DNA of 64,000 bases from Macrostomum lignano. Taxonomy: Eukaryota. The notes beneath the pieces are model-generated. The model was not told the origin of the DNA, did no database searches, and saw only the letters and a list, made by a program, of their open reading frames with translations. The translations under genes were made by a program, and so were the position numbers. The stretch lies in the NCBI GenBank assembly GCA_002269645.1, contig NIVC01001012.1, forward strand, positions 1 to 64,000. Direction: 5' to 3'. This document shows, piece by piece, positions 1-64,000 of the stretch (within the stretch, counting starts at the first letter, position 1; each line of letters begins with the position of its first letter).

Positions 1-3000
1 AGCTGGCTTTCGCCATTGCTATAACCGCTAGTCGCTTGCTTTGCGGTGACGTACAGGCAGACACCGGTGACCACCAGGATGAACACTGAAAGCAGCAGGC
101 TAACTGCTCCAATCGCGACTGCCGCGTAGGTTCTTCTAGGAGCGTTCGGATCGGATTCGCTGCTAGCTTAGCTTGGGCTTCAGCGTCAACGGAAACGGTT
201 CAGAGCGGCTGATGTTGTAAACTGTTGTTCCTCGAAACGTCTGCCTTCCGCTACACTGGATTCTCACAAAGATGCTGCTCCATAGCAGCGCCAGAGGAAT
301 CTTTGCGAGCTTCCACCGCTGAGTTGACGTTTGCTTCATGTTCTGCACGCTTGTGTTGCAACCAAAGTCAGCTGTGCACTGCACATCGGGAAACATTCCA
401 TCCGGAATCTGCTCTTGTGACCATGACGGACATGTTTCTGTCGTTCAACTCTGGTGGGGATATTTTCATGCTTGTTTTGTCTGAAATGGCGGTCACAAAT
501 ACATCTGACAATGAGCTTTGAATTTATCAAGTGTACAAAGAATCAGTGAGCTCACAGAAAACTGCAGGCAGTTGATTGGCGCTGGTCTCTACGTCTGGGT
601 ACTCGACTCCTGACTGGTTGACCTGGCAGCGCACCAGCCATCGGCTCCGGGCCATCCACCGGCTCACCCACAGCTGGTGCTCGCTGCTGAAGTCTGCGCT
701 CTGAGGATGGATGAGAATGATTGTTACATTTACCTTCAACTCGAGTTTAGTAATTTCAACTACGTAACTACAGAACATTATTATGCATAACACGAAGTAC
801 AACAATACTGGTACTTCATTACAAATAGTTGACTTCTTAGATTTCCTCTAACCAGAAACTGCAGCTCCTCTGTCAATAAGCAGTCAGTACAACGCAAACC
901 GAGTCATAAAATTTACCTGAACTTTCTTGAGCAGCTGGGAGAATGGAACTGCCGAGTCAATTAACCAGCAGCTGTGGCTCACGGGCCAGAAGCTGCAGCT
1001 GTCTGACCTGACCCTGACTGTCCTGACCTCGTGCTCACGCCAGAACTCGGCCTGCTCAAACTCAATCCGCGTCACACAGGGCTCTGGAGAGAAAAGACGT
1101 CGGAACTGTGCGCTGGATGGTGTGCCAAATAATTCAGATTGTTTCTCTCATTGGCTTACCGCTAATAGCTGCGATGCTGTGACGTTTCGCTACAGAGGTG
1201 ACACTTCCAGTTGTTGCAAAACTTTCTTTGCAATTAATGTAATTAGCCTTCATCCACTTCGACACTGTGAAGGTAAACGTGGACTTCACAGAAAAGACAG
1301 GCAGGTTTTCCGAGTTCCAAGTGATATTCCTTTCCTGCGAATTCGATATTGAGTGAGAGAATGTGAAACACAATGCAGGATAAATCTGCCAAGCAGAACT
1401 TGGGTTGCTTACAATGACTGCAGCTGTCAGAACCTCAGCCTGTGATGAAGGTGCATTCGAACTGCTAGCTCCGATCCAGCACACGTGTCGCGGCTCCGGA
1501 GAAGAGTCTGTGGTGATGAAGCTGACGGAAGCTGTTCTTCCGGACACCAACACATCGGGAGGCGAAATTTCTGACTGAATTGGCGGAACTGAAAAGCGAA
1601 TTTCTGGTCTCGTATTACAGAGCGGCTTTAGTGGCTCCAATAAAAACATTGTGAGCTGAACTCACTTCTCAATAGCAGCATTCGCTCAAGTCTTGTATCT
1701 CTTTGACGTCCTCGACTGCAGCTGAGCAGTGCGCCCTGATGCTCCAAGCTCGATTTGAATTCAAACATTTGCTGACATTCTTCATGGATCGTTCGCAACT
1801 ACAATGCCAGAATTTCTCTCTAATCGGAATTATACCGAATGAAAATTGATGTTCATGAAAACCTACATGATTGACCCTGAATTGTTTTCCATTGCGGTTC
1901 CGTATGCTGCAGTTAAGCCTTGAGCTGGTGGTTTTTAAGCCACAGTCCCGCACGGAAAAGCAGATGGGATCGCCGACAGAAGATTTTCCGATGTTGTCCA
2001 GACTGGTGCACATGGGAGTGTCAACGTCAAGCAGCTGCAGACAGGCGGGTCGACCTGAAAAAGGCGCGAGTTGACTACAGAACTCCAGACCAGAATCAAT
2101 AATTTGAGCGCATTTACCTGTCAGGTTGAGTGCAGACCACTGCAGGTCGCCTGAGCTGTTCTTCAGAAGAATGAAGGACACTAGGACCTGCCAGTCAAGT
2201 TTGATAGCATTGGTCTTCTGAAGGCATTAACTAATATCTTAATGCATGCAACATAAGACAACAGGTCTGTGGTGACTACCTGGACATTGATCTGTCTCCA
2301 CCGGTCGCTGCTGCCGTAGGTCTCCCAGCTGGCCCGGCACGGATCCTCCAGCTGCAGCTCCAGCGGGAGGCTCGAGGCTACGACCGCTGACACGGGCGAG
2401 CCGACCGGAGCTGCTGCGAGCCACTGGCCATCTGCAACACGAGTGCTTGGCTGCTAGCTGGTCTCACACTGTGTCAGAGTGCTAATTAGATGCTAGCTGG
2501 TCTCACACTGTCTCAGAGTGCTAATTTAGATGCTAGCTGGTCTCACACTGTCTCAGAGTGCTAATTAGATGCTAGCTGGTCTCACACAGTCTCAGAGTGC
2601 TAATTAGATGCTAGCTGGTCTCGCACTGTCTCAGAGTGCTAATTAGATGCTAGCTGGTCTCGCACTGTCTCAGAGTGCTAATTGGCTGCTTGCAGGTCTC
2701 ACACTGTCTCAGAGTGCTAATTGACTGCTTGCAGGTCTCACACTGTCTCAGAGTGCTAATTAGATGCTAGCTGGTCTCACACTGTCTCAGAGTGCTAATT
2801 AGATGCTAGCTGGTCTCACACTGTCTCAGAGTGCTAATTAGATGCTAGCTGGTCTCACACTGTCTCAGAGTGCTAATTAGATGCTAGCTGGTCTCACACT
2901 GTCTCAGAGTGCTAATTAGATGCTAGCTGGTCTCACACTGTCTCAGAGTGCTAATTAGATGCTAGCTGGTCTCACACTGTCTCACACTGTGTCCCAGACT

Positions 3001-3420
3001 CCCTCTGCCTCATCATGCATCATGAGAATGAGTCGGTCAGCGTCACTCACCCCAGTCTCGCACGCTCACCGCCTCCAGCATCATCGGCTGCCTCAGCTGC
3101 ATCACAAGCCACCGAGGCCCGGACCGCACAGCAGCAGGGAATCGGTTTGTCTCTGACTGCCGACTCTCCCACCAACGGCAGTGCGCACCGCTGGGTTGCC
3201 AGGTGCGCAGAACGTCAGCCCTGCTCAGCTGCACTGTGACTGAAACATTTTGACTCAGCTGTCAGTATCTGTGGTTTTCGATTAAAGTTTTTCAAAACCT
3301 GCATATTCTGACATAGATCATCAGCTCACCTTCATGTATTGCGTCAGTGCATTGGGCTTCTGCGCTAGAGACCCGAAGGCTCAGCAGCGCCGGCAGAAGC
3401 AGCCAAATCTGCTGCTTCAT
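1..3420 (-). pseudogene. Ig-like/discoidin-like single-pass receptor paralog 1; probably frameshifted; 3' end runs off the window
   Basis: Exons 3330-3420 (signal MKQQIWLLLPALLSLRVSSAEA), 3051-3239 and 2280-2431, then exons matching copy 2 down to a TM segment (AAVAIGAVSLLLSVFILVVTGVCLY, ~50-130). Splice phases match copy 2. Relative to copy 2 there is an extra G at 388-390 and an AGCTT duplication at 165-174, both breaking the frame. Confidence 0.75.
2452..2985. repeat. 39-bp intronic minisatellite, ~13 units
   Basis: Unit TGCTAGCTGGTCTCACACTGTCTCAGAGTGCTAATTAGA in intron 2 of paralog 1. Confidence 0.95.
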
Positions 3421-4149
3421 GTTAGCATGGAGTGTCCCAGCGACCAATGTTGTCAGGGTTAAAGTTTATAGCTGTAAAAATCTCAGATAATTAACCGCAG
3501 TTCATGCCACCAGTTAGGTGCAAGGTAAACAAACTTCAAACTGATTGATGCAATGAACTGCGAAACTGTACACTTGTGTTCACGCACAGATGTTTTTACC
3601 CTGCTTTTAGGAGCGACGTATCCAACAAGCTTTGCCTCCTTCGTTTATGATTTATCGTTTATGAAAAAATGAAATGAAACGAGTCGAAAAACTTAGCCTA
3701 ACCAATTTGCCTTTGACTCCCTATTGCGGCACGACATGGATGGTCGCTCGCGCGGTAGCCTCTCAGGTAGCAGACAAGCTGGCAGAGATTCTCGGGCCTG
3801 AAAACATCTGAAATGTTCCGGTTTCGAACAGAAGTGCGGGAACTATAAACTACCTGACGTGACGCGAAAGTCAGGAATCGAATGTTGTTTGAACGAGTGT
3901 AAATTCTTGCGATATATTTGCAGTAGTAGAATAGTCTAAGTTGCTTGACGAGACACAGATCGAGAGCAATGGTTTAAATATTGCGACTATTGAAAATATT
4001 GAAGTGGAGTATTGAACTACATTGATGCACTGCGTGATTGAGCAAGTGGAGGGACTTAAGGGGCGAGGCAAGGCTAGAGCAATGATGTACACTGAATTGC
4101 ACAGAGTACGCATTGGTTTACAGAGTACATAGAAGTTTAGCATTGAATA

Positions 4150-4515
4150 AAGTTAAGTGACGGAGTTAGCAGAATAAAGTTAAGCAAAAAACCGCACACA
4201 GTTACCCATGCTAGCAAACCAACGAACCGTCACTTCACTACCTACATCAAACGGATAGGTGAGCCTGTCATGAGTAAAGGCGGGGCATTCACAGATGAAG
4301 TGCTCCGGATTCTGAACGCGGTGAGAGGCCAGAATGGGCAAACCAAACTGTAGATTTTTACCTGGAGGTAGTGATACCCGGCTAAACAGCCATGACCCGA
4401 GAGGGCCAAGGTCACCTTCCTGATGTCCGTGTGGTAGAGGCCTTGCAGGTCCTTCAAGAGGGCAGGAGAGGGACATTGGACAGCCGCGTGGGATTGCTGG
4501 CAGTCAGGGGTGCTA
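4150..4515 (-). mobile_element. Degenerate non-LTR retrotransposon 3' fragment (C-terminal zinc-knuckle region)
   Basis: Two overlapping frames give ...[29 protein letters not shown]...VCPF and [11 protein letters not shown], the GHG...CxxC...HxxxxC signature of LINE ORF2 ends. Confidence 0.65.
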
Positions 4516-4539
4516 GCCTAATTCTCTGTTCTTAGAAGC

Positions 4540-5485
4540 CACCTTCGGTGCTTGGACATGCCTCTGTAAGGGTAGAAAAGGAGCTTTGGACATGGCTCTG
4601 TGGGGTAGAAGAGGAGCTTTGGACATGGCTCGGTGGGGGTAGGAGAGGAGCTTTGGACATGCCTCTGTAAGGGTAGAAAAGGAGCTTTGGACATGGCTCT
4701 GTGGGGGTAGAAGAGGAGCTTTGGACATGGCTCGGTGGGGGTAGAAGAGGAGCTCTGGACATGGCTCTGTGGGGGTAGGAGAGGAGCTTTGGACATGGCT
4801 CTGTGGGGGTAGAAGAGGAGCTTTGGACATGGCTCGGTGGGGGTAGAAGAGTAGCTTTGGACATGGCTCTGTGGGGGTAGAAGAGGAGCTTTGGACACTG
4901 AGAATAGAAGAGGAGCTTTGGACACTGATAATAGAAGAGGAGCTTTGGACACTGAGAATAGAAGAGGAGCTTTGGACACTGATAATAGAAGAGGAGCTTT
5001 GGACACTGAGAATAGAAGACGAGCTTTGGACACTGAGAATAGAATAGGGGCTTTTGATATCGCTCTGTGGGGGTAGAAGAGGAGCTTTGGACACTGAGAA
5101 TAGAAGAGGAGCTTTGGACACTGATAATAGAAGAGGAGCTTTGGACACTGAGAATAGAAGAGGAGCTTTGGACACTGATAATAGAAGAGGAGCTTTGGAC
5201 ACTGAGAATAGAAGACGAGCTTTGGACACTGAGAATAGAATAGGGGCTTTTGATATCGCTCTGTGGGGTAGAAGAGGAGCTTTGGACACTGAGAATAGAA
5301 GAGGAGCTTTGGACACTGATAATAGAAGAGGAGCTTTGGACACTGAGAATAGAAGAGGAGCTTTGGACACTGATAATAGAAGAGGAGCTTTGGACACTGA
5401 GAATAGAAGACGAGCTTTGGACACTGAGAATAGAATAGGGGCTTTTGATATCGCTCTGTGGGGGTAGAAGAGGTGCTTTGGACGG
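4540..5485. repeat. Compound minisatellite (34-bp and 27-bp units sharing AGAAGAGGAGCTTTGGACA) with a ~196-bp higher-order repeat
   Basis: 34-bp units to ~4890, then 27-bp units. The block marker TAGGGGCTTTTGATATC recurs at ~5045, 5241 and 5436. Confidence 0.9.
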
Positions 5486-6849
5486 AAACACAAGTAATTT
5501 CTGAAGAGAATTCAGCTCTCGTACTAGCTGATGAGAATTGAAGCTGCTTTAATCCATTCAATTTTTTTCCAGGAGAATCAATATTCAGAATTGATGAGTG
5601 AGAAATCCGCAAGTAAGAAGCAGATATGGCAACTCAATTTCCTGCACAACCTTCTGTTGCTTCCACAAAGATGAGGAAGCATCTTCCTCTTCCGCTGTAC
5701 ATCCTGTGTAAGTGTCTTTAGGCAGACGGATCCGTGTGCCTGCTTAGGGGTCAGCGAAATAGGTCTGACTGCTTGTCAGCTTGCTGTCGACTTGATTTGA
5801 TGTTTTTTTACATTTTGTGCACCAGATCAACAATTCAATCAAATAAACCCTTTTGCAATGCTGTAATGTATTTATAATACGAGTGATCAAATACCAACTG
5901 AGAGGCATATTTGCAGGAATAAAAATTCGAATTTTGTAAATGAAAAAAGCCGACATAATCAGGTGAAGTCGGCATGCTCTGAAGTATACTTGAGTTCGAT
6001 TAGAGCACCGAAAGTCTTGGGAGCTTATGATAAAACTATTATAGGGTGACGATGTTGCGACATAACAATCACGTACTTTAAAAATAAATGAATAATCAAT
6101 ACAGGCTAATTAGTAGTGATTTCAGCCGCTTTTAGCCGTTTCACATTTCACTTTGCAGTAAAACGACAATTTCACACTTTCTGAGCTCTTGGTGAAAGGA
6201 ATTTTCTACACAAATCGACAAAGAATGGCTGCTACTGCAAGTCCTCTAACCTTTGAAACTTCTCACAATAGCAATCCGGCCCGCTCAAGGTTTGTGTCTT
6301 TTCAAGCCTTCTTTTCTCTAGTGAGTCTAATCTCATCTCCCTTCTATTGTCTCTCCTCTCCCTTTTCTTCCTTCTCTAATCTCCCTCTCTCCTATTTTAT
6401 CTCTGCTCTTCCTCACCTACCATTTTATCTATTCTCCTTTATTCCTTGCCTCTGTTGTCTCCTCTCTCTTTTCTATTTCCTCTCCTCTCTCCCCTGCCTG
6501 GCCCGAAGTCATGCGCTGGGTTCTCTATCTGGCCATTGAGGTAAAAAAGGTTTGCTGACCCCTGGTACAGACGAACCCATAAGAAAGCATTCCAAATAGC
6601 ATTCCAAAATTACTAAAAGGAGGCTATATGATAAAATTGGCCGGAAAATTTGCTTTTCTGCGAGTCTCCCCACAGATTTCCGAGTACAATATCCTTCCAA
6701 TTTACTTGACCATCTAGAGAAACATGAAATATTTCCTTTTCATCTTTTTCTGGTATTTATCGGAATATAAGAAATACGATCCTCCAGAAAGAATTCCTGG
6801 AGGACCCTCTCTAACTTTAGCAGTTCTTGAAGCCACAGTCAATCGAGTT

Positions 6850-9800
6850 CTATTCAAAGTGATTCACTCGAATGGTGATCTCCCAGTACTCGTCTGGATC
6901 CTCATAGTAGGTGCCGTCCTGGCTTGGAGTTCGCAGCTGCAGGGCATGCGGAGTTTCCAGCGTCGGCAGGTCAGCCGGTGAAGTCTGCTGCACTTGAGCC
7001 TGGGCCACCACCCAAGCTGCCGTTAATTCTTTCTAGAATAATTGGACAGGGAGATAAACAAAAATTGTATTGTGTTTCTGTCGTGCATGTCTAGCAATTC
7101 TAGCATAGCTTATTCAACTGCATAAAGTTGAAAATCAGAAAGTTCCACCTTGCCAAACCATCCTGTATAAATAACTATATGCATAGCTAGCCTCAACTAA
7201 AACTGAACTGTCGATAAGATAAATGTCGAGATTTTTACTCAACCCAAACAGGTAGTTAGGACACTAAACATAGTAAGCAGAGGCTAATATAATAAACAGA
7301 CAGAATTGATCAAGATTAGAACCATATCGTCAGTAAATCACTTGTAGAACTTCGCCCACCACTCCTTCCCCTGCACGTGTACAAAGCATGACTTTATCGG
7401 GTGGCGATTCGGAATACTAAGATAAAGCTGAAGTTCATCATTGTGATTAACTTTGTGTCTAACTAAACTCGGTTTAACAGAGTAAATAAGAGTGCAGAAC
7501 AGGTAAGCATGGCCTTCAAAGTAATTCCATGACAGTTCAGCAATAGAAGCTGGCATGCGTCCAATAATGATGGCTCGGATTGAAGGCCATCCATCAAATC
7601 AGAGAGGGGTCGCTTTCAATAGCTCGAATCATCACATCGAAAGTTTATGCAGTCCATTTCATAATACCGCATTTTCACCAACCCAAAATTTCATTAACCC
7701 TTAAAGGGCTTGGAAAGTCTCCTGTCCCTCATTGTATTTCGACATAGTGAAAATATGGGTTTGTGAAATTTCGGCGTTGTGCGATTTCTGGTCCGTGAAA
7801 TTTCGAGCTAATGAAAGACAGTATCTTTCGACATTGTGAAGATTTGAGTTGGTGAAACAAAGAGTGGGTTAGCATAGTTTCCCAATCGAACATGACTTAT
7901 TTAAACTTCTCACTAAGTGTGTTGCTGACGTCACAAGCCTTTACAGAGGTGCTCATTAAAACTGACTCGCCTACCTGTCTCTTGACTCGAGCCTGACCAG
8001 TACAGCATCCAGCTTCTTCTTCTTCTTCTTCTTCGGGCGTGCTCGGGCCAGGGCCCATGGCACCGGGCGTCAGATGGCGCCCGCCTTCCCGAGGAAGTTC
8101 AACACCGCGACGCAGTTCTCGAAAACTGCCGCGGGCTCCGGGCTTGGCCCCCAGAGGCGGCAGCGGTGTGATGTCAGGGCGGGGCAGGAGATCAGCAGAT
8201 GGGCCGCCGTCTCCTCTCCATCGCCACAGAAGCGGCAGGTGGGGGCCACGTCAACGCCGATGGCGGCCTGGAAGCCCGCAGGGCCGGGCAGCGGTCGGCG
8301 CGCAGCTGGCAGATCAGCCGCTCCTGCCGCCGCGTGAGGTCGCTTGTCGGCTGAGGCGGCAGGCGGCCCGCCGTGCAGGCAAGGTGCCAGGCAAGCGAGC
8401 TCGTGCTCGCCGCCTCGGTGGCCGCCGCGTTGTAGATCTGGTGCCAGCGGGCGAGGCAGTAGCGGCGGACGGCAGCCTGCGCGGCAGTGCAGTGCTCGCT
8501 GCCAGAAGCTCCCTGTTGAGTTTGACACCTTATTGACGCATAGGTAGACACCGGTGGAACCCACCATGAGCGCTGCGATCGCCAGGGTCACCACTCCGAA
8601 GAAGAACAACGCTTGAGTTTGCTTAGGACAGTCTGGATCGTATTCGCTGCTGGCTTGGGGTTTCAGAGTAAACGGAAACGTTGCAGAGCGGCTGATGTTG
8701 TAAACTGTCGTTCCTCGAAACGTCTGCCTTCCGCTGCAATGGATTCTCACAAAGATGCCGCTGCTCCAACATACAGCCAGAGGAATCTTTGCGAGCTCCC
8801 ACAGCTGAGCTGACGTTTGCTTCATGTTCTGCACACTTGTGTTGCCACCAAAGTCAGCTGTGCACTGCACATCGGAAACATTCCATCCGGGATCTGCTCT
8901 TGTGACCATGACGGACATGTTTCTGTCGTTCAACTCTGGTGGGGATATTTGCAAGCTGGTTTTGTCTGAAATGGCGGTCACACATCCATCTGACTAAAGC
9001 TTCGAAGTCATCGAGTGTAAAAAGAATCAGTGAGCTCACAGAAAACTGCAGGCATTTGACCTGCGCTGGTCTCTACGTCTGGGTACTCGACTCCTGACTG
9101 GTTGACCTGGCAGCGCACCAGCCAGCGGCTCCGGGCCATCCACCGGCTCACTGGCAGCTGGTGCTCGCTGCTGAAGTCCGTGCTCTGAGGATGGATGAGG
9201 ATGATTGCTGACCATGATAAAAATGACCTAATTCTAGTTCTGGAAGTGTGAAGCCGTGAAATCGAAGCAAAGTCCAAGGAATTGATGATGTAGTGGAGAA
9301 GTTGGTAGTTGGAGAAAAACTGTAAAGTGGAGACTTCAATAGTAAAGTAGCATTAGGTTATTTAGATTTTTCCGTCAACTTGTAAACCAATGCTCTCGAC
9401 ATTGGTTGCCACTGACGATGAGGCTGAGCTGAAAAAATCCTGTAGCTCGTATATCAACTTGCTGCGCTTCTGTAAATCAACGAAGCTTAGTTAAAGCTGC
9501 GCATTGCCTTCTTCCTCATTCTCGCATCTCAACTTGTATTCAAGATTTCTACTCTTGCTTTTATTCCTACCTTATGCGAATGCATTCTGGGAGAAGTTAA
9601 TAACGGAACTTTTCATGCTTCCAAACGCCTGCGACCTGACCAATATAGACAAACTAGAAAGTAGAAGACAAAACAGCCGTGCAGGGCGAGCAGAAGACTT
9701 CTCCAGATTTTTATATTAACTAATTTGGTATGATCAATAATACAAATGGAAGGACGAAAAAACATACGAGATACAACTAAAGTGAACTGCTGTATTCTTC

Positions 9801-12553
9801 GGCTCCGCTGTTACATGCACATGTAGTTGACAGAAGTCCACCGTGAACGATGAGGAGGAGACGATTGTCTGCACGTTTTGTATTTCCTTTGTTGAGCATT
9901 TAAAAGCGGCCATATTACTGACCAGGGAGTCTTTCTGGGTGAAAGAGCTTCTGCATCTACCTGCGTGTGTCGAATACTGCTCACTAAAAGGCATGAAGTG
10001 CTACAAATAAACTGTGAAGGACTTTTAAAAGGCTGTCTGTTGCTACTGTAGTTAACAATGCTGATTAATAGTTTATGTGTTAGCTTATACTTTTAATAAT
10101 ACTGGTAAATAGATGCATAAGAACACAAGGACTCGATTAATTATTACATTCAGATTGTCTTCACCTGCACTTTCTTGAGCAGCTGGGAGAATGGAGCTGC
10201 CGAGTCGATTAACCAGCAGCTGTGGCTGACGGGCCAGAAGCTGCAACTGTCTGACCTGACCCTGACTGTCCTGACCTCGTGCTCGCGCCAGAACTCGGCC
10301 TGCTCAAGCTCAATCCGCGTCACGCAGGGCTCTGTGGAGAAAATACATTGGAACTTTGCAATGGGTAACGTACCAGATAATCTGGATTGTTTCTCTCATT
10401 GGCTTACCGCTAATAGCTGTGATGCTGTGACGCTTCACCACAGAGGTGACACTTCCAGTTGTTGCAAAACTTTCTTTGCAATTAATGTAATTAGCCTTCA
10501 TCCACTTCGACACTGTGAAGGTAAACGTCGACTTCACAGAAAAGACAGGCAGGTTTTCCGCGTTCCTAGTGATCTTCCTTTCCTGCGAATTCGATAGTGA
10601 GTGAGAGAATGTGAAACACCAGCTAAGCTAAATCTGCCAAGCAGAACTTGGGTTGCTTACAATGGCTGCAGCTGTCAGAACCTCAGCCTGTGATGAAGGT
10701 GCATTCGAACTGCTAGCTCCGATCCAGCACAGGTGTCGCGGCTCCGGAGAAGAGTCTGTGGTGATGAAGCTGACGGAAGCTGTTCTTCCGGACACCAACA
10801 CAGCGGGAGGCGAAATTTCTGACTGAATTGGCGGAACTGAAAGGCGAATTTCTTGTCTCGTATTACAGAGCGGCTTTAGTGGCTCCAATAAAAACATTGT
10901 GAGCTGAACTCACTTCTCAATAGCAGCATTCGCTCAAGTCTTGTATCTCTTTGACGTCCTCGACTGCAGCTGAGCAGTGCGCCCTGATGCTCCAAGCTCG
11001 ATTTGAATTCAAACATTTGCTGACATTCTTCGTGGATCGTTTGCGTCTGCAATGCCAGAATTTCTCTCTAATCGGAATTATACCGAATGAAAATTGATAT
11101 TCATGAAAACTTACATGATTGACCCTGAATTGTTTTCCATTGCGGTTCCGTATGCTGCAGTTAAGCCTTGAGCTGGTGGTTTTTAAGCCGCAGTCCCGCA
11201 CAGAAAAGCAGATGTGATCGCCGACAGAAGATTTTCCGATGTTGTCCAGACTGGCGCATATGGGAGTGTCAACGTCAAGCAGCTGCAGACAGGCAAGTCG
11301 ACCTGAAAAAGGCGCGAGTTGAGCACTGAACTTAATCAATAAATCAATAATTTGAGCGCATTTACCTGTCAGGTTGAGTGCAGACCACTGCAGGTCGCCT
11401 GAGCTGCTCTTCAGAAGAATGAAGGACACTGGGACCTGCCATTCAAGTTTGATAGCATTGGTCTTCTGACATCAGCTTTAGATATTTATATGCATGCGAC
11501 ATAAGGCAGCAGGTCTGTAGTGACTACCTGGACATTGAGCTGCCTCCACCGGACTCTGCTGCTGCCGAAGGCCTCCCAGCTGGCGCGGCACGGATCCTCC
11601 AGCTGCAGCTCCAGCGGGAGGCTCGAGGCTCCGACCGCTGACACGGGCGAGCCGACCGGAGCTGCTGCGAGCCACTGGCCATCTGCAACACGAGTGCTTG
11701 GCTGCTAGCTGGTCTCACACTGTCTCAGAGTGCTAATTAGATGCTAGCTGGTCTCACACTGTCTCAGAGTGCTAATTAGATGCTATCAGGTCTCACACTG
11801 TCTCAAAGTGCTAATTAGATGCTAGCTGGTCTCACACTGTCTCAGAGTGCTAATTAGATGCTAGCTGGTCTCACACGGTCTCAAAGTGCTAATTAGATGC
11901 TAGCTGGTCTCATACTGTCTCAGAGTGCTAATTAGATGCTAGCTGGTCTCACACTGTCTCAAAGTGCTAATTAGATGCTAGCTGGTCTCACACTGTCTCA
12001 GAGTGCTAATTAGATACTAGCTGGTCTCACACTGTCTCAGAGTGCTAATTAGATTCTAGCTGGTCTCACACTGTCTCAGAGTGCTAATTAGATGCTAGCT
12101 GGTCTCACACTGTCTCACACTCTTTGTCCCAGACTCCCTCTGCTTCATCATGCATCATGAGAATGAGTCGGTCAGCGTCACTTACCCCAGTCTCGCACGC
12201 TCACCGCCTCCAGCATCATCGGCTGCCTAAGCTGCATCAAGAGCCACCGAGGCCCGGACCGCACAGCAGCAGGGAATCGGTTTGTCTCTGACTGCCGACT
12301 CTCCCACCAACGGCAGTGCGCACCGCTGGGTTGCCAGGTGCGCAGAACGTCAGCCCTGCTCAGCTGCACTGTGACTGAAACGTTTTGATTCAGCTGTCAT
12401 TATCTGTGGTTTTCGATTAAAGTTTTTCAAAACCTGCATATTCTGACAGATCATCAGCTCACCTTCATGTTTTGCGTCAGTGCATTGGGCTTCTGCGCTA
12501 GAGACCCGAAGGCTCAGCAGCGCCGGCAGAAGCAGCCAAATATGCTGCTTCAT
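6850..12553 (-). CDS. Ig-like/discoidin-like single-pass receptor paralog 2: 12 exons, ~724 aa before a LINE insertion in exon 11
   Basis: Exons 12463-12553, 12186-12374, 11528-11682, 11366-11435, 11115-11302, 10914-11046, 10661-10836, 10408-10582, 10165-10331, 9040-9184, (8507-8989 + 7975-8010), 6850-7016. All introns are GT-AG with matching phases and the exons sum to 2175 nt. Features: signal peptide, Ig-like strands (HQGALLSCS; FITTDSSPEPRHLCW), TM FFFGVVTLAIAALMVGSTGVYLCV, tail ending GTYYEDPDEYWEITIRVNHFE*. Domain names are pattern-based inference. Confidence 0.8.
8015..8506 (-). mobile_element. 5'-truncated LINE (CCHC zinc knuckle, (GAA)n tail) inserted in a receptor TM exon
   Basis: GC-rich. 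Encodes ...CRFCGDGEETAAHLLISCPAL...VLNFLGKAGAI*. (CTT)7 at 8013-8033 is the 3' tail. AGCT duplication at 8011-8014 and 8507-8510. Internal frameshift near 8280. Confidence 0.9.
11703..12115. repeat. 39-bp intronic minisatellite, ~10 units
   Basis: Same unit as 2452-2985, in intron 2 of paralog 2. Confidence 0.95.
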
Positions 12554-13317
12554 GTTAGCGAGGAGTGTCCCAGCGACTTATTTCGTCAAGTTAAATTTAT
12601 AACTACAGTTTGTGCCGCTATTTAGGTGCAAAGCTGAATAAGGGAATGTACAATAAAACTGTACACCCATTTGCAAAAGCAACATGCAGAGGAAGATTGG
12701 CGAAACTTCCGTTTCGTGTTTCTGTTAAAAGATTAACTCATTAGGTTTTACTTCTGTCGTATTGAGATTGTATCTAAAACAGGGCTGAATTCTCAATAGA
12801 ATTTTCACAGACCCATTTTGTAGATCCTTACCATAAATCCATGGTTCAATTGAGTTTTCTTTTCGGGGGTAACTCTTACTTTACATAAACTGTACGCGTA
12901 TTTTCAAGGCTTGTGCTTTGCAAATCCCTCCTGAATATATGATGATCAAAAAAGGCAACTTTTAGCTAGTGATTAAAATATAATTTTTAGTATTGTAGGT
13001 AAAATTATAATTTTTTATTGACAATCTTGTACAGTACTGTATGGTTTATTATAAATGAGGTAGCGGTGTATAATAATCAGCAGGTGATGGCTACATGATA
13101 AATATAGATTATAGATTACATTGCTGAATACTGGATATACGTGCATCTAACAATCAAGGACTACTTAATTAAGTAGCTAGAAGGATGGGAGACTACGTTT
13201 CTTGGAAAATTTTGGGAGGCAGGTTTTGCTGAGAAAATACATTACGCAGATATGAAATTTTTTTTCAGCACAAAATTTGTCATTGTTTTTTAATGTATTA
13301 TTGCTTATTGTTCGATA

Positions 13318-13592
13318 TGAAGTGCCTTTCTTATAGCTCTATTGGTATTCATAAAGCTTATTTTGTCCTATGCCTAAAATTCACCAAAAAGGTCACAGCT
13401 CGACTCCTTTTTAATATTTTGTTTCAATTTTGTTGAGCAGTTATTATATGTAGGTCGTACGACAAGACAAGACAATTTAATCGCACTGCATGTACGATTG
13501 TACGCAGGATATAAAATTAACAGAGAATCCTAATTTTATAAACGAAAAGCTCTATAAATGTCAATCAATAGAGCTATAAGAAAGGCACAACA
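13318..13592. mobile_element. MITE with a 23-bp perfect TIR and possible TA target duplication
   Basis: GTGCCTTTCTTATAGCTCTATTG (13322-13344) is the exact reverse complement of 13566-13588. TA flanks at 13316-17 and 13593-94. Confidence 0.75.
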
Positions 13593-14429
13593 TATCAAAA
13601 GATGAACATTTGGGTCTGCCTTCTAGAAAGAGCGAAATAACCATTTTTTGTGCTGAAAAATGAAAACCTCTTGTCTCCGTAATGTATTTTATTTATTATC
13701 CAAGAAACCAGTTTCCAGTCTGCCCAAGATGCCCTTGGTAACAATACTATTCGTTTCTGGAATTGATGTACGAGGGGTGTTGCAAAAGTTTCCAGATTTC
13801 CTGTAGGCAAAATCTAGGTAGATTTTCTAGTTATGAGAGTCGGTGTGAAAATCTGGAATAAATAAAATTTAACGAGAGTGAGTGAAATCTCTGAATAAAG
13901 AATTGTATTGCCAAAAATATTGAATCCGAAAATCAACAAAAATAGAAAAATGAACATCTAATGGATAATACTCTCAAAAAGGCAAAGGAATACTTCTGTG
14001 TTTGTAAACAGTTCTGGAAAGCTGGGAAGATGCTTAATTAACATTTCATTGCTTCACCAGCGTGAGCGCTATTAACATCACCTTTAATGTCCCCAGCACT
14101 GTCTCAACAGCTAAAGTCTCAGTTGCTAATGTCTTCTGCGCTCATATTTCAGTATGTACTAAAATATCCCTTAATGACAATGGCAATTAATTGCTCTGCT
14201 GGCATTCGCGGGGGAGACAGTTAGCTGGAGACGTTAGCGCTTAGGACGGTAGCGCTTGAGAAGTTAGCGCTCGTGACAGTTAGCATCAGAGACTTTAAGC
14301 CATAGTAGTGCTATTTAACGCTCACGCTGATATAGTTGTTTACAATAAGAAAATCGAGAGGGTAAAATTTTTAGTAGAATACATATACAAATTTACGTGT
14401 GATCAAAAACAGTAAATGGCAAGAGTAAC

Positions 14430-14580
14430 CAGCTGTAAAATGGGTGCCAGCATTAGCTGAGGTAATTGAGGGTGTGGGTGGCGACCCCCCAGTCCTTGGA
14501 CTGAACAGCCGTACGCAGCCTTATAGCTGCGGCTGAGCTGTCGGTTGCACATCTGACCCATTGTGTGTACTCAATATTGT
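14430..14580 (+). mobile_element. 5'-truncated SINE copy
   Basis: CAGCTGTAAAATGGGTGCCAGCATTAGCTG...GGACTGAACAGCCGTACGCAGCC is shared with 26541-26825. Confidence 0.8.
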
Positions 14581-14714
14581 GATTAGTATATTCTTGAAGG
14601 ATGGTATGCTTCCATTACTTAATTCAAATATACTCGTGCAACGATGCAATGCATAAATTTTAGTATTTTCCATTCAGGAAGTATTTTTCCACGTGACTGA
14701 GCTGTTGCTTACCT

Positions 14715-17700
14715 TTACAAGTCCACCACTGGACCTGTCCTCGGTTCTAAATGTATATCATTCTGTTTAGAATCTTCGTTCGGAAGGTGAGCACTTTCGT
14801 CGGGATTTCTTCTGCGACGAGCTCTCTTCCAAACAAGCAATATTGCTAGAGTTAAAAGCAGCAGGACGGCCACTGCAGCTGCCACTAGAATTAGCGGTGC
14901 TCGAAGCGTTTCCTGATCCGCTGCCGAGGCTTCTCTGTTGCTCAACAGCTTCTCCACCGCCAGCAGCAGATCCCGTTGGCAGTGCAGCTGGCTGCTGCAG
15001 TCCCTCTGACTCGCAGCATCGGCTACGTTTATAAAGCTTATCAAGGAGAGCGACGGCTTACTGCAATCGTCGAATGTTATCGTCGGACTGACTGATTGAT
15101 CTTCAACGGCTGTTATTGAGGCGCAGGAGCCTTGGATGGGTTGGCCTGATCTGGAATCGGTCAATGCACGGCCGAATCACTACTCTTATATGCACCTGCG
15201 TGTCTTGTGCAATCGAATCATCTACAGTGCAGAGAAAAAAGCAGAAAAATAAGTGTATGGATTGAAGTTTGAATGCAGTAACGTACAAGCGAGCAAGTGT
15301 ATCTGATAGAGATCTCCAGAATACAGTATTAAGCAGACTACTAGAAGTAGTAAGACAAAATATATATAGCACAAACTTTATGTCACGCGTTCATACTTCA
15401 TTTTTTGCAGTTTTACCTTTTACATTAAATTTTCGAACCTCGAAATATGGTAAACGTTAACCTGAAATCGACCAAAGTTTCACCCTTTCTATTCAATAAC
15501 CCCACTTGTAGAATGATAAAATTCCTCTTGTAACCTCATCAAAAACCTGTTGAGGCCAAGAGAACTAAGAACTACGAGGCTCTGAGAGAAGTGAAAACCG
15601 ATCAGTGAGCCTTTGTTGAAGCCTTTGTTATTTGATTATCGAGGGCTGCGTTATTGATCAGTTGATTTCTATTGAGTTATTGAATTTGAAGCCTCCCTAT
15701 TCCTACTAAGGGATTAGATAAGATCCATTGGACTGATTCCGATACTCTTAGACGATTATTGATTTATTGATTTTGCTACCGTAGAGTAACCGATTAGGTT
15801 CACACGACTACAATTCCATAATTTCTAGAAGAAGACGCCTTTTCTGGAAGACCTCGTTATATTTTTATAGAGTTGATTCTATTACTAGGGTGCATCCCGG
15901 ACATCTCTGATTACTGATCGTAAGGAATATATTAACGTCGATGAATTAAATTGTTACGTGATCTCAAATTCGGCCGACCTCATGAAACTCCGGAGGAAAA
16001 TTGCTGCTAGGAAACGAGCTCGACGAATCTGGCCGATGAGAAGAAAAGCCCACAACAGTAAGTAATCACAAGAGTCTGTTCCCAGACTTGCGGTCTGGAA
16101 GCGGGAGTGCGTGCGTTTAGACACTAGACCTAATTCTCTGTCTCTTTCCCTCTCTAGTGTGCTACTGCAGAATTTTCACAAGTTGCCGTTGTACTCGTAA
16201 AAACATAGTCTAAATGCCAGCAGTTAACTTGCTGTCTTGTTGCTGGCATGCAGCTTATCGTAGGCATATTGCGCGTATCTACTCGATCACTCAGCTATTG
16301 CGTGTACTTCGCTTTGACCAAAAAAATGCATGGAATTATCGAATAGCGAAATAATGCAAAACTGTCAACAAGAACGAGTAGCGAAATCAATCAGAACACA
16401 CAAAGCTAGTTTTGAATTGGAATTTACCAGACACTGGAGACAAGATTAGAGAAAATGGTACTACTCAACCGAAAAGTATGCGCTAGAAATTTTCAATCCA
16501 GAATTCAAGCGCAATCTGTCACAGTTAGGACTGCGAGACCAAATTGATACCTTACGAGAACAGGACCTGCCCAGAGTGCATGTGGGGTTAGAAAGTGAAG
16601 TTCACTTCCTGTTTAAGTGTAGTTGGAACTTCTATAGTGCTCTCCATGATGATACATTTGAACAGGAAATACATGTGTACACACATGCATACATACATAC
16701 ACACATACATACATGCATACATACATACATACATACATACATACATACATACATACATACATACATACATACATACATGCATACATACATACGTACACAC
16801 ATACATACATACACATACACACATACATAAAAACATACATACAGACATACATACATACACACACACACATACATACATACATACATACATACATACATAC
16901 ATACAGACATACATACATACACACACACACATACATACATACATACATACATACATACATACATACACACATACATACATACATACATACATACATACAT
17001 ACATACACACATACATACATACATACTTACATACAATACATACATACAGTACATATACATACATGCATAGTACATACATACAATACATACATACATACAG
17101 ACATACACACATACATACATACATACATACATACATACATACATACATACATACATACATACATACATACATACACACACACATACATGCATACATACAT
17201 ACATACACACATACATACATACATACATACATACATACACACATACATACATACATACATACACACATACATACACACATACATACATACATACTTACAT
17301 ACAATACATACATACAGTACATATACATACATGCATAGTACATACATACAATACATAAATATACTTTAAACTAGAGGTCCATCCTGCATTTGGCAGAAAT
17401 AAACTTGCAGAAATATTTCTTATTCAACAGCAGAATTCCCTCAGCAGCCCGCAACTTACACAAACATACTCGAATTCGACACTGAAGCCAGTCTATAACA
17501 GCCGCTAGCATTACTTCTGACCACAGAAAATAAACTGCTGCTCTCCAATCGGTAAAACATTCCAATACGAAGCGTTTGACTCAGATTTAGCGGCCTCCTG
17601 TTGGGATATGTGAGCTCTCTGGCTGTGTCTAAAAAAATTTAGTAAATCGGTTCAATGATGATGCTTAAGATTTTGACTTAACTCTTTTGAGTAACTAAAC

Positions 17701-20700
17701 ACCACACCCCAAGGGAAGGGAAGGCGGACGCGAGTGTTTGCGACTATCGAGTACATTGCGAGTAGACACGACGGTCCAAAATCCGAAAAAATGATAGGAA
17801 AAAAGTGAAAAACAGGGGCGCGCAGGATGGCTGGGTCACGCTTGCAAGCAAATAATAAAATAAACCGACATTAAAACAGCACTCAATCGATAAAACAATA
17901 GTCGTCATTAGGATGAAATCAAAAAAGAAGAAATAAGAAAAAACACACGAGTTGAGAAAAAAATCAATGCATTTGAGTCCAAGCCAGAGGAAAAAAAGAG
18001 CAGACAGCACACCAGCTTCTTCCCGGAGCAGGCAAAAATAATAATTGTAGGCATTGAGATAGTTTTCGAACAGCCGCCAGCTGGAGGTCGAAGCCCTTCT
18101 CCAGCCCAAGGTACACCTGAACCGCCGAGCTCCGCCAGTCGCCCAGGGCCTTGACGACCGGCAGCGGCACATCGGCGCGGAACTCCAGCGAGGCACCACC
18201 GCGTCGAAGGCTGTGAGGAGACAGAGACCGGTCTGCCAGGCCGGCACGGTGGACGACGTGCTGAAACAAGCGACAGAACCGGGTGCCGGTCAGAGGCGTC
18301 AGGCCGCCGCTGCTTCGGTAGGCGAAGAGGTGGGCGGCAGCGGCGCGGTCGGGCTGGTTGATGCGCAGGTGGTGAAGCAGCGCTGCCACCAGGCAGAGCG
18401 GGTGCTGCGCCGCGTGCCGGAGGCGCGGAAGGACAACGCGGTGCACTCGCTGGCGAAATTGGTTCGTCTTGGAGCGCCGAATGTGCAGGATGGCCAGGTC
18501 CGTTGATACTTGCAGGTCGCCGCAGGTGACCACCTCGCCAGCTGGTGGGAACGGTTTCGAGCAGCACAGGTTATCGCGGCGCAGGAGGTCCCAGAATCCG
18601 ACCAGGACCGCCGCCCAGAAGGCTGCATCTTAAGGCTGCTGCAGGCGCAGGGTTCCTCGCAGTTTGAGGAGGTCACCCGGAGTGATGGGCGCCTTGCGCG
18701 CAGGTGGCTTGGCGAGTTTGCGCTGCACACCGTGGAGGAGCAGGTCGATGCGGGGGTCGCGAGGAAGGCCGCGGCCGGTCTTGAGCTTGCAGTGCAGGTC
18801 TGCGGCGTTAACGTTTGCACCGACGCTGGCATGCGAGGAGAGGCGGTCGGACAGCGCGATGATGTAGTGCGCGACCTGCTGCAGAGACGGTCGGGTGCTG
18901 TCGATGCGCATCTGCTTGCAGAACCGCTTCAAGGAGTCAATCTGGCAGCGGTAAGAGCACGCGATTGTCTCAGCGAAGGCCAGGTGGCAGAGCTCGCGGT
19001 AGCGCTTGCTGAAGTTCGCGCTCGGGACTTGAGGCGGGCGATCTGTAGGGCGAGAAATTCACAGGTGGCTGGCGAGAGGGTGTGCTCGCTAAGGTTGCTA
19101 AGGTCGAAGTGAACAGAGCCAAAGAGCCGGAGCAGGAAGTTTGTCAGCTCGCTGATGTCATCGGCTCGGCTGCCTAAGATCTGCAATGTCCCGGGGACGT
19201 GGAAGGCCTAGACGGAGAGGTAGCGGTGCGCAGCGAGGAGCATCAGCTGTTGCAGAGCCGAGTTGACGAGCCGATTTGGCGACGAGCCCTTGTTGATGGC
19301 GCCGACTGCGGCGGTGCTGTCAGAGTAGATCACAAGCCGGCTGCCCGGTTGCAGCTGCTGCTGGAAATGCAGGGCCGTAAGCACTGGCGCGATACTTTCC
19401 TTCAAGTTGATGTGCAGCGGCTCAATCTCGGTTGAGTCGCGGTGCCAGTTCATGATGAGCCAGCTGGTGGTGTCTGGGCCGCGGATGATGCCGCAGCCGC
19501 CCCAGTTGGACGCGTCGGACTCGATGGCCCAGCTGGGCCTGTTGGAACGCCAGATTTTGCCGCTGGGGGAGGCGGCCAGGCAGGCGTCCCACCAGCTAAT
19601 AATCTTGCGGAGATCATTGTGTACGCGCAGTTTGTGCCGCTGCTGCGTAAGGTCGCTGAGTTCGAGCAGGAGTGCTCTCAGGAAGCACCTCCCGATGCGG
19701 ACCACTTGGCAGACCCAGTTGATGCAGCCACAGAGCGATTGGAGTTGGCGCTTGGTGATGCGCTTGCGAGAGAGCGCGGACTGCAGCTGAGACTTGGTGG
19801 CGTCGAGCTTGTCCTCTGGAAGTTCCAGCAGGCCGCTGACGGTGTCGATGAGACGCCCAGGTAGACCAGTTTAGTGCACGGCGCCACCACCTTGCTCCAG
19901 TTGATGAAGAAGCCAAGCTTCCCCAGCAGATTGAGCAGAGTGTCGAGAGCGAGCTGGCTTGCGTCCTTGCTGGAGGCTGCTACGGCGAAGTCGTCCCGAT
20001 AGCTGACGATATCGTTGAAACCCCGTCTCTGCATCAAACTTCCACGGAGGCAGCAGCGCCGAAGGGGAGTCGCGTGTCGCAGATGTACGAGTCGCTGCGC
20101 TGGTCGCTGAATTTCCACTTCAAGCCAGTGAGCCGAAAATCGTGCGGGCTGATGCCGACACTCCGGTAGGCATTGGTGAGGTCGACTTTGGCCATGAACC
20201 AACCGGTTTGCAACTTGGTGGTGAAGTGACTGACGGTCTCGAACTTGATTCGGTAATCGGAAGAAAATCGGCTGTTTAAGGAGAGACGCGGAGGGTTGGA
20301 GCAGTCCTGGATGAGTCGAATCTTGTTGTTGCTCTTCGGAATGGCGCCAAGAGTACTGATAACCTCCGGTTTGTCACTGACTGGAACGTAGCGGCCATTC
20401 AGGACTTCCTCAACCAGCTGCCGGTAACTGTTGACTGATACGTGATTCGAAAGCCGTTGCGGATGCCATTCAGCAGGAATCGTCAGTCAGGATCAGGATC
20501 GTCAGTCAGCTCAGTTTCCCAGGCGGCTGTGGCGAGGTCGGATGAGAGAGCAACGGACTCGAGGGGCTTGGGACAGGGCAAGCCGGGGGGCAGCGGGGGT
20601 TCGACTTTCGCTTCCGCCGGGGCAGCTGCGCTGCCAGTTGAGCCCCCCCCCCGGCCGGCCGCGATCTAGTTTTTTGAAGTGCAGAACTAGCGCGGGTGCG

Positions 20701-23133
20701 CCTCGTAGCAGACGTAGCAGACGTGCCTGAACTTGCAGTCGCGCCTTAGGCAGCTGTTGCGGTTGAACTTTACGCACAGCTCCCGCCCCTCAGGATCGAT
20801 CGGGCCGACGAAGCCGGACGGCTGCTGCTTTGGCCTACTGGACTTGAAGTTGGTGCGCTGGGGGATCGCGTTGCCGCCCTGATTTGATTTTGGTACGTGC
20901 CAGAATGTGCTTGGATAGCAGCTGCAGCGACTTCCGCTCCCAGTTGCCTCTCGACTGATGTTGCAGGATCCTGAAGTCTTCATCGTAACAGTTGAGGGCG
21001 GCCTGACTGAAACCCTGGTGCATAAACTCGCCGAACTGGACACAGTAGCGAACATAGGCCTTCAGCTGTTCAAGATCCACCGCGCCATCCTTAACGGTGA
21101 CCAGGGGACCCTCGTCGAGGAGTTTCAGCAGGATTCGGTTGCTGCCTGCTACCCACTGACCCGCCGAGATCTGCTCAGTCCGGACTCTGGACTTCTCGCC
21201 AGAGGCAGGCTCCTCCCCATCACGGTTGATAAAGTCCTTCACCAGAAGGGGCTTTGCCGGTCCCGACGGCCTGGCAGAAGTTCTGTAGAGGCCTTGAAGG
21301 CCCAGGTCTGGCAGTCCCAGCTCCGGCTCATAGGCAGCAGTGGACCGGTCAATCGGCAAGGGGCACCGCAACTTACGGCTCTGTTGGCAAGGCTTGTTCT
21401 CCAGCTCAGCCTCGATCTCAGCAGTCTGGGGTTGGAGAGTCCTCAGCCAAAGCAGCTTCTCCTGACGGGCGATCCTCTGTTCCAGATCGTCGGTGCCCTG
21501 CGGGGCGCCAGCCTCGTCCGGGGTCGCTTCCTCATCGTCGTCGCTGCTGCTGGTGCTGACTCGGTTGATTTCGCTAGAGTGAGTGGCTGTTGGCCGTCCA
21601 CGTTGCTTGGCTTGATTGGAAAAACTGGCTTGTTCCAGTCTGACTTGCAACTCTCGCTTGCGACCGCCACTGGGCAGTCCCAGTTGGCGTAGACGGTCTC
21701 TAAGCTGCCTTGCAGTCATTTGGTCAATTGAAATCTCAGCCATTGCAGCCTAGGCAGCACTCACGCCACTCAGTGCGATAGGGAAAAAATTCATGCAGCG
21801 CGAGAAAGGTAGAAGGTGAGGCAGACTGAGTAGAAGCTAGGCGATATATAAACCTCACGGCGGAGGGGTGCAGTGCAGAGGAGGGTGGCTTGGGGTGGGT
21901 GTTTACAACCAATCAGCAAACGCAGATGGTACACAATAATCTTACTGGCAGCAATGAACTCGCTGATCTCAGCCATGCTGGAGAAGCTGGCCAGCTGAGC
22001 ATCGCCTCTGATGCTGGACACTGCGACTGTCATATTCTGAGGTGCTGAGCTCACAGCGTAGCAGTAGCCCCGGAAACTGAGCATGTCCCGGCTGCAGAAT
22101 CCAGTCAGTGGGGTCACAGCTCTCACAATAACTGCCTGGTTGCACGCTGAACTCGATCGGGCTTTTTCGAACGACACAGCTACTCGAGATAGTCTAAAGT
22201 GGATTTAATTACGCTCGTAATAACCACCTTGATGCTACTTTATCCATCTATTCTTTAAGTAGCTTGCAATTTACCTGTCAGTGAAATTGAGAACCTCAAA
22301 TAAACCGACTGGCACATTTTGAGGCTTTGTAGAATCAGTTCTGCTGCTGCAGTCTGCAAAGCGAGTGCTGATGGTGTCAGAGACCTTCTGTAGCACTAAC
22401 GAGATATACGCGAGACTGGAATGGTTCTATTATTTGCATTGGTATGCGTTTGATTGGAAATCGATTTGAAGCTTTTGGCCTATCGATTGGAAACGCTGGG
22501 AAACGCTGTCTTCGCTCGGTCGAGGGAATTCTTTTTCAAAATTATTTCCGCAAAGTTAGAAAGAGCTGTAGGAGCCGTAACCTACCGTCAACTCTAGTAG
22601 AAGTTTCTAAAATCAAGTCACATAACTTGTAAAAATATCGAACCTCGGATATCGAAACTTCAAATGGTCCTCAGAAGTCCATAAAAATATAAAATCTCTC
22701 TCGTTCAAACGTGATCCTAGCCTGGTGCACATCAAGGCGAGTGCATGCCCCTACAAGTCAGTCTTAGCTAGATATTGATTAAGCTCATCAACTCATCTTG
22801 AGTATTGTACATCACATCAGCTCACTAGGTTGGAGCACTTTGTACTGCATGGAGTCGGCGACGCCCTCTGTAGACTGACAGCTGCCAGCTGGTGATTCAG
22901 TGTCCGCTGACGCAGGCGGCAGGCCCTGGATGACCATTTGACGATGTGACGTCAACTGGTGCACTTTTAGCAGCCAGTCGCACTTCGAGGCCGGGCTGGA
23001 GTTTCTGCTACTACCCGATTCTATCAGTCTCGGTATGAGTCGCTCGTCCTGGTGTCTTCGAGCCGTCATGTCGATCTCTAAGGTGTACCCTGTCGGGCAG
23101 TAGTGCTCACCAGCCTGACAAGAGCGAATTAAG
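14715..23133 (-). CDS. CUB-like + C-type-lectin-like TM receptor, paralog A (first exon not identified)
   Basis: Exons 22826-23133, ~22275-22390, 21946-22193 (FCSRDMLSFRGYCYAV...AQLASFSS), 17460-17628 (YPNRRPLNLSQTLRIG; not in the ORF track), 14715-15150 (GSCASI...DDCSKP; TM LILVAAAVAVLLLLTLAILLVW). Intron phases match paralogs B-D. Confidence 0.75.
15548..16056. mobile_element. Possible solo LTR
   Basis: TGTTG...CAACA termini, 509 bp, TATA-like and AATAAA motifs on the minus strand. No target-site duplication, PBS or PPT found. Confidence 0.3.
16680..17360. repeat. (ACAT)n/(AC)n microsatellite
   Basis: Direct inspection; intronic in paralog A. Confidence 0.97.
17696..21906 (-). mobile_element. 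Tyrosine-recombinase retrotransposon (DIRS order, Ngaro-like coding region); defective copy in an intron
   Basis: gag 20835-21743 (SAP-like N-terminus) with a CCCH finger in an adjacent frame. RT ~19700-20470 (KVDLTNAY, LPFG, YRDDF). RNase H 19208-19705 (SDASNWG, HINLKE, SDS). YR 17964-19100 (LRRDNL, SKTNQF, HSLRRGGAS, GDWRSSAVQVY). Stops at 18630 and 19208 plus frameshifts. 17-18 bp inverted ends flanked by AAC/AAC. Confidence 0.93.
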
Positions 23134-23391
23134 CTGGAACAAAAGAGCAGGCGAGTAATTGGTAATAGTACTTAAGCAGTAACTCTTTTCCAAACCACAC
23201 ACTCAGATATTTGTAGGCGGACTGCAGCGTTTCCGTTTACAATCATTCCGTTTCATTTCGTGCAACGATTCTATCGAACTTCACCATCGTAGAGTCCATC
23301 ATCCGTCAAGGAATAATTTTTTTTGGGATCAAAACAATTTATACACGCATCTAGCTCAAAATAATTACGGTTTAATTGAATAAACATAATT

Positions 23392-23672
23392 TATTACACC
23401 TGCCTACATTGGGCCAGATGTGCAACCGACAGCTCAGCCGCAGCTATTGCGCGGCGCATCTAAAGGCTGCGTACGGCTGTTCAGTCCAAGGACTGGGGGG
23501 TCGCCACACACAGCCTCAATTACCCCAGCTAATGCTGGCACCCATTTTACAGCTGGGTGAACTGAAGCAATGCAGAGTTAAGTGTCTTGCTCAAGGACAC
23601 AAATTGTTCCCGTGAGGTCGAGAATCGAACCCCGACCTTCAAGTTGTGAGTGATAGGCTACACCTAGGCTAC
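23392..23672 (-). mobile_element. tRNA-Met-derived SINE with a CORE-like central domain
   Basis: Head ...ACTTGAAGGTCGGGGTTCGATTC (B box), then GTGTCCTTGAGCAAGACACTTAACTC...CTGTAAAATGGG, resembling the MIR/CORE domain. Confidence 0.8.
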
Positions 23673-26540
23673 GAATAAAGCAAACGATAAATATGCAACA
23701 TCAACTTGCCTCTTTCTGAGTGTAAAATGAAATAATACACTGAGCAAACAGTTATCTTAATCCTCTTTACTAAATCTGAGTTGTCTCAGGCAGACTAATT
23801 GACTTAGCAGCTTACCAGAAAGTCACCAGATGTAGGCATAGACAGATAGAGTGTTGAATGTCGAGTACTGCGATTGAGACTCCGACAGCTTTCTGTAGGG
23901 AATTGATTAAGGTGAGACTGTTGCTGCTGAAGCATCAGTAAAACTGCTACTTAAATTCCATTGCCACTACATCTTATCCACCTGTCTCAAAAGTTCTCGC
24001 ACCATTCATTAAAAATTATATTTCGTGCTGAATATTTCAACATCAGTCCCATTACAAACTTCCTGTCTCCTTGTCCAATCTCCTTAGTGTATACTCAGCA
24101 ACATTGAAAAGTCGCCACTCTATGCGCCAGTGAGCAATTTCTCTTGGACTATTCTGAAATAAAAGATGCGAGAAAACTGATCGGGACAGCTTTAATCCGT
24201 TTAACCCTTGCACATCGCTCCCCCACTTCATTCCTCAACTCAAGTCTGCCGCGGTGTGTAAGTTGCGTCACTCGCAAAGATTGAGAGACTTTACCTGCAC
24301 TCTCAAAAGTGTCGATCACTGACGGAATCTGCTGTGATGGCGAATTTTCGACATTGCTGAGTATATTTCTTCTAGTAACATTTTTATTGACCGAATATTT
24401 TTTAGCGAAACCCAGTTTTTGCGAAATGCAGTTAGAAAATCTGTTGTTGTTGTATAGTTCTGTTGTGTATCTCATATTTCAGTTTTTTTTCAATTTTTAG
24501 CTTCGAATGCTTTAGTGCGACTCACCTCCATAGAAACTCGTCGATAATTCAGAAAAGAACAAACTTGTGAGAAAAAAATGTCAGCGGCTCCAAGTTCCTT
24601 TTAGTTCCTTGTAGACAGAGTCTTGTGTAAATAGCTAGATGTGCATTTATGGCGCTAGTGGGAGAAAGTGATTGAGGAGGCGTACATTTTGCTGTACACA
24701 AACGTCCACTAACAGTGTACAGTGCGAACTGTACCTCAGCTGGTCGGCCGAACTAAGTACAACCTTGAAAATTCTTGCATGCTTGTATATTCGTAACTCT
24801 CTCGCATTAATTAATTACTAAGTTTAGCTAAATATAGGTAAACATTTGGTACTTACCTGTAAGTTACACCTTTGCCGAAATCTCATTCCGAAGAGTCAGT
24901 AAAATTCATTTACTTTTTCTTTGCATTTTCAATTACACCGCAAGTGCACTACATTTTCTACCCAAAGGAAAGTTTCGTATTGATGAGAACAGTGCACAAG
25001 CCTGAGATCAACCGGATATCCCAGACGTCATATTGAAATTAATGCATATTGAATTCCAAGGAAGTGTGCTTAGATTCATCAGCTATAGCTAGCTATATGC
25101 TGAACCAAAGCTACACGATTTGCGTATTTAAAGACTGATTATGCGCAGATCATTACGCTCGTGAAAAATTTATGAAAAATACTGCCTCATTTTTTGTCAG
25201 TTTCTATTCCTCAATAGTTGCTGTGTCGGAGATCGCTACCTACGATACCTTCGCTACCCCTAATAAGGGCGACTAGCGCAGGATGCTTCTGCCTCCCTAG
25301 ACGAACCGAGTCATGAGGTCGTGCCGCAGTAAATCTCAATTCGTCCCTAGTCGAAAGATGAGTACCCAAAAGATCGCAGAAATAACGTAAATACGCGGCA
25401 CTCACTTCTTGTTGCGATGTACACGCAACCTTGTTGGAGCATGCTCGTTGCCGATATGTTATAATTTTGACAGAATAACCTACTTAAAACGGAATAACCT
25501 ACTTAAAACGGAATAACCTACTTAAAAAGGTCCAGGCAGTTATTTGTTCAGTTAGCAACGGCACGGATGAGCACCCTTCACTTTGGCGCGTGCAACTTTC
25601 TACTTTTATACTTTGGCTGACTTGTTTAGTCCTAGTATCTCCAATGGGGTCTCGTGGGTGAGACAGAAAGGGACGAGAAAATACGCGGACGGGGGGTGGG
25701 ATGGGGGCAGCTCAGACGCACTGCAGGGAGCTGGGGCTGGGTGAGAGAGAAAGGAGAGAGAGGAGGCTATTTTTAGTCAGTTGTACTTTTAGAATTTTTC
25801 TTGTAAATGGCTGAACACCTTCTTCATCATATCAAATGCAGATGGTATAGATTTGCTTTTTAATAGTAGATGCCGCGTTTGACAAACTCATACAATATGT
25901 AAACAAACTTATAATTTCTGAAGACTTCTGAAGCCATGGACTGAAAGTGAAGCTTACTGATTGTAAAATTTCCCCTTATAAAAAGCTAAAAACTTAGTCA
26001 GCTTAAATTAAAAAACCTAATTTAAACGAAGAATCGTACATGCCTGTACGAGCGTACGAGCGTATCTGTTTATTTATTGTAAAATTAAACAATGTAAAGT
26101 TAGTAAAATAAAAATACAGCGAATGTGCTTAAAAATCACAGCAACAGCTGTACATGTAAGTTATTACTGATAAGTAGTATACCCATAATTAAGTAATAAG
26201 TGCATTTTTTAAATAATGCTTTAAACTTTTTACTCGCATGGAATATAAAAAAGTTATCAAAAAGGTTTCAAGTCAGGATTAAACTTGTAAAATAAAAGTT
26301 ATAATACAAAAATATCACTGCCCCTGACAAATGAAGTAATTTAACTTTTGAGTGCAGGGGAGATTGAGTGCCAGAAGCAAGCGTATTGCCTCCAATTAAA
26401 AAATAATATTTATACTTATTTCAAGAAAAAGCGCCGATGGGTAGAAAAACTAATTGTTTTGTAATTTGAAATGAGGTTTCAAATGAAATTTGTCAAATGC
26501 AGTGAAAATGAGAAAAAATTAACAATATTCGTCGAAATAG

Positions 26541-26825
26541 TTAGCATGGGGTTAGCCTAGAGCGTCAGACTCACGACTTGAAGATCGGGGGTTCGATTCC
26601 CAAACTCACTCGGAACAGTTTGTGTCCTTGAGCAAGACAGTTAACTCTGCATTGCTTCAGTTCACCCAGCTGTAAAATGGGTGCCAGCATTAGCTGGGGT
26701 AATTGAGGGTGTGTGGCGACCCTCCCCAGTCCTCGGACTGAACAGCCGTACGCAGCCTTGCAATAGCAACACCATAAGGGCAGGTGTAATCAGTTATTAG
26801 TTATTATAGTATTATTAGTATTAGT
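26541..26825 (+). mobile_element. tRNA-Met-derived CORE-like SINE, near full length
   Basis: A-box-like TAGCATGGGGTTAGC, B box GGTTCGATTCCC, CORE-like segment, TTA/TAG-rich tail. Confidence 0.85.
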
Positions 26826-26880
26826 TTGCGACCAGAAACAAAGAGAATCTGTTTCAGCATCTCGCGGCTCAACTCTTAGA

Positions 26881-29552
26881 TCATGGAAACTGTGAAGCGT
26901 GATCTTCAACGCTGTTTGACACACAATTCGAGTCACTGCTGTTTGCCTCTCGCCCTGCATCTACTGTCTCGAGCAAAAGGGAAGCATGATTCGGATTTTT
27001 GCATGGCGGTTTCTTTCTGCCCGTGCGAGTAGGCAAGTACAGAACTGCACCGATTGCAAGAGTCGCAAAAATTCCAAGAGAAATCCCCAAGACAAGAGGA
27101 AACTTGTTTCCTTTTCTTTCCAGATGGCCAACTTGGGATTTATCGCGGATAAACTTCAGAACTTCTTCGCTGCACTGTCCGTTGCAATCTTTGCGACTTG
27201 CCGGAGTCTCTGGAAAGCTGATGAGTGACAGCATCGGCTGGCTGCAATTGTCGAACTCAGCAACTACTTTGCCAGACGAATTCAGTCTTAGCGTGCCGCA
27301 GAGTCCTTGGTTGGAGCTGGCTCTGGAAATGCCATTGGTATACTACTGTCAGTAGCAATAAAAGGAAGCGAATCGTCTCGGTTTGGTCTAAAGTCCCACG
27401 ATGTCCCATTTGTCCCCATTTATCCCCTGATAACCTGACTACTCCTACATAGCTGGGGTGTCCCGTGTCTATAGTCAACTGATCGAACAAGTTATCCATT
27501 TCAGTTAGTTTAATCAGCTAGCAAGTCCACATTTCAACTTTTCAAGCAAGCTTAAGTTTGCATCTCCTCGAATGACAACTGAAGCTCAATGGTAGCAAAG
27601 GGCCTTTCAACTTAAGCTCATAAAGTGGAGCCCGAGTAACCTATGTGCACAAATGATATGTCGTTCTGCTCATAATGACACTAGGAAGCTGGGTTTGGCA
27701 AAAAAGCGACAAAATTGGACTTGGGATCGGGGAAAACAAGCAAGGGGATAATAGGGACTCTACTTTATGAGCTTAAGTTGACAAATTAGTCCTCACAGAA
27801 TGACATCATTTGTGTGAATAGGTTACTCGGGCTCCACTTTATGAGCTTAAGTTGACATAATAGTCCTCACAGAATGACATCATTTGTGTGAATAGGTTAC
27901 TCGGGCTCCACTTTATGAGCTTAAGTTGACATAATAGTCCTCACAGAATGACATCATTTGTGTGAATAGGTTACTCGGGCTCCACTTTATGAGCTTAAGT
28001 TGACATAATAGTCCTCACAGAATGACATCATTTGTGTGAATAGGTTACTCGGGCTCCACTTTATGAGCTTAAGTTGACATAATAGTCCTCACAGAATGAC
28101 ATCATTTGTGTGAATAGGTTACTCGGGCTCCACTTTATGAGCTTAAGTTGACAGCCCCTTTTGTTTTATATGAAGTCTATTTGTGTAATACCTGCTCTTC
28201 TAATCTCTTTAATGCAAGTAGCTATTTTAAACGTCTTGCTATAGTCACCTCCACTTGCTTACTACTTAAATGATTTTTGACGGTGTGGGAATTTTGAGCT
28301 TGCGATTTTAAATTGACATACGCACGTAAGTAATTAGCAAAACTCTCACAACTGGAATAGTTATAATAAAAAGTTCTCACATAAATTCCTTTGAATTGAG
28401 AACAGGCTGGAGCAGACAGTCGCTCACAGTTTTCGTCAAGTAGTACACGGAACTGTTGACTGGTCTGTGAAACAGTCCAAAACGGATTTTCTGGTTAAGG
28501 TTCAGCGGTCTGGTGAATGGATATTTCTTTTCTCTGGCTGCGTCTAAAATGGAAACAGATGAAATATTCAATCGGCCATGGTTCCAATCGGATAAGCGTG
28601 ATTGTATAAACATTTTTAGAATCATTTTTTCATACTGGCAGCAACGAACTCGCTGATCTCAGCCAGGCTTGAGAAGCTGGCCAGCTGAGCAGCGCCTCCG
28701 ATGCCGGAAATGAACGCTGGTAAACTCTGGTGGATGGCGCTGATTGCGTAGCAACTACCCCGAAAGCTGAGCATGTCACGGCTGCAGAATCCAGGTAGGG
28801 GAGTCAGCACCCTCAGCTTTGTGGTGCCTATTGAGGCGGCGCTTTTTGATATTGCAGAAACTGACTCGAAGGTTTGCCTGAAACAGAATCAATTTGATGA
28901 GGCGCTTAAGTATGCCACCAAGCATCATGAAATATCCTGTCAGCTTTTCAAAAGTGTATAATTACTTACGAGTTTGAAATTGTGAGCACCTCGAACAGAC
29001 CCTGTTTAACCGTCCGCAGGCTGCTTGAGATGATGACGTTGCACATTCCATCTGAATTCGAGAGACTAAAAGCGTAACTTTGCTAGATTAAAATAATTTT
29101 ACTTAAGTAATTACTTATCTAAGCAAAACTGTGACTTACTGTCGCTGCTGCCAGACCTATGCAGTTGGTACCGCATCTCCATGCCTGTTCCACTCTCTCC
29201 TGACAGTCCCTGCAACACCAGCCGCTTGGGAGCCGGCAGGCTTTTGAACGTCAGTCGCCAGTTGCACTGGTCAGGCATTCGTCCATCCACTGCGGATGCA
29301 ATCAGCCGCTCGTCCTGATGGCTGCGAGTCGTGAGATCGACTTCTAACTCGTAGCCATTCGGACAGAAATGATCGCCGGCTTTCGATCTGCAATACGGTA
29401 TTTATTTTGCAAGCTAAACTTTGAAACCTCAATAAATGGCCTTGTGTCTATACATTGTGCCCAAAATGTGTCTGATAGCATCTTACCGATTTTCCAGACA
29501 GATTATGCAAGCGAAAAAACAGTTGCAAGTTTATCCACTTGGAGAAGAACAT
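26881..29552 (-). CDS. CUB-like + C-type-lectin-like TM receptor, paralog B
   Basis: Exons ~29487-29552 (putative signal exon, needs a T6->T5 correction), 29140-29367, ~28979-29050, 28636-~28873, ~28380-28543 (YPFTRPLNLNQKIRFG), 26881-~27325 (GLCGTL...DNCSQP; TM LVLGISLGIFATLAIGAVLYL). Confidence 0.72.
27600..28158. mobile_element. MITE whose right TIR region is amplified as five 74-bp tandem units
   Basis: 27607-27644 (TCAACTTAAGCTCATAAAGTGGAGCCCGAGTAACCTAT) is the exact reverse complement of each unit in 27762-28152. The outer ends are GGGCC... and ...GCCCC. Confidence 0.85.
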
Positions 29553-31203
29553 CTGTAAAATGCGATTGTCAAGAATGCAAGGTTGGAAGCTTCTGTTGCT
29601 ATGGTAATCAGCTCAAAATGGCAGAACTTGTTATAAATGAAAATTTAAGGATCAATGGCTTACCATCGGCTTAAAGAGAAAGTTTTGCAATCGAACCTCT
29701 TGGTCTTACACAGTTATAATTTATTGATGGGTGTGAGCAACAGCGCAGCTTGACTCAAGGCTTTATAAAACTCGAAAAAGGTTTTGAGCTTTTTGTTTAG
29801 TCATTGTGCTTTTATATAGGGCTGGGGTAATAGTGGTAATGTGTGCATTCGAACTATAAATAGCTTCATCGTCATCTCCACACTCTTCTAATCTTATAAC
29901 CCAAGATAAAAAAATTAGACGGGTAAGCTTTTTTATCGCCTGAAAGATGTGCACTCTCTACTCTGCAGGCTTTGCCACTAAGCTGCATTTTTCAAGTGTA
30001 CATTTTTATAGGAATTCAAAGCTCCACAGAAAGAGAGACTGGACCTCATTTCTATAGCGAGTATGCTTAACCGGGCCGATTTATATCCAACATACACCGT
30101 ATAAAACTTTCTGACCATCTCGAGCTAGTCAGAGCCCGTGTTCTTGAGTTAATTTAGCTGCTATGGATTGCACTGCACTGGCTCATTTCTACACTGTTCG
30201 TTGTTCAGTGTTCTTGCCTTGCACTTGCGTTGGCGTTTTGCAACATATAAATTAGGCTTTTGTTTTAATAAAACACAAGATATACTCAATAACAGCTAAA
30301 GTTTTCGTTCTCGCAACGAAATTCTTGCAATGAAATTCTTGCAAGAAATCCTGCCCAGATTTTCTCAATTTTTTTCCAGCCACCAAATGTCCTTAATGCT
30401 AGTTTCAGAATCCTGCGCAGGAACTACAATCGAACATGCAAAAGTGCCGTTACTCGTTGCATCCTCTTAACCAGCCGCAGAACCGTCTGTCGTAAATGTC
30501 GCAAGATACGGGGCGCCTTTGTGAACTCTTAAATCCAAAAATGCTCGATTGGGGTTCATGTCTAGAGACTTAGTGAGAATTCTGCTCCCTCCTGCTCCCG
30601 CTCGATGTGGCGTAGCGCTATCATCTTAATTAAAGAATGCAGTTTTTCGTGGCAGAAACCGCTGCTGCAACAGCTTAGGTCTTCCCAGTCGCATTCTGCT
30701 CCAGAATGACAGGCTCTGTTTTGCCTTTGACGGTCACAGCCTTCACACGTTTCTGAATCACTGAGGGCAAGGACATGCAGAACTTTTATGCCGTTTGACA
30801 GCGTGAGTGAGCTATCAGTGTACTTGATATTAATTTAATCAGTTTATGCTGTCGGAATCGCTAATTTGATATTTACGATTAACCATGTAAGACATTTAAA
30901 TCCTGTCTAGTAAAATAAACTTATGTACCAGCAGTACAATGATCGCGCAAGAAAGCACCACTTATATTTGATACGAGCTAAAATACGAGTAACTCGCCAT
31001 AACACATTTCTAAAAACAATTTTTCGATTTTTTTGTTACAGAAGAATTATGTTCAAAAGCATTGTAATAACTACTGTAAAAATCATTTAGTCAACTGAGC
31101 AACACAGTACTTTTATATGTGGGATCAGTAGCTGAGACATTCGACATGATGAAAGTTGTTAACCACGATTATTTACATTATTGAATGAAATATTTGAATA
31201 TTG

Positions 31204-32920
31204 TCAGTCGAAAACAGAGTCTTCGCACATTTCATCCTCAATCAGAGTTTTAACCGTCGGATCGTTCGTGCTTCCTTGCTCACTGCTCAGAAACGACTCG
31301 GTTGTTTGACGCCTGCTTCGGTCTTGATTATTCTCTTCGGAAATCTTTAACGACCACTGCTTTTTCCGGTAAATTAAGCAACCAGTTATTGCTGATGCAA
31401 GGGCGAGAAGGACGAGAAGTATTATAACAAAGATAGCTAACCCTGGCGCACATCCAACTTTCCTGGCAATTAAGTCGTGCCAAAATTCCGAGGTTGGCGT
31501 AACAGAGCTAATGGTATCGTTTTTCTGAGACTTTGGAGCCGCGTTGAGAGATTTCAAGAGTTCGCTGACATGCTGGTCGTGCCTGAAGCTGCAGTTCTTG
31601 CAAAGGACAGGCGCTGACTCGGGAAAAGTCACCAGTGCTGGCAGCTTCTCGTTGCAGTCACCGAACTCGATCATTGCTCCGTATCTTTCATTCAACTCCA
31701 GATAGCCGCATTTGCCTCCAACTCTTTCGAGTCTGAAATTTATGAAAGTCAGATAAAAAGGGTCCTATGAAGAGAGTCATAGATTCAAAACTGGACTCAC
31801 GAAATTCTCTCTGGCCCGGGAATAAACTTCAGACCGCAGCCGCTCTCCTCTCTGACAATTGACACCACCGAGTTGTCAGGTTCTTTCAGAAACACACCGA
31901 TGCGAACTCTTTGCGTGAGATTGAGAGGCCGTTGGAATGGGTAAGTAGTCTTCCTGTCATTGTCTGCAGAGGGTATTGTTTTTTGGGTCACTTTAGCTTG
32001 TGCATCTAGACTTCTAATGTAAAAAAAGCTATCATTTGCATATTGCTGAACAAGCTACTAATAGTAGCATTAATACTTTAACAAGGATTACGTAGATATT
32101 GGTTAATTTAACCGTGGCCGTAATATTGGAAGTGTAAAACATTTGCCTAAAAGAAGTATTAGTGAATCCAACTGCACTCACTGGCAGCAATAAACTGTTT
32201 GATCTCTGCTGTGCTGTTAAAGTAGGCCAGCTGTGCCCCGCCAATGATGCTGCGCATTGAGACATCCAGCGTTTCCTTGACTGGGTTCACCGCATAGCAG
32301 TTGCCATGGAAACTAAGCATGTCCCGGCTGCAGAAACCGGCCAGTGGTGTCACGGCTCGAAAGACTATTGGCTTGTGACCTTTGATCTCCTCTGGTCTGC
32401 GGCTAAACGACACTGACAGGTAGGTGTTTCTGCAGAAAAATTTTAGACACGATCGTTACGGTTGTTTCGTTGTCAAATATTTTTCAAGTTTTTATTAGTT
32501 AATGTTACCGGTCTGTCAACGGCAATGCATAAAACAGTCCTCGCGTAACATTCTTGCGAGCACTAGCGGCAGCGCACTCTGTAGCAGTGTGAAGGCAGTA
32601 TAGGAAATGTGTCGGATTTACGCGCATAGGTAATAATTCGAGATAAAAAACCAGATTGATGTCACTAACTTCTTGTCGGATCGTGCAGCTCGTACTGCAG
32701 CTGATTCTCTGAGGAGTTGTTTGGCTCGGAGCCACCTGGAATTCCTTCGATCACGAGAGTCCGACTACCTGCCAGACTCGGCACCTTGAAGCGCCAGCTG
32801 CAGTGGCTCAGCTTGGAGTTCCTTAAATCGGCAACCAGCCGCTCGTCTTGATAGTCTCGGGCTGTTAGGTCGATGTCCAGCTGGGAGTCAAGCACGCATG
32901 GGTGATCGCCGGCCCGGCAA
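31204..32920 (-). CDS. CUB-like + C-type-lectin-like TM receptor, paralog C (first exon not identified)
   Basis: Exons ~32675-32920, ~32510-32585, ~32180-32430 (FCSRDMLSFHGNCYAV), ~31800-31965 (YPFQRPLNLTQRVRIG), 31204-~31735 (GKCGYL...GDCNEK; TM GLAIFVIILLVLLALASAITGCLIY). Phases match A, B and D. Confidence 0.75.
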
Positions 32921-33269
32921 CTGAAAATTGGTAAAAATCAGAGGTTAGTAGAGTTACGACAAAAACAGTCACAGCAGAATTTGGTGGTCTTTCTCGAGGC
33001 AAACATTAGTGAGGATGCCAACTTGCTTGAAACTAGAGTCTGACGTGTTGCTATCCAGATCCCCTTTAGTACCATTCCACTACAAACACCAGTTTTTCTT
33101 GGTTCACCTACCAGCAAAGCGGTCCACATAATGTACATATTAGTATTGTAGTGAGCCGTGTTTCTTGACAATACTCTATTATCCGCATGATGATTCTGTG
33201 GATAAAGTTAAAAACAGAGGATGGTAAATATGGAGATAATAGCGTAGGAGTTTGTTGAAGTTGGTGCAA

Positions 33270-33720
33270 GGTTTTACAGGTTAGGTGTAAGGTTTTATGG
33301 GCGGGTGTAGGGTTTAAAGGGGTGGGTGTAGTAGGGTTTTATGAGGTGGGTGTAGGGTTTTATGGGGTGGGTGTAGTAGGGTTTTATGAGGTGGGTGTAG
33401 GGTTTTATGGGGTGGGTGTAGTAAGGTTTTATGAGGTGGGTGTAGGGTTTTATGGGGTGGGTGTAGTAAGGTTTTATGAGGTGGGTGTAGGGTTTTATGG
33501 GGTGGGTGTAGTAAGGTTTTATGAGGTGGGTGTAGGGTTTTATGGGGTGGGTGTAGTAAGGTTTTATGAGGTGGGTGTAGGGTTTTATGGGGTGGGTGTA
33601 GTAAGGTTTTATGAGATGGGTGTAGGGTTTTATGAGGTGGGTGTAGTAGGGTTTTATGAGGTGGGTGTAGTAGGGTTTTATGAGATGGGTGTAGTAGGGT
33701 TTTATGAGATGGGTGATAGG
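33270..33720. repeat. G-rich minisatellite (alternating 21- and 24-bp units)
   Basis: GGGTGTAGGGTTTTATGGGGT / GGGTGTAGTAAGGTTTTATGAGGT units. Confidence 0.92.
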
Positions 33721-35030
33721 CTTTTTAAGGTCGGCGATTATTCTTGATCATGAATTTTGCAGTTTGAGATCGAGAGCCAAGCGCAGGGAGTGAAATGCTG
33801 AGTTCAAGCTTACCACTGCCAGTGACTATTTTACAAATGCAGCATCTTTCGTCGGTTTTTATGTAATTTCAGTCCCTCCAGCGTCATCTAGCTCTAAGCT
33901 ATCAAATGTTTTTTATTGAATTGAAGTTCCCTTTCGTAACTGTACGCTCTGGGAAAATCCACGGACTTGCCTCGGAAGATTGATATTTTGTGTACTTTCA
34001 ACAGCTACATTAGAAGTGTTTACCAAGTGTGTTTCGAATAGACTGAATATAGGGTAATTCCATGGAATTGTCGCAGAAATTGTGCATTTTTACACTAAAG
34101 TGAGTGCCTGAAGCGTACTTAAGCAAGGGACAGACAGAGTAATACTGTACAGTATTAGCTTTGCAGGCTTGTGTTCAAAAGACTCAAGAGAAAGAAACTT
34201 GCACCGAAAAATATAGAAGACAGGTGATACTCGTCAAGAACAAAAACTAAAGATATGCATTTAGAACAGTTTGTATTATAGCAGCAATCCGCTGTACGTG
34301 TTACAAATCTGAACTTTCAGTAATTATTACTGCAAAGTGCATTTTGTAAGGTCATCAAAACTTATTTTTTAACTTTGGTTCTTAATTAACATTAATTTTA
34401 ATGTGAAAAGTCAGCCACTGACTGCAGCAAATTTCAATAAAATTTCAGTTGACCCCAGGAAATCCACCGAAGTGAATTCATTCAGAGGTATCTACCGAGC
34501 AGTGGAGCTGGCTACCCCGCTTTAAGACTGCAGTGGAAGATGAAGTGCTCAGCGTTTCCACTGTTCAAGAAGCAAGAGCTTCTGTGATAGCCTAGAAAAC
34601 TGTACTCTACTCGTATTAGACAAGAATTAGCTCACAGCTAGAGGCAGAACGGTATGAAAAGAAGTTGGCCAGCGTACAAAAAACTCTGGGGAACTTTGGG
34701 CAGGAAGGTACAGCCTATTCCGACTGTCTATATAAACGTGAACGTGAAAAAATTACGTCTATACTTTCAGCTTCGACACTAGGCAATAAAACAACTTCAA
34801 CGAAAAGCAGCAGTAAAAGCAATTTGAGACTTTATCCTAATATATTTCGTACGCAGCTCTCTGCTATTAAGCTGAGTTAGTATCTTCAATTCTCTAATCT
34901 TCAATACGTTCGGCAGGGACGTCTATTGGGTTTAAAGTAAGTGTCTTTCTGTAGGATCTATCGTAAATAAGTACGAGTAGTTGCAGACACATATAATATC
35001 ATATTAGCGTATGATTCCAAAAAAATGTCG

Positions 35031-35610
35031 TCAAGACGCCCGAGGCCCCAATAGCAAACTCCAAACTAAAAACAGGACAGGCGTTAGCCCTGAGGCTGTG
35101 CCCAATCCTTGCCAGCAGTAGAAGAGCTCCGTGTGAGAGTGGCGTTTGCGATCTGCATCCGGCCGGAACCTTAGTCTTAGCCTTGTACTAAGCGAGTAGC
35201 TGCGATGGCGCCTCCGCGATCTTCGTTGAAGCGGAGGCAAAATATGACGCGGCGTTTCTTCCTTTAAGCCCCAATTTGTAAGTGAAATATGTCTCCGCAA
35301 GAAGCCATGGCCACTTAGTTTCAGTTCTCTTTTATCAGTTTTACTTAAAGAGACTAGGTATTTGGATACTTTCCGGTTTATAGCAGGCATCGCAGCTTGC
35401 GTTTGCCAATATTCGGAGCAGCTGTTTCAGTGCATCAGCCTGAATCAGTGCATCAGCCAATTGTTAATCGCCCGGTTGACGGATGACTTCGGGTCAGGTA
35501 GCTTAACCAAAGGGAGCGAACTATCCTGGGGTGCTGCTTCGTTTGACGAGTTGATTTACCAGCTCGTTGCCAAGGATGTCGCTATGGCCTGGTGTCCATG
35601 TATCACGTGA
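35031..35610 (-). mobile_element. Degenerate LINE remnant (RNase H end plus C-terminal region)
   Basis: Minus-strand WTPGHSDILGNELVNQLVK (RNase H motif) at ~35540-35600, then [10 protein letters not shown]...EETPRHIL; multiple stops. Confidence 0.65.
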
Positions 35611-35904
35611 ATTCTTTTTAGGATTGCTAGGCTTTGCATGCTTTGGAAACAGTCTGAAACTAACATAGTTGATAGCTATCAACTATAGAACAAGATCACT
35701 CACGATCGACTGAAGGTAAATTTTCTCAAGTGTCAAAAGGGGTCAAAGTAAATGGCTTGAAGATTCCTGTGTAGAAAGTTTTTGTTGTTAATTGTTTCAC
35801 CTGGGTCCAGGCAAAGTTCCTAGTTTAATTTAAGCTGCTACAAAATCAACCGCAGGTTCGATTGATTGCTAAAAGCTATACGCACGTAACACACAAAAAC
35901 GCGC

Positions 35905-37602
35905 ATGAGTTTGAGACGGATCAACTGGAAGCTGGCCGCGTACCTGCTGTTACTAACGGTTTCAGCCAGATACTCTGAGGGTCAGCCGGAGGGATTCTCT
36001 GAAGGAAGTCAGGAAGATGATTTTGATAGCGATGAAGAAGCTGATGAATCGTCTGATAGTTTAATGGAGCGGATCAAAAGCGAAAGTCAAGTATTAGATT
36101 CCTCAAGGACTGAACATTTTTTACAAGCCTTAGAAGGTGGCGACGCTTCGCGAACTCTTCATATCGTTCATTAGCAGCAGACAGAGCTAACAAGCCGTGT
36201 GCTGCAGGCTCAGTTGCAGCAGGCCAACGACGATGATAGTCTTGACAGGCTCGGAAAACTTTTAGACTTCAAATTCATGCTGAAGAAGTTGTATCGCTCA
36301 TCATCATCTGGTGAAGAGTTTGACAGTCATTCAGCTTCCATAAACCAATCCGCTGGTGCCACTGCTCGTCCATTCAACAGCTTATCTCTTGACAATTTTG
36401 GTGAAGCAGGACAAGCAAGCACGGCAACTGCACAACCTGCTTTTGGAGGGCACTCTGACAGCCTTCAAAGATCTTTCGAAGATCCAACGCATCAACTGGT
36501 CTGCGACTCCCCCTTCTCATCCAGCCGGAGTGAGGCACCAGACAAGAACCTAGTAGATGAATTCAGCAATTTAAAGGTTTCGCCACCCTTGGCAAAGCAA
36601 ACATCACAATCTGCTTCTCAGAAGCGTAAAACAAAGGCTAACCGAGAAAAGGAGTCGCCAAGGACACCGAGCTGTCTGAATTCTTTCGGCCGGCCAGTCG
36701 ATTGGTTTGTCACCATTAAAAAAAACTTAGGTTGGAAATACTTGTCCGTGACTGCAGCAGGTTGGGAGCAAGATATGAAGCTTTATAGGCCTAATAATGA
36801 CATTCGAAAAAGTGGGCCAGTTTTGAATACGCTGATGCAAGCTACTGCCAATGTCAGAAGGCCATCCCACATAATACTCGCATACAACGATCAATATCTT
36901 AATACCTCATCGCAACGCTACGCTCACGCCAAAGGAGTCGTGATGTTTGACACCTGTGAAAAACGAGGGTTCTGGATTGTTCACTCGATTCCAAAGTTTC
37001 CAGACTTAAGCACGTTATTTTTGGTATTTCCTTACAGCGCAAAAAGATATGCGCAAAGCTTCGGCTGCTCCACAATCAAAGACCGACAACAATTCAATTC
37101 TGTTTTACAACAGCTTCGGGTAATGAATGTGCCGATATACTACTCCAGGCCCACTTCCGATATTGTGCCACATCAGCCGGCGGAAAATCAAATTCCACAT
37201 CTCCCGTTAGTTTATCTTGGATCACTTGGCCAGGTTATTCATTTAACAAAAGCAAATAATTATAATTCCTGTATATATTGTGACCTATCTAACCATTTAC
37301 AAACAAACATGCTGACAGAAACATGGAGGACACAACAAAATCAAACTTATCATCACATCCAAAGCGATATTAAAGTGTTCGGAGTCGACTTTGCTAATGG
37401 CTTTCAGTACAGCGCTAATCAGGATCATTCGAAATGGAGCGTCAGTGACAACAGTTCGAAGCCTTGGCTTTGCATTGGGGACTTGAACCGACGCATTACA
37501 GATAGGGGAGGCGGCGTGCTGTGCTTTCAGAGCGAATTGGCGCAGCGACCTTTCTGCCGAGCAGCTCGAACTGCGAGCTCGCTTCCATTCAATTGCTATT
37601 GA
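35905..37602 (+). CDS. DNASE2: Secreted deoxyribonuclease II-like protein with a ~250-aa acidic/Ser-rich N-terminal extension; one in-frame TAG at 36172-36174
   Basis: Signal-like MSLRRINWKLAAYLLLLTVSARYSEG. DNase II motifs SCLNSFGRPVDWF, AHAKGV, FWIVHSIPKFP, DHSKW, CIGDLNR, RGGG. The ORFs 35905-36174 and 36199-37602 are in the same frame. The symbol is family-level only. Confidence 0.85.
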
Positions 37603-39060
37603 TCCAAAGAACTCAGGTAGCTATTGAACAAAGCTTTGATGATCACAATTTTTATTTAAGAACTGTTGAAATAATTGAACGAATCAACTCAACATTTTAG
37701 AATTTTATAGTTTTTTATTTTAACAAATATTATGCCAGTTTTATCACTCATCCATTGAAGTGTGCATAAGATATTCCATTCGATCAGTGATATTCGTTGA
37801 TATATCTTTTCTTCAGGCTATGCAGAATTCCTTCGTTTATCGTTCATTAGTGAACAAAAGGTTTAATATTTCCAGCATCTACTCCTTGTTACAATGTGAT
37901 ACATTCTTGCAGATGTGTCACATGATTTTCGATTATTGCGACCTCTCGATTCTTACGCACAGATAATTAAAGCACCTCGTAAAATATACATGTACTAGGT
38001 CATACTTATCTACTTTTTATCTCTAGGAAAAACGCGATGAAGTTGCAGGCATTCAATGTTGATGTGACAGAATTAGCCCCAGAGTTGCAGGTAGCTGGCA
38101 TACGACTAAAGTGCGTACGAGTGCTGAGGGTGCGGGCAACAGGCGGCACAGAGCGGGGCAGTGGGAACCCGATTAAAACTTGTGCAATTTCAGGTGCTCT
38201 ATAGGCATTTGGAACTTCTTAAAAACACTTTGAAAGCGCGTAAAGCATCTTAAATGCTCCTTGGAAGCGACTGAAACGACTCTGACATCTGGTATAATGA
38301 TTTCAGCAGAGGAATTTTTAAGACGTTTATATATGCCGAACTTTCTCCTGTTAGAAGAAATACACCGAGAAAGCGCCTGATCGTCGCTTATTACGAAGCA
38401 AGCTGTCTTTCTAACAATCCTTGCTGGTTCTATCTTTGCTGATATTGGTTCCGACAATGTAGATTATAAATAAAACCAGAGGGCCTCTCAACGACTGAAA
38501 TGTGTCTGATTAGCGCCACGAATTTTTAGGCTTAGTGACTCTGTAGCGACTTAAATCCGACTGAACCGCATAAAATCCCATATAATCTAATCTATAAAGT
38601 CTACTATGTTATCTGTAGTAAGACGCTTCTTAGACGCTTATAAGGCGGTTTGTTCAGACGTTGCGGAGTTGTTACTTAGAAAGGCCTCCAACGTCTGAGC
38701 ATTTCTATATTCCCTTTTCATCACGGAAATGCAGCTACGACCTTAAGGCAGAGAGGCAAAAGACTCCGCGCGATTGAGCTTCTTGATATCCGGGTTTTTG
38801 GCTTTCTACAAAGCCGCTGTCCTGGGTCTTCAGCCATGTTCCTGTCGTCTCTAGTACTCTTTTTGACTGGTAGTCAATGAGTTCCGCATTGACAATTTCG
38901 TTGGTGACGTCGAAATCGGCTATGGAGAGCTTCCAGGAGACTTCTATAGCTTGTATTACGTGTTTTTAAACAATCGATTGCGGCTAAAATTTTGGCGCGT
39001 AAATTATCTTTGTTGCTACAAAGCTTATTCAACCGTACATGTATTACTACCTGTAGTAGT

Positions 39061-39358
39061 CAGTGGCGTGCACAGGGAGCCGAGGAAGCGCCCCTACTCA
39101 TCGCCGGCCAAAAATTGGGTCTCCTTAAAACAATTTAAAGAGGTTATCAAGCTTGATGAGTGACAGGGGCACCCATCAAGAGACAGGGGCGCCCACCAAG
39201 AGACAGGAGGCGCCCACCAAGAGACAGGGGGAGCCCACCAAATGACGGAGGCGCCAACCAAGAGACAGGAGTGCCTACCAGCAGCGCCCTGAAGACACCC
39301 AGTATTGGCGCCCTACGGGTTGAGCCACCACCAATAGATATTCCTACGTACTTCACTG
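39061..39358. mobile_element. Possible degenerate hAT-like MITE with internal ~20-bp repeats
   Basis: CAGTGGCGTG... and ...CTTCACTG imperfect TIR (~12/18); internal CCAAGAGACAGG repeats; no TSD found. Confidence 0.3.
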
Positions 39359-39638
39359 CTTTTAATTTACTAAATTAGGATCGTCTTACACAAACGATTT
39401 GACTTATAATTATTGAAATTGGAAGCAAGCATCTAAAATTGGCGATCAATATAACTCTTTTAAACTAAATTTGCCTTCCTCTCGCGTCTTTACTTTGCGG
39501 TATGAAAAAACACTAGCCAATCAATACTCATATTTGGACCGCTGTGCTAGAATTAGTAGAATACTAAGAGTTGAATGCTGAAAAATTTCTATTGACTGTG
39601 ACAAAACAAAACCTATTATTCTCTGCCGAGAGAAAGGG

Positions 39639-39648
39639 TATATATAAA
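39639..39648 (+). promoter_or_regulatory. TATA box of the WSC gene
   Basis: TATATATAAA ~140 nt upstream of the ATG at 39789; AATAAA at ~40592 after the stop. Confidence 0.55.
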
Positions 39649-39788
39649 GGCTGCTCCGATGCCATTTTAGCTGGCTAGATTCCCTAGGCAGATGATATAG
39701 GACTTCGGTAGGGAGAGCAGTTTGATTCTAACTATCGATTAAACCCAGAACTAAGCCACTGAAACTATTATAACTGGAACCGAGCCAT

Positions 39789-40531
39789 ATGCGACCGTCT
39801 CAAAGAATCTCCGGTCTCGCTCTCATCTGTCTGCTATTGGCAAAGTTCCATCTGGCAGTCGCCAGAGATTACACTCGAACCTACCTGGGCTGCTACCCGG
39901 ACCCAGATAACAAGGACTTGACAGGCCTTACCGGAGTCTCAGCGCTGCTTGGCTACACTGTTAAGTCTTGGTTGGCTGTGCAGCACAGTTCGATGACGTT
40001 CGAATTGTGCGGCTCCATCTGCTCGGCCGGCGGCTTCCCCTACATGGGGCTTCAGGTTCGCGTCGAGTGCTTCTGCGGCTGGAGCTACGGGAATCATGGT
40101 GCCCCTGTCGAAGCCGACTGCGATATGAGTTGCGAAGGAAATTCGAGCCAGATCTGCGGCGGAGATACCAGCAGCTCAGTGTTCGGACTGCAATACACCA
40201 GTGAGTCAATTTCATTACAATGACTCAATTAACCGACCGTAATCGTGTACAAGTAGCGTTCAACTGATGTAATGAGACATTAAACTTTTTTTTAATTCCA
40301 GGCCCGAACCTTTTCAAGCGATCAGCCAGGACTTACTTCTCCGTGACCAACCCGACCTCGTTCTACAGGAATGTGACTGCCGTGGAAAAGGCTCAGTGTC
40401 TGCTGCAGTGCATCAACGACTGTCAGGCTGTGCTGTACAACCAGCAGCTGAGCTTGTGCCATCTGCTGAAGTTTGTCCTGTTGCCAACCGAGCTAAATAC
40501 TACTGATGGAGAGTTCTACATCAGATGCTGA
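39789..40531 (+). CDS. Secreted WSC-domain + PAN/apple-like protein, 2 exons, ~213 aa
   Basis: Exon 1 39789-40200 (signal; YLGCY...CGSIC...GLQ...ECFCG...CDMSCEGNSSQICGG); phase-1 GT-AG intron 40201-40301; exon 2 40302-40531 (QCLLQCINDCQAVLY...LCHLL). Confidence 0.9.
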
Positions 40532-41455
40532 GGTGCAAAACTGTGCATTCACTGTGATGCTCTGTGCGATGCAAGTCGCGTGACAAAATGAAATAAAAGT
40601 GCGCCTATATTAAAACACTTCAAAAAATTTGCCGTCTTAAGCGACTGATTAATTTTTACGAGTTGAATCCTTGCTTCAGCATTTCTGACACAGCAGTTTT
40701 GAAGTGTTTGCTAAGACGGGCTTTGCCTCCATGTGGAAACATTGTATCCAATTACTGTCTTCTAAGACCTAGGTTTTGCCGTTTGTAGAGTAGAGTTTGG
40801 TTAAACATTTTAGGCAGGACAGATGGCTCAACAAAACATGACAGAGTTGGAAAATCGCATTCTAAAGCATATTGGAGCTGGTAATTAAGGCGGGCTGCTT
40901 AAATACTGTAACCTGATGTATGAGAAGAACAATAGCTACCATGCAGACACAGCTAATACTATTCTTTGAGGGAATTTTGGAGAGTAAAACAGCCAGTGGA
41001 AGACGGATTTGTTTTAAACAAAAAAACTTAGAGAGCTGCAGAGCTTCAGCACATTCTACATGCAGTACCAGTGAATCAATATACCTTTTAAATTACGAAA
41101 TCCCAGATGCTTGTTAAAATACTTCATCTTATTGAGGAGCGGCAATGATAAAAAAGTCTAATATGAAGCAAACTGAATACGACTGCACGAAAAAGTCAGA
41201 AAGCTTAGAAATTGTGTTTGCCATGACGGCTTCGTTTTCGCATACAGACTCTAGCGATGTCTCCAGATCAAAAAAAGCAAGTTAAAACTTTATGTCTTCA
41301 TTGTCGCTAAGGTACAAAGGCTATAAAAAGGATTTCTGTGAGATTTTATCAATCCGCGAGTAGTTTTCTGTGTTTTGTACAGTGAATGTATTGAATTGCA
41401 AGCCGGATTAAAGGAAACAAATGCGGATATATTGACGACGTCCGTTGCTTCCAGG

Positions 41456-41747
41456 GGGCCTTTTCATATTACCAATTCCAGAACCAGAATCGGTTCGGAA
41501 TTCCAAGAAAAACAGCAGTATAACTATTAAACTCTGTTAATATTTGACTGCTTTAACAGCCTTACTTTGCACGATTTTTCACTTTCTTCTTGGCGATTGT
41601 CATTCAATAATAAAAACTTTATAGCACGTATCTCCCTCTAGTTATGGAGACAAAAAGTTATACTTCACAAATTGGTTCTGGTTCTGGAACCAGAACAAGC
41701 AGGAGGCGTCATATTTTCATATTGTACTAAGCAATATGAAAAGGCCC
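41456..41747. mobile_element. MITE with a 15-bp TIR and 3-bp TSD (PIF/Harbinger-like), nested in the end of a smaller element
   Basis: GGGCCTTTTCATATT (41456-41470) pairs with AATATGAAAAGGCCC (41733-41747). AGG on both flanks. Inverted CCAGAACCAGAA subterminal motifs. Confidence 0.7.
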
Positions 41748-43772
41748 AGGGACATAGCCAGGAATTCGTATTTGGGGGGGGGGGCGCATCATTCGAGGCG
41801 CTCTTCATCGTGCCAGGGCGCGAAACTGCTGCAAAGGAGGCGTCAAACATCCTTCCTGGCTTTAGTCCTGCCCAACAATTCTAGTGCGAAGAAGGAATTG
41901 CTTCTGTATGCAATTTTTTCTTGGTAGACAGAAGTGTACTAAGGGGCTCACTCACTCTTTTTTGTGTCATCCACGAGTAGTCATCTAAAGAAAAAAAATT
42001 TCAAATGATACCTCCAAAATCCAGGAACCTTGAAAAAGCATGCCTTCTGCAAAACGAGTTGGGCTATATTAAATTCAGTCAGTTTAATTGGCCAATTATT
42101 TATCAACAGGTGTCAAAATCCCATTGGATCAATCGTCGATAAGACTTCATTTTAATTGCATATTTTCTATGAGTTTATGATTTTCTCATAGAAAAAATTT
42201 TTGACGAAGTTTGGCGCCTCCTAGAGCCCCTAAATACACTCGAGCCCCTTGTTTTTTCTGCCTCCTGCAAGAGAATCGTAAAAATGAAAATGTGACGTAC
42301 ATATTCATGTCTTCAAGTGCTGTATGTGCAGGCTGTAGCTACTGATTTTCTAATAGATTTTAGACAATCGCCATGGGACCTAACCGGCCTAAACTTCGTC
42401 AAATCCCTGGTGTGCAAACTGCAAAACATTGAAAGCTTTCGTGCTCTTTTTCTATGGAATACTGAATTGCCCGATGCCTGATGCAGTAAGCCACTAAGTA
42501 CCCAGGAGTTTGAGGTTGTCAGTGCGTTTCTGTCGCTTTTTTAGAGAATTTTCTGTCTCTAAAATGTAATTTGCAATTTTCCTTTACTTGGATAAGTATC
42601 CATAGTATTGTTCTGTTCGTTAGTTCTTTAGCTTCAAGGCTTATTTGTCTTTGCCTTTTAATTATGTATGCTAATGATGCTAATTACAGACTTGACACTA
42701 CAACAGTTAAAATTGGCGCGTCTTTCCTTAGTAACGCTGCCACAGATTTGCATTGCCTCTCACAGTATGGGAGACTGCCAGTCTGCCCCTCTGCTTTGGA
42801 TTGGGATAATGGGGAAGCGACCGTGGGACGAGAACCGCTGTTAGACCACAAAGCTACATGCAGACCATAAACGATAGAATTCGATAGCCATCTCCGGGAG
42901 AGGACTAATACGCATTTATATGTATTAGATATTCGGCTCGAGGTATTTAAGCGAAATACCGACCAAAAAACCCATAGAATATCTTATTTAAACTACTTTA
43001 ATTTTGCGGGATGCATTCAGATAAATCCCGGAGCCATACTTGTATGTCTTTGGTTGAAGTTGGGGATGGGGGTGTGGGGGCGAAGCCCCACATTCTTACC
43101 ATAGACAAAATTTCATTAAGAAATTTCTCGAGTCACGAAGGAAGAGAAGAGAGAAGCTCGCTTATTTAGATACATACAATAATCCTTGCAATATGTCTGG
43201 GAAAGTGATCGATTAAATCCTGCAAAATAAAATCTATGTCAGTAACCTCCCTTAAAGTGAGCTTTAAAGTGGTTTAAAAGGCTATAACTTCTTTTCGACG
43301 TTTGAGAAGCGGAGTCGAACCTACAGCGGAAGCAAAAACTAAGAGTTAGTTTGAATCTTTGATAATCTTAGTCTCAATAAGCTCTGCTTGTAGATGGAAG
43401 CAGTGTTGCTCAGATCAGGCTCCAGAGAGCGTGTCGTGTCTCTCCTCCGACGTGTGTCTCTCCTTCGAAGTGTGGCTCTCCTAACTTACTTACCACTGAG
43501 GGGGGGCGCAGGTGCCGCGAACAGGCAACGAGGCCCCTATCGCAACCCCAAGGTAAAAGAGCACAAGGATTAACCCTGGGGGTGCGCCCAGTCCCCGCCA
43601 GTAGTCGGCAGGTTCGCAGTGGAGGCATCGGCGACCCTCATCCGGCAGGAGTCCCGGACGAAGGCGCGAAGGTCACGGATATTTTCCGGGGTTGTCAGCT
43701 CGCTCATCGGTTAAGCTGTTATCCACGGCGCTCTGGTAGTTGCTAATAAGTAGTCACTAGTGTTCATCCTAG

Positions 43773-43945
43773 GCGTGTGCTGACTGGGATACAGCAGGTG
43801 TGCTGACTGGGGATACAGCAGGTGTGCTGACTGGGGATACACCAGGTGTGCTGACTGGGGATACACCAGGTGTGCTGACTGGGATACACCAGGTGTGCTG
43901 ACTGAGGATACAACAGGTGTGCTGACTGGGATAGACCAGGTGTGA
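43773..43945. repeat. ~24-bp minisatellite, ~7 units
   Basis: CAGGTGTGCTGACTGGGGATACA(G/C) units. Confidence 0.9.
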
Positions 43946-44435
43946 TAGCAGGACTACTGACTACTTTTAGATGTTCGTGACCTAGCCCCCTAGTACATGT
44001 ACTTAAAGCTACTTATAAAAATCTGCCTGCATCATAATGTCAGCTACTTAAACCACAGCCGGCGCACAAGCTCCCGGGGAGAACAACTATGATCTTATCC
44101 CATGAAAATTGCCGCGTCATTAAGGCTTCATAAATTGAGCGATAACTGTTGCCTCATTTGTATCGTCCAATACTCGTAACTCAAACAGTTTTCTGAGACC
44201 GTGTATTTATTTGAGAAATTCAGCAAAATATATTGACAATTTCGTAGAAGTGTTGAGTTTTATTATTGACTCGATGAAAAATGCGCATTTTGTTTTTTAT
44301 TCAAGCAACTTACGTAGGCGCATGTAGTATTCATAGGTAGAAGAAAATCATGAGAAAGTATTAGAACGCAAACTGATGTGTGAATATAAGCATTTAGAGA
44401 GAAATTTTATACGCTTTTAGATCAACCTTAACTCT

Positions 44436-45117
44436 GTGGAACCCTTTGGAACCCTGTGGAACCCTGTGGAACCCTGTGGAACCCTGTGGAACCCTGTGGA
44501 ACCCTGTGGAACCCTGTGGAACCCTGTGGAACCCTGTGGAACCCTGTGGAACCCTGTGGAACCCTGTGGAACCCTGTGGAACCCTGTGGAACCCTGTGGA
44601 ACCCTGTGGAACCCTGTGGAACCCTGTGGAACCCTGTGGAACCCTGTGGAACCCTGTGGAACCCTGTGGAACCCTGTGGAACCCTGTGGAACCCTGTGGA
44701 ACCCTGTGGAACCCTGTGGAACCCTGTGGAACCCTGTGGAACCCTGTGGAACCCTGTGGAACCCTGTGGAACCCTGTGGAACCCTGTGGAACCCTGTGGA
44801 ACCCTGTGGAACCCTGTGGAACCCTGTGGAACCCTGTGGAACCCTGTGGAACCCTGTGGAACCCTGTGGAACCCTGTGGAACCCTGTGGAACCCTGTGGA
44901 ACCCTGTGGAACCCTGTGGAACCCTGTGGAACCCTGTGGAACCCTGTGGAACCCTGTGGAACCCTGTGGAACCCTGTGGAACCCTGTGGAACCCTGTGGA
45001 ACCCTGTGGAACCCTGTGGAACCCTGTGGAACCCTGTGGAACCCTGTGGAACCCTGTGGAACCCTGTGGAACCCTGTGGAACCCTGTGGAACCCTGTGGA
45101 ACCCTCTGGAACCCCTG
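44436..45117. repeat. Near-perfect decamer array (GGAACCCTGT)n, ~68 units
   Basis: Direct inspection; variants only at the ends. Confidence 0.98.
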
Positions 45118-45404
45118 CGTCTTCTCCTTGTTGCTTTCGGTCCGGTTGGCTAATTGAAGTTATCAGCGCAATTTTGTTTTAAGTAAAAAAATGCATATAC
45201 TGTGCGTAAAACTCGTTTTTTCAAGTTTAGTTTTAGACCAACAAAGCACATACGAAACTTGTGCAGCAAATTGAACACGCAGCAGATTGGCTCATTGCAC
45301 TATCGAGCCGATGATAAATTGGTCGCATTCGCAAAGCAGATTGGCTATGCAGTGGGCTCCATCACATTCGTGACATGCATTGGTGAACTGTGTGTTATTG
45401 CTTC

Positions 45405-48047
<2,643 letters not shown>

Positions 48048-48764
48048 CTGCAATGGAAAATGTTATTTGATGATAATTAAATATAATTGAAAGACTATAG
48101 TTAAAATTGGCAAAACTGTAATCTTGACTGACAGTAAAATCAACGAGCAGTAAACAATAGAAATAAACAGAACTGAAATCTTCGTATAATGCCGTGGACA
48201 ATTGTTCTGAAAGGTGGCAATTTTAAATTAATTAGTTGCCATTAATTGTAATCTTAAACCTATTAACCACAGCGTTGAGCTTACCATGTCGGAAATTATT
48301 GATAGATGATAGCTAAATATCGATCTGTATTCTATTCTGCGCTCGTTTGCGTGACGCAGAACTGGTTGAATAGGAGCTACGCTAGAGAGAGAGAATGTTC
48401 TAAAAATAGAAACACTCGCTTTACCCCATGCCCCCAGAAAAAAGCCAGCAGCATTTATTTGTACAGCAGGGGGCAGGGATGGCCCATGGATTTCCCTTGG
48501 AATTGTCCTGGGTTGGCCGATTGTTGCTGAGCAGGTTCCAGGTTTGAACGGTTATCCCGCGGAAAGCTTTTAGACCTGCCATGGAATTGCCTAAATTAAA
48601 ACACTTCGAGTTAATGCCGACTGAATGACACAGGCTTGAGGCTGCTATATATTTATATTCTCTAACCTAGTGTCTCCAAATTTTTTATTAGGACTAATTT
48701 TATGAACTTTTGTATCTTTTTTCACCAATTTAAGCTTACTGCCCATGAACGAATTCTGGCTTCC

Positions 48765-49822
48765 TGTCCCCAGTTGTGACTTTACGTCATAAATTATGGC
48801 TTCCTGTCTCTAATTAAGGCTTCCTGTCTCTGATTATGGCTTCCTGTCTCTAATTATGGCTTCCTGTCTCTAATTATGGCTTCCTGTCTCTAATTATGGC
48901 TTCCTGTCTCTAATTATGGCTTCCTGTCTCTAATTATGGCTTCCTGACTCTAATTATGGCTTCCTGTCTCTAATTATGGCTTCCTGTCTCTAATTATGGC
49001 TTCCTATCTCTAATTATGGCTTCCTGTCTCTAATTTATGGCTTCCTGTCTCTAATTATGGCTTCCCGTCACCAATTGTGGCTTCCCGTCACCAATTCTGG
49101 CTTCCCGTCACCAGTTATGGCTTCCCGTCACCAATTATGGCTTCCCGTCACCAGTTATGGCTTCCCGTCACCAGTTATGGCTTCCCGTCACCAATTCCGG
49201 CTTCCCATCACCAATTCTGGCTTCCTGTCACCAATTCCGGCTTCCCATCACCAATTCTGGCTTCCTGTCACCAATTATTGCTTCCCGTCACCAGTTATGG
49301 CTTTCCTTCACTTATTTTGGCTTGCCGTTACCAATTATGGCTTCCCGTCACCTATTATGGCTTTCCTTCACCAATTATGGCTTCCTGTCACCTATTATGG
49401 CTTCCTGTCACCTATTATGGCTTTCCGTCACCAATTATGGCTTTCCTTCACTTATTTTGGCTTCCCGTCACTAATTCTGGCTTCCCGTCACCAATAATGG
49501 CTTCCCGTCACCAGTTATGGCTTCCCGTCACCAGTTATGGCTTCCCGTCACCAATTCCGGCTTCCCATCACCAATTCTGGCTTCCTGTCACCTATTATGG
49601 CTTCCCGTCACCAATTATGGCTTCCCGTCACCAATTATGGCTTCTTGTCACCAATTATGGCTCCCTGTCACCTATTATGGCTTCCCGTCACCCATTCTGG
49701 CTTCCTGTCACCTATTATGGCTTCCCGTCACCAATTATGGCTTCCCGTCACCAATTATGGCTTCCGTCACCAATTATGGCTTCCTGTCACCTATTATGGC
49801 TTCCTGTCACCTATTATGGCTT
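48765..49822. repeat. 20-bp minisatellite
   Basis: TGGCTTCCTGTCTCTAATTA units changing to TGGCTTCCCGTCACCAATTA variants. Confidence 0.95.
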
Positions 49823-50200
49823 GATATTACAATGCATTTTGGCTTTCCTATTCCAATTTGAGCTAACCCATCATACAACTTGGCTCATGTTACCGCTTTT
49901 CTAATAATTTATTTCATTAAAATTAGTAGCAAAACGCAGCACAATCTGATAGAAAAAATCACAAGAGGCAGCAGCTCTTGATTTATGAGTAGTATGATTC
50001 AGTTTAATTCGGTTTAGAATTTAGGGGAAATCATTAAAGTGTGCTACACATATCGAACGGGATATGTAAAAATTATGGCCGTCAAGTGGTTGCGATTGTT
50101 TAAATGTTTTAAATTTTATTGGCTAAACAACCTTGTACTTTAGAAGTACATTTTTGCGCCATCATAAATTTTAATTTGTTTCACGCCTGTCTGTAGAAAA

Positions 50201-53200
50201 CTAACGGTAGTACACGAAGGTGCTCCCATCGAGTTCGTAATGCCCAGCCGCCTCAGTCCAGCATTCTTCATCGCTAGAGGACAGACTATCTGGCTCCGTG
50301 TCCTCCTCCACATCATCTATGGCGGCTACAGTCACTAAGACTGGCGAAGCTGGTGGATTCTGAAATTTAAAATTGCAGTCAAGTTTTATTGCTGATGTCT
50401 AACAGCTGACACACAAATGTCTAACAGACTGACACACGGATGTCTAACAGCTGACACACATGTCTAACAGCTGACACACGGATGTCTAACAGCTGACACA
50501 CATATGTCTAACAGCTGACACACATGTCTAACAGCTGACACACGGATGTCTAACAGCTGACACATATGTCTAACAGCTGACACACGGATGTCTAACAGCT
50601 GACACACGAATGTCTAACAGCTGACACATATGTCTAACAGCTGACACACGGATGTCTAACAGCTGACACACATGTCTAACAGCTGACACACAAATGTCTA
50701 ACAGACTGACACACGGATGTCTAACAGCTGACACACATGTCTAACAGCTGACACACGGATGTCTAACAGCTGACACACGGATGTCTAACAGCTGACACAT
50801 GGATGTCTAACAGCTGACACATATGTCTAACAGTTGACACACGGATGTCTAACAGCTGACACATATGTCTAACAGCTGACACATGGATGTCTAACAGCTG
50901 ACATACAGATGTATAACAGACTGACACACGGATGTCTAACAGCTGACACACAAATGTCTAACAGACTGACACACGGATGTCTAACAGCTGACACACATGT
51001 CTAACAGCTGACACACGGATGTCTAACAGCTGACACACATGTCTAACAGCTGACACACGGATGTCTAACAGCTGACACATATGTCTAACAGCTGACACAC
51101 GGATGTCTAACAGCTGACACACGGATGTCTAACAGCTGACACACATGTCTAACAGCTGACACACAAATGTCTAACAGACTGACACACGGATGTCTAACAG
51201 CTGACACACATGTCTAACAGCTGACACACGGATGTCTAACAGCTGACACACGGATGTCTAACAGCTGACACATGGATGTCTAACAGCTGACACATATGTC
51301 TAACAGTTGACACACGGATGTCTAACAGCTGACACATATGTCTAACAGCTGACACATGGATGTCTAACAGCTGACATACAGATGTATAACAGACTGACAC
51401 ACGGATGTCTAACAGCTGACATACATATGTCTAACAGACTGACACTCGGATGTCTAACAGCTGACACACGGATGTTTAACAGCTGACACACGGATGTTTA
51501 ACAGCTGACACACGGATGTCTAATAGCTGACACACGGATGTTTAACAGCTGACACACGAATGTCTAACAGCTGACACACGGATGTTTAACAGCTGACACA
51601 CGGATGTCTAACAGCTGACACACGGATGTTTAACAGCTGACACACGGATGTCTAACAGCTGACACACGGATGTCTAACAGCTGACACACGGATGTCTAAC
51701 AGCTGACACACGGATGTCTAACAGCTGACATACATATGTTTAACAGCTGACACACGGATGTCTAACAGCTGACATACATATGTTTAACAGCTGACACACG
51801 GATGTCTAACAGCTGACACACGAATGTCTAACAGCTGACACACGGATGTTTAACAGCTGACACACGGATGTCTAACAGCTGACACACGGATGTCTAACAG
51901 CTGACACACGGATGTCTAACAGCTGACACACGGATGTCTAACAGCTGACACACGGATGTCTAACAGCTGACACACGGATGTCTAACAGCTGACATACATA
52001 TGTTTAACAGCTGACACACGGATGTCTAACAGCTGACATACATATGTTTAACAGCTGACACACGGATGTCTAACAGCTGACACACGGATGTACAACATTT
52101 TAAACCAATAATTTTAAAGGACCCGAGGGCCGGAGTTATCTGACCCCTTGAATTTAGCCACTTAACCTGTAGGTAAAATTTCACAATGTCCCAGATTTCA
52201 CTTACAATAGCTGAAGTTGAAGTTGCGGTAAATATCACAAAATTCAGTTTATAGTATAAATAATAACTACAGAATAACGCCGGTAAAATAAGCCAGATTT
52301 TTATCAGATTTCGCAAGTTCGCTTTCCAATGAGATTTTAATTACAAGCGCATGTTATTATTAAAATAGCTGGTATTTTCGCAAAAGTAGAACTTCAGCCA
52401 GCAGATCATAAACAGTTTGTACAGTGTTTACCATCATTGCAGCATGCTCGTCAATTCGATGGCTATTGGTATGATAGCATTTTTAGTATGGTCACATTTG
52501 CCACTTAACCTTCTCAAAAAACTACGTAATCAATGCATGCGCCATACCTGATGAAAGGCCCCTGAGGCTGCTGTGGAGACTGTGCAATTGGTTTCGCTGC
52601 CAAGCTCGTCATCATTCGACTCATCGTACGAGTATAGCGAGGACGTCGCTCTCACCCTGGAGAATCTGACAGCCAGCTTGCAGCCCACACCGATGGCGGA
52701 GACTGCAACTGCGAGCAGAAATATGCTGACGAATATTCGCTTGGCGTTCGCGGACGATTTCCCTGTGCAATTGAAATGAGGCCATTGATTTTAGTGCTAT
52801 CTTTAAGGTAAAATCAGATCTGCAGCTATTTGGTCATCACTCACTTCCAGTTGAGAACTTGGCTTCAACATTCGGGTACGGCAGGCCTGACTGACTGACG
52901 CTGCACCTGACCAGCCAGTCCCGGCTTTCCTGACCTCCGGGTAGCCGAGCCCAGTGAGAGCTGCTGAAGCCGGTCTGCTGCAGTTTGCATTGGCGAGTTT
53001 CTATAATTATTAATTAATTGCTGATAGGCATTGCGATTCCTCTGAACTTACCTGTGCGCTGCTCATTTTTAGCCGGATGTGGGCCGCTGCACCTCCACCG
53101 ACCTGAGTTAGCCAGCAGCTGTGGCTGACATTCCATACGCTGCACTGCTGTGACGTCACTCTGACTGTGAGACATCGATGCTGGATGCTGATCAAGTGGA

Positions 53201-56200
53201 TGACCGTCAGGCAGGGCCCTGTAACGGTTAGCATTTTGCTTGGAATGTAATAATAATAATAATAGTCGTAATACTCATAATAATAACCATTGAGTACACC
53301 TTGCCCATTGAGTACACCTTGCCCATTGAGTACACCTTGCCCATTGAGTACACCTTGCCCATTGAGTACACCTTGCCCATTGAGTACACCTTGCCCATTG
53401 AGTACACCTTGCCCATTGAGTACACCTTGAATTATAAGAATAGTAATAACAATGATTGATTGCACCTGCCCCCCATGGGCAGATGTGCAACCGACAGCTC
53501 AGCCGCAGCTATTGCGCGGCGCATCTGAAAGCTGCGTACGGCTGTTCAGGACTGGGGGGCCTGGGGGGGTCGCCACACACACACCCTCAATTACCCGAGC
53601 TAATGCCGGCACCCATTTTTACAGCTGGGTGAACTGAAGCAATGCAGAGTTAAGTGTTTTGCTCAAGGACACAAATTGTTCCAGTGGGATCGGGAAACGA
53701 ACCCCCGACCTTCAAGTTATGAATCCGATGCTCTAACCACTAGGCTGAAACCCCCGACATTTGGAATGTAAATCGACCCAGTAATTCTGTTAACTGTTTC
53801 GTTTTTGAAGATTCTAAAAATATTTGGAGTTCGAATCTTATGCAGACAGACAGGGCATCAAAGGGTGCCAAATTAGTCAGCTGAATTGCCAACAGAAATG
53901 CAGTTATGCGCACACTCAGTTATGGAAACAATTCTAAAACAGCTCACCACTTATTGCTGATATAAAATAACTGTCGTTGTTTTGCACTTCGACGTTTTGC
54001 TCGCCTTCAAACCTGCCCTCGCATTTTAATGTGCCGTTCAGCATCGCGACGCTGACCTGGAATCTGAACTGAGACGCCACCGCCACCAGGGTCCGATTGT
54101 TGTGATTTTTTGCGACAGCTGTTTCTAGCTGGAAGTCGTTTAAATGTCAGCAGTAATTAACAGTCAGCAGTAATTAACAGTCAGCAGTAATTAAATGTCA
54201 GCAGTAATTAACAGTCAGCAGTAATTAACAGTCAGCAGTAATTAACAGTCAGCAGTAATTAACAGTCAGCAGTAATTAACAGTCAGCAGCAATTAACAGT
54301 CAGCAGTAATTAACAGTCAGCAGCAAAACTGTCAGCAGCAATTAACAGTCAGCAGTAAAACTGTCAGCAGTAATGAACAGTCAGCAGTAATTAACAGTCA
54401 GCAGTAATTAACAGTCAGCAGTAATTAACAGTCAGCAGTAATTAACAGTCAGCAGTAATTAACAGTCAGCAGTAATTAACAGTCAGCAGTAATTAACAGT
54501 CAGCAGTAATTAACAGTCAGCAGCAATTAACAGTCAGCAGTAATTAACAGTCAGCAGTAATTAACAGTCAGCAGTAATTAACAGTCAGCAGTAATTAACA
54601 GTCAGCAGTAATTAACAGTCAGCAGTAATTAACAGTCAGCAGCAAAACTGTAAGTCACAGCTGATCTCATAGGGATGATCTGCAGAAAGTCATGAGTTCA
54701 TCTCACATTTGTGCGGTTTTCATCCAGACGCCACTCAGAGCTGGCAGAAATGATGCTGCAGCTGTGATGCAGTGCTGGGTAAGCCGGAGCTGATGTGACA
54801 TTCACAGTGACGCTGCTGCCGCTGACCCACACGGGTGACACCGATACTGACAGGCTGGCAGGGGGAACTGAAACATAAACATGTTGAAGTAATTGCAACA
54901 TAACTTCCTCAACAGAAACCCATCCCTGATTAAAACGCTCTCACATAAAACCCCAATAGTCTGCTCAATGCGCTCAGCAGGTCGGTCTGTCAGAAAGCAG
55001 CTGAGCGTCGCATCGTGCATTGCCGAGGTGGCATTGAGTTTGAACACTGCGGGCTGTGCCTGGCTGTTCAGCTGCCGTGGTGAAGACTGAAGAGTTTGAT
55101 AAAAAAATTTAGCAACGCTTCGCACAATTCAAACTATTCAAAAAGATTGGCGCACCTGTTTCAGTTGATGAGTTGACCCGTTGCTGTAGTTCAATAGACA
55201 GCCAAGCGAGCCGTCAAGACAGCTCGAAACTGAGAGGCAGGCCATGTTCCCATCCTTTATGGCTTGCAGGTTTCTAAACGGACATAGAGTGCTGTTCATC
55301 ACGGTGAGGTTCAGTGGAGCAACAGGACCTAAAAATAACGTGACGTCTTGTGACTCGAAATTTAACGCATCAATTAGAAGTAGGTATTCTATTAATATTT
55401 TAATTAAAGACCTGACAGTTTCAAGGCACTCCAACTTAGTGGAACATTCGTACAGCTCCTGACCAGTATGTACAGGACTGTGCTCTGAAGCAGAAAAATG
55501 CACTTGCTTTTTATCAATACTTTTAATAAATAATCCAATCATGCATAGGTACACTACAGGTTCAAGGCAAACATTGCTACCTCATTGTAAGCTCTTCCAA
55601 GCTGCCTCCACCGGTCGCTGCTGCCGAAGGCCTCCCAGCTGGCGCGGCACGGATCCTCCAGCTGCAGCTCCAGCGGGAGGCTCGAGGCTCCGACCGCTGA
55701 CACGGGCGAGCCGACCGGAGCTGCTGCGAGCCACTGGCCATCTGCAACACGAGTGCTTGGCTGCTAGCTGGTCTCACACTGTCTCAGAGTGCTAATTAGA
55801 TTCTAGCTGGTCTCACACTGTCTCAGAGTGCTAATTAGATGCTAGCTGGTCTCACACTGTCTCAGAGTGCTAATTAGATGCTAGCTGGTCTCACACTGTC
55901 TCAGAGTGCTAATTAGATGCTAGCTGGTCTCACACTGTCTCAGAGTGCTAATTAGATGCTAGCTGGTCTCACACTGTCTCAGAGTGCTAATTAGATGCTA
56001 GCTGGTCTCATACTGTCTCAGAGTGCTAATTAGATGCTAGCTGGTCTCACACTGTCTCAGAGTACTAATTAGATGCTAGCTGGTCTCACACTGTCTCACA
56101 CATTGTGTCCCAGTCTCCTTCTGCCTCATCATGCATCATAAGAATGAGTCGGTCAGCGTCACTCACCCCAGTCTCGCACGCTCACCGCCTCCAGCATTAT

Positions 56201-56563
56201 CGGCTGCCTCAGCTGCATCACAAGCCACCGAGGCCCGGACCGCACAGCAGCAGGGAATCGGTTTGTCTCTGACTGCCGACTCTCCCACCAACGGCAGTGC
56301 GCACCGCTGGGTTGCCAGGTGCGCAGAACGTCAGCCCTGCTCAGCTGCACTGTCGCTGCAACATGTTTGTTAAAATAAACCCAGCTTTCGTGCCCAGCGC
56401 ATAAAAAAACGGTTGATAAAGAGTTTGCTTCAAGTTCTTGGCCAAACTTTTCTTGCTTACGATTTCTGTTGACTGCAGTTTGTGTGCAGTTTGAGAACGC
56501 CTTGATGAACTGCAGACTGAAAACTAGAAATAGCAGAGGCGTCCTGCACCGCCAGTAAGCCAT
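50201..56563 (-). CDS. Ig-like/discoidin-like single-pass receptor paralog 3: 12 exons, possible frame break at the start of the TM exon
   Basis: Exons 56461-56563 (signal), 56167-56355, 55581-55741, ~55412-55484, ~55153-55328, ~54945-55088 (HDATLSC), ~54710-54867, ~53947-54127, ~53053-53219, ~52845-52980, ~52550-52800 (TM IFVSIFLLAVAVSAIGVGCKL), 50201-50359 (...HYELDGSTFVYYR*). Phases parallel paralog 2, except that I could not find an in-frame acceptor for the TM exon. Confidence 0.7.
50393..52093. repeat. 21-23-bp minisatellite in the last intron of paralog 3
   Basis: ATGTCTAACAGCTGACACACGG units with internal block duplications. Confidence 0.96.
53287..53429. repeat. 18-bp tandem repeat x8 next to a SINE tail
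   Basis: CCCATTGAGTACACCTTG units. Confidence 0.95.
53445..53746 (-). mobile_element. tRNA-Met-derived CORE-like SINE
   Basis: Head AGCCTAGTGGTTAGAGCATCGGATTCATAACTTGAAGGTCGGGGGTTCG resembles elongator tRNA-Met (CAT loop); body matches the other copies. Confidence 0.85.
54145..54650. repeat. 17-bp minisatellite in intron 7 of paralog 3
   Basis: AACAGTCAGCAGTAATT units. Confidence 0.96.
55762..56098. repeat. 39-bp intronic minisatellite, ~8 units
   Basis: Same unit as at 2452 and 11703. Confidence 0.95.
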
Positions 56564-57619
56564 TTTGGCGTTGCAGTTTATTCACAAATGCTGACGGTTG
56601 AAAACGTCATGGCTGAAAATCGTTTTATTTTTTAATTGATTTCATACAGGTGTTTCACGCAGTCGCAGAAACGACTGGTCTTGGACTGGTTAATTCCGAG
56701 TGGGTGTCTCTGCAATCGCAACGTCTAAAATAAGTATACAGCCATCTAAATTGGGTTTAATTTAATTATATTTATAATTTCTTGGATTCAGTTGAAATGA
56801 AACTTGATCCAAATTGGATCGCTACTTGTTGATAATTTCGTCTCCGAAAGCGGCCAAATTGACTGTAATTGGATTGCAAGCACATGTAAACCAGGGGTCA
56901 AAACATCCGAGATAGTTTATGTATTTATATTAGCATTTCACTTGGAAGAACTATTATGCCCTCGAATATTTACGCCTGTAGCTATTAACAAGAAGAGAGT
57001 TTTCTGTCCAAAAAAAACTATCCTAAGGTCATCCTTCCTATATACTAAAAATGAGTTGTCTGTGGGTATGCGATAGATTTCAGAAAAATTGGCTCAACCA
57101 ATTTTCTTCAAACTTGCACCATTCGATCAGAAATTTTCCTGGGACGGTACATGCATATTGGCTAAGAAATTGCTCAATGTTAAAGGGATTAAATATTCGA
57201 AAAACATGCTTTTTTGCAAAGGTCAAGCAGCTCTTTCGACCTGAAATGCATTGTAAGAATGCTAGAGAAAAAACTGACTGACTGAATTCCAATTGTGATA
57301 AAGGTTGCATAACAACAAGTTGAAAACAGTACCGAAGAAATGCACACACGACTTGATTGAAATTGCGTAACCATATTGCTAACTTAAATTAAGACTGATA
57401 CTGGCTGACTGAGAAATTGATTATGTCATAACTTTCTACTCCAATTGACTTGCTATAAGAATTGAATTATAAGGGCCACAATTCATGTTCTCCAATTGAA
57501 AAGAGATAGCCCTGATGCGAACAGACTGGAATGCTAATGTAGCAACCTGGGTTCGAATCTTAGTAGTGCAAAAAAGATTTTTTTTATTAAAACACCTTAA
57601 AAACACAAAACTGCTAAAC

Positions 57620-60600
57620 ATAAAAGAAGCGCAATGTCAAACATAGAAGAGCCACCATGTCAAACATTAAAGAGCCAACATATCGAACATAAAAGAGTTA
57701 CCATGTCAAACATAAAAGAGCCACCATGTCAAACCTAAACGAGCCACCATGTCTAATACCACCTCTCGTATTTAAGAGGCACCATGTAAAACATATAAGT
57801 GACTTTATGTCAAACATAAAAGAGCCACCATTTCGAACATTAAAGAGCCACCATTTCGAACATTAAAGAGCCACCATGTCGACCATAAAGGAGCTAACAT
57901 GTCAAACATAAAAGAGCTAACATGTCAAACATAAAAGAGCTAACATGTCGAACATAAAGAGCCACCATGTCAAACATTTAAGAGCCACCATGTCAAACAT
58001 ATATGTGACTTTGTGTCAAACATTAAAGAGCCACCATTTCGAACATTAAAGAGCCACCATGTCAAACATGAAAGAGCTATAACATGAAGAATATTAAAGA
58101 GCCACCATGTTGAACATAAAAGAGCCGCCATGTAAAATATTAAAGAGCTACCATGTTAAACATAAAAGAGCCACAATGTAAAACATTAAAGAGCCACCAT
58201 GTTAAAAATTTAAGAGCCTTCGTGTCAAACCTAGAAGAGCCACCATGTCGAACATAACAGAGCTACCATGTCAAACATTAAAGAGCCACCATGTCAAACA
58301 TTCAAAAGCCACATTGTCAAATATTAAAGAGCCACCATGTCAAACATAAAAGAGCCAACATGTCAGACATTAAAAAATCCACCGTATCAAATATAAAAGA
58401 GTTACCATGTAGAACAAAAAAGAGCCACCATTTCGAACAAAAAAGAGGCACCATGTCAAACATAAAAGAGCCAACATGTCAAACATTTATGTGACTTTAT
58501 GTCAAATGTTAAAGAGCCACCATTTCGAACATAACAGAGCTACCATGTCAAACATTAAAGAGCCACCATGTCAAACATAAAAGAGCCACCATGTAAAACA
58601 TTAAAGAGCCACCATGTCAAACATTAAAGAGCCACCATGTCGAACATTAAAGAGCCACCATGTCAAACATAAAAGAGCCACCATGTCAAACCTAAACGAG
58701 CCACCATGTCTAATACCACCTCTCGTATTTAAGAGGCACCATGTAAAACATATAAGTGACTTTATGTCAAACATAAAAGAGCCACCATTTCGAACATTAA
58801 AGAGCCACCATTTCAAACATTAAAGAGCCACCATGTCGACCATAAAGGAGCTAACATGTCAAACATAAAAGAGCTAACATGTCAAACATAAAAGAGCTAA
58901 CATGTCAAACATAAAGAGCCACCATGTCAAACATTTAAGAGCCACCATGTCAAACATATATGTGACTTTGTGTCAAACATTAAAGAGCCACCATTTCGAA
59001 CATTAAAGAGCCACCATGTCAAACATGAAAGAGCTATAACATGAAGAATATTAAAGAGCCACCATGTTGAACATAAAAGAGCCGCCATGTAAAATATCAA
59101 AGAGCTACCATGTTAAACATAAAAGAGCCACAATGTAAAACATTAAAGAGCCACCATGTTAAAAATTTAAGAGCCTTCGTGTCAAACCTAGAAGAGCCAC
59201 CATGTCGAACATAACAGAGCTACCATGTCAAACATTAAAGAGCCACCATGTCAAACATTCAAAAGCCACATTGTCAAATATTAAAGAGCCACCATGTCAA
59301 ACATAAAAGAGCCAACATGTCAGACATTAAAAAATCCACCGTATCAAATATAAAAGAGTTACCATGTAGAACAAAAAAGAGCCACCATTTCGAACAAAAA
59401 AGAGGCACCATGTCAAACATAAAAAAGCCAACATGTCAAACATTTATGTGACTTTATGTCAAATGTTAAAGAGCCACCATTTCGAACATAACAGAGCTAC
59501 CATGTCAAACATTAAAGAGCCACCATGTCAAACATAAAAGAGCCACCATGTAAAACATTAAAGAGCCACCATGTCAAACATTAAAGAGCCACCATGTCGA
59601 ACATTAAAGAGCCACCATGTCGAACATAACAGAGCCAACATGTCAAACCTAAACGAGCCACCATGTCTAATACCACCTCTCGTATTTAAGAGGCACCATG
59701 TAAAACATATAAGTGACTTTATGTCAAACATAAAAGAGCCACCATTTCGAACATTAAAGAGCCACCATTTCAAACATTAAAGAGCCACCATGTCGACCAT
59801 AAAGGAGCTAACATGTCAAACATAAAAGAGCTAACATGTCAAACATAAAAGAGCTAACATGTCAAACATAAAGAGCCACCATGTCAAACATTTAAGAGCC
59901 ACCATGTCAAACATATATGTGACTTTGTGTCAAACATTAAAGAGCCACCATTTCGAACATTAAAGAGCCACCATGTCAAACATGAAAGAGCTATAACATG
60001 AAGAATATTAAAGAGCCACCATGTTGAACATAAAAGAGCCGCCATGTAAAATATCAAAGAGCTACCATGTTAAACATAAAAGAGCCACAATATAAAACAT
60101 TAAAGAGCCACCATGTTAAAAATTTAAGAGCCTTCGTGTCAAACCTAGAAGAGCCACCATGTCGAACATAACAGAGCTACCATGTCAAACATTAAAGAGC
60201 CACCATGTCAAACATTTAAGAGCCACCATGTCAAACATATATGTGACTTTGTGTCAAACATTAAAGAGCCACCATTTCGAACATTAAAGAGCCACCATGT
60301 CAAACATGAAAGAGCTATAACATGAAGAATATTAAAGAGCCACCATGTTGAACATAAAAGAGCCGCCATGTAAAATATTAAAGAGCCACCATGTTGAAAA
60401 TTTAAGAGCCTTCGTGTCAAACCTAGAAGAGCCACCATGTCGAACATAACAGAGCTACCATGTCAAACATTAAAGAGCCACCATGTCAAACATTCAAAAG
60501 CCACATTGTCAAATATTAAAGAGCAAGAGCCACTATGTCAAACATTTAGGAGCCACTTTGTCAAACATTAAAGAGCCACCATGTCAAACATAAAAGAGCC

Positions 60601-61915
60601 AACATGTCAGACATTAAAAAATCCACCGTATCAAATATAAAAGAGTTACCATGTAGAACAAAAAAGAGCCACCATTTCGAACAAAAAAGAGCCACCATGT
60701 CAAGCATAAAAGAGCCAACATGTCAAACATTTATGTGACTTTATGTCAAATGTTAAAGAGCCACCATTTCGAACATAACAGAGCTACCATGTCAAACATT
60801 AAAGAGCCACCATGTCAAACATAAAAGAGCCACCATGTAAAACATTAAAGAGCCACCATGTCAAACATTAAAGAGCCACCATGTCGAACACTAAAGAGCC
60901 ACCATGTCGAATATTAAAGACCACCATGTCAAACATTAAAGAGCCACCATGTCAAACATTAAAACTCACCATGTTAAACAATAAAGAGCCACCATATCAA
61001 GCATAAAAGAGCCACCATGTCAAACCTAAAAGAGCCACCATGTCGAAAATTTAAGAGCCAAAATTTAGAATATAAAAGAGCCACCATGTGTACCATATAA
61101 GTGACTTTATGTCAAACATTTAAGAGCCACCATGTTAAACCTAAAAGAGCCACCATGTTAAACCTAAAAGAGCCACCATGTTAAACCTAAAAGAGCCATC
61201 ATGTCAAACATTAAAGAGCCACCATGCCACACATAAGGGAGCCACCATGTCCAACATATATGTGACTCCATGTCAAACATTTAAGAGCCACCATGTCAAA
61301 CATTAAAGAGCCACCATGTCAAACATTAAATGGCCACCATGTCGAACATAAAAGAGCCACCATGTCAAACATTAAATGGCCACCATGTCGAACATAAAAG
61401 AGCCACCATGTCAAACATATACGTGACTCCATGTCAAACATAAAAGAGCCACCATGTTGAACATTAAAGAGCCACCATGTCAAACATATACGTGACTCCA
61501 TGTCAAACATAAAAGAGCCACCATGTTGAACATTAAAGAGCCACCATGTCAAACATATACGTGACTTATGTCGAAAATTAAAGAGCCATCATGTCAAACA
61601 CAAAAAAGCTACCATGTCAAACATAGAAGAGACACCATATCAAACATAGAAGAGCCACCATGTAAAACATAAAAGAGCCACCATGTCGAACATTAAAGAG
61701 CCATCATGTAAGACATAAAAGAGCCATCATGTCAGACATAAAAGAGCCACCATGTCGAACATAAAAGAGCCACCATGTGAAACATATATGTGACTCCATG
61801 TCAAACATTAAAGAGCCATCTTGTCGAACACAAAAAAGCCACCATGTCAAAAATTTATGAGCCACCATTTCAAACATAAAAGAGACACCGTTTCAAACAT
61901 AAAAAGAAGTGTCAT
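57620..61915. repeat. 23-bp satellite (TAAAGAGCCACCATGTCAAACAT) with a 957-bp higher-order repeat
   Basis: The marker AAACCTAAACGAGCC...TAATACCACCTCTCG recurs at 57731, 58688 and 59645. Duplicated ORFs are offset by 957. Confidence 0.95.
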
Positions 61916-61974
61916 GCCAAACAAAATGGAGCCACTATAAAGCTAAGGATATTGTTGCACTATCTACTTGTTCT

Positions 61975-62365
61975 CTGGTGGATGCTTGCTATTTAAGGAT
62001 GGATGCTTGCTATCAGTGGATGCTTGCTATCAGGGGGATGCTTGCTATCGGAAGGATGCTTGCTACTGGGGTAACTTGCTATTGGGAGATGCTTGCTCTT
62101 GGGGGGGGTGGTGGAGGGTACTTGCTATCTGAGAGGGGGTTGCTAGATATCTATAAGGTATCTTTGTATCCAGGTTCTGCTTGCTATCTGGGGTTTTTTG
62201 CGGTCTGGGGATGCTTGCTATCTGGGGGATGCTTGCTATCGGGGGGATGCTTGCTATCTGGGGTTGCTTGCTATCGAGGGTTGCTTGCTATCAGGGGATG
62301 CTTGCTCTCTGGGGGATGCTTGCTATTTGGGGATCGATGCTTGAATGCTGTCTGAGGATGCTTGC
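61975..62365. repeat. ~19-21-bp subterminal minisatellite of the Helitron
   Basis: GGGGGATGCTTGCTATCT units. Confidence 0.9.
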
Positions 62366-62499
62366 TGTCTTGGGATGTTTTGTTTTTAGAGGGATTGTCT
62401 TTAGTTTTTTATGAAGGCTTTGTTTCGCTGTCTATTTGTTTTTTATAAAGAACAAGGATTCTATCCAGATGTCCCCCATCGGGGGGCGAAGATTGCTAG

Positions 62500-64000
62500 T
62501 ATATACTAAAAATAAGTTGTCTGTGGGTATGTGGGTATGTGGGTATGCGATAGATTTCAGAAAAATTGGCTCAACCGATTTTCTTTAAACTTGCACCATT
62601 CGATCAGAAATTTTCCTGGGACGGTACATGCATCTTGGCTAAGAAATTGCTCAATGTTAAAGGGATTAAATATTCGAAAAACATGCTTTTTTGCAAAGGT
62701 CAAGCAGCTCTTTCGACCTGAAATGCATTGTAAGAATGCTAGAGAAAAAACTGACTGAATTTCAATTCTGATAAAGATTGCATCACAACAAGTTGAAAAC
62801 AGTGCCGAAGAAATGCACACACGACTTGATTTAAATTGCGTAACCAATATTGCTAACTTGAAGTGAGACTGATACTGGCTGACTGAGAAATTGATTATGT
62901 CATTACTTTTTACTTTAATTGACTTGCTGTAAGAATTGAATTATAAGGGCCACAATTCATGTACTCCAATTGAAAAGAGATAGCCTAGATACGAACAGAC
63001 TGGACTGCTAACGTAGCGACCTGGGTTCGAATCTTAGCAGTGCAAAATAATTTTTTTATAAAACACCTTGAAAACACGAAACTGCTAAACATAAAAAAGC
63101 ACAATGTGAAACATAAAAGAGGCACCATGTCAAACATTACATGGTCACCATGTAAAACATATACGTGACTCTATGTCAAACATTAAAGAGCCGCCATGTA
63201 AAACATTTAAGAGCCATCATGTGAAACAATAAAAAGCCACTTTGTCTAATATTAAAGAGCCACCATGTCAAACATAGAAGAGCCACCATGTCAGACATTG
63301 AAAAGCCACTTTGTCTAACATTAAAGAGCCACCATGTCAAACAATAAAAAGCCACTTTGTCTAATATTAAAGAGCCACCATGTCAAACATAGAAGAGCCA
63401 CCATGTCAGATATTAAAAAGCCACCGTATCAAACATAAAAGAGTTACCATGTAGAACAAAAAAGAGCCACCATGTCAAACATTTAAGAGCTACCATGTCA
63501 AACATTAAAGAGCCACTATGTCAAAACATAAAAGTGCCAGCATGTCAAACCTAAAAGAGCCACCCTGTCAAACATAAAAGAGCCACCATTTCGAACATTA
63601 AAGAGCCACCATTTCAAACTGTAAAGAGCCACCATGTCAAACATAAAAGAGCCACCATGTCAAACATTAAAAAGCCACTTTGTCTAACATTAACGAGCCA
63701 CCATGTCAAACAATAAAAAGCCACTTTGTCTAATATTAAAGAGCCACCATGTCAAACATAGAAGAGCCACCATGTCAGACATTGAAAAGCCACTTTGTCT
63801 AACATTAAAGAGCCACCATGTCGAACATTAAAGAGCCACCATTTCAAACATAAAAGAGCCGCCATGTAAAACATTAAAGAGCCACATTGTCAAACATAAA
63901 AGAGCCACCATGTAAGACATTTAAGAGCCATCATGTGAAACATTTAAGAGCTACCATGTCAAACATTAAAGAGCCACCATGTCGAACATTAAAGAGCCAC
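62500..64000 (+). mobile_element. Non-autonomous Helitron, unit 2, head-to-tail with unit 1; runs off the window
   Basis: 62500-63095 repeats 57039-57620 (roughly 90% identical by eye), then the same 23-bp satellite starts at ~63095. Confidence 0.8.

Follow-up and report, generated by a model that had tools for sequence, protein, structure and literature searches.

What kind of locus is formed by seven tandem membrane-protein genes lying on one strand in the genome of the flatworm Macrostomum lignano, and does it represent, as the initial annotation proposed by analogy with immune and allorecognition clusters, a site at which recognition ectodomains are diversified? We analyzed positions 1-64000 of contig NIVC01001012.1 (this whole 64,000-nucleotide stretch is referred to as "the window") and compared its genes with their relatives elsewhere in the same genome.

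Organization of the locus

Six-frame self-comparison of the window, together with the annotated proteins, places the seven minus-strand genes where they had first been reported and assigns them to two paralogous families: three genes to family A and four to family B. Exact exon matches identify the annotated M. lignano proteins P0006, P0005, P0013, P0001 and P0039 with A1, A2, A3, B3 and B1, respectively. Members of both families are predicted single-pass (type I) membrane proteins encoded in tandem. The signal peptides (of A1-A3 and B3), the transmembrane (TM) segments and the tails of ~40-110 aa can be read directly from the translations, and the tails contain no Pfam domain in either family, in agreement with their earlier description as short and non-catalytic. 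The reported conservation of intron phases was likewise borne out: the phases are 2,1,2,1,2 in B1-B4, with canonical GT-AG sites, and alternate 1/0 in A1 and A2, as they do in A3 at the homologous junctions. The same is true of the mixture of intact and disrupted copies, with a LINE fragment in A2, a 1-nt frameshift in A1, and A3 and B3 that look intact. Two plus-strand genes, encoding a DNase II and a WSC-domain protein with a weak PAN match, lie between B3 and B4.

Mixed head-to-tail arrays of A and B genes occur also at other M. lignano loci. At locus L003, P0012 (family A) has a neighbor ~1 kb downstream on the same strand that encodes 414 aa, has family-B tblastn matches and equals P0033 in length and contig; at locus L004 one A gene follows another, and locus L002 carries an array of B genes. 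Two gene models, P0014 and P0011, are fusions of B and A members. According to Tandem Repeats Finder, minisatellites are dense and one satellite array spans 6.4 kb. In L005, a stretch of 22 kb, B3 is the only one of these genes called by the public annotation, which also misses the clearly intact DNase II gene, so absent calls say little.

Family A genes

The family-A protein consists of a signal peptide, an orphan "head" of ~100 aa, a chain of Ig-like domains, a TM segment and a tyrosine-rich tail. Each Ig-like domain is encoded by two exons with phases 1-0-1, and the junctions are canonical where found. A1 (3420..1, minus strand, as are all A and B genes) is cut by the start of the contig. 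Its exon 1 (3420..3330) encodes the signal peptide MKQQIWLLLPALLSLRVSSAEAQC, exon 2 (3239..3051) is the head exon, exon 3 starts at 2431, and Ig-like exons extend as far as the TM exon (167..3), which leaves the cytoplasmic tail beyond the contig start. The frame is shifted by an extra C at about position 388, in a run of C residues; the assembly is a PacBio assembly.

A2 (12553..6853) is a recent tandem duplicate of A1, with about 94% DNA identity, and ends in a tail exon of another kind (7032..6853, with YYEDPDEYWEI). Its coding TM/juxtamembrane exon harbors a 467-bp, 5'-truncated fragment of a non-LTR retrotransposon (LINE; 8000..8466, minus strand, zf-RVT PF13966, E=8e-4), inserted in the sense orientation and ending with a (GAA)n tail. 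Read-through into the fragment meets a stop at 8073. In the homeologous copy A2' (locus L001), the site is empty and the exon ends with ...QAQVNGQ|GT.

A3 (56563..50204) comprises ten exons in the order signal peptide, head, Ig-like exons, TM (52760..52548) and tail (50359..50204), and comparison with the paralog P0010 indicates that it is apparently intact, with every exon open. GT-AG junctions were located at eight of its nine introns; the automated junction search did not find one at 54946->54880. Of the A copies in the window, A1 and A2 are thus damaged or incomplete. The tails of the family are short and of several kinds, with the tyrosine motifs YEDP/YDVP/YDYP, YxN and HY[DE]LDG, and in the paralog P0021 inspection by eye revealed an ITIM-like SVYLVL.

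A homogenized head cassette

The head is encoded within a block of DNA whose similarity among family-A genes is out of proportion to that of their remaining sequence. In A1 this cassette (2292..3251) consists of exon 2, the minisatellite-bearing intron 2 and ~110 nt at the start of exon 3; DNA alignment places its counterparts at 11538..12381 in A2 and at 55602..56367 in A3, all on the minus strand. Tandem Repeats Finder detects in intron 2 of A1 a 39-bp minisatellite with the unit TGCTAGCTGGTCTCACACTGTCTCAGAGTGCTAATTAGA (2452..2984, 13.6 copies), which recurs at 11703-12117 (10.6 copies) and 55762-56098 (8.6 copies). At least six copies of the cassette on three contigs share 92-97% DNA identity, including those in genes on NIVC01001089.1 and NIVC01000958.1. 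The identity begins at the exon-2 acceptor and stops past ...GCCAGCTGGGAG, after the RASWE codons of exon 3. Between A1 (3251..2292) and A3 (56367..55602) it reaches 95.5%, and only 62 bp more can be aligned between these genes outside the cassette. The flanks of intron 2, which lie inside the block, are 96.6% and 98.8% identical, compared to 42% for the last 80 nt of intron 1 and 50% for the 60 nt past the head.

At the protein level, the head is 92-97% identical between family-A subfamilies, and the rest of the ectodomain 24-29%. In family A, the earlier claim of diverged ectodomains holds for the stalk and fails for the head, which is the least variable part of the molecule. Synonymous divergence of the head is lower across old paralogs (pS 0.035) than it is between the youngest duplicates (0.07), and its pN/pS, calculated from few substitutions, is 0.5; hence the identity is not kept by amino-acid purifying selection alone. 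The conserved module takes in an intron and its minisatellite at 97-99% identity, which shows homogenization at the level of DNA rather than conservation of codons. Head exons are also GC-enriched (GC 0.68 vs 0.53 in other exons, GC3 0.78 vs 0.60), as expected under GC-biased conversion. Identity of non-coding DNA, sharp tract edges and low synonymous divergence are the features by which gene conversion is recognized, and all three are found here. Most likely, then, the outermost domain of family A is kept near-identical by the copying of DNA between genes, and the minisatellite may serve as the conversion hotspot.

Domain and fold assignments in family A

No member of either family matches the discoidin, Ig, CUB or C-type lectin families of Pfam. 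The head alone, which the initial annotation had called discoidin-like, matches no Pfam family at E<=10 and no discoidin chain in PDB searches at the same threshold, and the corresponding stretch of the AlphaFold model (residues 21-170) is unusable, with mean pLDDT of 23-34 in 10-residue blocks. The discoidin label thus finds no support, and the head has no detectable Pfam or PDB relative.

The designation of the stalk as Ig-like fared better. In the AlphaFold model of the paralog P0012, residues ~200-600 have mean pLDDT of 44-86 in 10-residue blocks, and a Foldseek search of the PDB with this model yielded 511 matches with E<=1e-3, Ig-domain proteins accounting for 46 of the 50 that were listed. 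Multi-Ig ectodomains are matched at probability 1.00: SYG-2/SYG-1 (5.7e-11), shark UrIg2, PirB/LILRB3, Necl-4 and SIRP-alpha. The family-A profile also picks up the Ig domain of CADM4 in the PDB (E=0.03). Curated Pfam Ig models are not matched at their cut-offs, the best being C2-set_2 in P0009 (18.3 bits vs 21). The modeled structure thus assigns the family-A stalk to the Ig-like fold.

Family B genes

Family-B proteins are built of a β-rich N-terminal domain, a CTLD-like region, a TM segment and a short tail. B3 (33188..31207) is complete, with six exons encoding 445 aa, and matches P0001 (BOX15_Mlig020468g1) exactly. The exons e2-e6 of B1 (23133..14718) lie at 23133-22826, 22353-22275, 22193-21946, 17628-17460 and 15150-14718, and those of B2 (29387..26884) at 29387-29140, 29051-28970, 28877-28636, 28543-28381 and 27322-26884; all are open. 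In B4 (48047..45408) they are at 48047-47797, 47439-47373, 47273-47029, 46591-46423 and 45762-45408, and intron 2 contains a (CTAT)n microsatellite. The four copies are ~25-35% identical in protein sequence and retain the five shared exons open and the splice sites intact. A start-codon exon was sought for B1, B2 and B4 and not found (in B4, none was convincing). A possible upstream exon of B1 (23891-23829) lacks an ATG; the partial model P0039 contains e2-e4 of B1, and the upstream exon of that model occurs unchanged in the window. With two of three A copies damaged or incomplete and three of four B copies without a start exon, part of the cluster may be non-functional.

Intron 4 of B1 accommodates a DIRS-like retroelement (17650..21790, minus strand), which forms the GC-rich block of the window (GC 0.58-0.63). 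Its coding content comprises a tyrosine recombinase, a reverse transcriptase (RT) distributed between two frames, an RT thumb and a SAP-domain ORF. DIRS elements are characterized by an RT together with a tyrosine recombinase in place of a DDE integrase, and here the RT and recombinase matches occupy neighboring ORFs on one strand. The Pfam matches to Phage_integrase (1e-4), RVT_1 (7e-5 and 6e-3) and RVT_thumb (4e-3) are all below the curated cut-offs, and only that to SAP (2e-8) passes; these sub-threshold scores and the RT in two frames mark the element as degenerate.

The initial description of family B as CUB-like and lectin-like finds a weak echo in fold and profile comparisons and none in Pfam, where CUB (PF00431) and Lectin_C (PF00059) match none of 36 members even at E<=1. 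The AlphaFold model of B3 is of low confidence (mean pLDDT 42), and its top Foldseek matches are enriched for CUB domains, the best being to those of Neto2, neuropilin, MASP and C1s (E from 1e-3 to 0.25). Automatic "CUB" names are frequent in UniProt for the family, amid many contradictory ones. Six of the nine PDB matches of the family-B profile are CTLD chains (DC-SIGN/DC-SIGNR/CLEC4M and snaclec; E 0.45-1.3), all through one N-terminal motif: profile positions 162-201 align to the start of DC-SIGN-type CTLDs with E of about 0.5. By eye, the alignment shows conservation of the C0-C0' and C2-C3 cysteines and of the RIGLF motif, and the absence of both C1 and C4, a pattern that would fit a CTLD lacking the C1-C4 disulfide. 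The sugar-binding motifs EPN/QPD and WND are absent at the aligned positions from all members of two family-B alignments inspected by eye, so that family B lacks this hallmark of sugar-binding C-type lectins.

Neighboring genes

The DNase II gene (35905..37602, plus strand; PF03265, E=2.1e-51, 175 bits, profile positions 1-313 of 326) encodes a signal peptide and a long acidic, low-complexity N-terminal region. Upstream of the domain there is either an in-frame TAG (36172-36174) or a mini-intron of ~40 nt (36165-36205). The second gene (39789..40528, plus strand) encodes a secreted protein with a WSC domain (PF01822, E=4e-17, 62.8 bits vs the cut-off of 27.8). The two neighbors noted initially, a DNase II and a WSC-PAN gene, are thus both present, except that the PAN/apple domain (PF00024, E=1.6e-3) falls below its cut-off (18.7 vs 21.4 bits) and covers half of the profile in the second exon.

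Lineage restriction and selection

All 19 database matches of family A come from M. lignano, in a search with a word-indexed tool that distant relatives outside Macrostomum could escape. Family B was searched exhaustively with a HMMER profile against 1.84 billion representatives, which gave 35 matches: 25 from M. lignano, one Logan contig and nine without a source look-up. Every relative whose source could be read being from M. lignano, both families appear specific to flatworms or to Macrostomum, other genomes of which are probably absent from the databases. One-to-one orthology with a conserved adhesion gene, which would have spoken against a recognition cluster, was not found among these relatives.

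Among A1, A2 and A2', pN/pS is 0.40-0.48, with minor noise from one Ig-region segment that entered the calculation out of frame. The ratio of ~0.4 between young copies indicates net purifying selection with no excess of replacement changes. Birth-and-death evolution, put forward in the initial annotation, fits the recent tandem duplicates, the retroelement damage and the possible pseudogenes in this cluster, whose type I surface proteins are diverged and restricted to the lineage; it is with the proposed recognition role that the invariant distal domain of family A and the pN/pS of ~0.4 do not agree.

Evolutionary and functional interpretation

We propose that two Macrostomum-specific families of type I membrane glycoproteins form a head-to-tail array at this locus, and that family A has a conversion-homogenized head and a diverging stalk, with a role in reception or adhesion; we give this reading a probability of roughly 60%. 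Recurrent gene conversion would keep the head alike among family-A paralogs, the converted cassette extending from the exon-2 acceptor through the minisatellite intron to the RASWE codons of exon 3, and the rest of each gene would diverge freely under moderate purifying selection. Family-A proteins would most likely be surface receptors or adhesion molecules that engage one common partner via the constant head and that may differ in reach and intracellular signaling, like paired or multi-isoform Ig receptors. The family-B neighbors, predicted to combine a beta-sandwich N-domain and a degenerate CTLD-like domain with the TM and short tail, are uniformly diverged and lie together with A genes at several loci; they could be partners or co-receptors.

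A locus for immunity or allorecognition under birth-and-death evolution, in which diversified ectodomains recognize pathogens or non-self tissue of conspecifics, would also involve expanded tandem families of surface receptors whose sourced matches are all from M. lignano, recent duplicates and copies disrupted by transposable elements. The resemblance of the stalk to LILR/PirB/SIRP-type ectodomains in the fold search, the tyrosine motifs of the tails (including SVYLVL of P0021) and the proximity of the secreted DNase II and WSC/PAN genes point in the same direction. Hydractinia Alr, Botryllus FuHC/fester, snail FREPs and urchin Sp185/333 are likewise lineage-specific, clustered and duplicated genes for IgSF-type surface or secreted proteins. 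There, hypervariability and polymorphism concern the distal or ligand-binding part, whereas in family A it is the membrane-distal domain that is invariant, and replacement changes are not in excess (pN/pS ~0.4). Moreover, the DNase II and WSC genes are single and unrelated and lie on the opposite strand, and allorecognition is not known from a solitary, non-colonial flatworm. This interpretation, itself an argument by analogy, therefore appears unlikely.

Reproduction-related recognition proteins of the sperm, egg or antrum surface, evolving fast by sexual selection or conflict in a hermaphrodite, could also show strict lineage restriction and deep divergence of paralogs, and gamete recognition often involves surface proteins of CUB-like and lectin-like type. 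An RNA-Seq study on the genus, covering three free-living flatworm species (PMC7336406), reportedly suggests rapid evolution of reproduction-related genes, in line with such a role. Against it, the gene IDs are absent from the supplements of three M. lignano papers, and pN/pS is below 1, so that we find this explanation doubtful.

Could the region instead be a decaying assembly of mostly pseudogenes, repeat-rich and flanked by satellites, in which only B3 and A3 may function? The LINE in the A2 exon, the A1 frameshift, the missing start exons of B1, B2 and B4, the dense minisatellites with the 6.4-kb array, and B3 as the sole annotated call in L005 would all agree with decay. Decay would not, however, have left the five shared exons open and their splice sites intact in all four B copies at a protein identity of only ~25-35%, nor does it accord with the pN/pS of about 0.4 in the A copies; the A1 frameshift sits at a homopolymer site in a PacBio assembly and may be an assembly error, and the public annotation also misses an intact DNase II. 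We consider wholesale decay very unlikely.

It is equally hard to credit that the head cassette is a mobile or exon-shuffled module that recently spread and was exonized in many family-A genes instead of being converted: its sharp edges, its own acceptor, donor and internal minisatellite, and an orphan 39-bp minisatellite array without adjoining head exons (L003, 4510-5557) invite the idea. In every copy, however, the cassette ends at its 3' side within exon 3, and the reading frame carries on into variable sequence that is unrelated; inspection of the edges shows neither terminal repeats nor target-site duplications, head-exon peptides occur only within family-A gene regions in the loci fetched, and independent in-frame insertion into at least six genes is far less parsimonious than conversion.

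Comparison with known receptor families

Several known systems illuminate the proposed array of conversion-homogenized receptors. Families of the vertebrate leukocyte receptor complex and other paired Ig receptors (KIR, LILR/PirB, SIRP and FcR-like) resemble family A as tandemly encoded type I chains of Ig-like domains with short, non-catalytic tails carrying tyrosine motifs; they likewise evolve by duplication, domain loss, pseudogene formation and gene conversion between paralogs, and among them PirB/LILRB3 and SIRP-alpha are matched by the predicted stalk. Family A differs from these leukocyte receptors in having no sequence homology to them, no match to Pfam Ig models and a flatworm host, and in being capped by an orphan non-Ig head that is the conserved part; any ITIM/ITAM signaling or adaptor pairing of family A would be hypothetical. 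The best structural matches, SYG-1/SYG-2 (IrreC/Kirre-nephrin) and nectin/Necl/CADM proteins (SYG-2 and Necl-4 by fold, CADM4 by profile), share with family A a single TM pass, several Ig domains and a short tail. However, they are one-to-one bilaterian orthologs with an Ig domain at the tip, whereas family A is lineage-specific and multi-copy, with a non-Ig head. As for family B, it is comparable to CUB proteins such as neuropilin and Neto and to CTLD proteins of the layilin, CD302 and attractin type through the weak matches of the B3 model to CUB domains and of the family profile to DC-SIGN-type CTLDs, but the order of domains and TM is unlike that of any known family, and Pfam CUB and Lectin_C are not matched.

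Conservation of one module among diverging paralogs has precedents. Conotoxins combine a conserved signal and pro-region with a divergent remainder. The N domains of PSG/CEACAM proteins form a conserved module of this kind (for PSG, see PMC1185527). Family A is distinguished from both by the inclusion of an intron and its minisatellite in the conserved module. For the recurrent interleaving of A and B, an analogy is offered by the NKR-P1:Clr (Klrb1:Clec2) system of the natural killer complex, where, according to PMC4041007, receptor and ligand families are interspersed in one cluster. There, both families are C-type lectin-like type II proteins; binding between A and B would be hypothetical.

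The main new result of this work is the homogenization of the family-A head. The constant tip carried on a variable stalk is the reverse of the layout of allorecognition proteins.

Gene organization of the cluster

Six-frame self-comparison of the window (positions 1-64000 of the 139,552-bp contig NIVC01001012.1; GC content 37-63%, minisatellites abundant) reveals two paralogous exon sets, both on the minus strand, and the translations of window exons exactly match annotated Macrostomum lignano proteins. The genomic locus of database protein P0001 is 100% identical to positions 21204-43188 and is recorded under these very coordinates, which places the window on this contig of assembly GCA_002269645.1. 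Together with the exon maps and the database proteins, this comparison bears out the seven minus-strand transmembrane (TM) genes of two families described in the initial annotation. Family A comprises A1 (3420..1, database protein P0006, truncated by the contig start), A2 (12553..6853, P0005) and A3 (56563..50204, P0013); family B comprises B1 (23133..14718), B2 (29387..26884), B3 (33188..31207, P0001) and B4 (48047..45408), the models of B1, B2 and B4 having been built by hand from the exon structure of B3. The intron phases are conserved, as had been claimed: exons e2-e6, common to all four B genes, are open and have canonical GT-AG boundaries with phases 2,1,2,1,2, and in A1 and A2, where two exons encode each Ig-like domain, the phases alternate between 1 and 0, a pattern repeated at the homologous junctions of A3. 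According to the translations, A1-A3 and B3 possess signal peptides, and the proteins of both families contain a single TM segment followed by a tail of ~40-110 residues that carries no catalytic domain, again in agreement with the earlier description. This anatomy fits surface receptors or adhesion molecules.

Two plus-strand genes unrelated to either family lie between B3 and B4, encoding a DNase II (PF03265, E=2e-51) and a WSC-domain protein (PF01822, E=4e-17). Both of these neighbors had been proposed previously and stand, and the PAN domain assigned to the second of them corresponds to a below-threshold match in its second exon. The WSC/PAN gene may have further exons downstream, and a cursory look at positions 33700-35900 and 40600-45400 yielded no convincing coding exons. 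The DNase II frame contains a stop codon, an in-frame TAG at 36172-36174, after the signal-peptide/acidic region and before the catalytic domain; a phase-0 mini-intron of ~40 nt (GTTCAT...CTAAC...CAG, 36165-36205) would excise it, and otherwise the gene is interrupted.

A copy of the cluster, homeologous or redundant, is present on the 516-kb contig NIVC01000712.1 and served as the comparison sequence for the window genes. The first ~5 kb of the window, including all of A1 with its introns, are identical to this copy apart from one difference in minisatellite copy number; beyond that point the identity drops to 80-97%, with structural differences. The identical segment is explained either by a homeolog that was converted in the very recent past or by redundancy of the assembly at the end of the contig. 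In the homeologous copy the cluster is bounded by a nucleoside hydrolase gene just past A1, and the opposite boundary, in the window, is formed by a 23-bp satellite.

Probable concerted evolution of the family A head

Between the subfamilies of family A, the N-terminal head of ~100 residues is 92-97% identical, compared to 24-29% identity over the Ig-like ectodomain. At the DNA level, A1 (3251..2292) and A3 (56367..55602) share 95.5% identity over a cassette that includes the head, and outside it only one stretch of 62 bp can be aligned between the two genes. The cassette is likewise 92-97% identical in genes on two further contigs. The homogenized block consists of exon 2, the entire intron 2 and ~110 nt at the start of exon 3; in an alignment of six copies, identity starts at the exon-2 acceptor and stops after the codons for ...RASWE. 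Intron 2 carries a 39-bp minisatellite (8.6-13.6 copies in the three A genes of the window), whose non-repeat flanks are 96.6% and 98.8% identical, compared to 42% for the 80 nt at the 3' end of intron 1 and 50% for the 60 nt past the head, both outside the block. An orphan array of the same minisatellite, with no adjoining head exons, occurs on NIVC01001089.1 (positions 4510-5557 of that locus), ~4.6 kb upstream of head exon 2 of the family A paralog P0012.

The head has a pS of only 0.035 among old paralogs, less than the 0.07 found between the youngest duplicates, and a pN/pS of 0.5; its few differences are therefore not preferentially silent. The head exons are also enriched in GC (0.68, with GC3 of 0.78, compared to 0.53 and 0.60 in the other exons of A1). 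Taken together, the conserved intron, the sharp edges of the block, the low pS and the GC enrichment point to homogenization of the head by recurrent gene conversion, which is probably GC-biased. We propose that the minisatellite may act as a conversion hotspot, and that selection on the head protein would hold the block at the domain boundaries. An analogous homogenized block was sought at the DNA level in family B and was not found, the exon identities being 43-71% throughout.

Over the Ig-like exons of the young trio composed of A1, A2 and the homeologous copy of A2, pS is about 0.07, and the intron divergence is 0.12. The pN/pS of these exons (0.40-0.48), to which one out-of-frame segment of the comparison contributes minor noise, indicates moderate purifying selection, with replacements showing no net excess. 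The initial annotation had regarded purifying selection as evidence against a recognition locus, and on this point the data speak against its interpretation.

Domain assignments

No significant Pfam match was obtained for any A or B protein, spliced or unspliced. The stalk of family A can nonetheless be assigned by structure. In the AlphaFold model of full-length P0012, calculated from a 12-sequence alignment, residues ~200-600 form β-sandwich domains (mean pLDDT of 44-86 in 10-residue blocks), and a Foldseek comparison of the model with the PDB retrieved multi-Ig ectodomains at a probability of 1.00, including SYG-2/SYG-1 (5.7e-11), as well as shark UrIg2, an IgM B-cell receptor, PirB/LILRB3, Necl-4 and SIRPα. 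A family A profile compared with PDB sequences matched an Ig domain of CADM4 (E=0.03). On the basis of the predicted β-sandwiches, the multi-Ig matches and the CADM4 match, the label "Ig-like" is supported for the stalk. The discoidin-like label given to the head is not: the head was not usably modelled in P0012 (block mean pLDDT 23-34), has no match in Pfam at E<=10 when searched alone, and has no relative in the Pfam or PDB searches.

For family B, the CUB-like and lectin-like labels are plausible but weak. Pfam gave no match among 36 members at E<=1. The AlphaFold model of B3, based on 13 aligned sequences, is poor (mean pLDDT 42) and the fold search made with it is only suggestive, the best matches of this low-confidence model being enriched for CUB domains (E 1e-3 to 0.25; Neto2, neuropilin, MASP-1/2, C1s, PCPE-1). 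Positions 162-201 of the B profile align, at E about 0.5, to the beginning of C-type lectin domains (CTLD) of the DC-SIGN type, which account for six of the nine PDB hits. In the alignment, as read by eye, the conserved cysteines fit a CTLD minus the C1-C4 pair, and sugar-binding motifs are absent.

The automatic names in UniProt were also considered as domain evidence. Those of family B include CUB, ZP, LAM_G, Tub, PAZ, BRCT, Ricin-B, Exostosin and others; since such names ("ZP", "CUB", "Ig-like") contradict each other, they were dropped and are not counted as evidence. Several UniProt/WormBase models (P0014, P0011, P0003, P0004, P0016, P0018) merge adjacent genes of the cluster, B with A or A with A, and one merged model is named "protein kinase domain-containing", a name unexplained by the visible sequence. 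At these loci the public annotation cannot be relied upon.

State of the copies and repeats

The mixture of intact and disrupted copies noted previously is real. A3 and B3 look intact. The A2 exon for the TM and juxtamembrane region is interrupted by a 5'-truncated, 467-bp fragment of a non-LTR retrotransposon (LINE) at 8000-8466, sense to A2, which contains a zf-RVT motif and has a tail of (GAA)n; the read-through frame terminates at a stop at 8073, and in the homeologous copy the site is empty and the exon ends with ...QAQVNGQ followed by GT. In A1, one additional C in a C-run at ~388 shifts the frame relative to A2, which may be an error of the PacBio assembly. Intron 4 of B1 harbors a degenerate DIRS-like element (~17.65-21.8 kb) with a tyrosine recombinase, a split reverse transcriptase (RT), an RT thumb and an ORF bearing a SAP domain; the element constitutes the GC-rich block of the window. 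Its 304-aa SAP ORF (20838-21749, minus strand), located at the 5' end of the element, starts with the SAP DNA-binding motif (PF02037, E=2e-8) and is a gag-side ORF of an unusual kind. Neither ATG-to-GT scans at several stringencies nor tblastn with paralog N-termini found a start-codon/leader exon for B1, B2 or B4; the partial model P0039 supplied an upstream exon of B1 (23891-23829) with a phase-2 donor, whose ORF has no ATG.

The 23-bp satellite (AAACATAAAAGAGCCACCATGTC; about 180 copies, with higher-order periods of 46 and 69 bp) occupies the last 6.4 kb (57616-64000); the feature also includes 56800-57400 and 62500-62950, and the array is broken by a duplicated unique segment of ~300 bp. 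Micro- and minisatellites are unusually dense both inside the cluster genes and in the intervals that separate them, and several lie in A/B introns (4552-5445, 16678-17361, 27758-28153, 33287-33725, 43775-43944, 44430-45114, 47498-47781, 48752-49822, 50394-52091, 53287-53429 and 54146-54642; periods of 4, 10, 17, 18, 20, 22, 24, 27/34, 45 and 74 bp). A dispersed repeat of ~200 bp, probably a small non-autonomous transposable element, is found in introns and intergenic DNA in four copies, 75-90% identical at the translated level (14374-14570 and 26574-26797 on the minus strand, 23376-23612 and 53431-53768 on the plus strand). No RNA family from Rfam was found within the window.

Distribution of the families

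All 19 database matches of family A, obtained in a word-indexed, non-exhaustive search, belong to M. lignano. For family B, a profile search with HMMER, run exhaustively over 1.84 billion representatives, yielded 35 proteins, 25 of them from M. lignano (20 by look-up and five named in earlier searches), one from a Logan contig and nine without source look-up. In these searches no conserved adhesion gene emerged as a one-to-one ortholog of either family; such orthology, had it been seen, was named initially as contrary to the recognition hypothesis. Elsewhere in the genome the two families recur together: about 1 kb downstream of the A gene P0012 on NIVC01001089.1 lies a same-strand gene of 414 aa with family B tblastn matches, which agrees with database protein P0033 in length and contig, and the fused models P0014 and P0011 join B with A members. 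Two A genes lie in succession on NIVC01000958.1, and a further B array is found elsewhere on NIVC01000712.1.

We found no paper on either family or on gene conversion in Macrostomum, and the gene identifiers (Mlig020468 and others) were not found in main texts or in the M. lignano paper supplements examined. Clustered lineage-specific receptors of the Ig superfamily and conversion in multigene families are already known kinds of phenomena. What is new is their combination here, with an invariant orphan head divided by an intron that carries a minisatellite, homogenization from locus to locus, and a CUB/CTLD-like family in the same clusters.

Functional and evolutionary implications

Family A combines a constant tip with a variable stalk and a variable tail. 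At least three types of tails can be distinguished by motifs in the translations: HY[DE]LDG..FV.Y in A1 and A3, YYEDPDEYWEI in A2, and, among paralogs located elsewhere, YDVP/YINW, YEDP/YSQI/YVNY and YDYP/SVYLVL; we infer that these motifs may serve SH2-type signaling. The most economical reading is that family A would engage one common partner via the head while diversifying in reach and signaling. The role of the cluster may be immune, reproductive or neuronal. The likeness to allorecognition and immune clusters proposed initially holds in part. The clustering of lineage-specific surface receptors agrees with it; however, in allorecognition molecules the distal domains are the variable ones, whereas the distal head of family A is invariant (92-97%), which makes its evolutionary logic closer to that of paired Ig receptors. 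The recurrent interleaving of A and B genes recalls the NKR-P1:Clr receptor-ligand cluster, and by this analogy an A-B interaction is putative. It is tempting to join these elements into a single scenario, in which a novel invariant ligand-binding head is kept uniform in twelve or more ancient paralogs, spread over several loci, by targeted conversion seeded by the minisatellite, with family B providing the linked binding partners; we regard this joint scenario as unlikely in its entirety, with a probability of roughly one in eight.

The locus is a clean natural case of domain-limited concerted evolution, in which a single module, intron and minisatellite included, is homogenized genome-wide and the adjoining exons diverge to the limit of recognition. 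It makes testable both the bounding of conversion tracts and the role of an intronic minisatellite as a conversion hotspot, in a flatworm model that is transgenic and amenable to RNAi, and whose lineage-specific surface proteins are, to our knowledge, almost wholly uncharacterized. It also defines two orphan receptor families with dozens of gene models, including a head without relatives in Pfam or the PDB, and allows for correction of the conflicting automatic UniProt labels (CUB, ZP, LamG, BRCT, PAZ and others). If the joint scenario is true, families A and B would constitute a flatworm-specific receptor-partner system built on the principle of "constant tip, variable stalk and tail".

Follow-up and report, generated by a model that had tools for sequence, protein, structure and literature searches.

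A minisatellite-centred two-exon cassette, probably kept near-identical by recurrent gene conversion, in a membrane protein family of Macrostomum lignano

Introduction

The variable exons of the clustered protocadherins undergo regional gene conversion (Noonan et al. 2004, Genome Res 14:354, via PMC3966226; fugu, PMC1852091). They are tandem cell-surface receptor paralogs in which one sub-region is homogenised and the rest is highly diverged, and the converted part reaches >95-99% nucleotide identity, synonymous sites included, with raised GC3 and misleading trees. At a smaller scale, Slightom, Blechl and Smithies reportedly described in 1980 a conversion tract between the human fetal gamma-globin genes HBG1 and HBG2 that includes the 5' exons, continues into an intron (IVS2) and is bounded there by a simple-sequence repeat; this intronic tandem repeat was proposed as hotspot or boundary. 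Jeffreys and colleagues are said to have associated minisatellites, e.g., human MS32 and CEB1, with meiotic recombination hotspots, and such arrays consist of 10-60-bp units, differ greatly in copy number and undergo conversion-type exchanges that reach the flanking DNA. In the KIR/LILR clusters and in sea-urchin Sp185/333, gene modules are reshuffled by non-allelic recombination at segments that are conserved or flanked by repeats.

Here we describe a locus of the flatworm Macrostomum lignano that resembles each of these systems in part. It lies in a window of 64,000 nucleotides (contig NIVC01001012.1, positions 1 to 64,000, of assembly GCA_002269645.1), the whole stretch of DNA that was analysed. 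Like the protocadherins, the genes are tandem surface receptor paralogs with one near-identical sub-region. However, their shared tract comprises two exons and an intron, is centred on a minisatellite, encodes N-terminal sequence and is homogenised across contigs, while that of the protocadherins is part of one large exon, membrane-proximal or cytoplasmic, and homogenised within a subcluster; moreover, this is an orphan flatworm family without a Pfam domain. The HBG case involves a gene pair, with a dinucleotide repeat where the tract ends, whereas M. lignano has at least 12 genes and a central 39-bp minisatellite. MS32- and CEB1-type hotspots share the very variable copy number but act between alleles at single loci, whereas here the exchange would be between paralogous loci and the hotspot is putative. 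With KIR/LILR and Sp185/333 the family has in common tandem (Ig-like) surface receptors and conserved segments that serve as junctions for 5'/3' combinations, but here a coding cassette that contains a VNTR, and not a conserved intron or flanking microsatellites, forms the junction, and an immune role is unsupported. Searching the literature for Macrostomum gene conversion brought up nothing relevant. Gene conversion itself is a known process, of which this cassette is a clear, well-delimited example.

Three copies of the cassette in the window

Three genes of the window (A, B and C), all encoded on the minus strand, carry the cassette. Their features are as follows, in window coordinates.

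1-3420, minus: gene A, exon 1 at 3331-3420, 3' end beyond the window start (model P0011 maps to 2432-3)
2292-3239, minus: cassette copy A, with exon 2 at 3051-3239, VNTR at 2452-2984 and exon 3 at 2280-2431
6859-12553, minus: gene B, exon 1 at 12464-12553
~8541-8936, minus: transmembrane (TM) exon of gene B, adjoining a GC-rich stretch
11538-12374, minus: cassette copy B, with exon 2 at 12186-12374, VNTR at 11703-12117 and exon 3 at 11528-11682
50204-56563, minus: gene C, approximate extent by tblastn of model P0015 (487 aa, type-I membrane protein)
56461-56563, minus: exon 1 of gene C, signal peptide MAYWRCRTPLLFLVFSLQFIKAFSNCTQTAVNRN, identical to the start of P0015 and outside the tract
55600-56355, minus: cassette copy C, consisting of exon 2, intron 2 with the VNTR and the first ~142 nt of exon 3
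56167-56355, minus: exon 2 of gene C, 189 nt, phase 1-1, encoding (P)TVQLSRADVLRTWQPSGAHCRWWESRQSETNRFPAAVRSGPRWLVMQLRQPIMLEAVSVRDW(G)
55742-56166, minus: intron 2 of gene C, its unique ends near-identical among copies
55762-56098, no strand assigned: 39-bp minisatellite at the tract centre, 8.6 units (TRF, unit lists), gene-strand unit TCTAATTAGCACTCTGAGACAGTGTGAGACCAGCTAGCA
55581-55741, minus: exon 3 of gene C, 161 nt, donor GTAGCA, cassette part 55600-55741
55412-55484, minus: exon 4 of gene C (STVLYILVRSCTNVPLSWSALKLSG), diverged homolog of exon 4 of gene A

Exon 2 of gene C is delimited by an acceptor ttgcag (56361-56356) and a donor GTGAGT at 56166 and is matched by the M. lignano models P0001 and P0015. 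The last ~20 nt of its exon 3 (LGRAYNE) are specific to C. Exact-match look-ups of the proteins P0003 and P0005 and of the gene C read-through ORF (56159-56563) returned no contig.

By self-BLAST, the stretch 55600-56098 is 97.2% identical to 11538-12039 and 95.8% to 2292-2789, and 55762-56369 is 96.4% identical to 2648-3252 and 95.2% to 11781-12387 (E=0 throughout). With the VNTR excluded, pairwise identity among the three copies is 94.6-97.6% over exon 2 and the 5' intron and 93.4-95.2% in blocks that overrun the tract end; over 140 nt within the tract it is 97.9-100%. Copies A and C agree at 185 of 186 nt of exon 2 and at 133 of 138 nt of the cassette part of exon 3, and the first 130 nt of exon 2 are invariant in all three copies. 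Identity begins 2 nt inside exon 2 and stops at ~55600, 20 nt short of the exon-3 donor of C. TRF counts 13.6 (A), 10.6 (B) and 8.6 (C) copies of the 39-bp unit, and found none elsewhere in the window. An earlier note, made from the letters of the window, had described a ~750-bp tract about 95% or more identical to 2295-3239 and 11540-12374, a 39-bp VNTR of 8, 13 and 10 units and identity running from the exon-2 acceptor to ~20 nt before the end of exon 3; these values bear out all three observations. It had also called the paralogs otherwise diverged. This holds for C against A, with nucleotide identities of 51%, 58% and 56% in exons 1, 4 and 5, respectively, an exon 4 that shares 42% of its amino acids with that of A (2116-2190), and introns flanking the cassette that are unalignable. 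It does not hold for A against B, recent tandem duplicates that are 91-95% identical outside the cassette (1-3455 versus ~8650-12600). A and B thus show identity through the flanks, the pattern of whole-gene duplication, while C compared with either of them lacks it, as do most of the remaining pairs; within the cassette, C resembles A and B (95-100%) as closely as these two resemble one another.

The other TM-receptor genes of the window (D to G) were searched for a diverged cassette and none carries one, so they were unusable as unconverted controls; P0024, P0007, P0018 and the copy L3 were used instead.

A lineage-specific family of type-I membrane proteins

The family to which A, B and C belong is specific to M. 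lignano, clustered in tandem and made up of type-I membrane proteins, and all database matches to the cassette family come from this species. The layout consists of a signal-peptide exon, an N-terminal region, predicted Ig-like beta-sandwich repeats, a TM segment and an acidic tail that ends GHY(D/E)LDGxTFV. In the AF2 model of P0012, residues ~170-265 form a confident beta-sandwich, and only the part after the cassette is folded; with Foldseek this fold gave weak matches to LILRB1, the Fc-alpha receptor, LAG3 and NCAM (best E=2.5e-3). The cassette-encoded part has a pLDDT of <50, and exons 2-5 of A modelled alone reach 31. Pfam searches with exon pieces and full-length models gave sub-threshold chance matches only, and the PDB sequence search nothing significant (best E=1.2). 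A discoidin or galactose-binding-like domain, at one point guessed from the sequence for the N-terminal region, found support from no tool and was dropped. The earlier note had proposed conversion of the N-terminal domain; the cassette encodes only part of the N-terminal region and no defined domain. The family is large, lineage-specific and unannotated, and its surface proteins combine a constant segment near the N-terminus with a variable remainder.

The cassette across the family

Through the models P0014 and P0028 we reached further loci on other contigs of GCA_002269645.1, six copies in L001 and three in L002, which makes 12 copies in all. The contigs represent one inbred line (DV1). These nine further copies carry the cassette (median identity 97%), the VNTR and the common boundaries. 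Over all 12 copies the median identity is 97.1% both in U (92.6-99.2) and in D (94.3-100). All copies occupy one position in collinear homologous genes with matching intron phases, and none was found outside family genes in the 192 kb of the three contigs.

At the protein level, the cassette is present in ~ten diverged lineages. Among them, 59-62 of 62 residues of exon 2 and 39-45 of 45 of exon 3 are identical, while the same lineages share 3-47% of the preceding 30 aa and 12-40% of the following 85 aa. P0024 is diverged throughout (22/59 and 15/36, i.e., ~37-42%), which indicates that the cassette region is not intrinsically ultra-conserved. P0024, P0007 and P0018 all have an in-frame, diverged version of the region, so that it must be ancestral to the family.

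Evidence for copying at the DNA level

The identity of the cassette most probably reflects recurrent non-allelic (interlocus) gene conversion, that is, regional concerted evolution, while the rest of the gene diverges freely. Recurrent conversion would keep exon 2, intron 2 and part of exon 3 near-identical throughout the family, and each copy carries ~1% of private, mostly GC-to-AT, mutations on a common template. With so few private mutations, the last homogenisation would be younger than even the youngest gene duplications. The pattern of variation suggests conversion, and the exchanges may be meiotic.

Intron identity matches that of the exons. In nine copies it is 95.0% for the 5' unique intron and 100% for the 3' unique intron, next to 96.8% for exon 2 and 96.7% for exon 3, which answers the concern in the earlier note that only the exons might prove conserved. 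Segregating exon sites are distributed over the three codon positions as 13/6/7 and 4/4/5, without a third-position excess. Sister genes by their flanks (A-B, C-L5 and L1-L2) are no closer in the cassette than non-sisters. The 12 copies have 323 invariant sites, 51 singletons and 7 shared variants, most of which join unrelated flank lineages; 31 of the singletons are GC-to-AT and 8 AT-to-GC, and each copy has 1-12 private substitutions. Ongoing conversion would give such a star-like pattern, and so would a single family-wide sweep in the recent past with decay since then.

The truncated copy L3 provides a built-in control. Its upstream half has remained whole and shares 93-98% identity with all copies, whereas the exon-3 remnant, cut from the VNTR by a deletion, has decayed to 77-88%, a divergence similar to that of its flanks from its sister L6 (87%); this argument concerns one copy and about 44 nt. 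The frameshifted cassette of L5 is homogenised as well.

GC-biased conversion finds weak support in a GC3 of 0.73-0.87 in the cassette exons versus 0.54-0.70 in neighbouring exons; it is not evident across the tract, where intron and VNTR have 46-49% GC.

Alternative explanations

The earlier note had read the tract as a recent conversion over ~45 kb. Copying at the DNA level, as opposed to protein constraint, stands, but one event does not fit 12 copies on three contigs and ~ten lineages. A single transfer of an A/B-type exon 2-3 segment into C would account for the 95-100% identity of the three cassettes and for the affinities of C, which groups with A upstream of the VNTR (6 sites versus 0) and with B downstream (4 versus 2), a mosaic that, by the three-copy test within the window, is no more than suggestive (Fisher p=0.06). 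We consider it improbable, given the nine copies elsewhere and the ~ten lineages with the same boundaries, including L5, the 3' sister of C, and given that the upstream half of C is 96.9-97.2% identical to L3, L6, M1 and M3, near the 98.4% to A. Still less credible is an account without any exchange, in which purifying selection maintains the identity of anciently diverged copies by acting on the protein or else on a DNA or RNA element within the tract. Exon 2 is coding, its first 130 nt do not vary among A, B and C and the 5' boundary falls on an exon edge, as selection might produce. Nevertheless, the intron (95-100%) is as identical as the exons, variable sites do not concentrate at third positions, and exon 2 has no synonymous difference between A and C although their other exons are saturated. 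Cassette similarity is independent of flank phylogeny, a truncated (L3) and a frameshifted (L5) copy are still homogenised, and P0024 shows that the region is able to diverge; Rfam gave no match inside the cassette (one sub-threshold match lies outside it).

The M. lignano genome is over half repetitive, redundant and difficult to assemble, and intron 2 is exactly where many older gene models break, all of which might suggest a repeat-induced chimera or collapse that places one cassette in several contexts. Yet the twelve copies differ by their private substitutions and by VNTR length (4-43 units), the genes around them are collinear and in frame and agree in their intron phases, and gene models from two sources with separate accession series (UniRef A0A1I8... 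and NCBI PAA...) connect more than one type of exon 1 to a common exon 2. The cassette measures 0.6-2 kb, which typical PacBio reads exceed. Such an artefact is therefore very unlikely. The chances of a mobile or shuffled cassette, either transposon-borne or a non-homologous two-exon insertion, seem equally slight. Its identical boundaries in all copies and its symmetrical exon 2 (phase 1-1) would suit mobility, but the edges are a splice acceptor on the 5' side and a ragged point within a coding exon on the 3' side. Terminal inverted repeats are absent from the tract edges, the only long pair lying 50-90 nt outside in C-specific sequence. Besides, the region is ancestral, every copy occupies the same position of homologous genes and the 192 kb contain none outside the family. 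Finally, the repair template could have been RNA, i.e., cDNA of spliced-leader (SL) trans-spliced transcripts that start at the exon-2 acceptor and retain intron 2. Such a template would explain why the 5' boundary lies exactly at the acceptor in all lineages, next to a ragged 3' end, and trans-splicing affects 38.8% of M. lignano genes (PMC5730564). On the other hand, use of the exon-2 acceptor as a trans-splice site is unsupported, intron 2 would have to be retained, and neither a spliced-leader remnant nor a poly(A) trace was seen; DNA-level conversion plus selection is a simpler account, and we give the RNA route hardly any weight. Recurrent gene conversion remains the preferred reading in what follows.

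The minisatellite and the tract boundaries

The 39-mer is tied to the cassette, an association that the earlier note had suggested checking: all 12 arrays found in the 192 kb of the three contigs sit in cassettes. They range from 4 to 43 units, a variation between paralogs and not between alleles. All incompatible site pairs lie across the VNTR, with one site on each side. In P0018 exon 2 is intact (62/62) but exon 3 is diverged (30/41), which indicates that the halves of the cassette can be homogenised independently. The position at the tract centre and the differing affinities of the two halves make it plausible that the minisatellite is the starting point of conversion.

The tract comprises ~400 unique bp plus the minisatellite, from which it reaches ~250 bp upstream, to the exact exon-2 acceptor, and ~140-170 bp downstream, where its end is ragged. 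In nine copies the mean pairwise identity rises at the acceptor from ~0.3 through 0.86 to >=0.96 and falls off 110-150 nt into exon 3, whose share of the tract is ~110-140 nt. Conversion alone would not lead one to expect a 5' boundary that falls exactly on the splice acceptor in every lineage, and selection has to be invoked as well. It may keep exon 2 convertible while intron 1, which is short and borders the tract, is free to diverge.

With twelve copies and common boundaries sharp to the nucleotide, this is an unusually clean natural case of sub-gene concerted evolution. M. lignano is amenable to transgenesis and laboratory breeding, so the locus could be used for measuring non-allelic conversion and for testing whether a minisatellite initiates it.

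Reassortment of 5' and 3' modules

The 5' modules (promoter, exon 1 and intron 1) and the 3' modules (from the end of exon 3 onward) have discordant histories across the cassette. Genes C and L5 share ~2 kb downstream (80-89% identity) and nothing upstream. Similarly, the 5' flank and exon 1 of L1 match those of M1 (95.8% over 914 nt), whereas on the 3' side its flank matches M2 and L2 (96-97%). Occasional crossovers or rearrangement breakpoints within the cassette would create such new pairings of 5' and 3' modules. The domain-swapping diversification put forward in the earlier note is thereby turned around: the cassette is the homogenised, constant part of the family, and it is other modules that are swapped across it, as in C/L5 and L1/M1/M2.

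A further step would be to regard the cassette as a maintained recombination module, a constant, repeat-cored block of homology through which family members would trade both 5' (regulatory or signal) and 3' (ectodomain) modules, in the germline or perhaps even somatically. We consider this unlikely. If true, the flatworm would have a combinatorial route to receptor diversity, and the identity of the cassette would be selected for keeping the family recombination-competent. On the practical side, the cassette can be expected to mislead trees, orthology calls and gene models of the family as well as assemblies around it, and many gene models of the family break in intron 2.

A near-identical cassette in three membrane-protein genes

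Window self-BLAST aligned 55600-56098 with 11538-12039 (97.2%) and 2292-2789 (95.8%), and 55762-56369 with 2648-3252 (96.4%) and 11781-12387 (95.2%); E was 0 for every alignment. These segments contain a cassette made up of exon 2, intron 2 with a 39-bp minisatellite (VNTR) and the first part of exon 3, carried once by each of three membrane-protein genes (A, B and C), whose receptor-like ORFs are on the minus strand throughout. According to Tandem Repeats Finder, the 39-bp unit occurs nowhere else in the window.

VNTR arrays (Tandem Repeats Finder) and exon structure of gene C
2452-2984: 39-bp VNTR, copy A, 13.6 copies
11703-12117: 39-bp VNTR, copy B, 10.6 copies
55762-56098: 39-bp VNTR, copy C, 8.6 copies
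56563-56461, minus: gene C exon 1 (signal peptide)
56355-56167, minus: gene C exon 2 (acceptor ttgcag, donor GTGAGT)
56166-55742, minus: gene C intron 2, with the VNTR inside
55741-55581, minus: gene C exon 3 (donor GTAGCA)

In three-way alignments with 700-nt flanks, cassettes A (2292-3239) and B (11538-12374) sit in a tandem segmental duplication and their similarity runs far past the tract, while the likeness of C (55600-56355) to either is confined to it, with abrupt edges 2 nt within exon 2 and ca. 20 nt short of the exon-3 donor. Since repeat arrays, alignments and splice sites agree, the coordinates, unit counts and boundaries of the earlier note are correct. Its description of the carriers as otherwise diverged paralogs holds for C against A and B, but not for A and B, tandem duplicates that are 91-95% identical outside the tract. 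The C cassette is 95-100% identical to those of A and B, a likeness no lower than that between these two recent duplicates. Genes A and C are collinear homologs whose intron phases agree; outside the tract they are saturated (exons 1, 4 and 5 have nucleotide identities of 51, 58 and 56%, respectively; protein identity is 42% in exon 4 and ca. 30-50% in later exons). Within it, exon 2 is identical at 185 of 186 nt, with zero synonymous differences, and the stretch of exon 3 that belongs to the cassette at 133 of 138 nt. Upstream of the VNTR, C groups with A (6 sites to 0) and downstream with B (4 to 2), a three-copy mosaic that is suggestive only (Fisher p=0.06).

Cassettes on other contigs and reassorted modules

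Through the protein models P0014 and P0028 we reached 97 kb (L001) and 31 kb (L002) of two other contigs of GCA_002269645.1, with six (L1-L6) and three (M1-M3) cassettes, respectively, all on the gene strand and each with the same type of 39-bp VNTR. L001 is distinct from the locus in the window, as only the cassette matched in a whole-window BLAST, save for one copy that is C-like downstream. The earlier note had proposed a search for the 39-mer; throughout the 192 kb examined on three contigs, all the arrays lie inside cassettes and every cassette has one array, of 4 to 43 units, window copies included. Across nine copies, mean pairwise identity jumps from ca. 0.3 through 0.86 to 0.96-1.0 at the exon-2 acceptor, intron 1 being unrelated between lineages up to the ag dinucleotide itself, and falls off ca. 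110 to 150 nt into exon 3, where the end is ragged (spread of ca. 30 nt). With all twelve copies compared, median identity is 97.1% in either unique half of the cassette, with ranges of 92.6-99.2 and 94.3-100.

The flanks tell another history. C and L5 have ca. 2 kb downstream of the cassette in common (80-89%) but show no relationship in exon 1, intron 1 or the DNA upstream. L1 and M1 share the upstream kilobase and exon 1 (MQLCQVLQPVLIIL...); downstream, L1 matches M2 and L2 (96-97%), which have another type of exon 1 according to the P0028 gene model, and the downstream flank of M1 has no match elsewhere. Thus, 5' and 3' modules differ in history and are joined at the cassette. Such mixing is expected if crossovers or rearrangement breakpoints fall in the only long homology that these genes have in common.

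The protein family

The cassette peptide matched only Macrostomum lignano proteins. An exhaustive HMMER search recovered 22 representatives, 10 of 10 looked up being M. lignano entries; P0015 corresponds to gene C and P0011 to gene A. In about 10 lineages, 59-62 of the 62 residues of exon 2 and 39-45 of the 45 cassette residues of exon 3 are identical in a segment-by-segment protein table, with only 3-47% identity to A or C in the 30 residues before the cassette and 12-40% in the 85 after it. Another member, P0024, has diverged along its whole length, with 22/59 and 15/36 identical in the cassette region and 26-32% beyond; the cassette region is therefore not intrinsically ultra-conserved. P0018 retains 62/62 in exon 2 but only 30/41 in exon 3. 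No family member had above-threshold Pfam matches, sequence search of solved structures gave no match, and AlphaFold models of the cassette-encoded part were not confident. For the region after it, AlphaFold predicts a confident beta-sandwich with weak Ig-like matches, and the long protein models finish with a TM segment followed by an acidic tail bearing the common motif GHY(D/E)LDGxTFV. This is an orphan flatworm family.

Copying versus selection

Identity is 96.8% in exon 2, 95.0% in the 5' unique intron, 100% in the 3' unique intron and 96.7% in exon 3, so that the intron likeness on which the earlier note had staked its reading is level with that of the exons. Variable exon sites by codon position (13/6/7 and 4/4/5) have no third-position excess. 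Being sisters by their flanks (A-B, C-L5, L1-L2) does not make two copies more alike in the cassette than unrelated ones. The alignment has 381 columns free of gaps: 323 do not vary, 51 carry private variants and just 7 carry shared ones. The private variants (1-12 per copy) are mostly GC-to-AT, the direction expected where a GC-rich template acquires new mutations. Most shared variants join copies of unrelated flank lineages, and four-gamete incompatibilities appear only across the VNTR. Copy L3 (L001 38078-38700) is a natural control. A deletion took away its 3' intron and the start of exon 3. Its intact upstream half is still homogenised (93-98% to all other copies), while identity in the disconnected piece of exon 3 is down to 77-88%, a level that equals the ordinary divergence between the flanks of L3 and those of its sister L6 (87%).

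Taken together, intron identity equal to that of exons, flank discordance, shared variants and the decay in L3 rule out protein-level constraint. Neither a known structured RNA in the tract nor terminal repeats at its edges were found; the latter result, with the other copying tests, rules out a transposable element, and the combined tests also discard a simple recent duplication. All this points to recurrent homogenisation of the cassette at the DNA level. Cassette sharing could also be created by the assembly, as the M. lignano genome is repeat-rich, redundant and difficult to assemble (PMC5730564), but such an artefact is unlikely because each of the twelve copies has private variants and VNTR lengths differ, gene contexts are consistent on three contigs and gene models come from two sources.

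Within this family, assemblies or gene prediction are evidently disrupted by the cassette and its VNTR. P0001, P0002, P0009, P0011, P0017, P0021-P0023 and P0025 are among the many models that end in ...VRDW or start with GQWLAAAP..., exactly at intron 2, and P0006, P0019 and P0020 have exon 2 in a shifted frame. L5 (L001 55680-55940) has a 5-nt deletion that frameshifts exon 2, which could be an assembly error; its upstream cassette half is still homogenised.

Mechanism and comparison with known systems

We observed an identity pattern with common boundaries, neutral-site conservation, discordant genealogy, decay of a disconnected remnant and reassorted modules, and the reading that these support best is regional concerted evolution through non-allelic gene conversion, with occasional crossovers. 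Conversion would homogenise the cassette repeatedly and family-wide, and crossovers or rearrangement breakpoints within it would occasionally recombine 5' and 3' modules. Minisatellites are recombination hotspots in other systems; since this one is also central to the tract and the two halves are semi-independent, it may initiate the events. The exact 5' edge might reflect selection holding exon 2 similar enough to remain convertible, with intron 1, which is short (76-139 nt) and lies at the tract edge, free to diverge. GC3 is 0.73-0.87 in cassette exons against 0.54-0.70 in neighbouring ones, but with an intron that is not GC-rich, the tract gives no clear sign of biased conversion. Homogenisation may go on continuously, or decay may have followed a recent sweep through the whole family, the data coming from one inbred line.

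The observation in the earlier note is thus confirmed and its interpretation partly supported. Conversion between paralogs is supported by the flank-discordant cassette, intron and synonymous identity and L3. The single event it proposed gives way to a family-wide process (twelve copies on three contigs with common boundaries), and instead of diversifying the genes by domain swap, conversion homogenised the cassette.

Parallels are found in gamma-globin, with a conversion tract bounded by a simple repeat in IVS2, in minisatellite hotspots and in KIR/LILR-type clusters, in which recombination shuffles modules. The variable exons of clustered protocadherins are the closest documented precedent, one sub-region being homogenised, synonymous sites included, and the remainder diverged. 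Passages in PMC3966226 (citing Noonan et al. 2004) and PMC1852091 describe their regional conversion, with one ectodomain part homogenised and its GC3 raised while the rest diversifies. The M. lignano case is different in that the tract spans an intron, is centred on a minisatellite, has a nucleotide-exact edge at a splice acceptor and is spread across contigs in an orphan flatworm family. Our literature search found no description of this cassette family nor of conversion in Macrostomum.

Other features of the window

A second series of four paralogous TM-protein genes lies on the minus strand at 14421-23165, 26658-29401, 31552-32934 and 45405-48076, each with four conserved exons, the last being the TM exon (27-83% amino acid identity between copies); neither a cassette nor a Pfam match was detected in them. 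An intron of the gene at 14.4-23.2 kb contains a block (17700-21750) that is rich in GC (58-63%), has long ORFs on the minus strand and, by eye, looks like a tyrosine-recombinase retroelement (DIRS/Ngaro-like). The GC-rich stretch 8039-8536, with long ORFs on both strands, adjoins the TM exon of gene B, from which a read-through ORF (8070-8981, minus) continues into it; it may be a retroelement fragment. A dispersed repeat of ca. 200-280 bp (85-87% identity; 53445-53722 and 23379-23649, inverted at 14429-14519 and 26558-26756), probably a small transposable element, sits in either orientation in introns of several genes. Starting ca. 1 kb upstream of gene C, a very large satellite with a 23-bp unit (AAACATAAAAGAGCCACCATGTC, >180 + 40 copies) occupies 57616-61904 and 63087-64000.

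ORFs of the 17700-21750 block (by eye) and further tandem arrays
17964-18533, minus: integrase-like ORF
19208-20202, minus: possible RT/RNase H-like ORF
20835-21743, minus: gag-like ORF
44430-45114: 10-bp unit, x68
48752-49822: 20-bp unit, x53
50394-52091: 22-bp unit, x78, inside gene C
54146-54642: 17-bp unit, x29

By eye, each 39-bp unit of the VNTR (55762-56098 and the other copies) holds CTAATTAG, a palindromic homeodomain-type core, so the intron 2 arrays would offer 4-43 such sites, and GCTGGT in the unit partly matches the Chi-like core of minisatellites. A 467-aa intronless ORF (36199-37602, plus) strongly matches the DNase II domain (PF03265, E=1.4e-51). A 144-aa ORF (39789-40223, plus), with a signal-like start and rich in cysteine (GCYPD..., CFCG...), may be a WSC-like domain.
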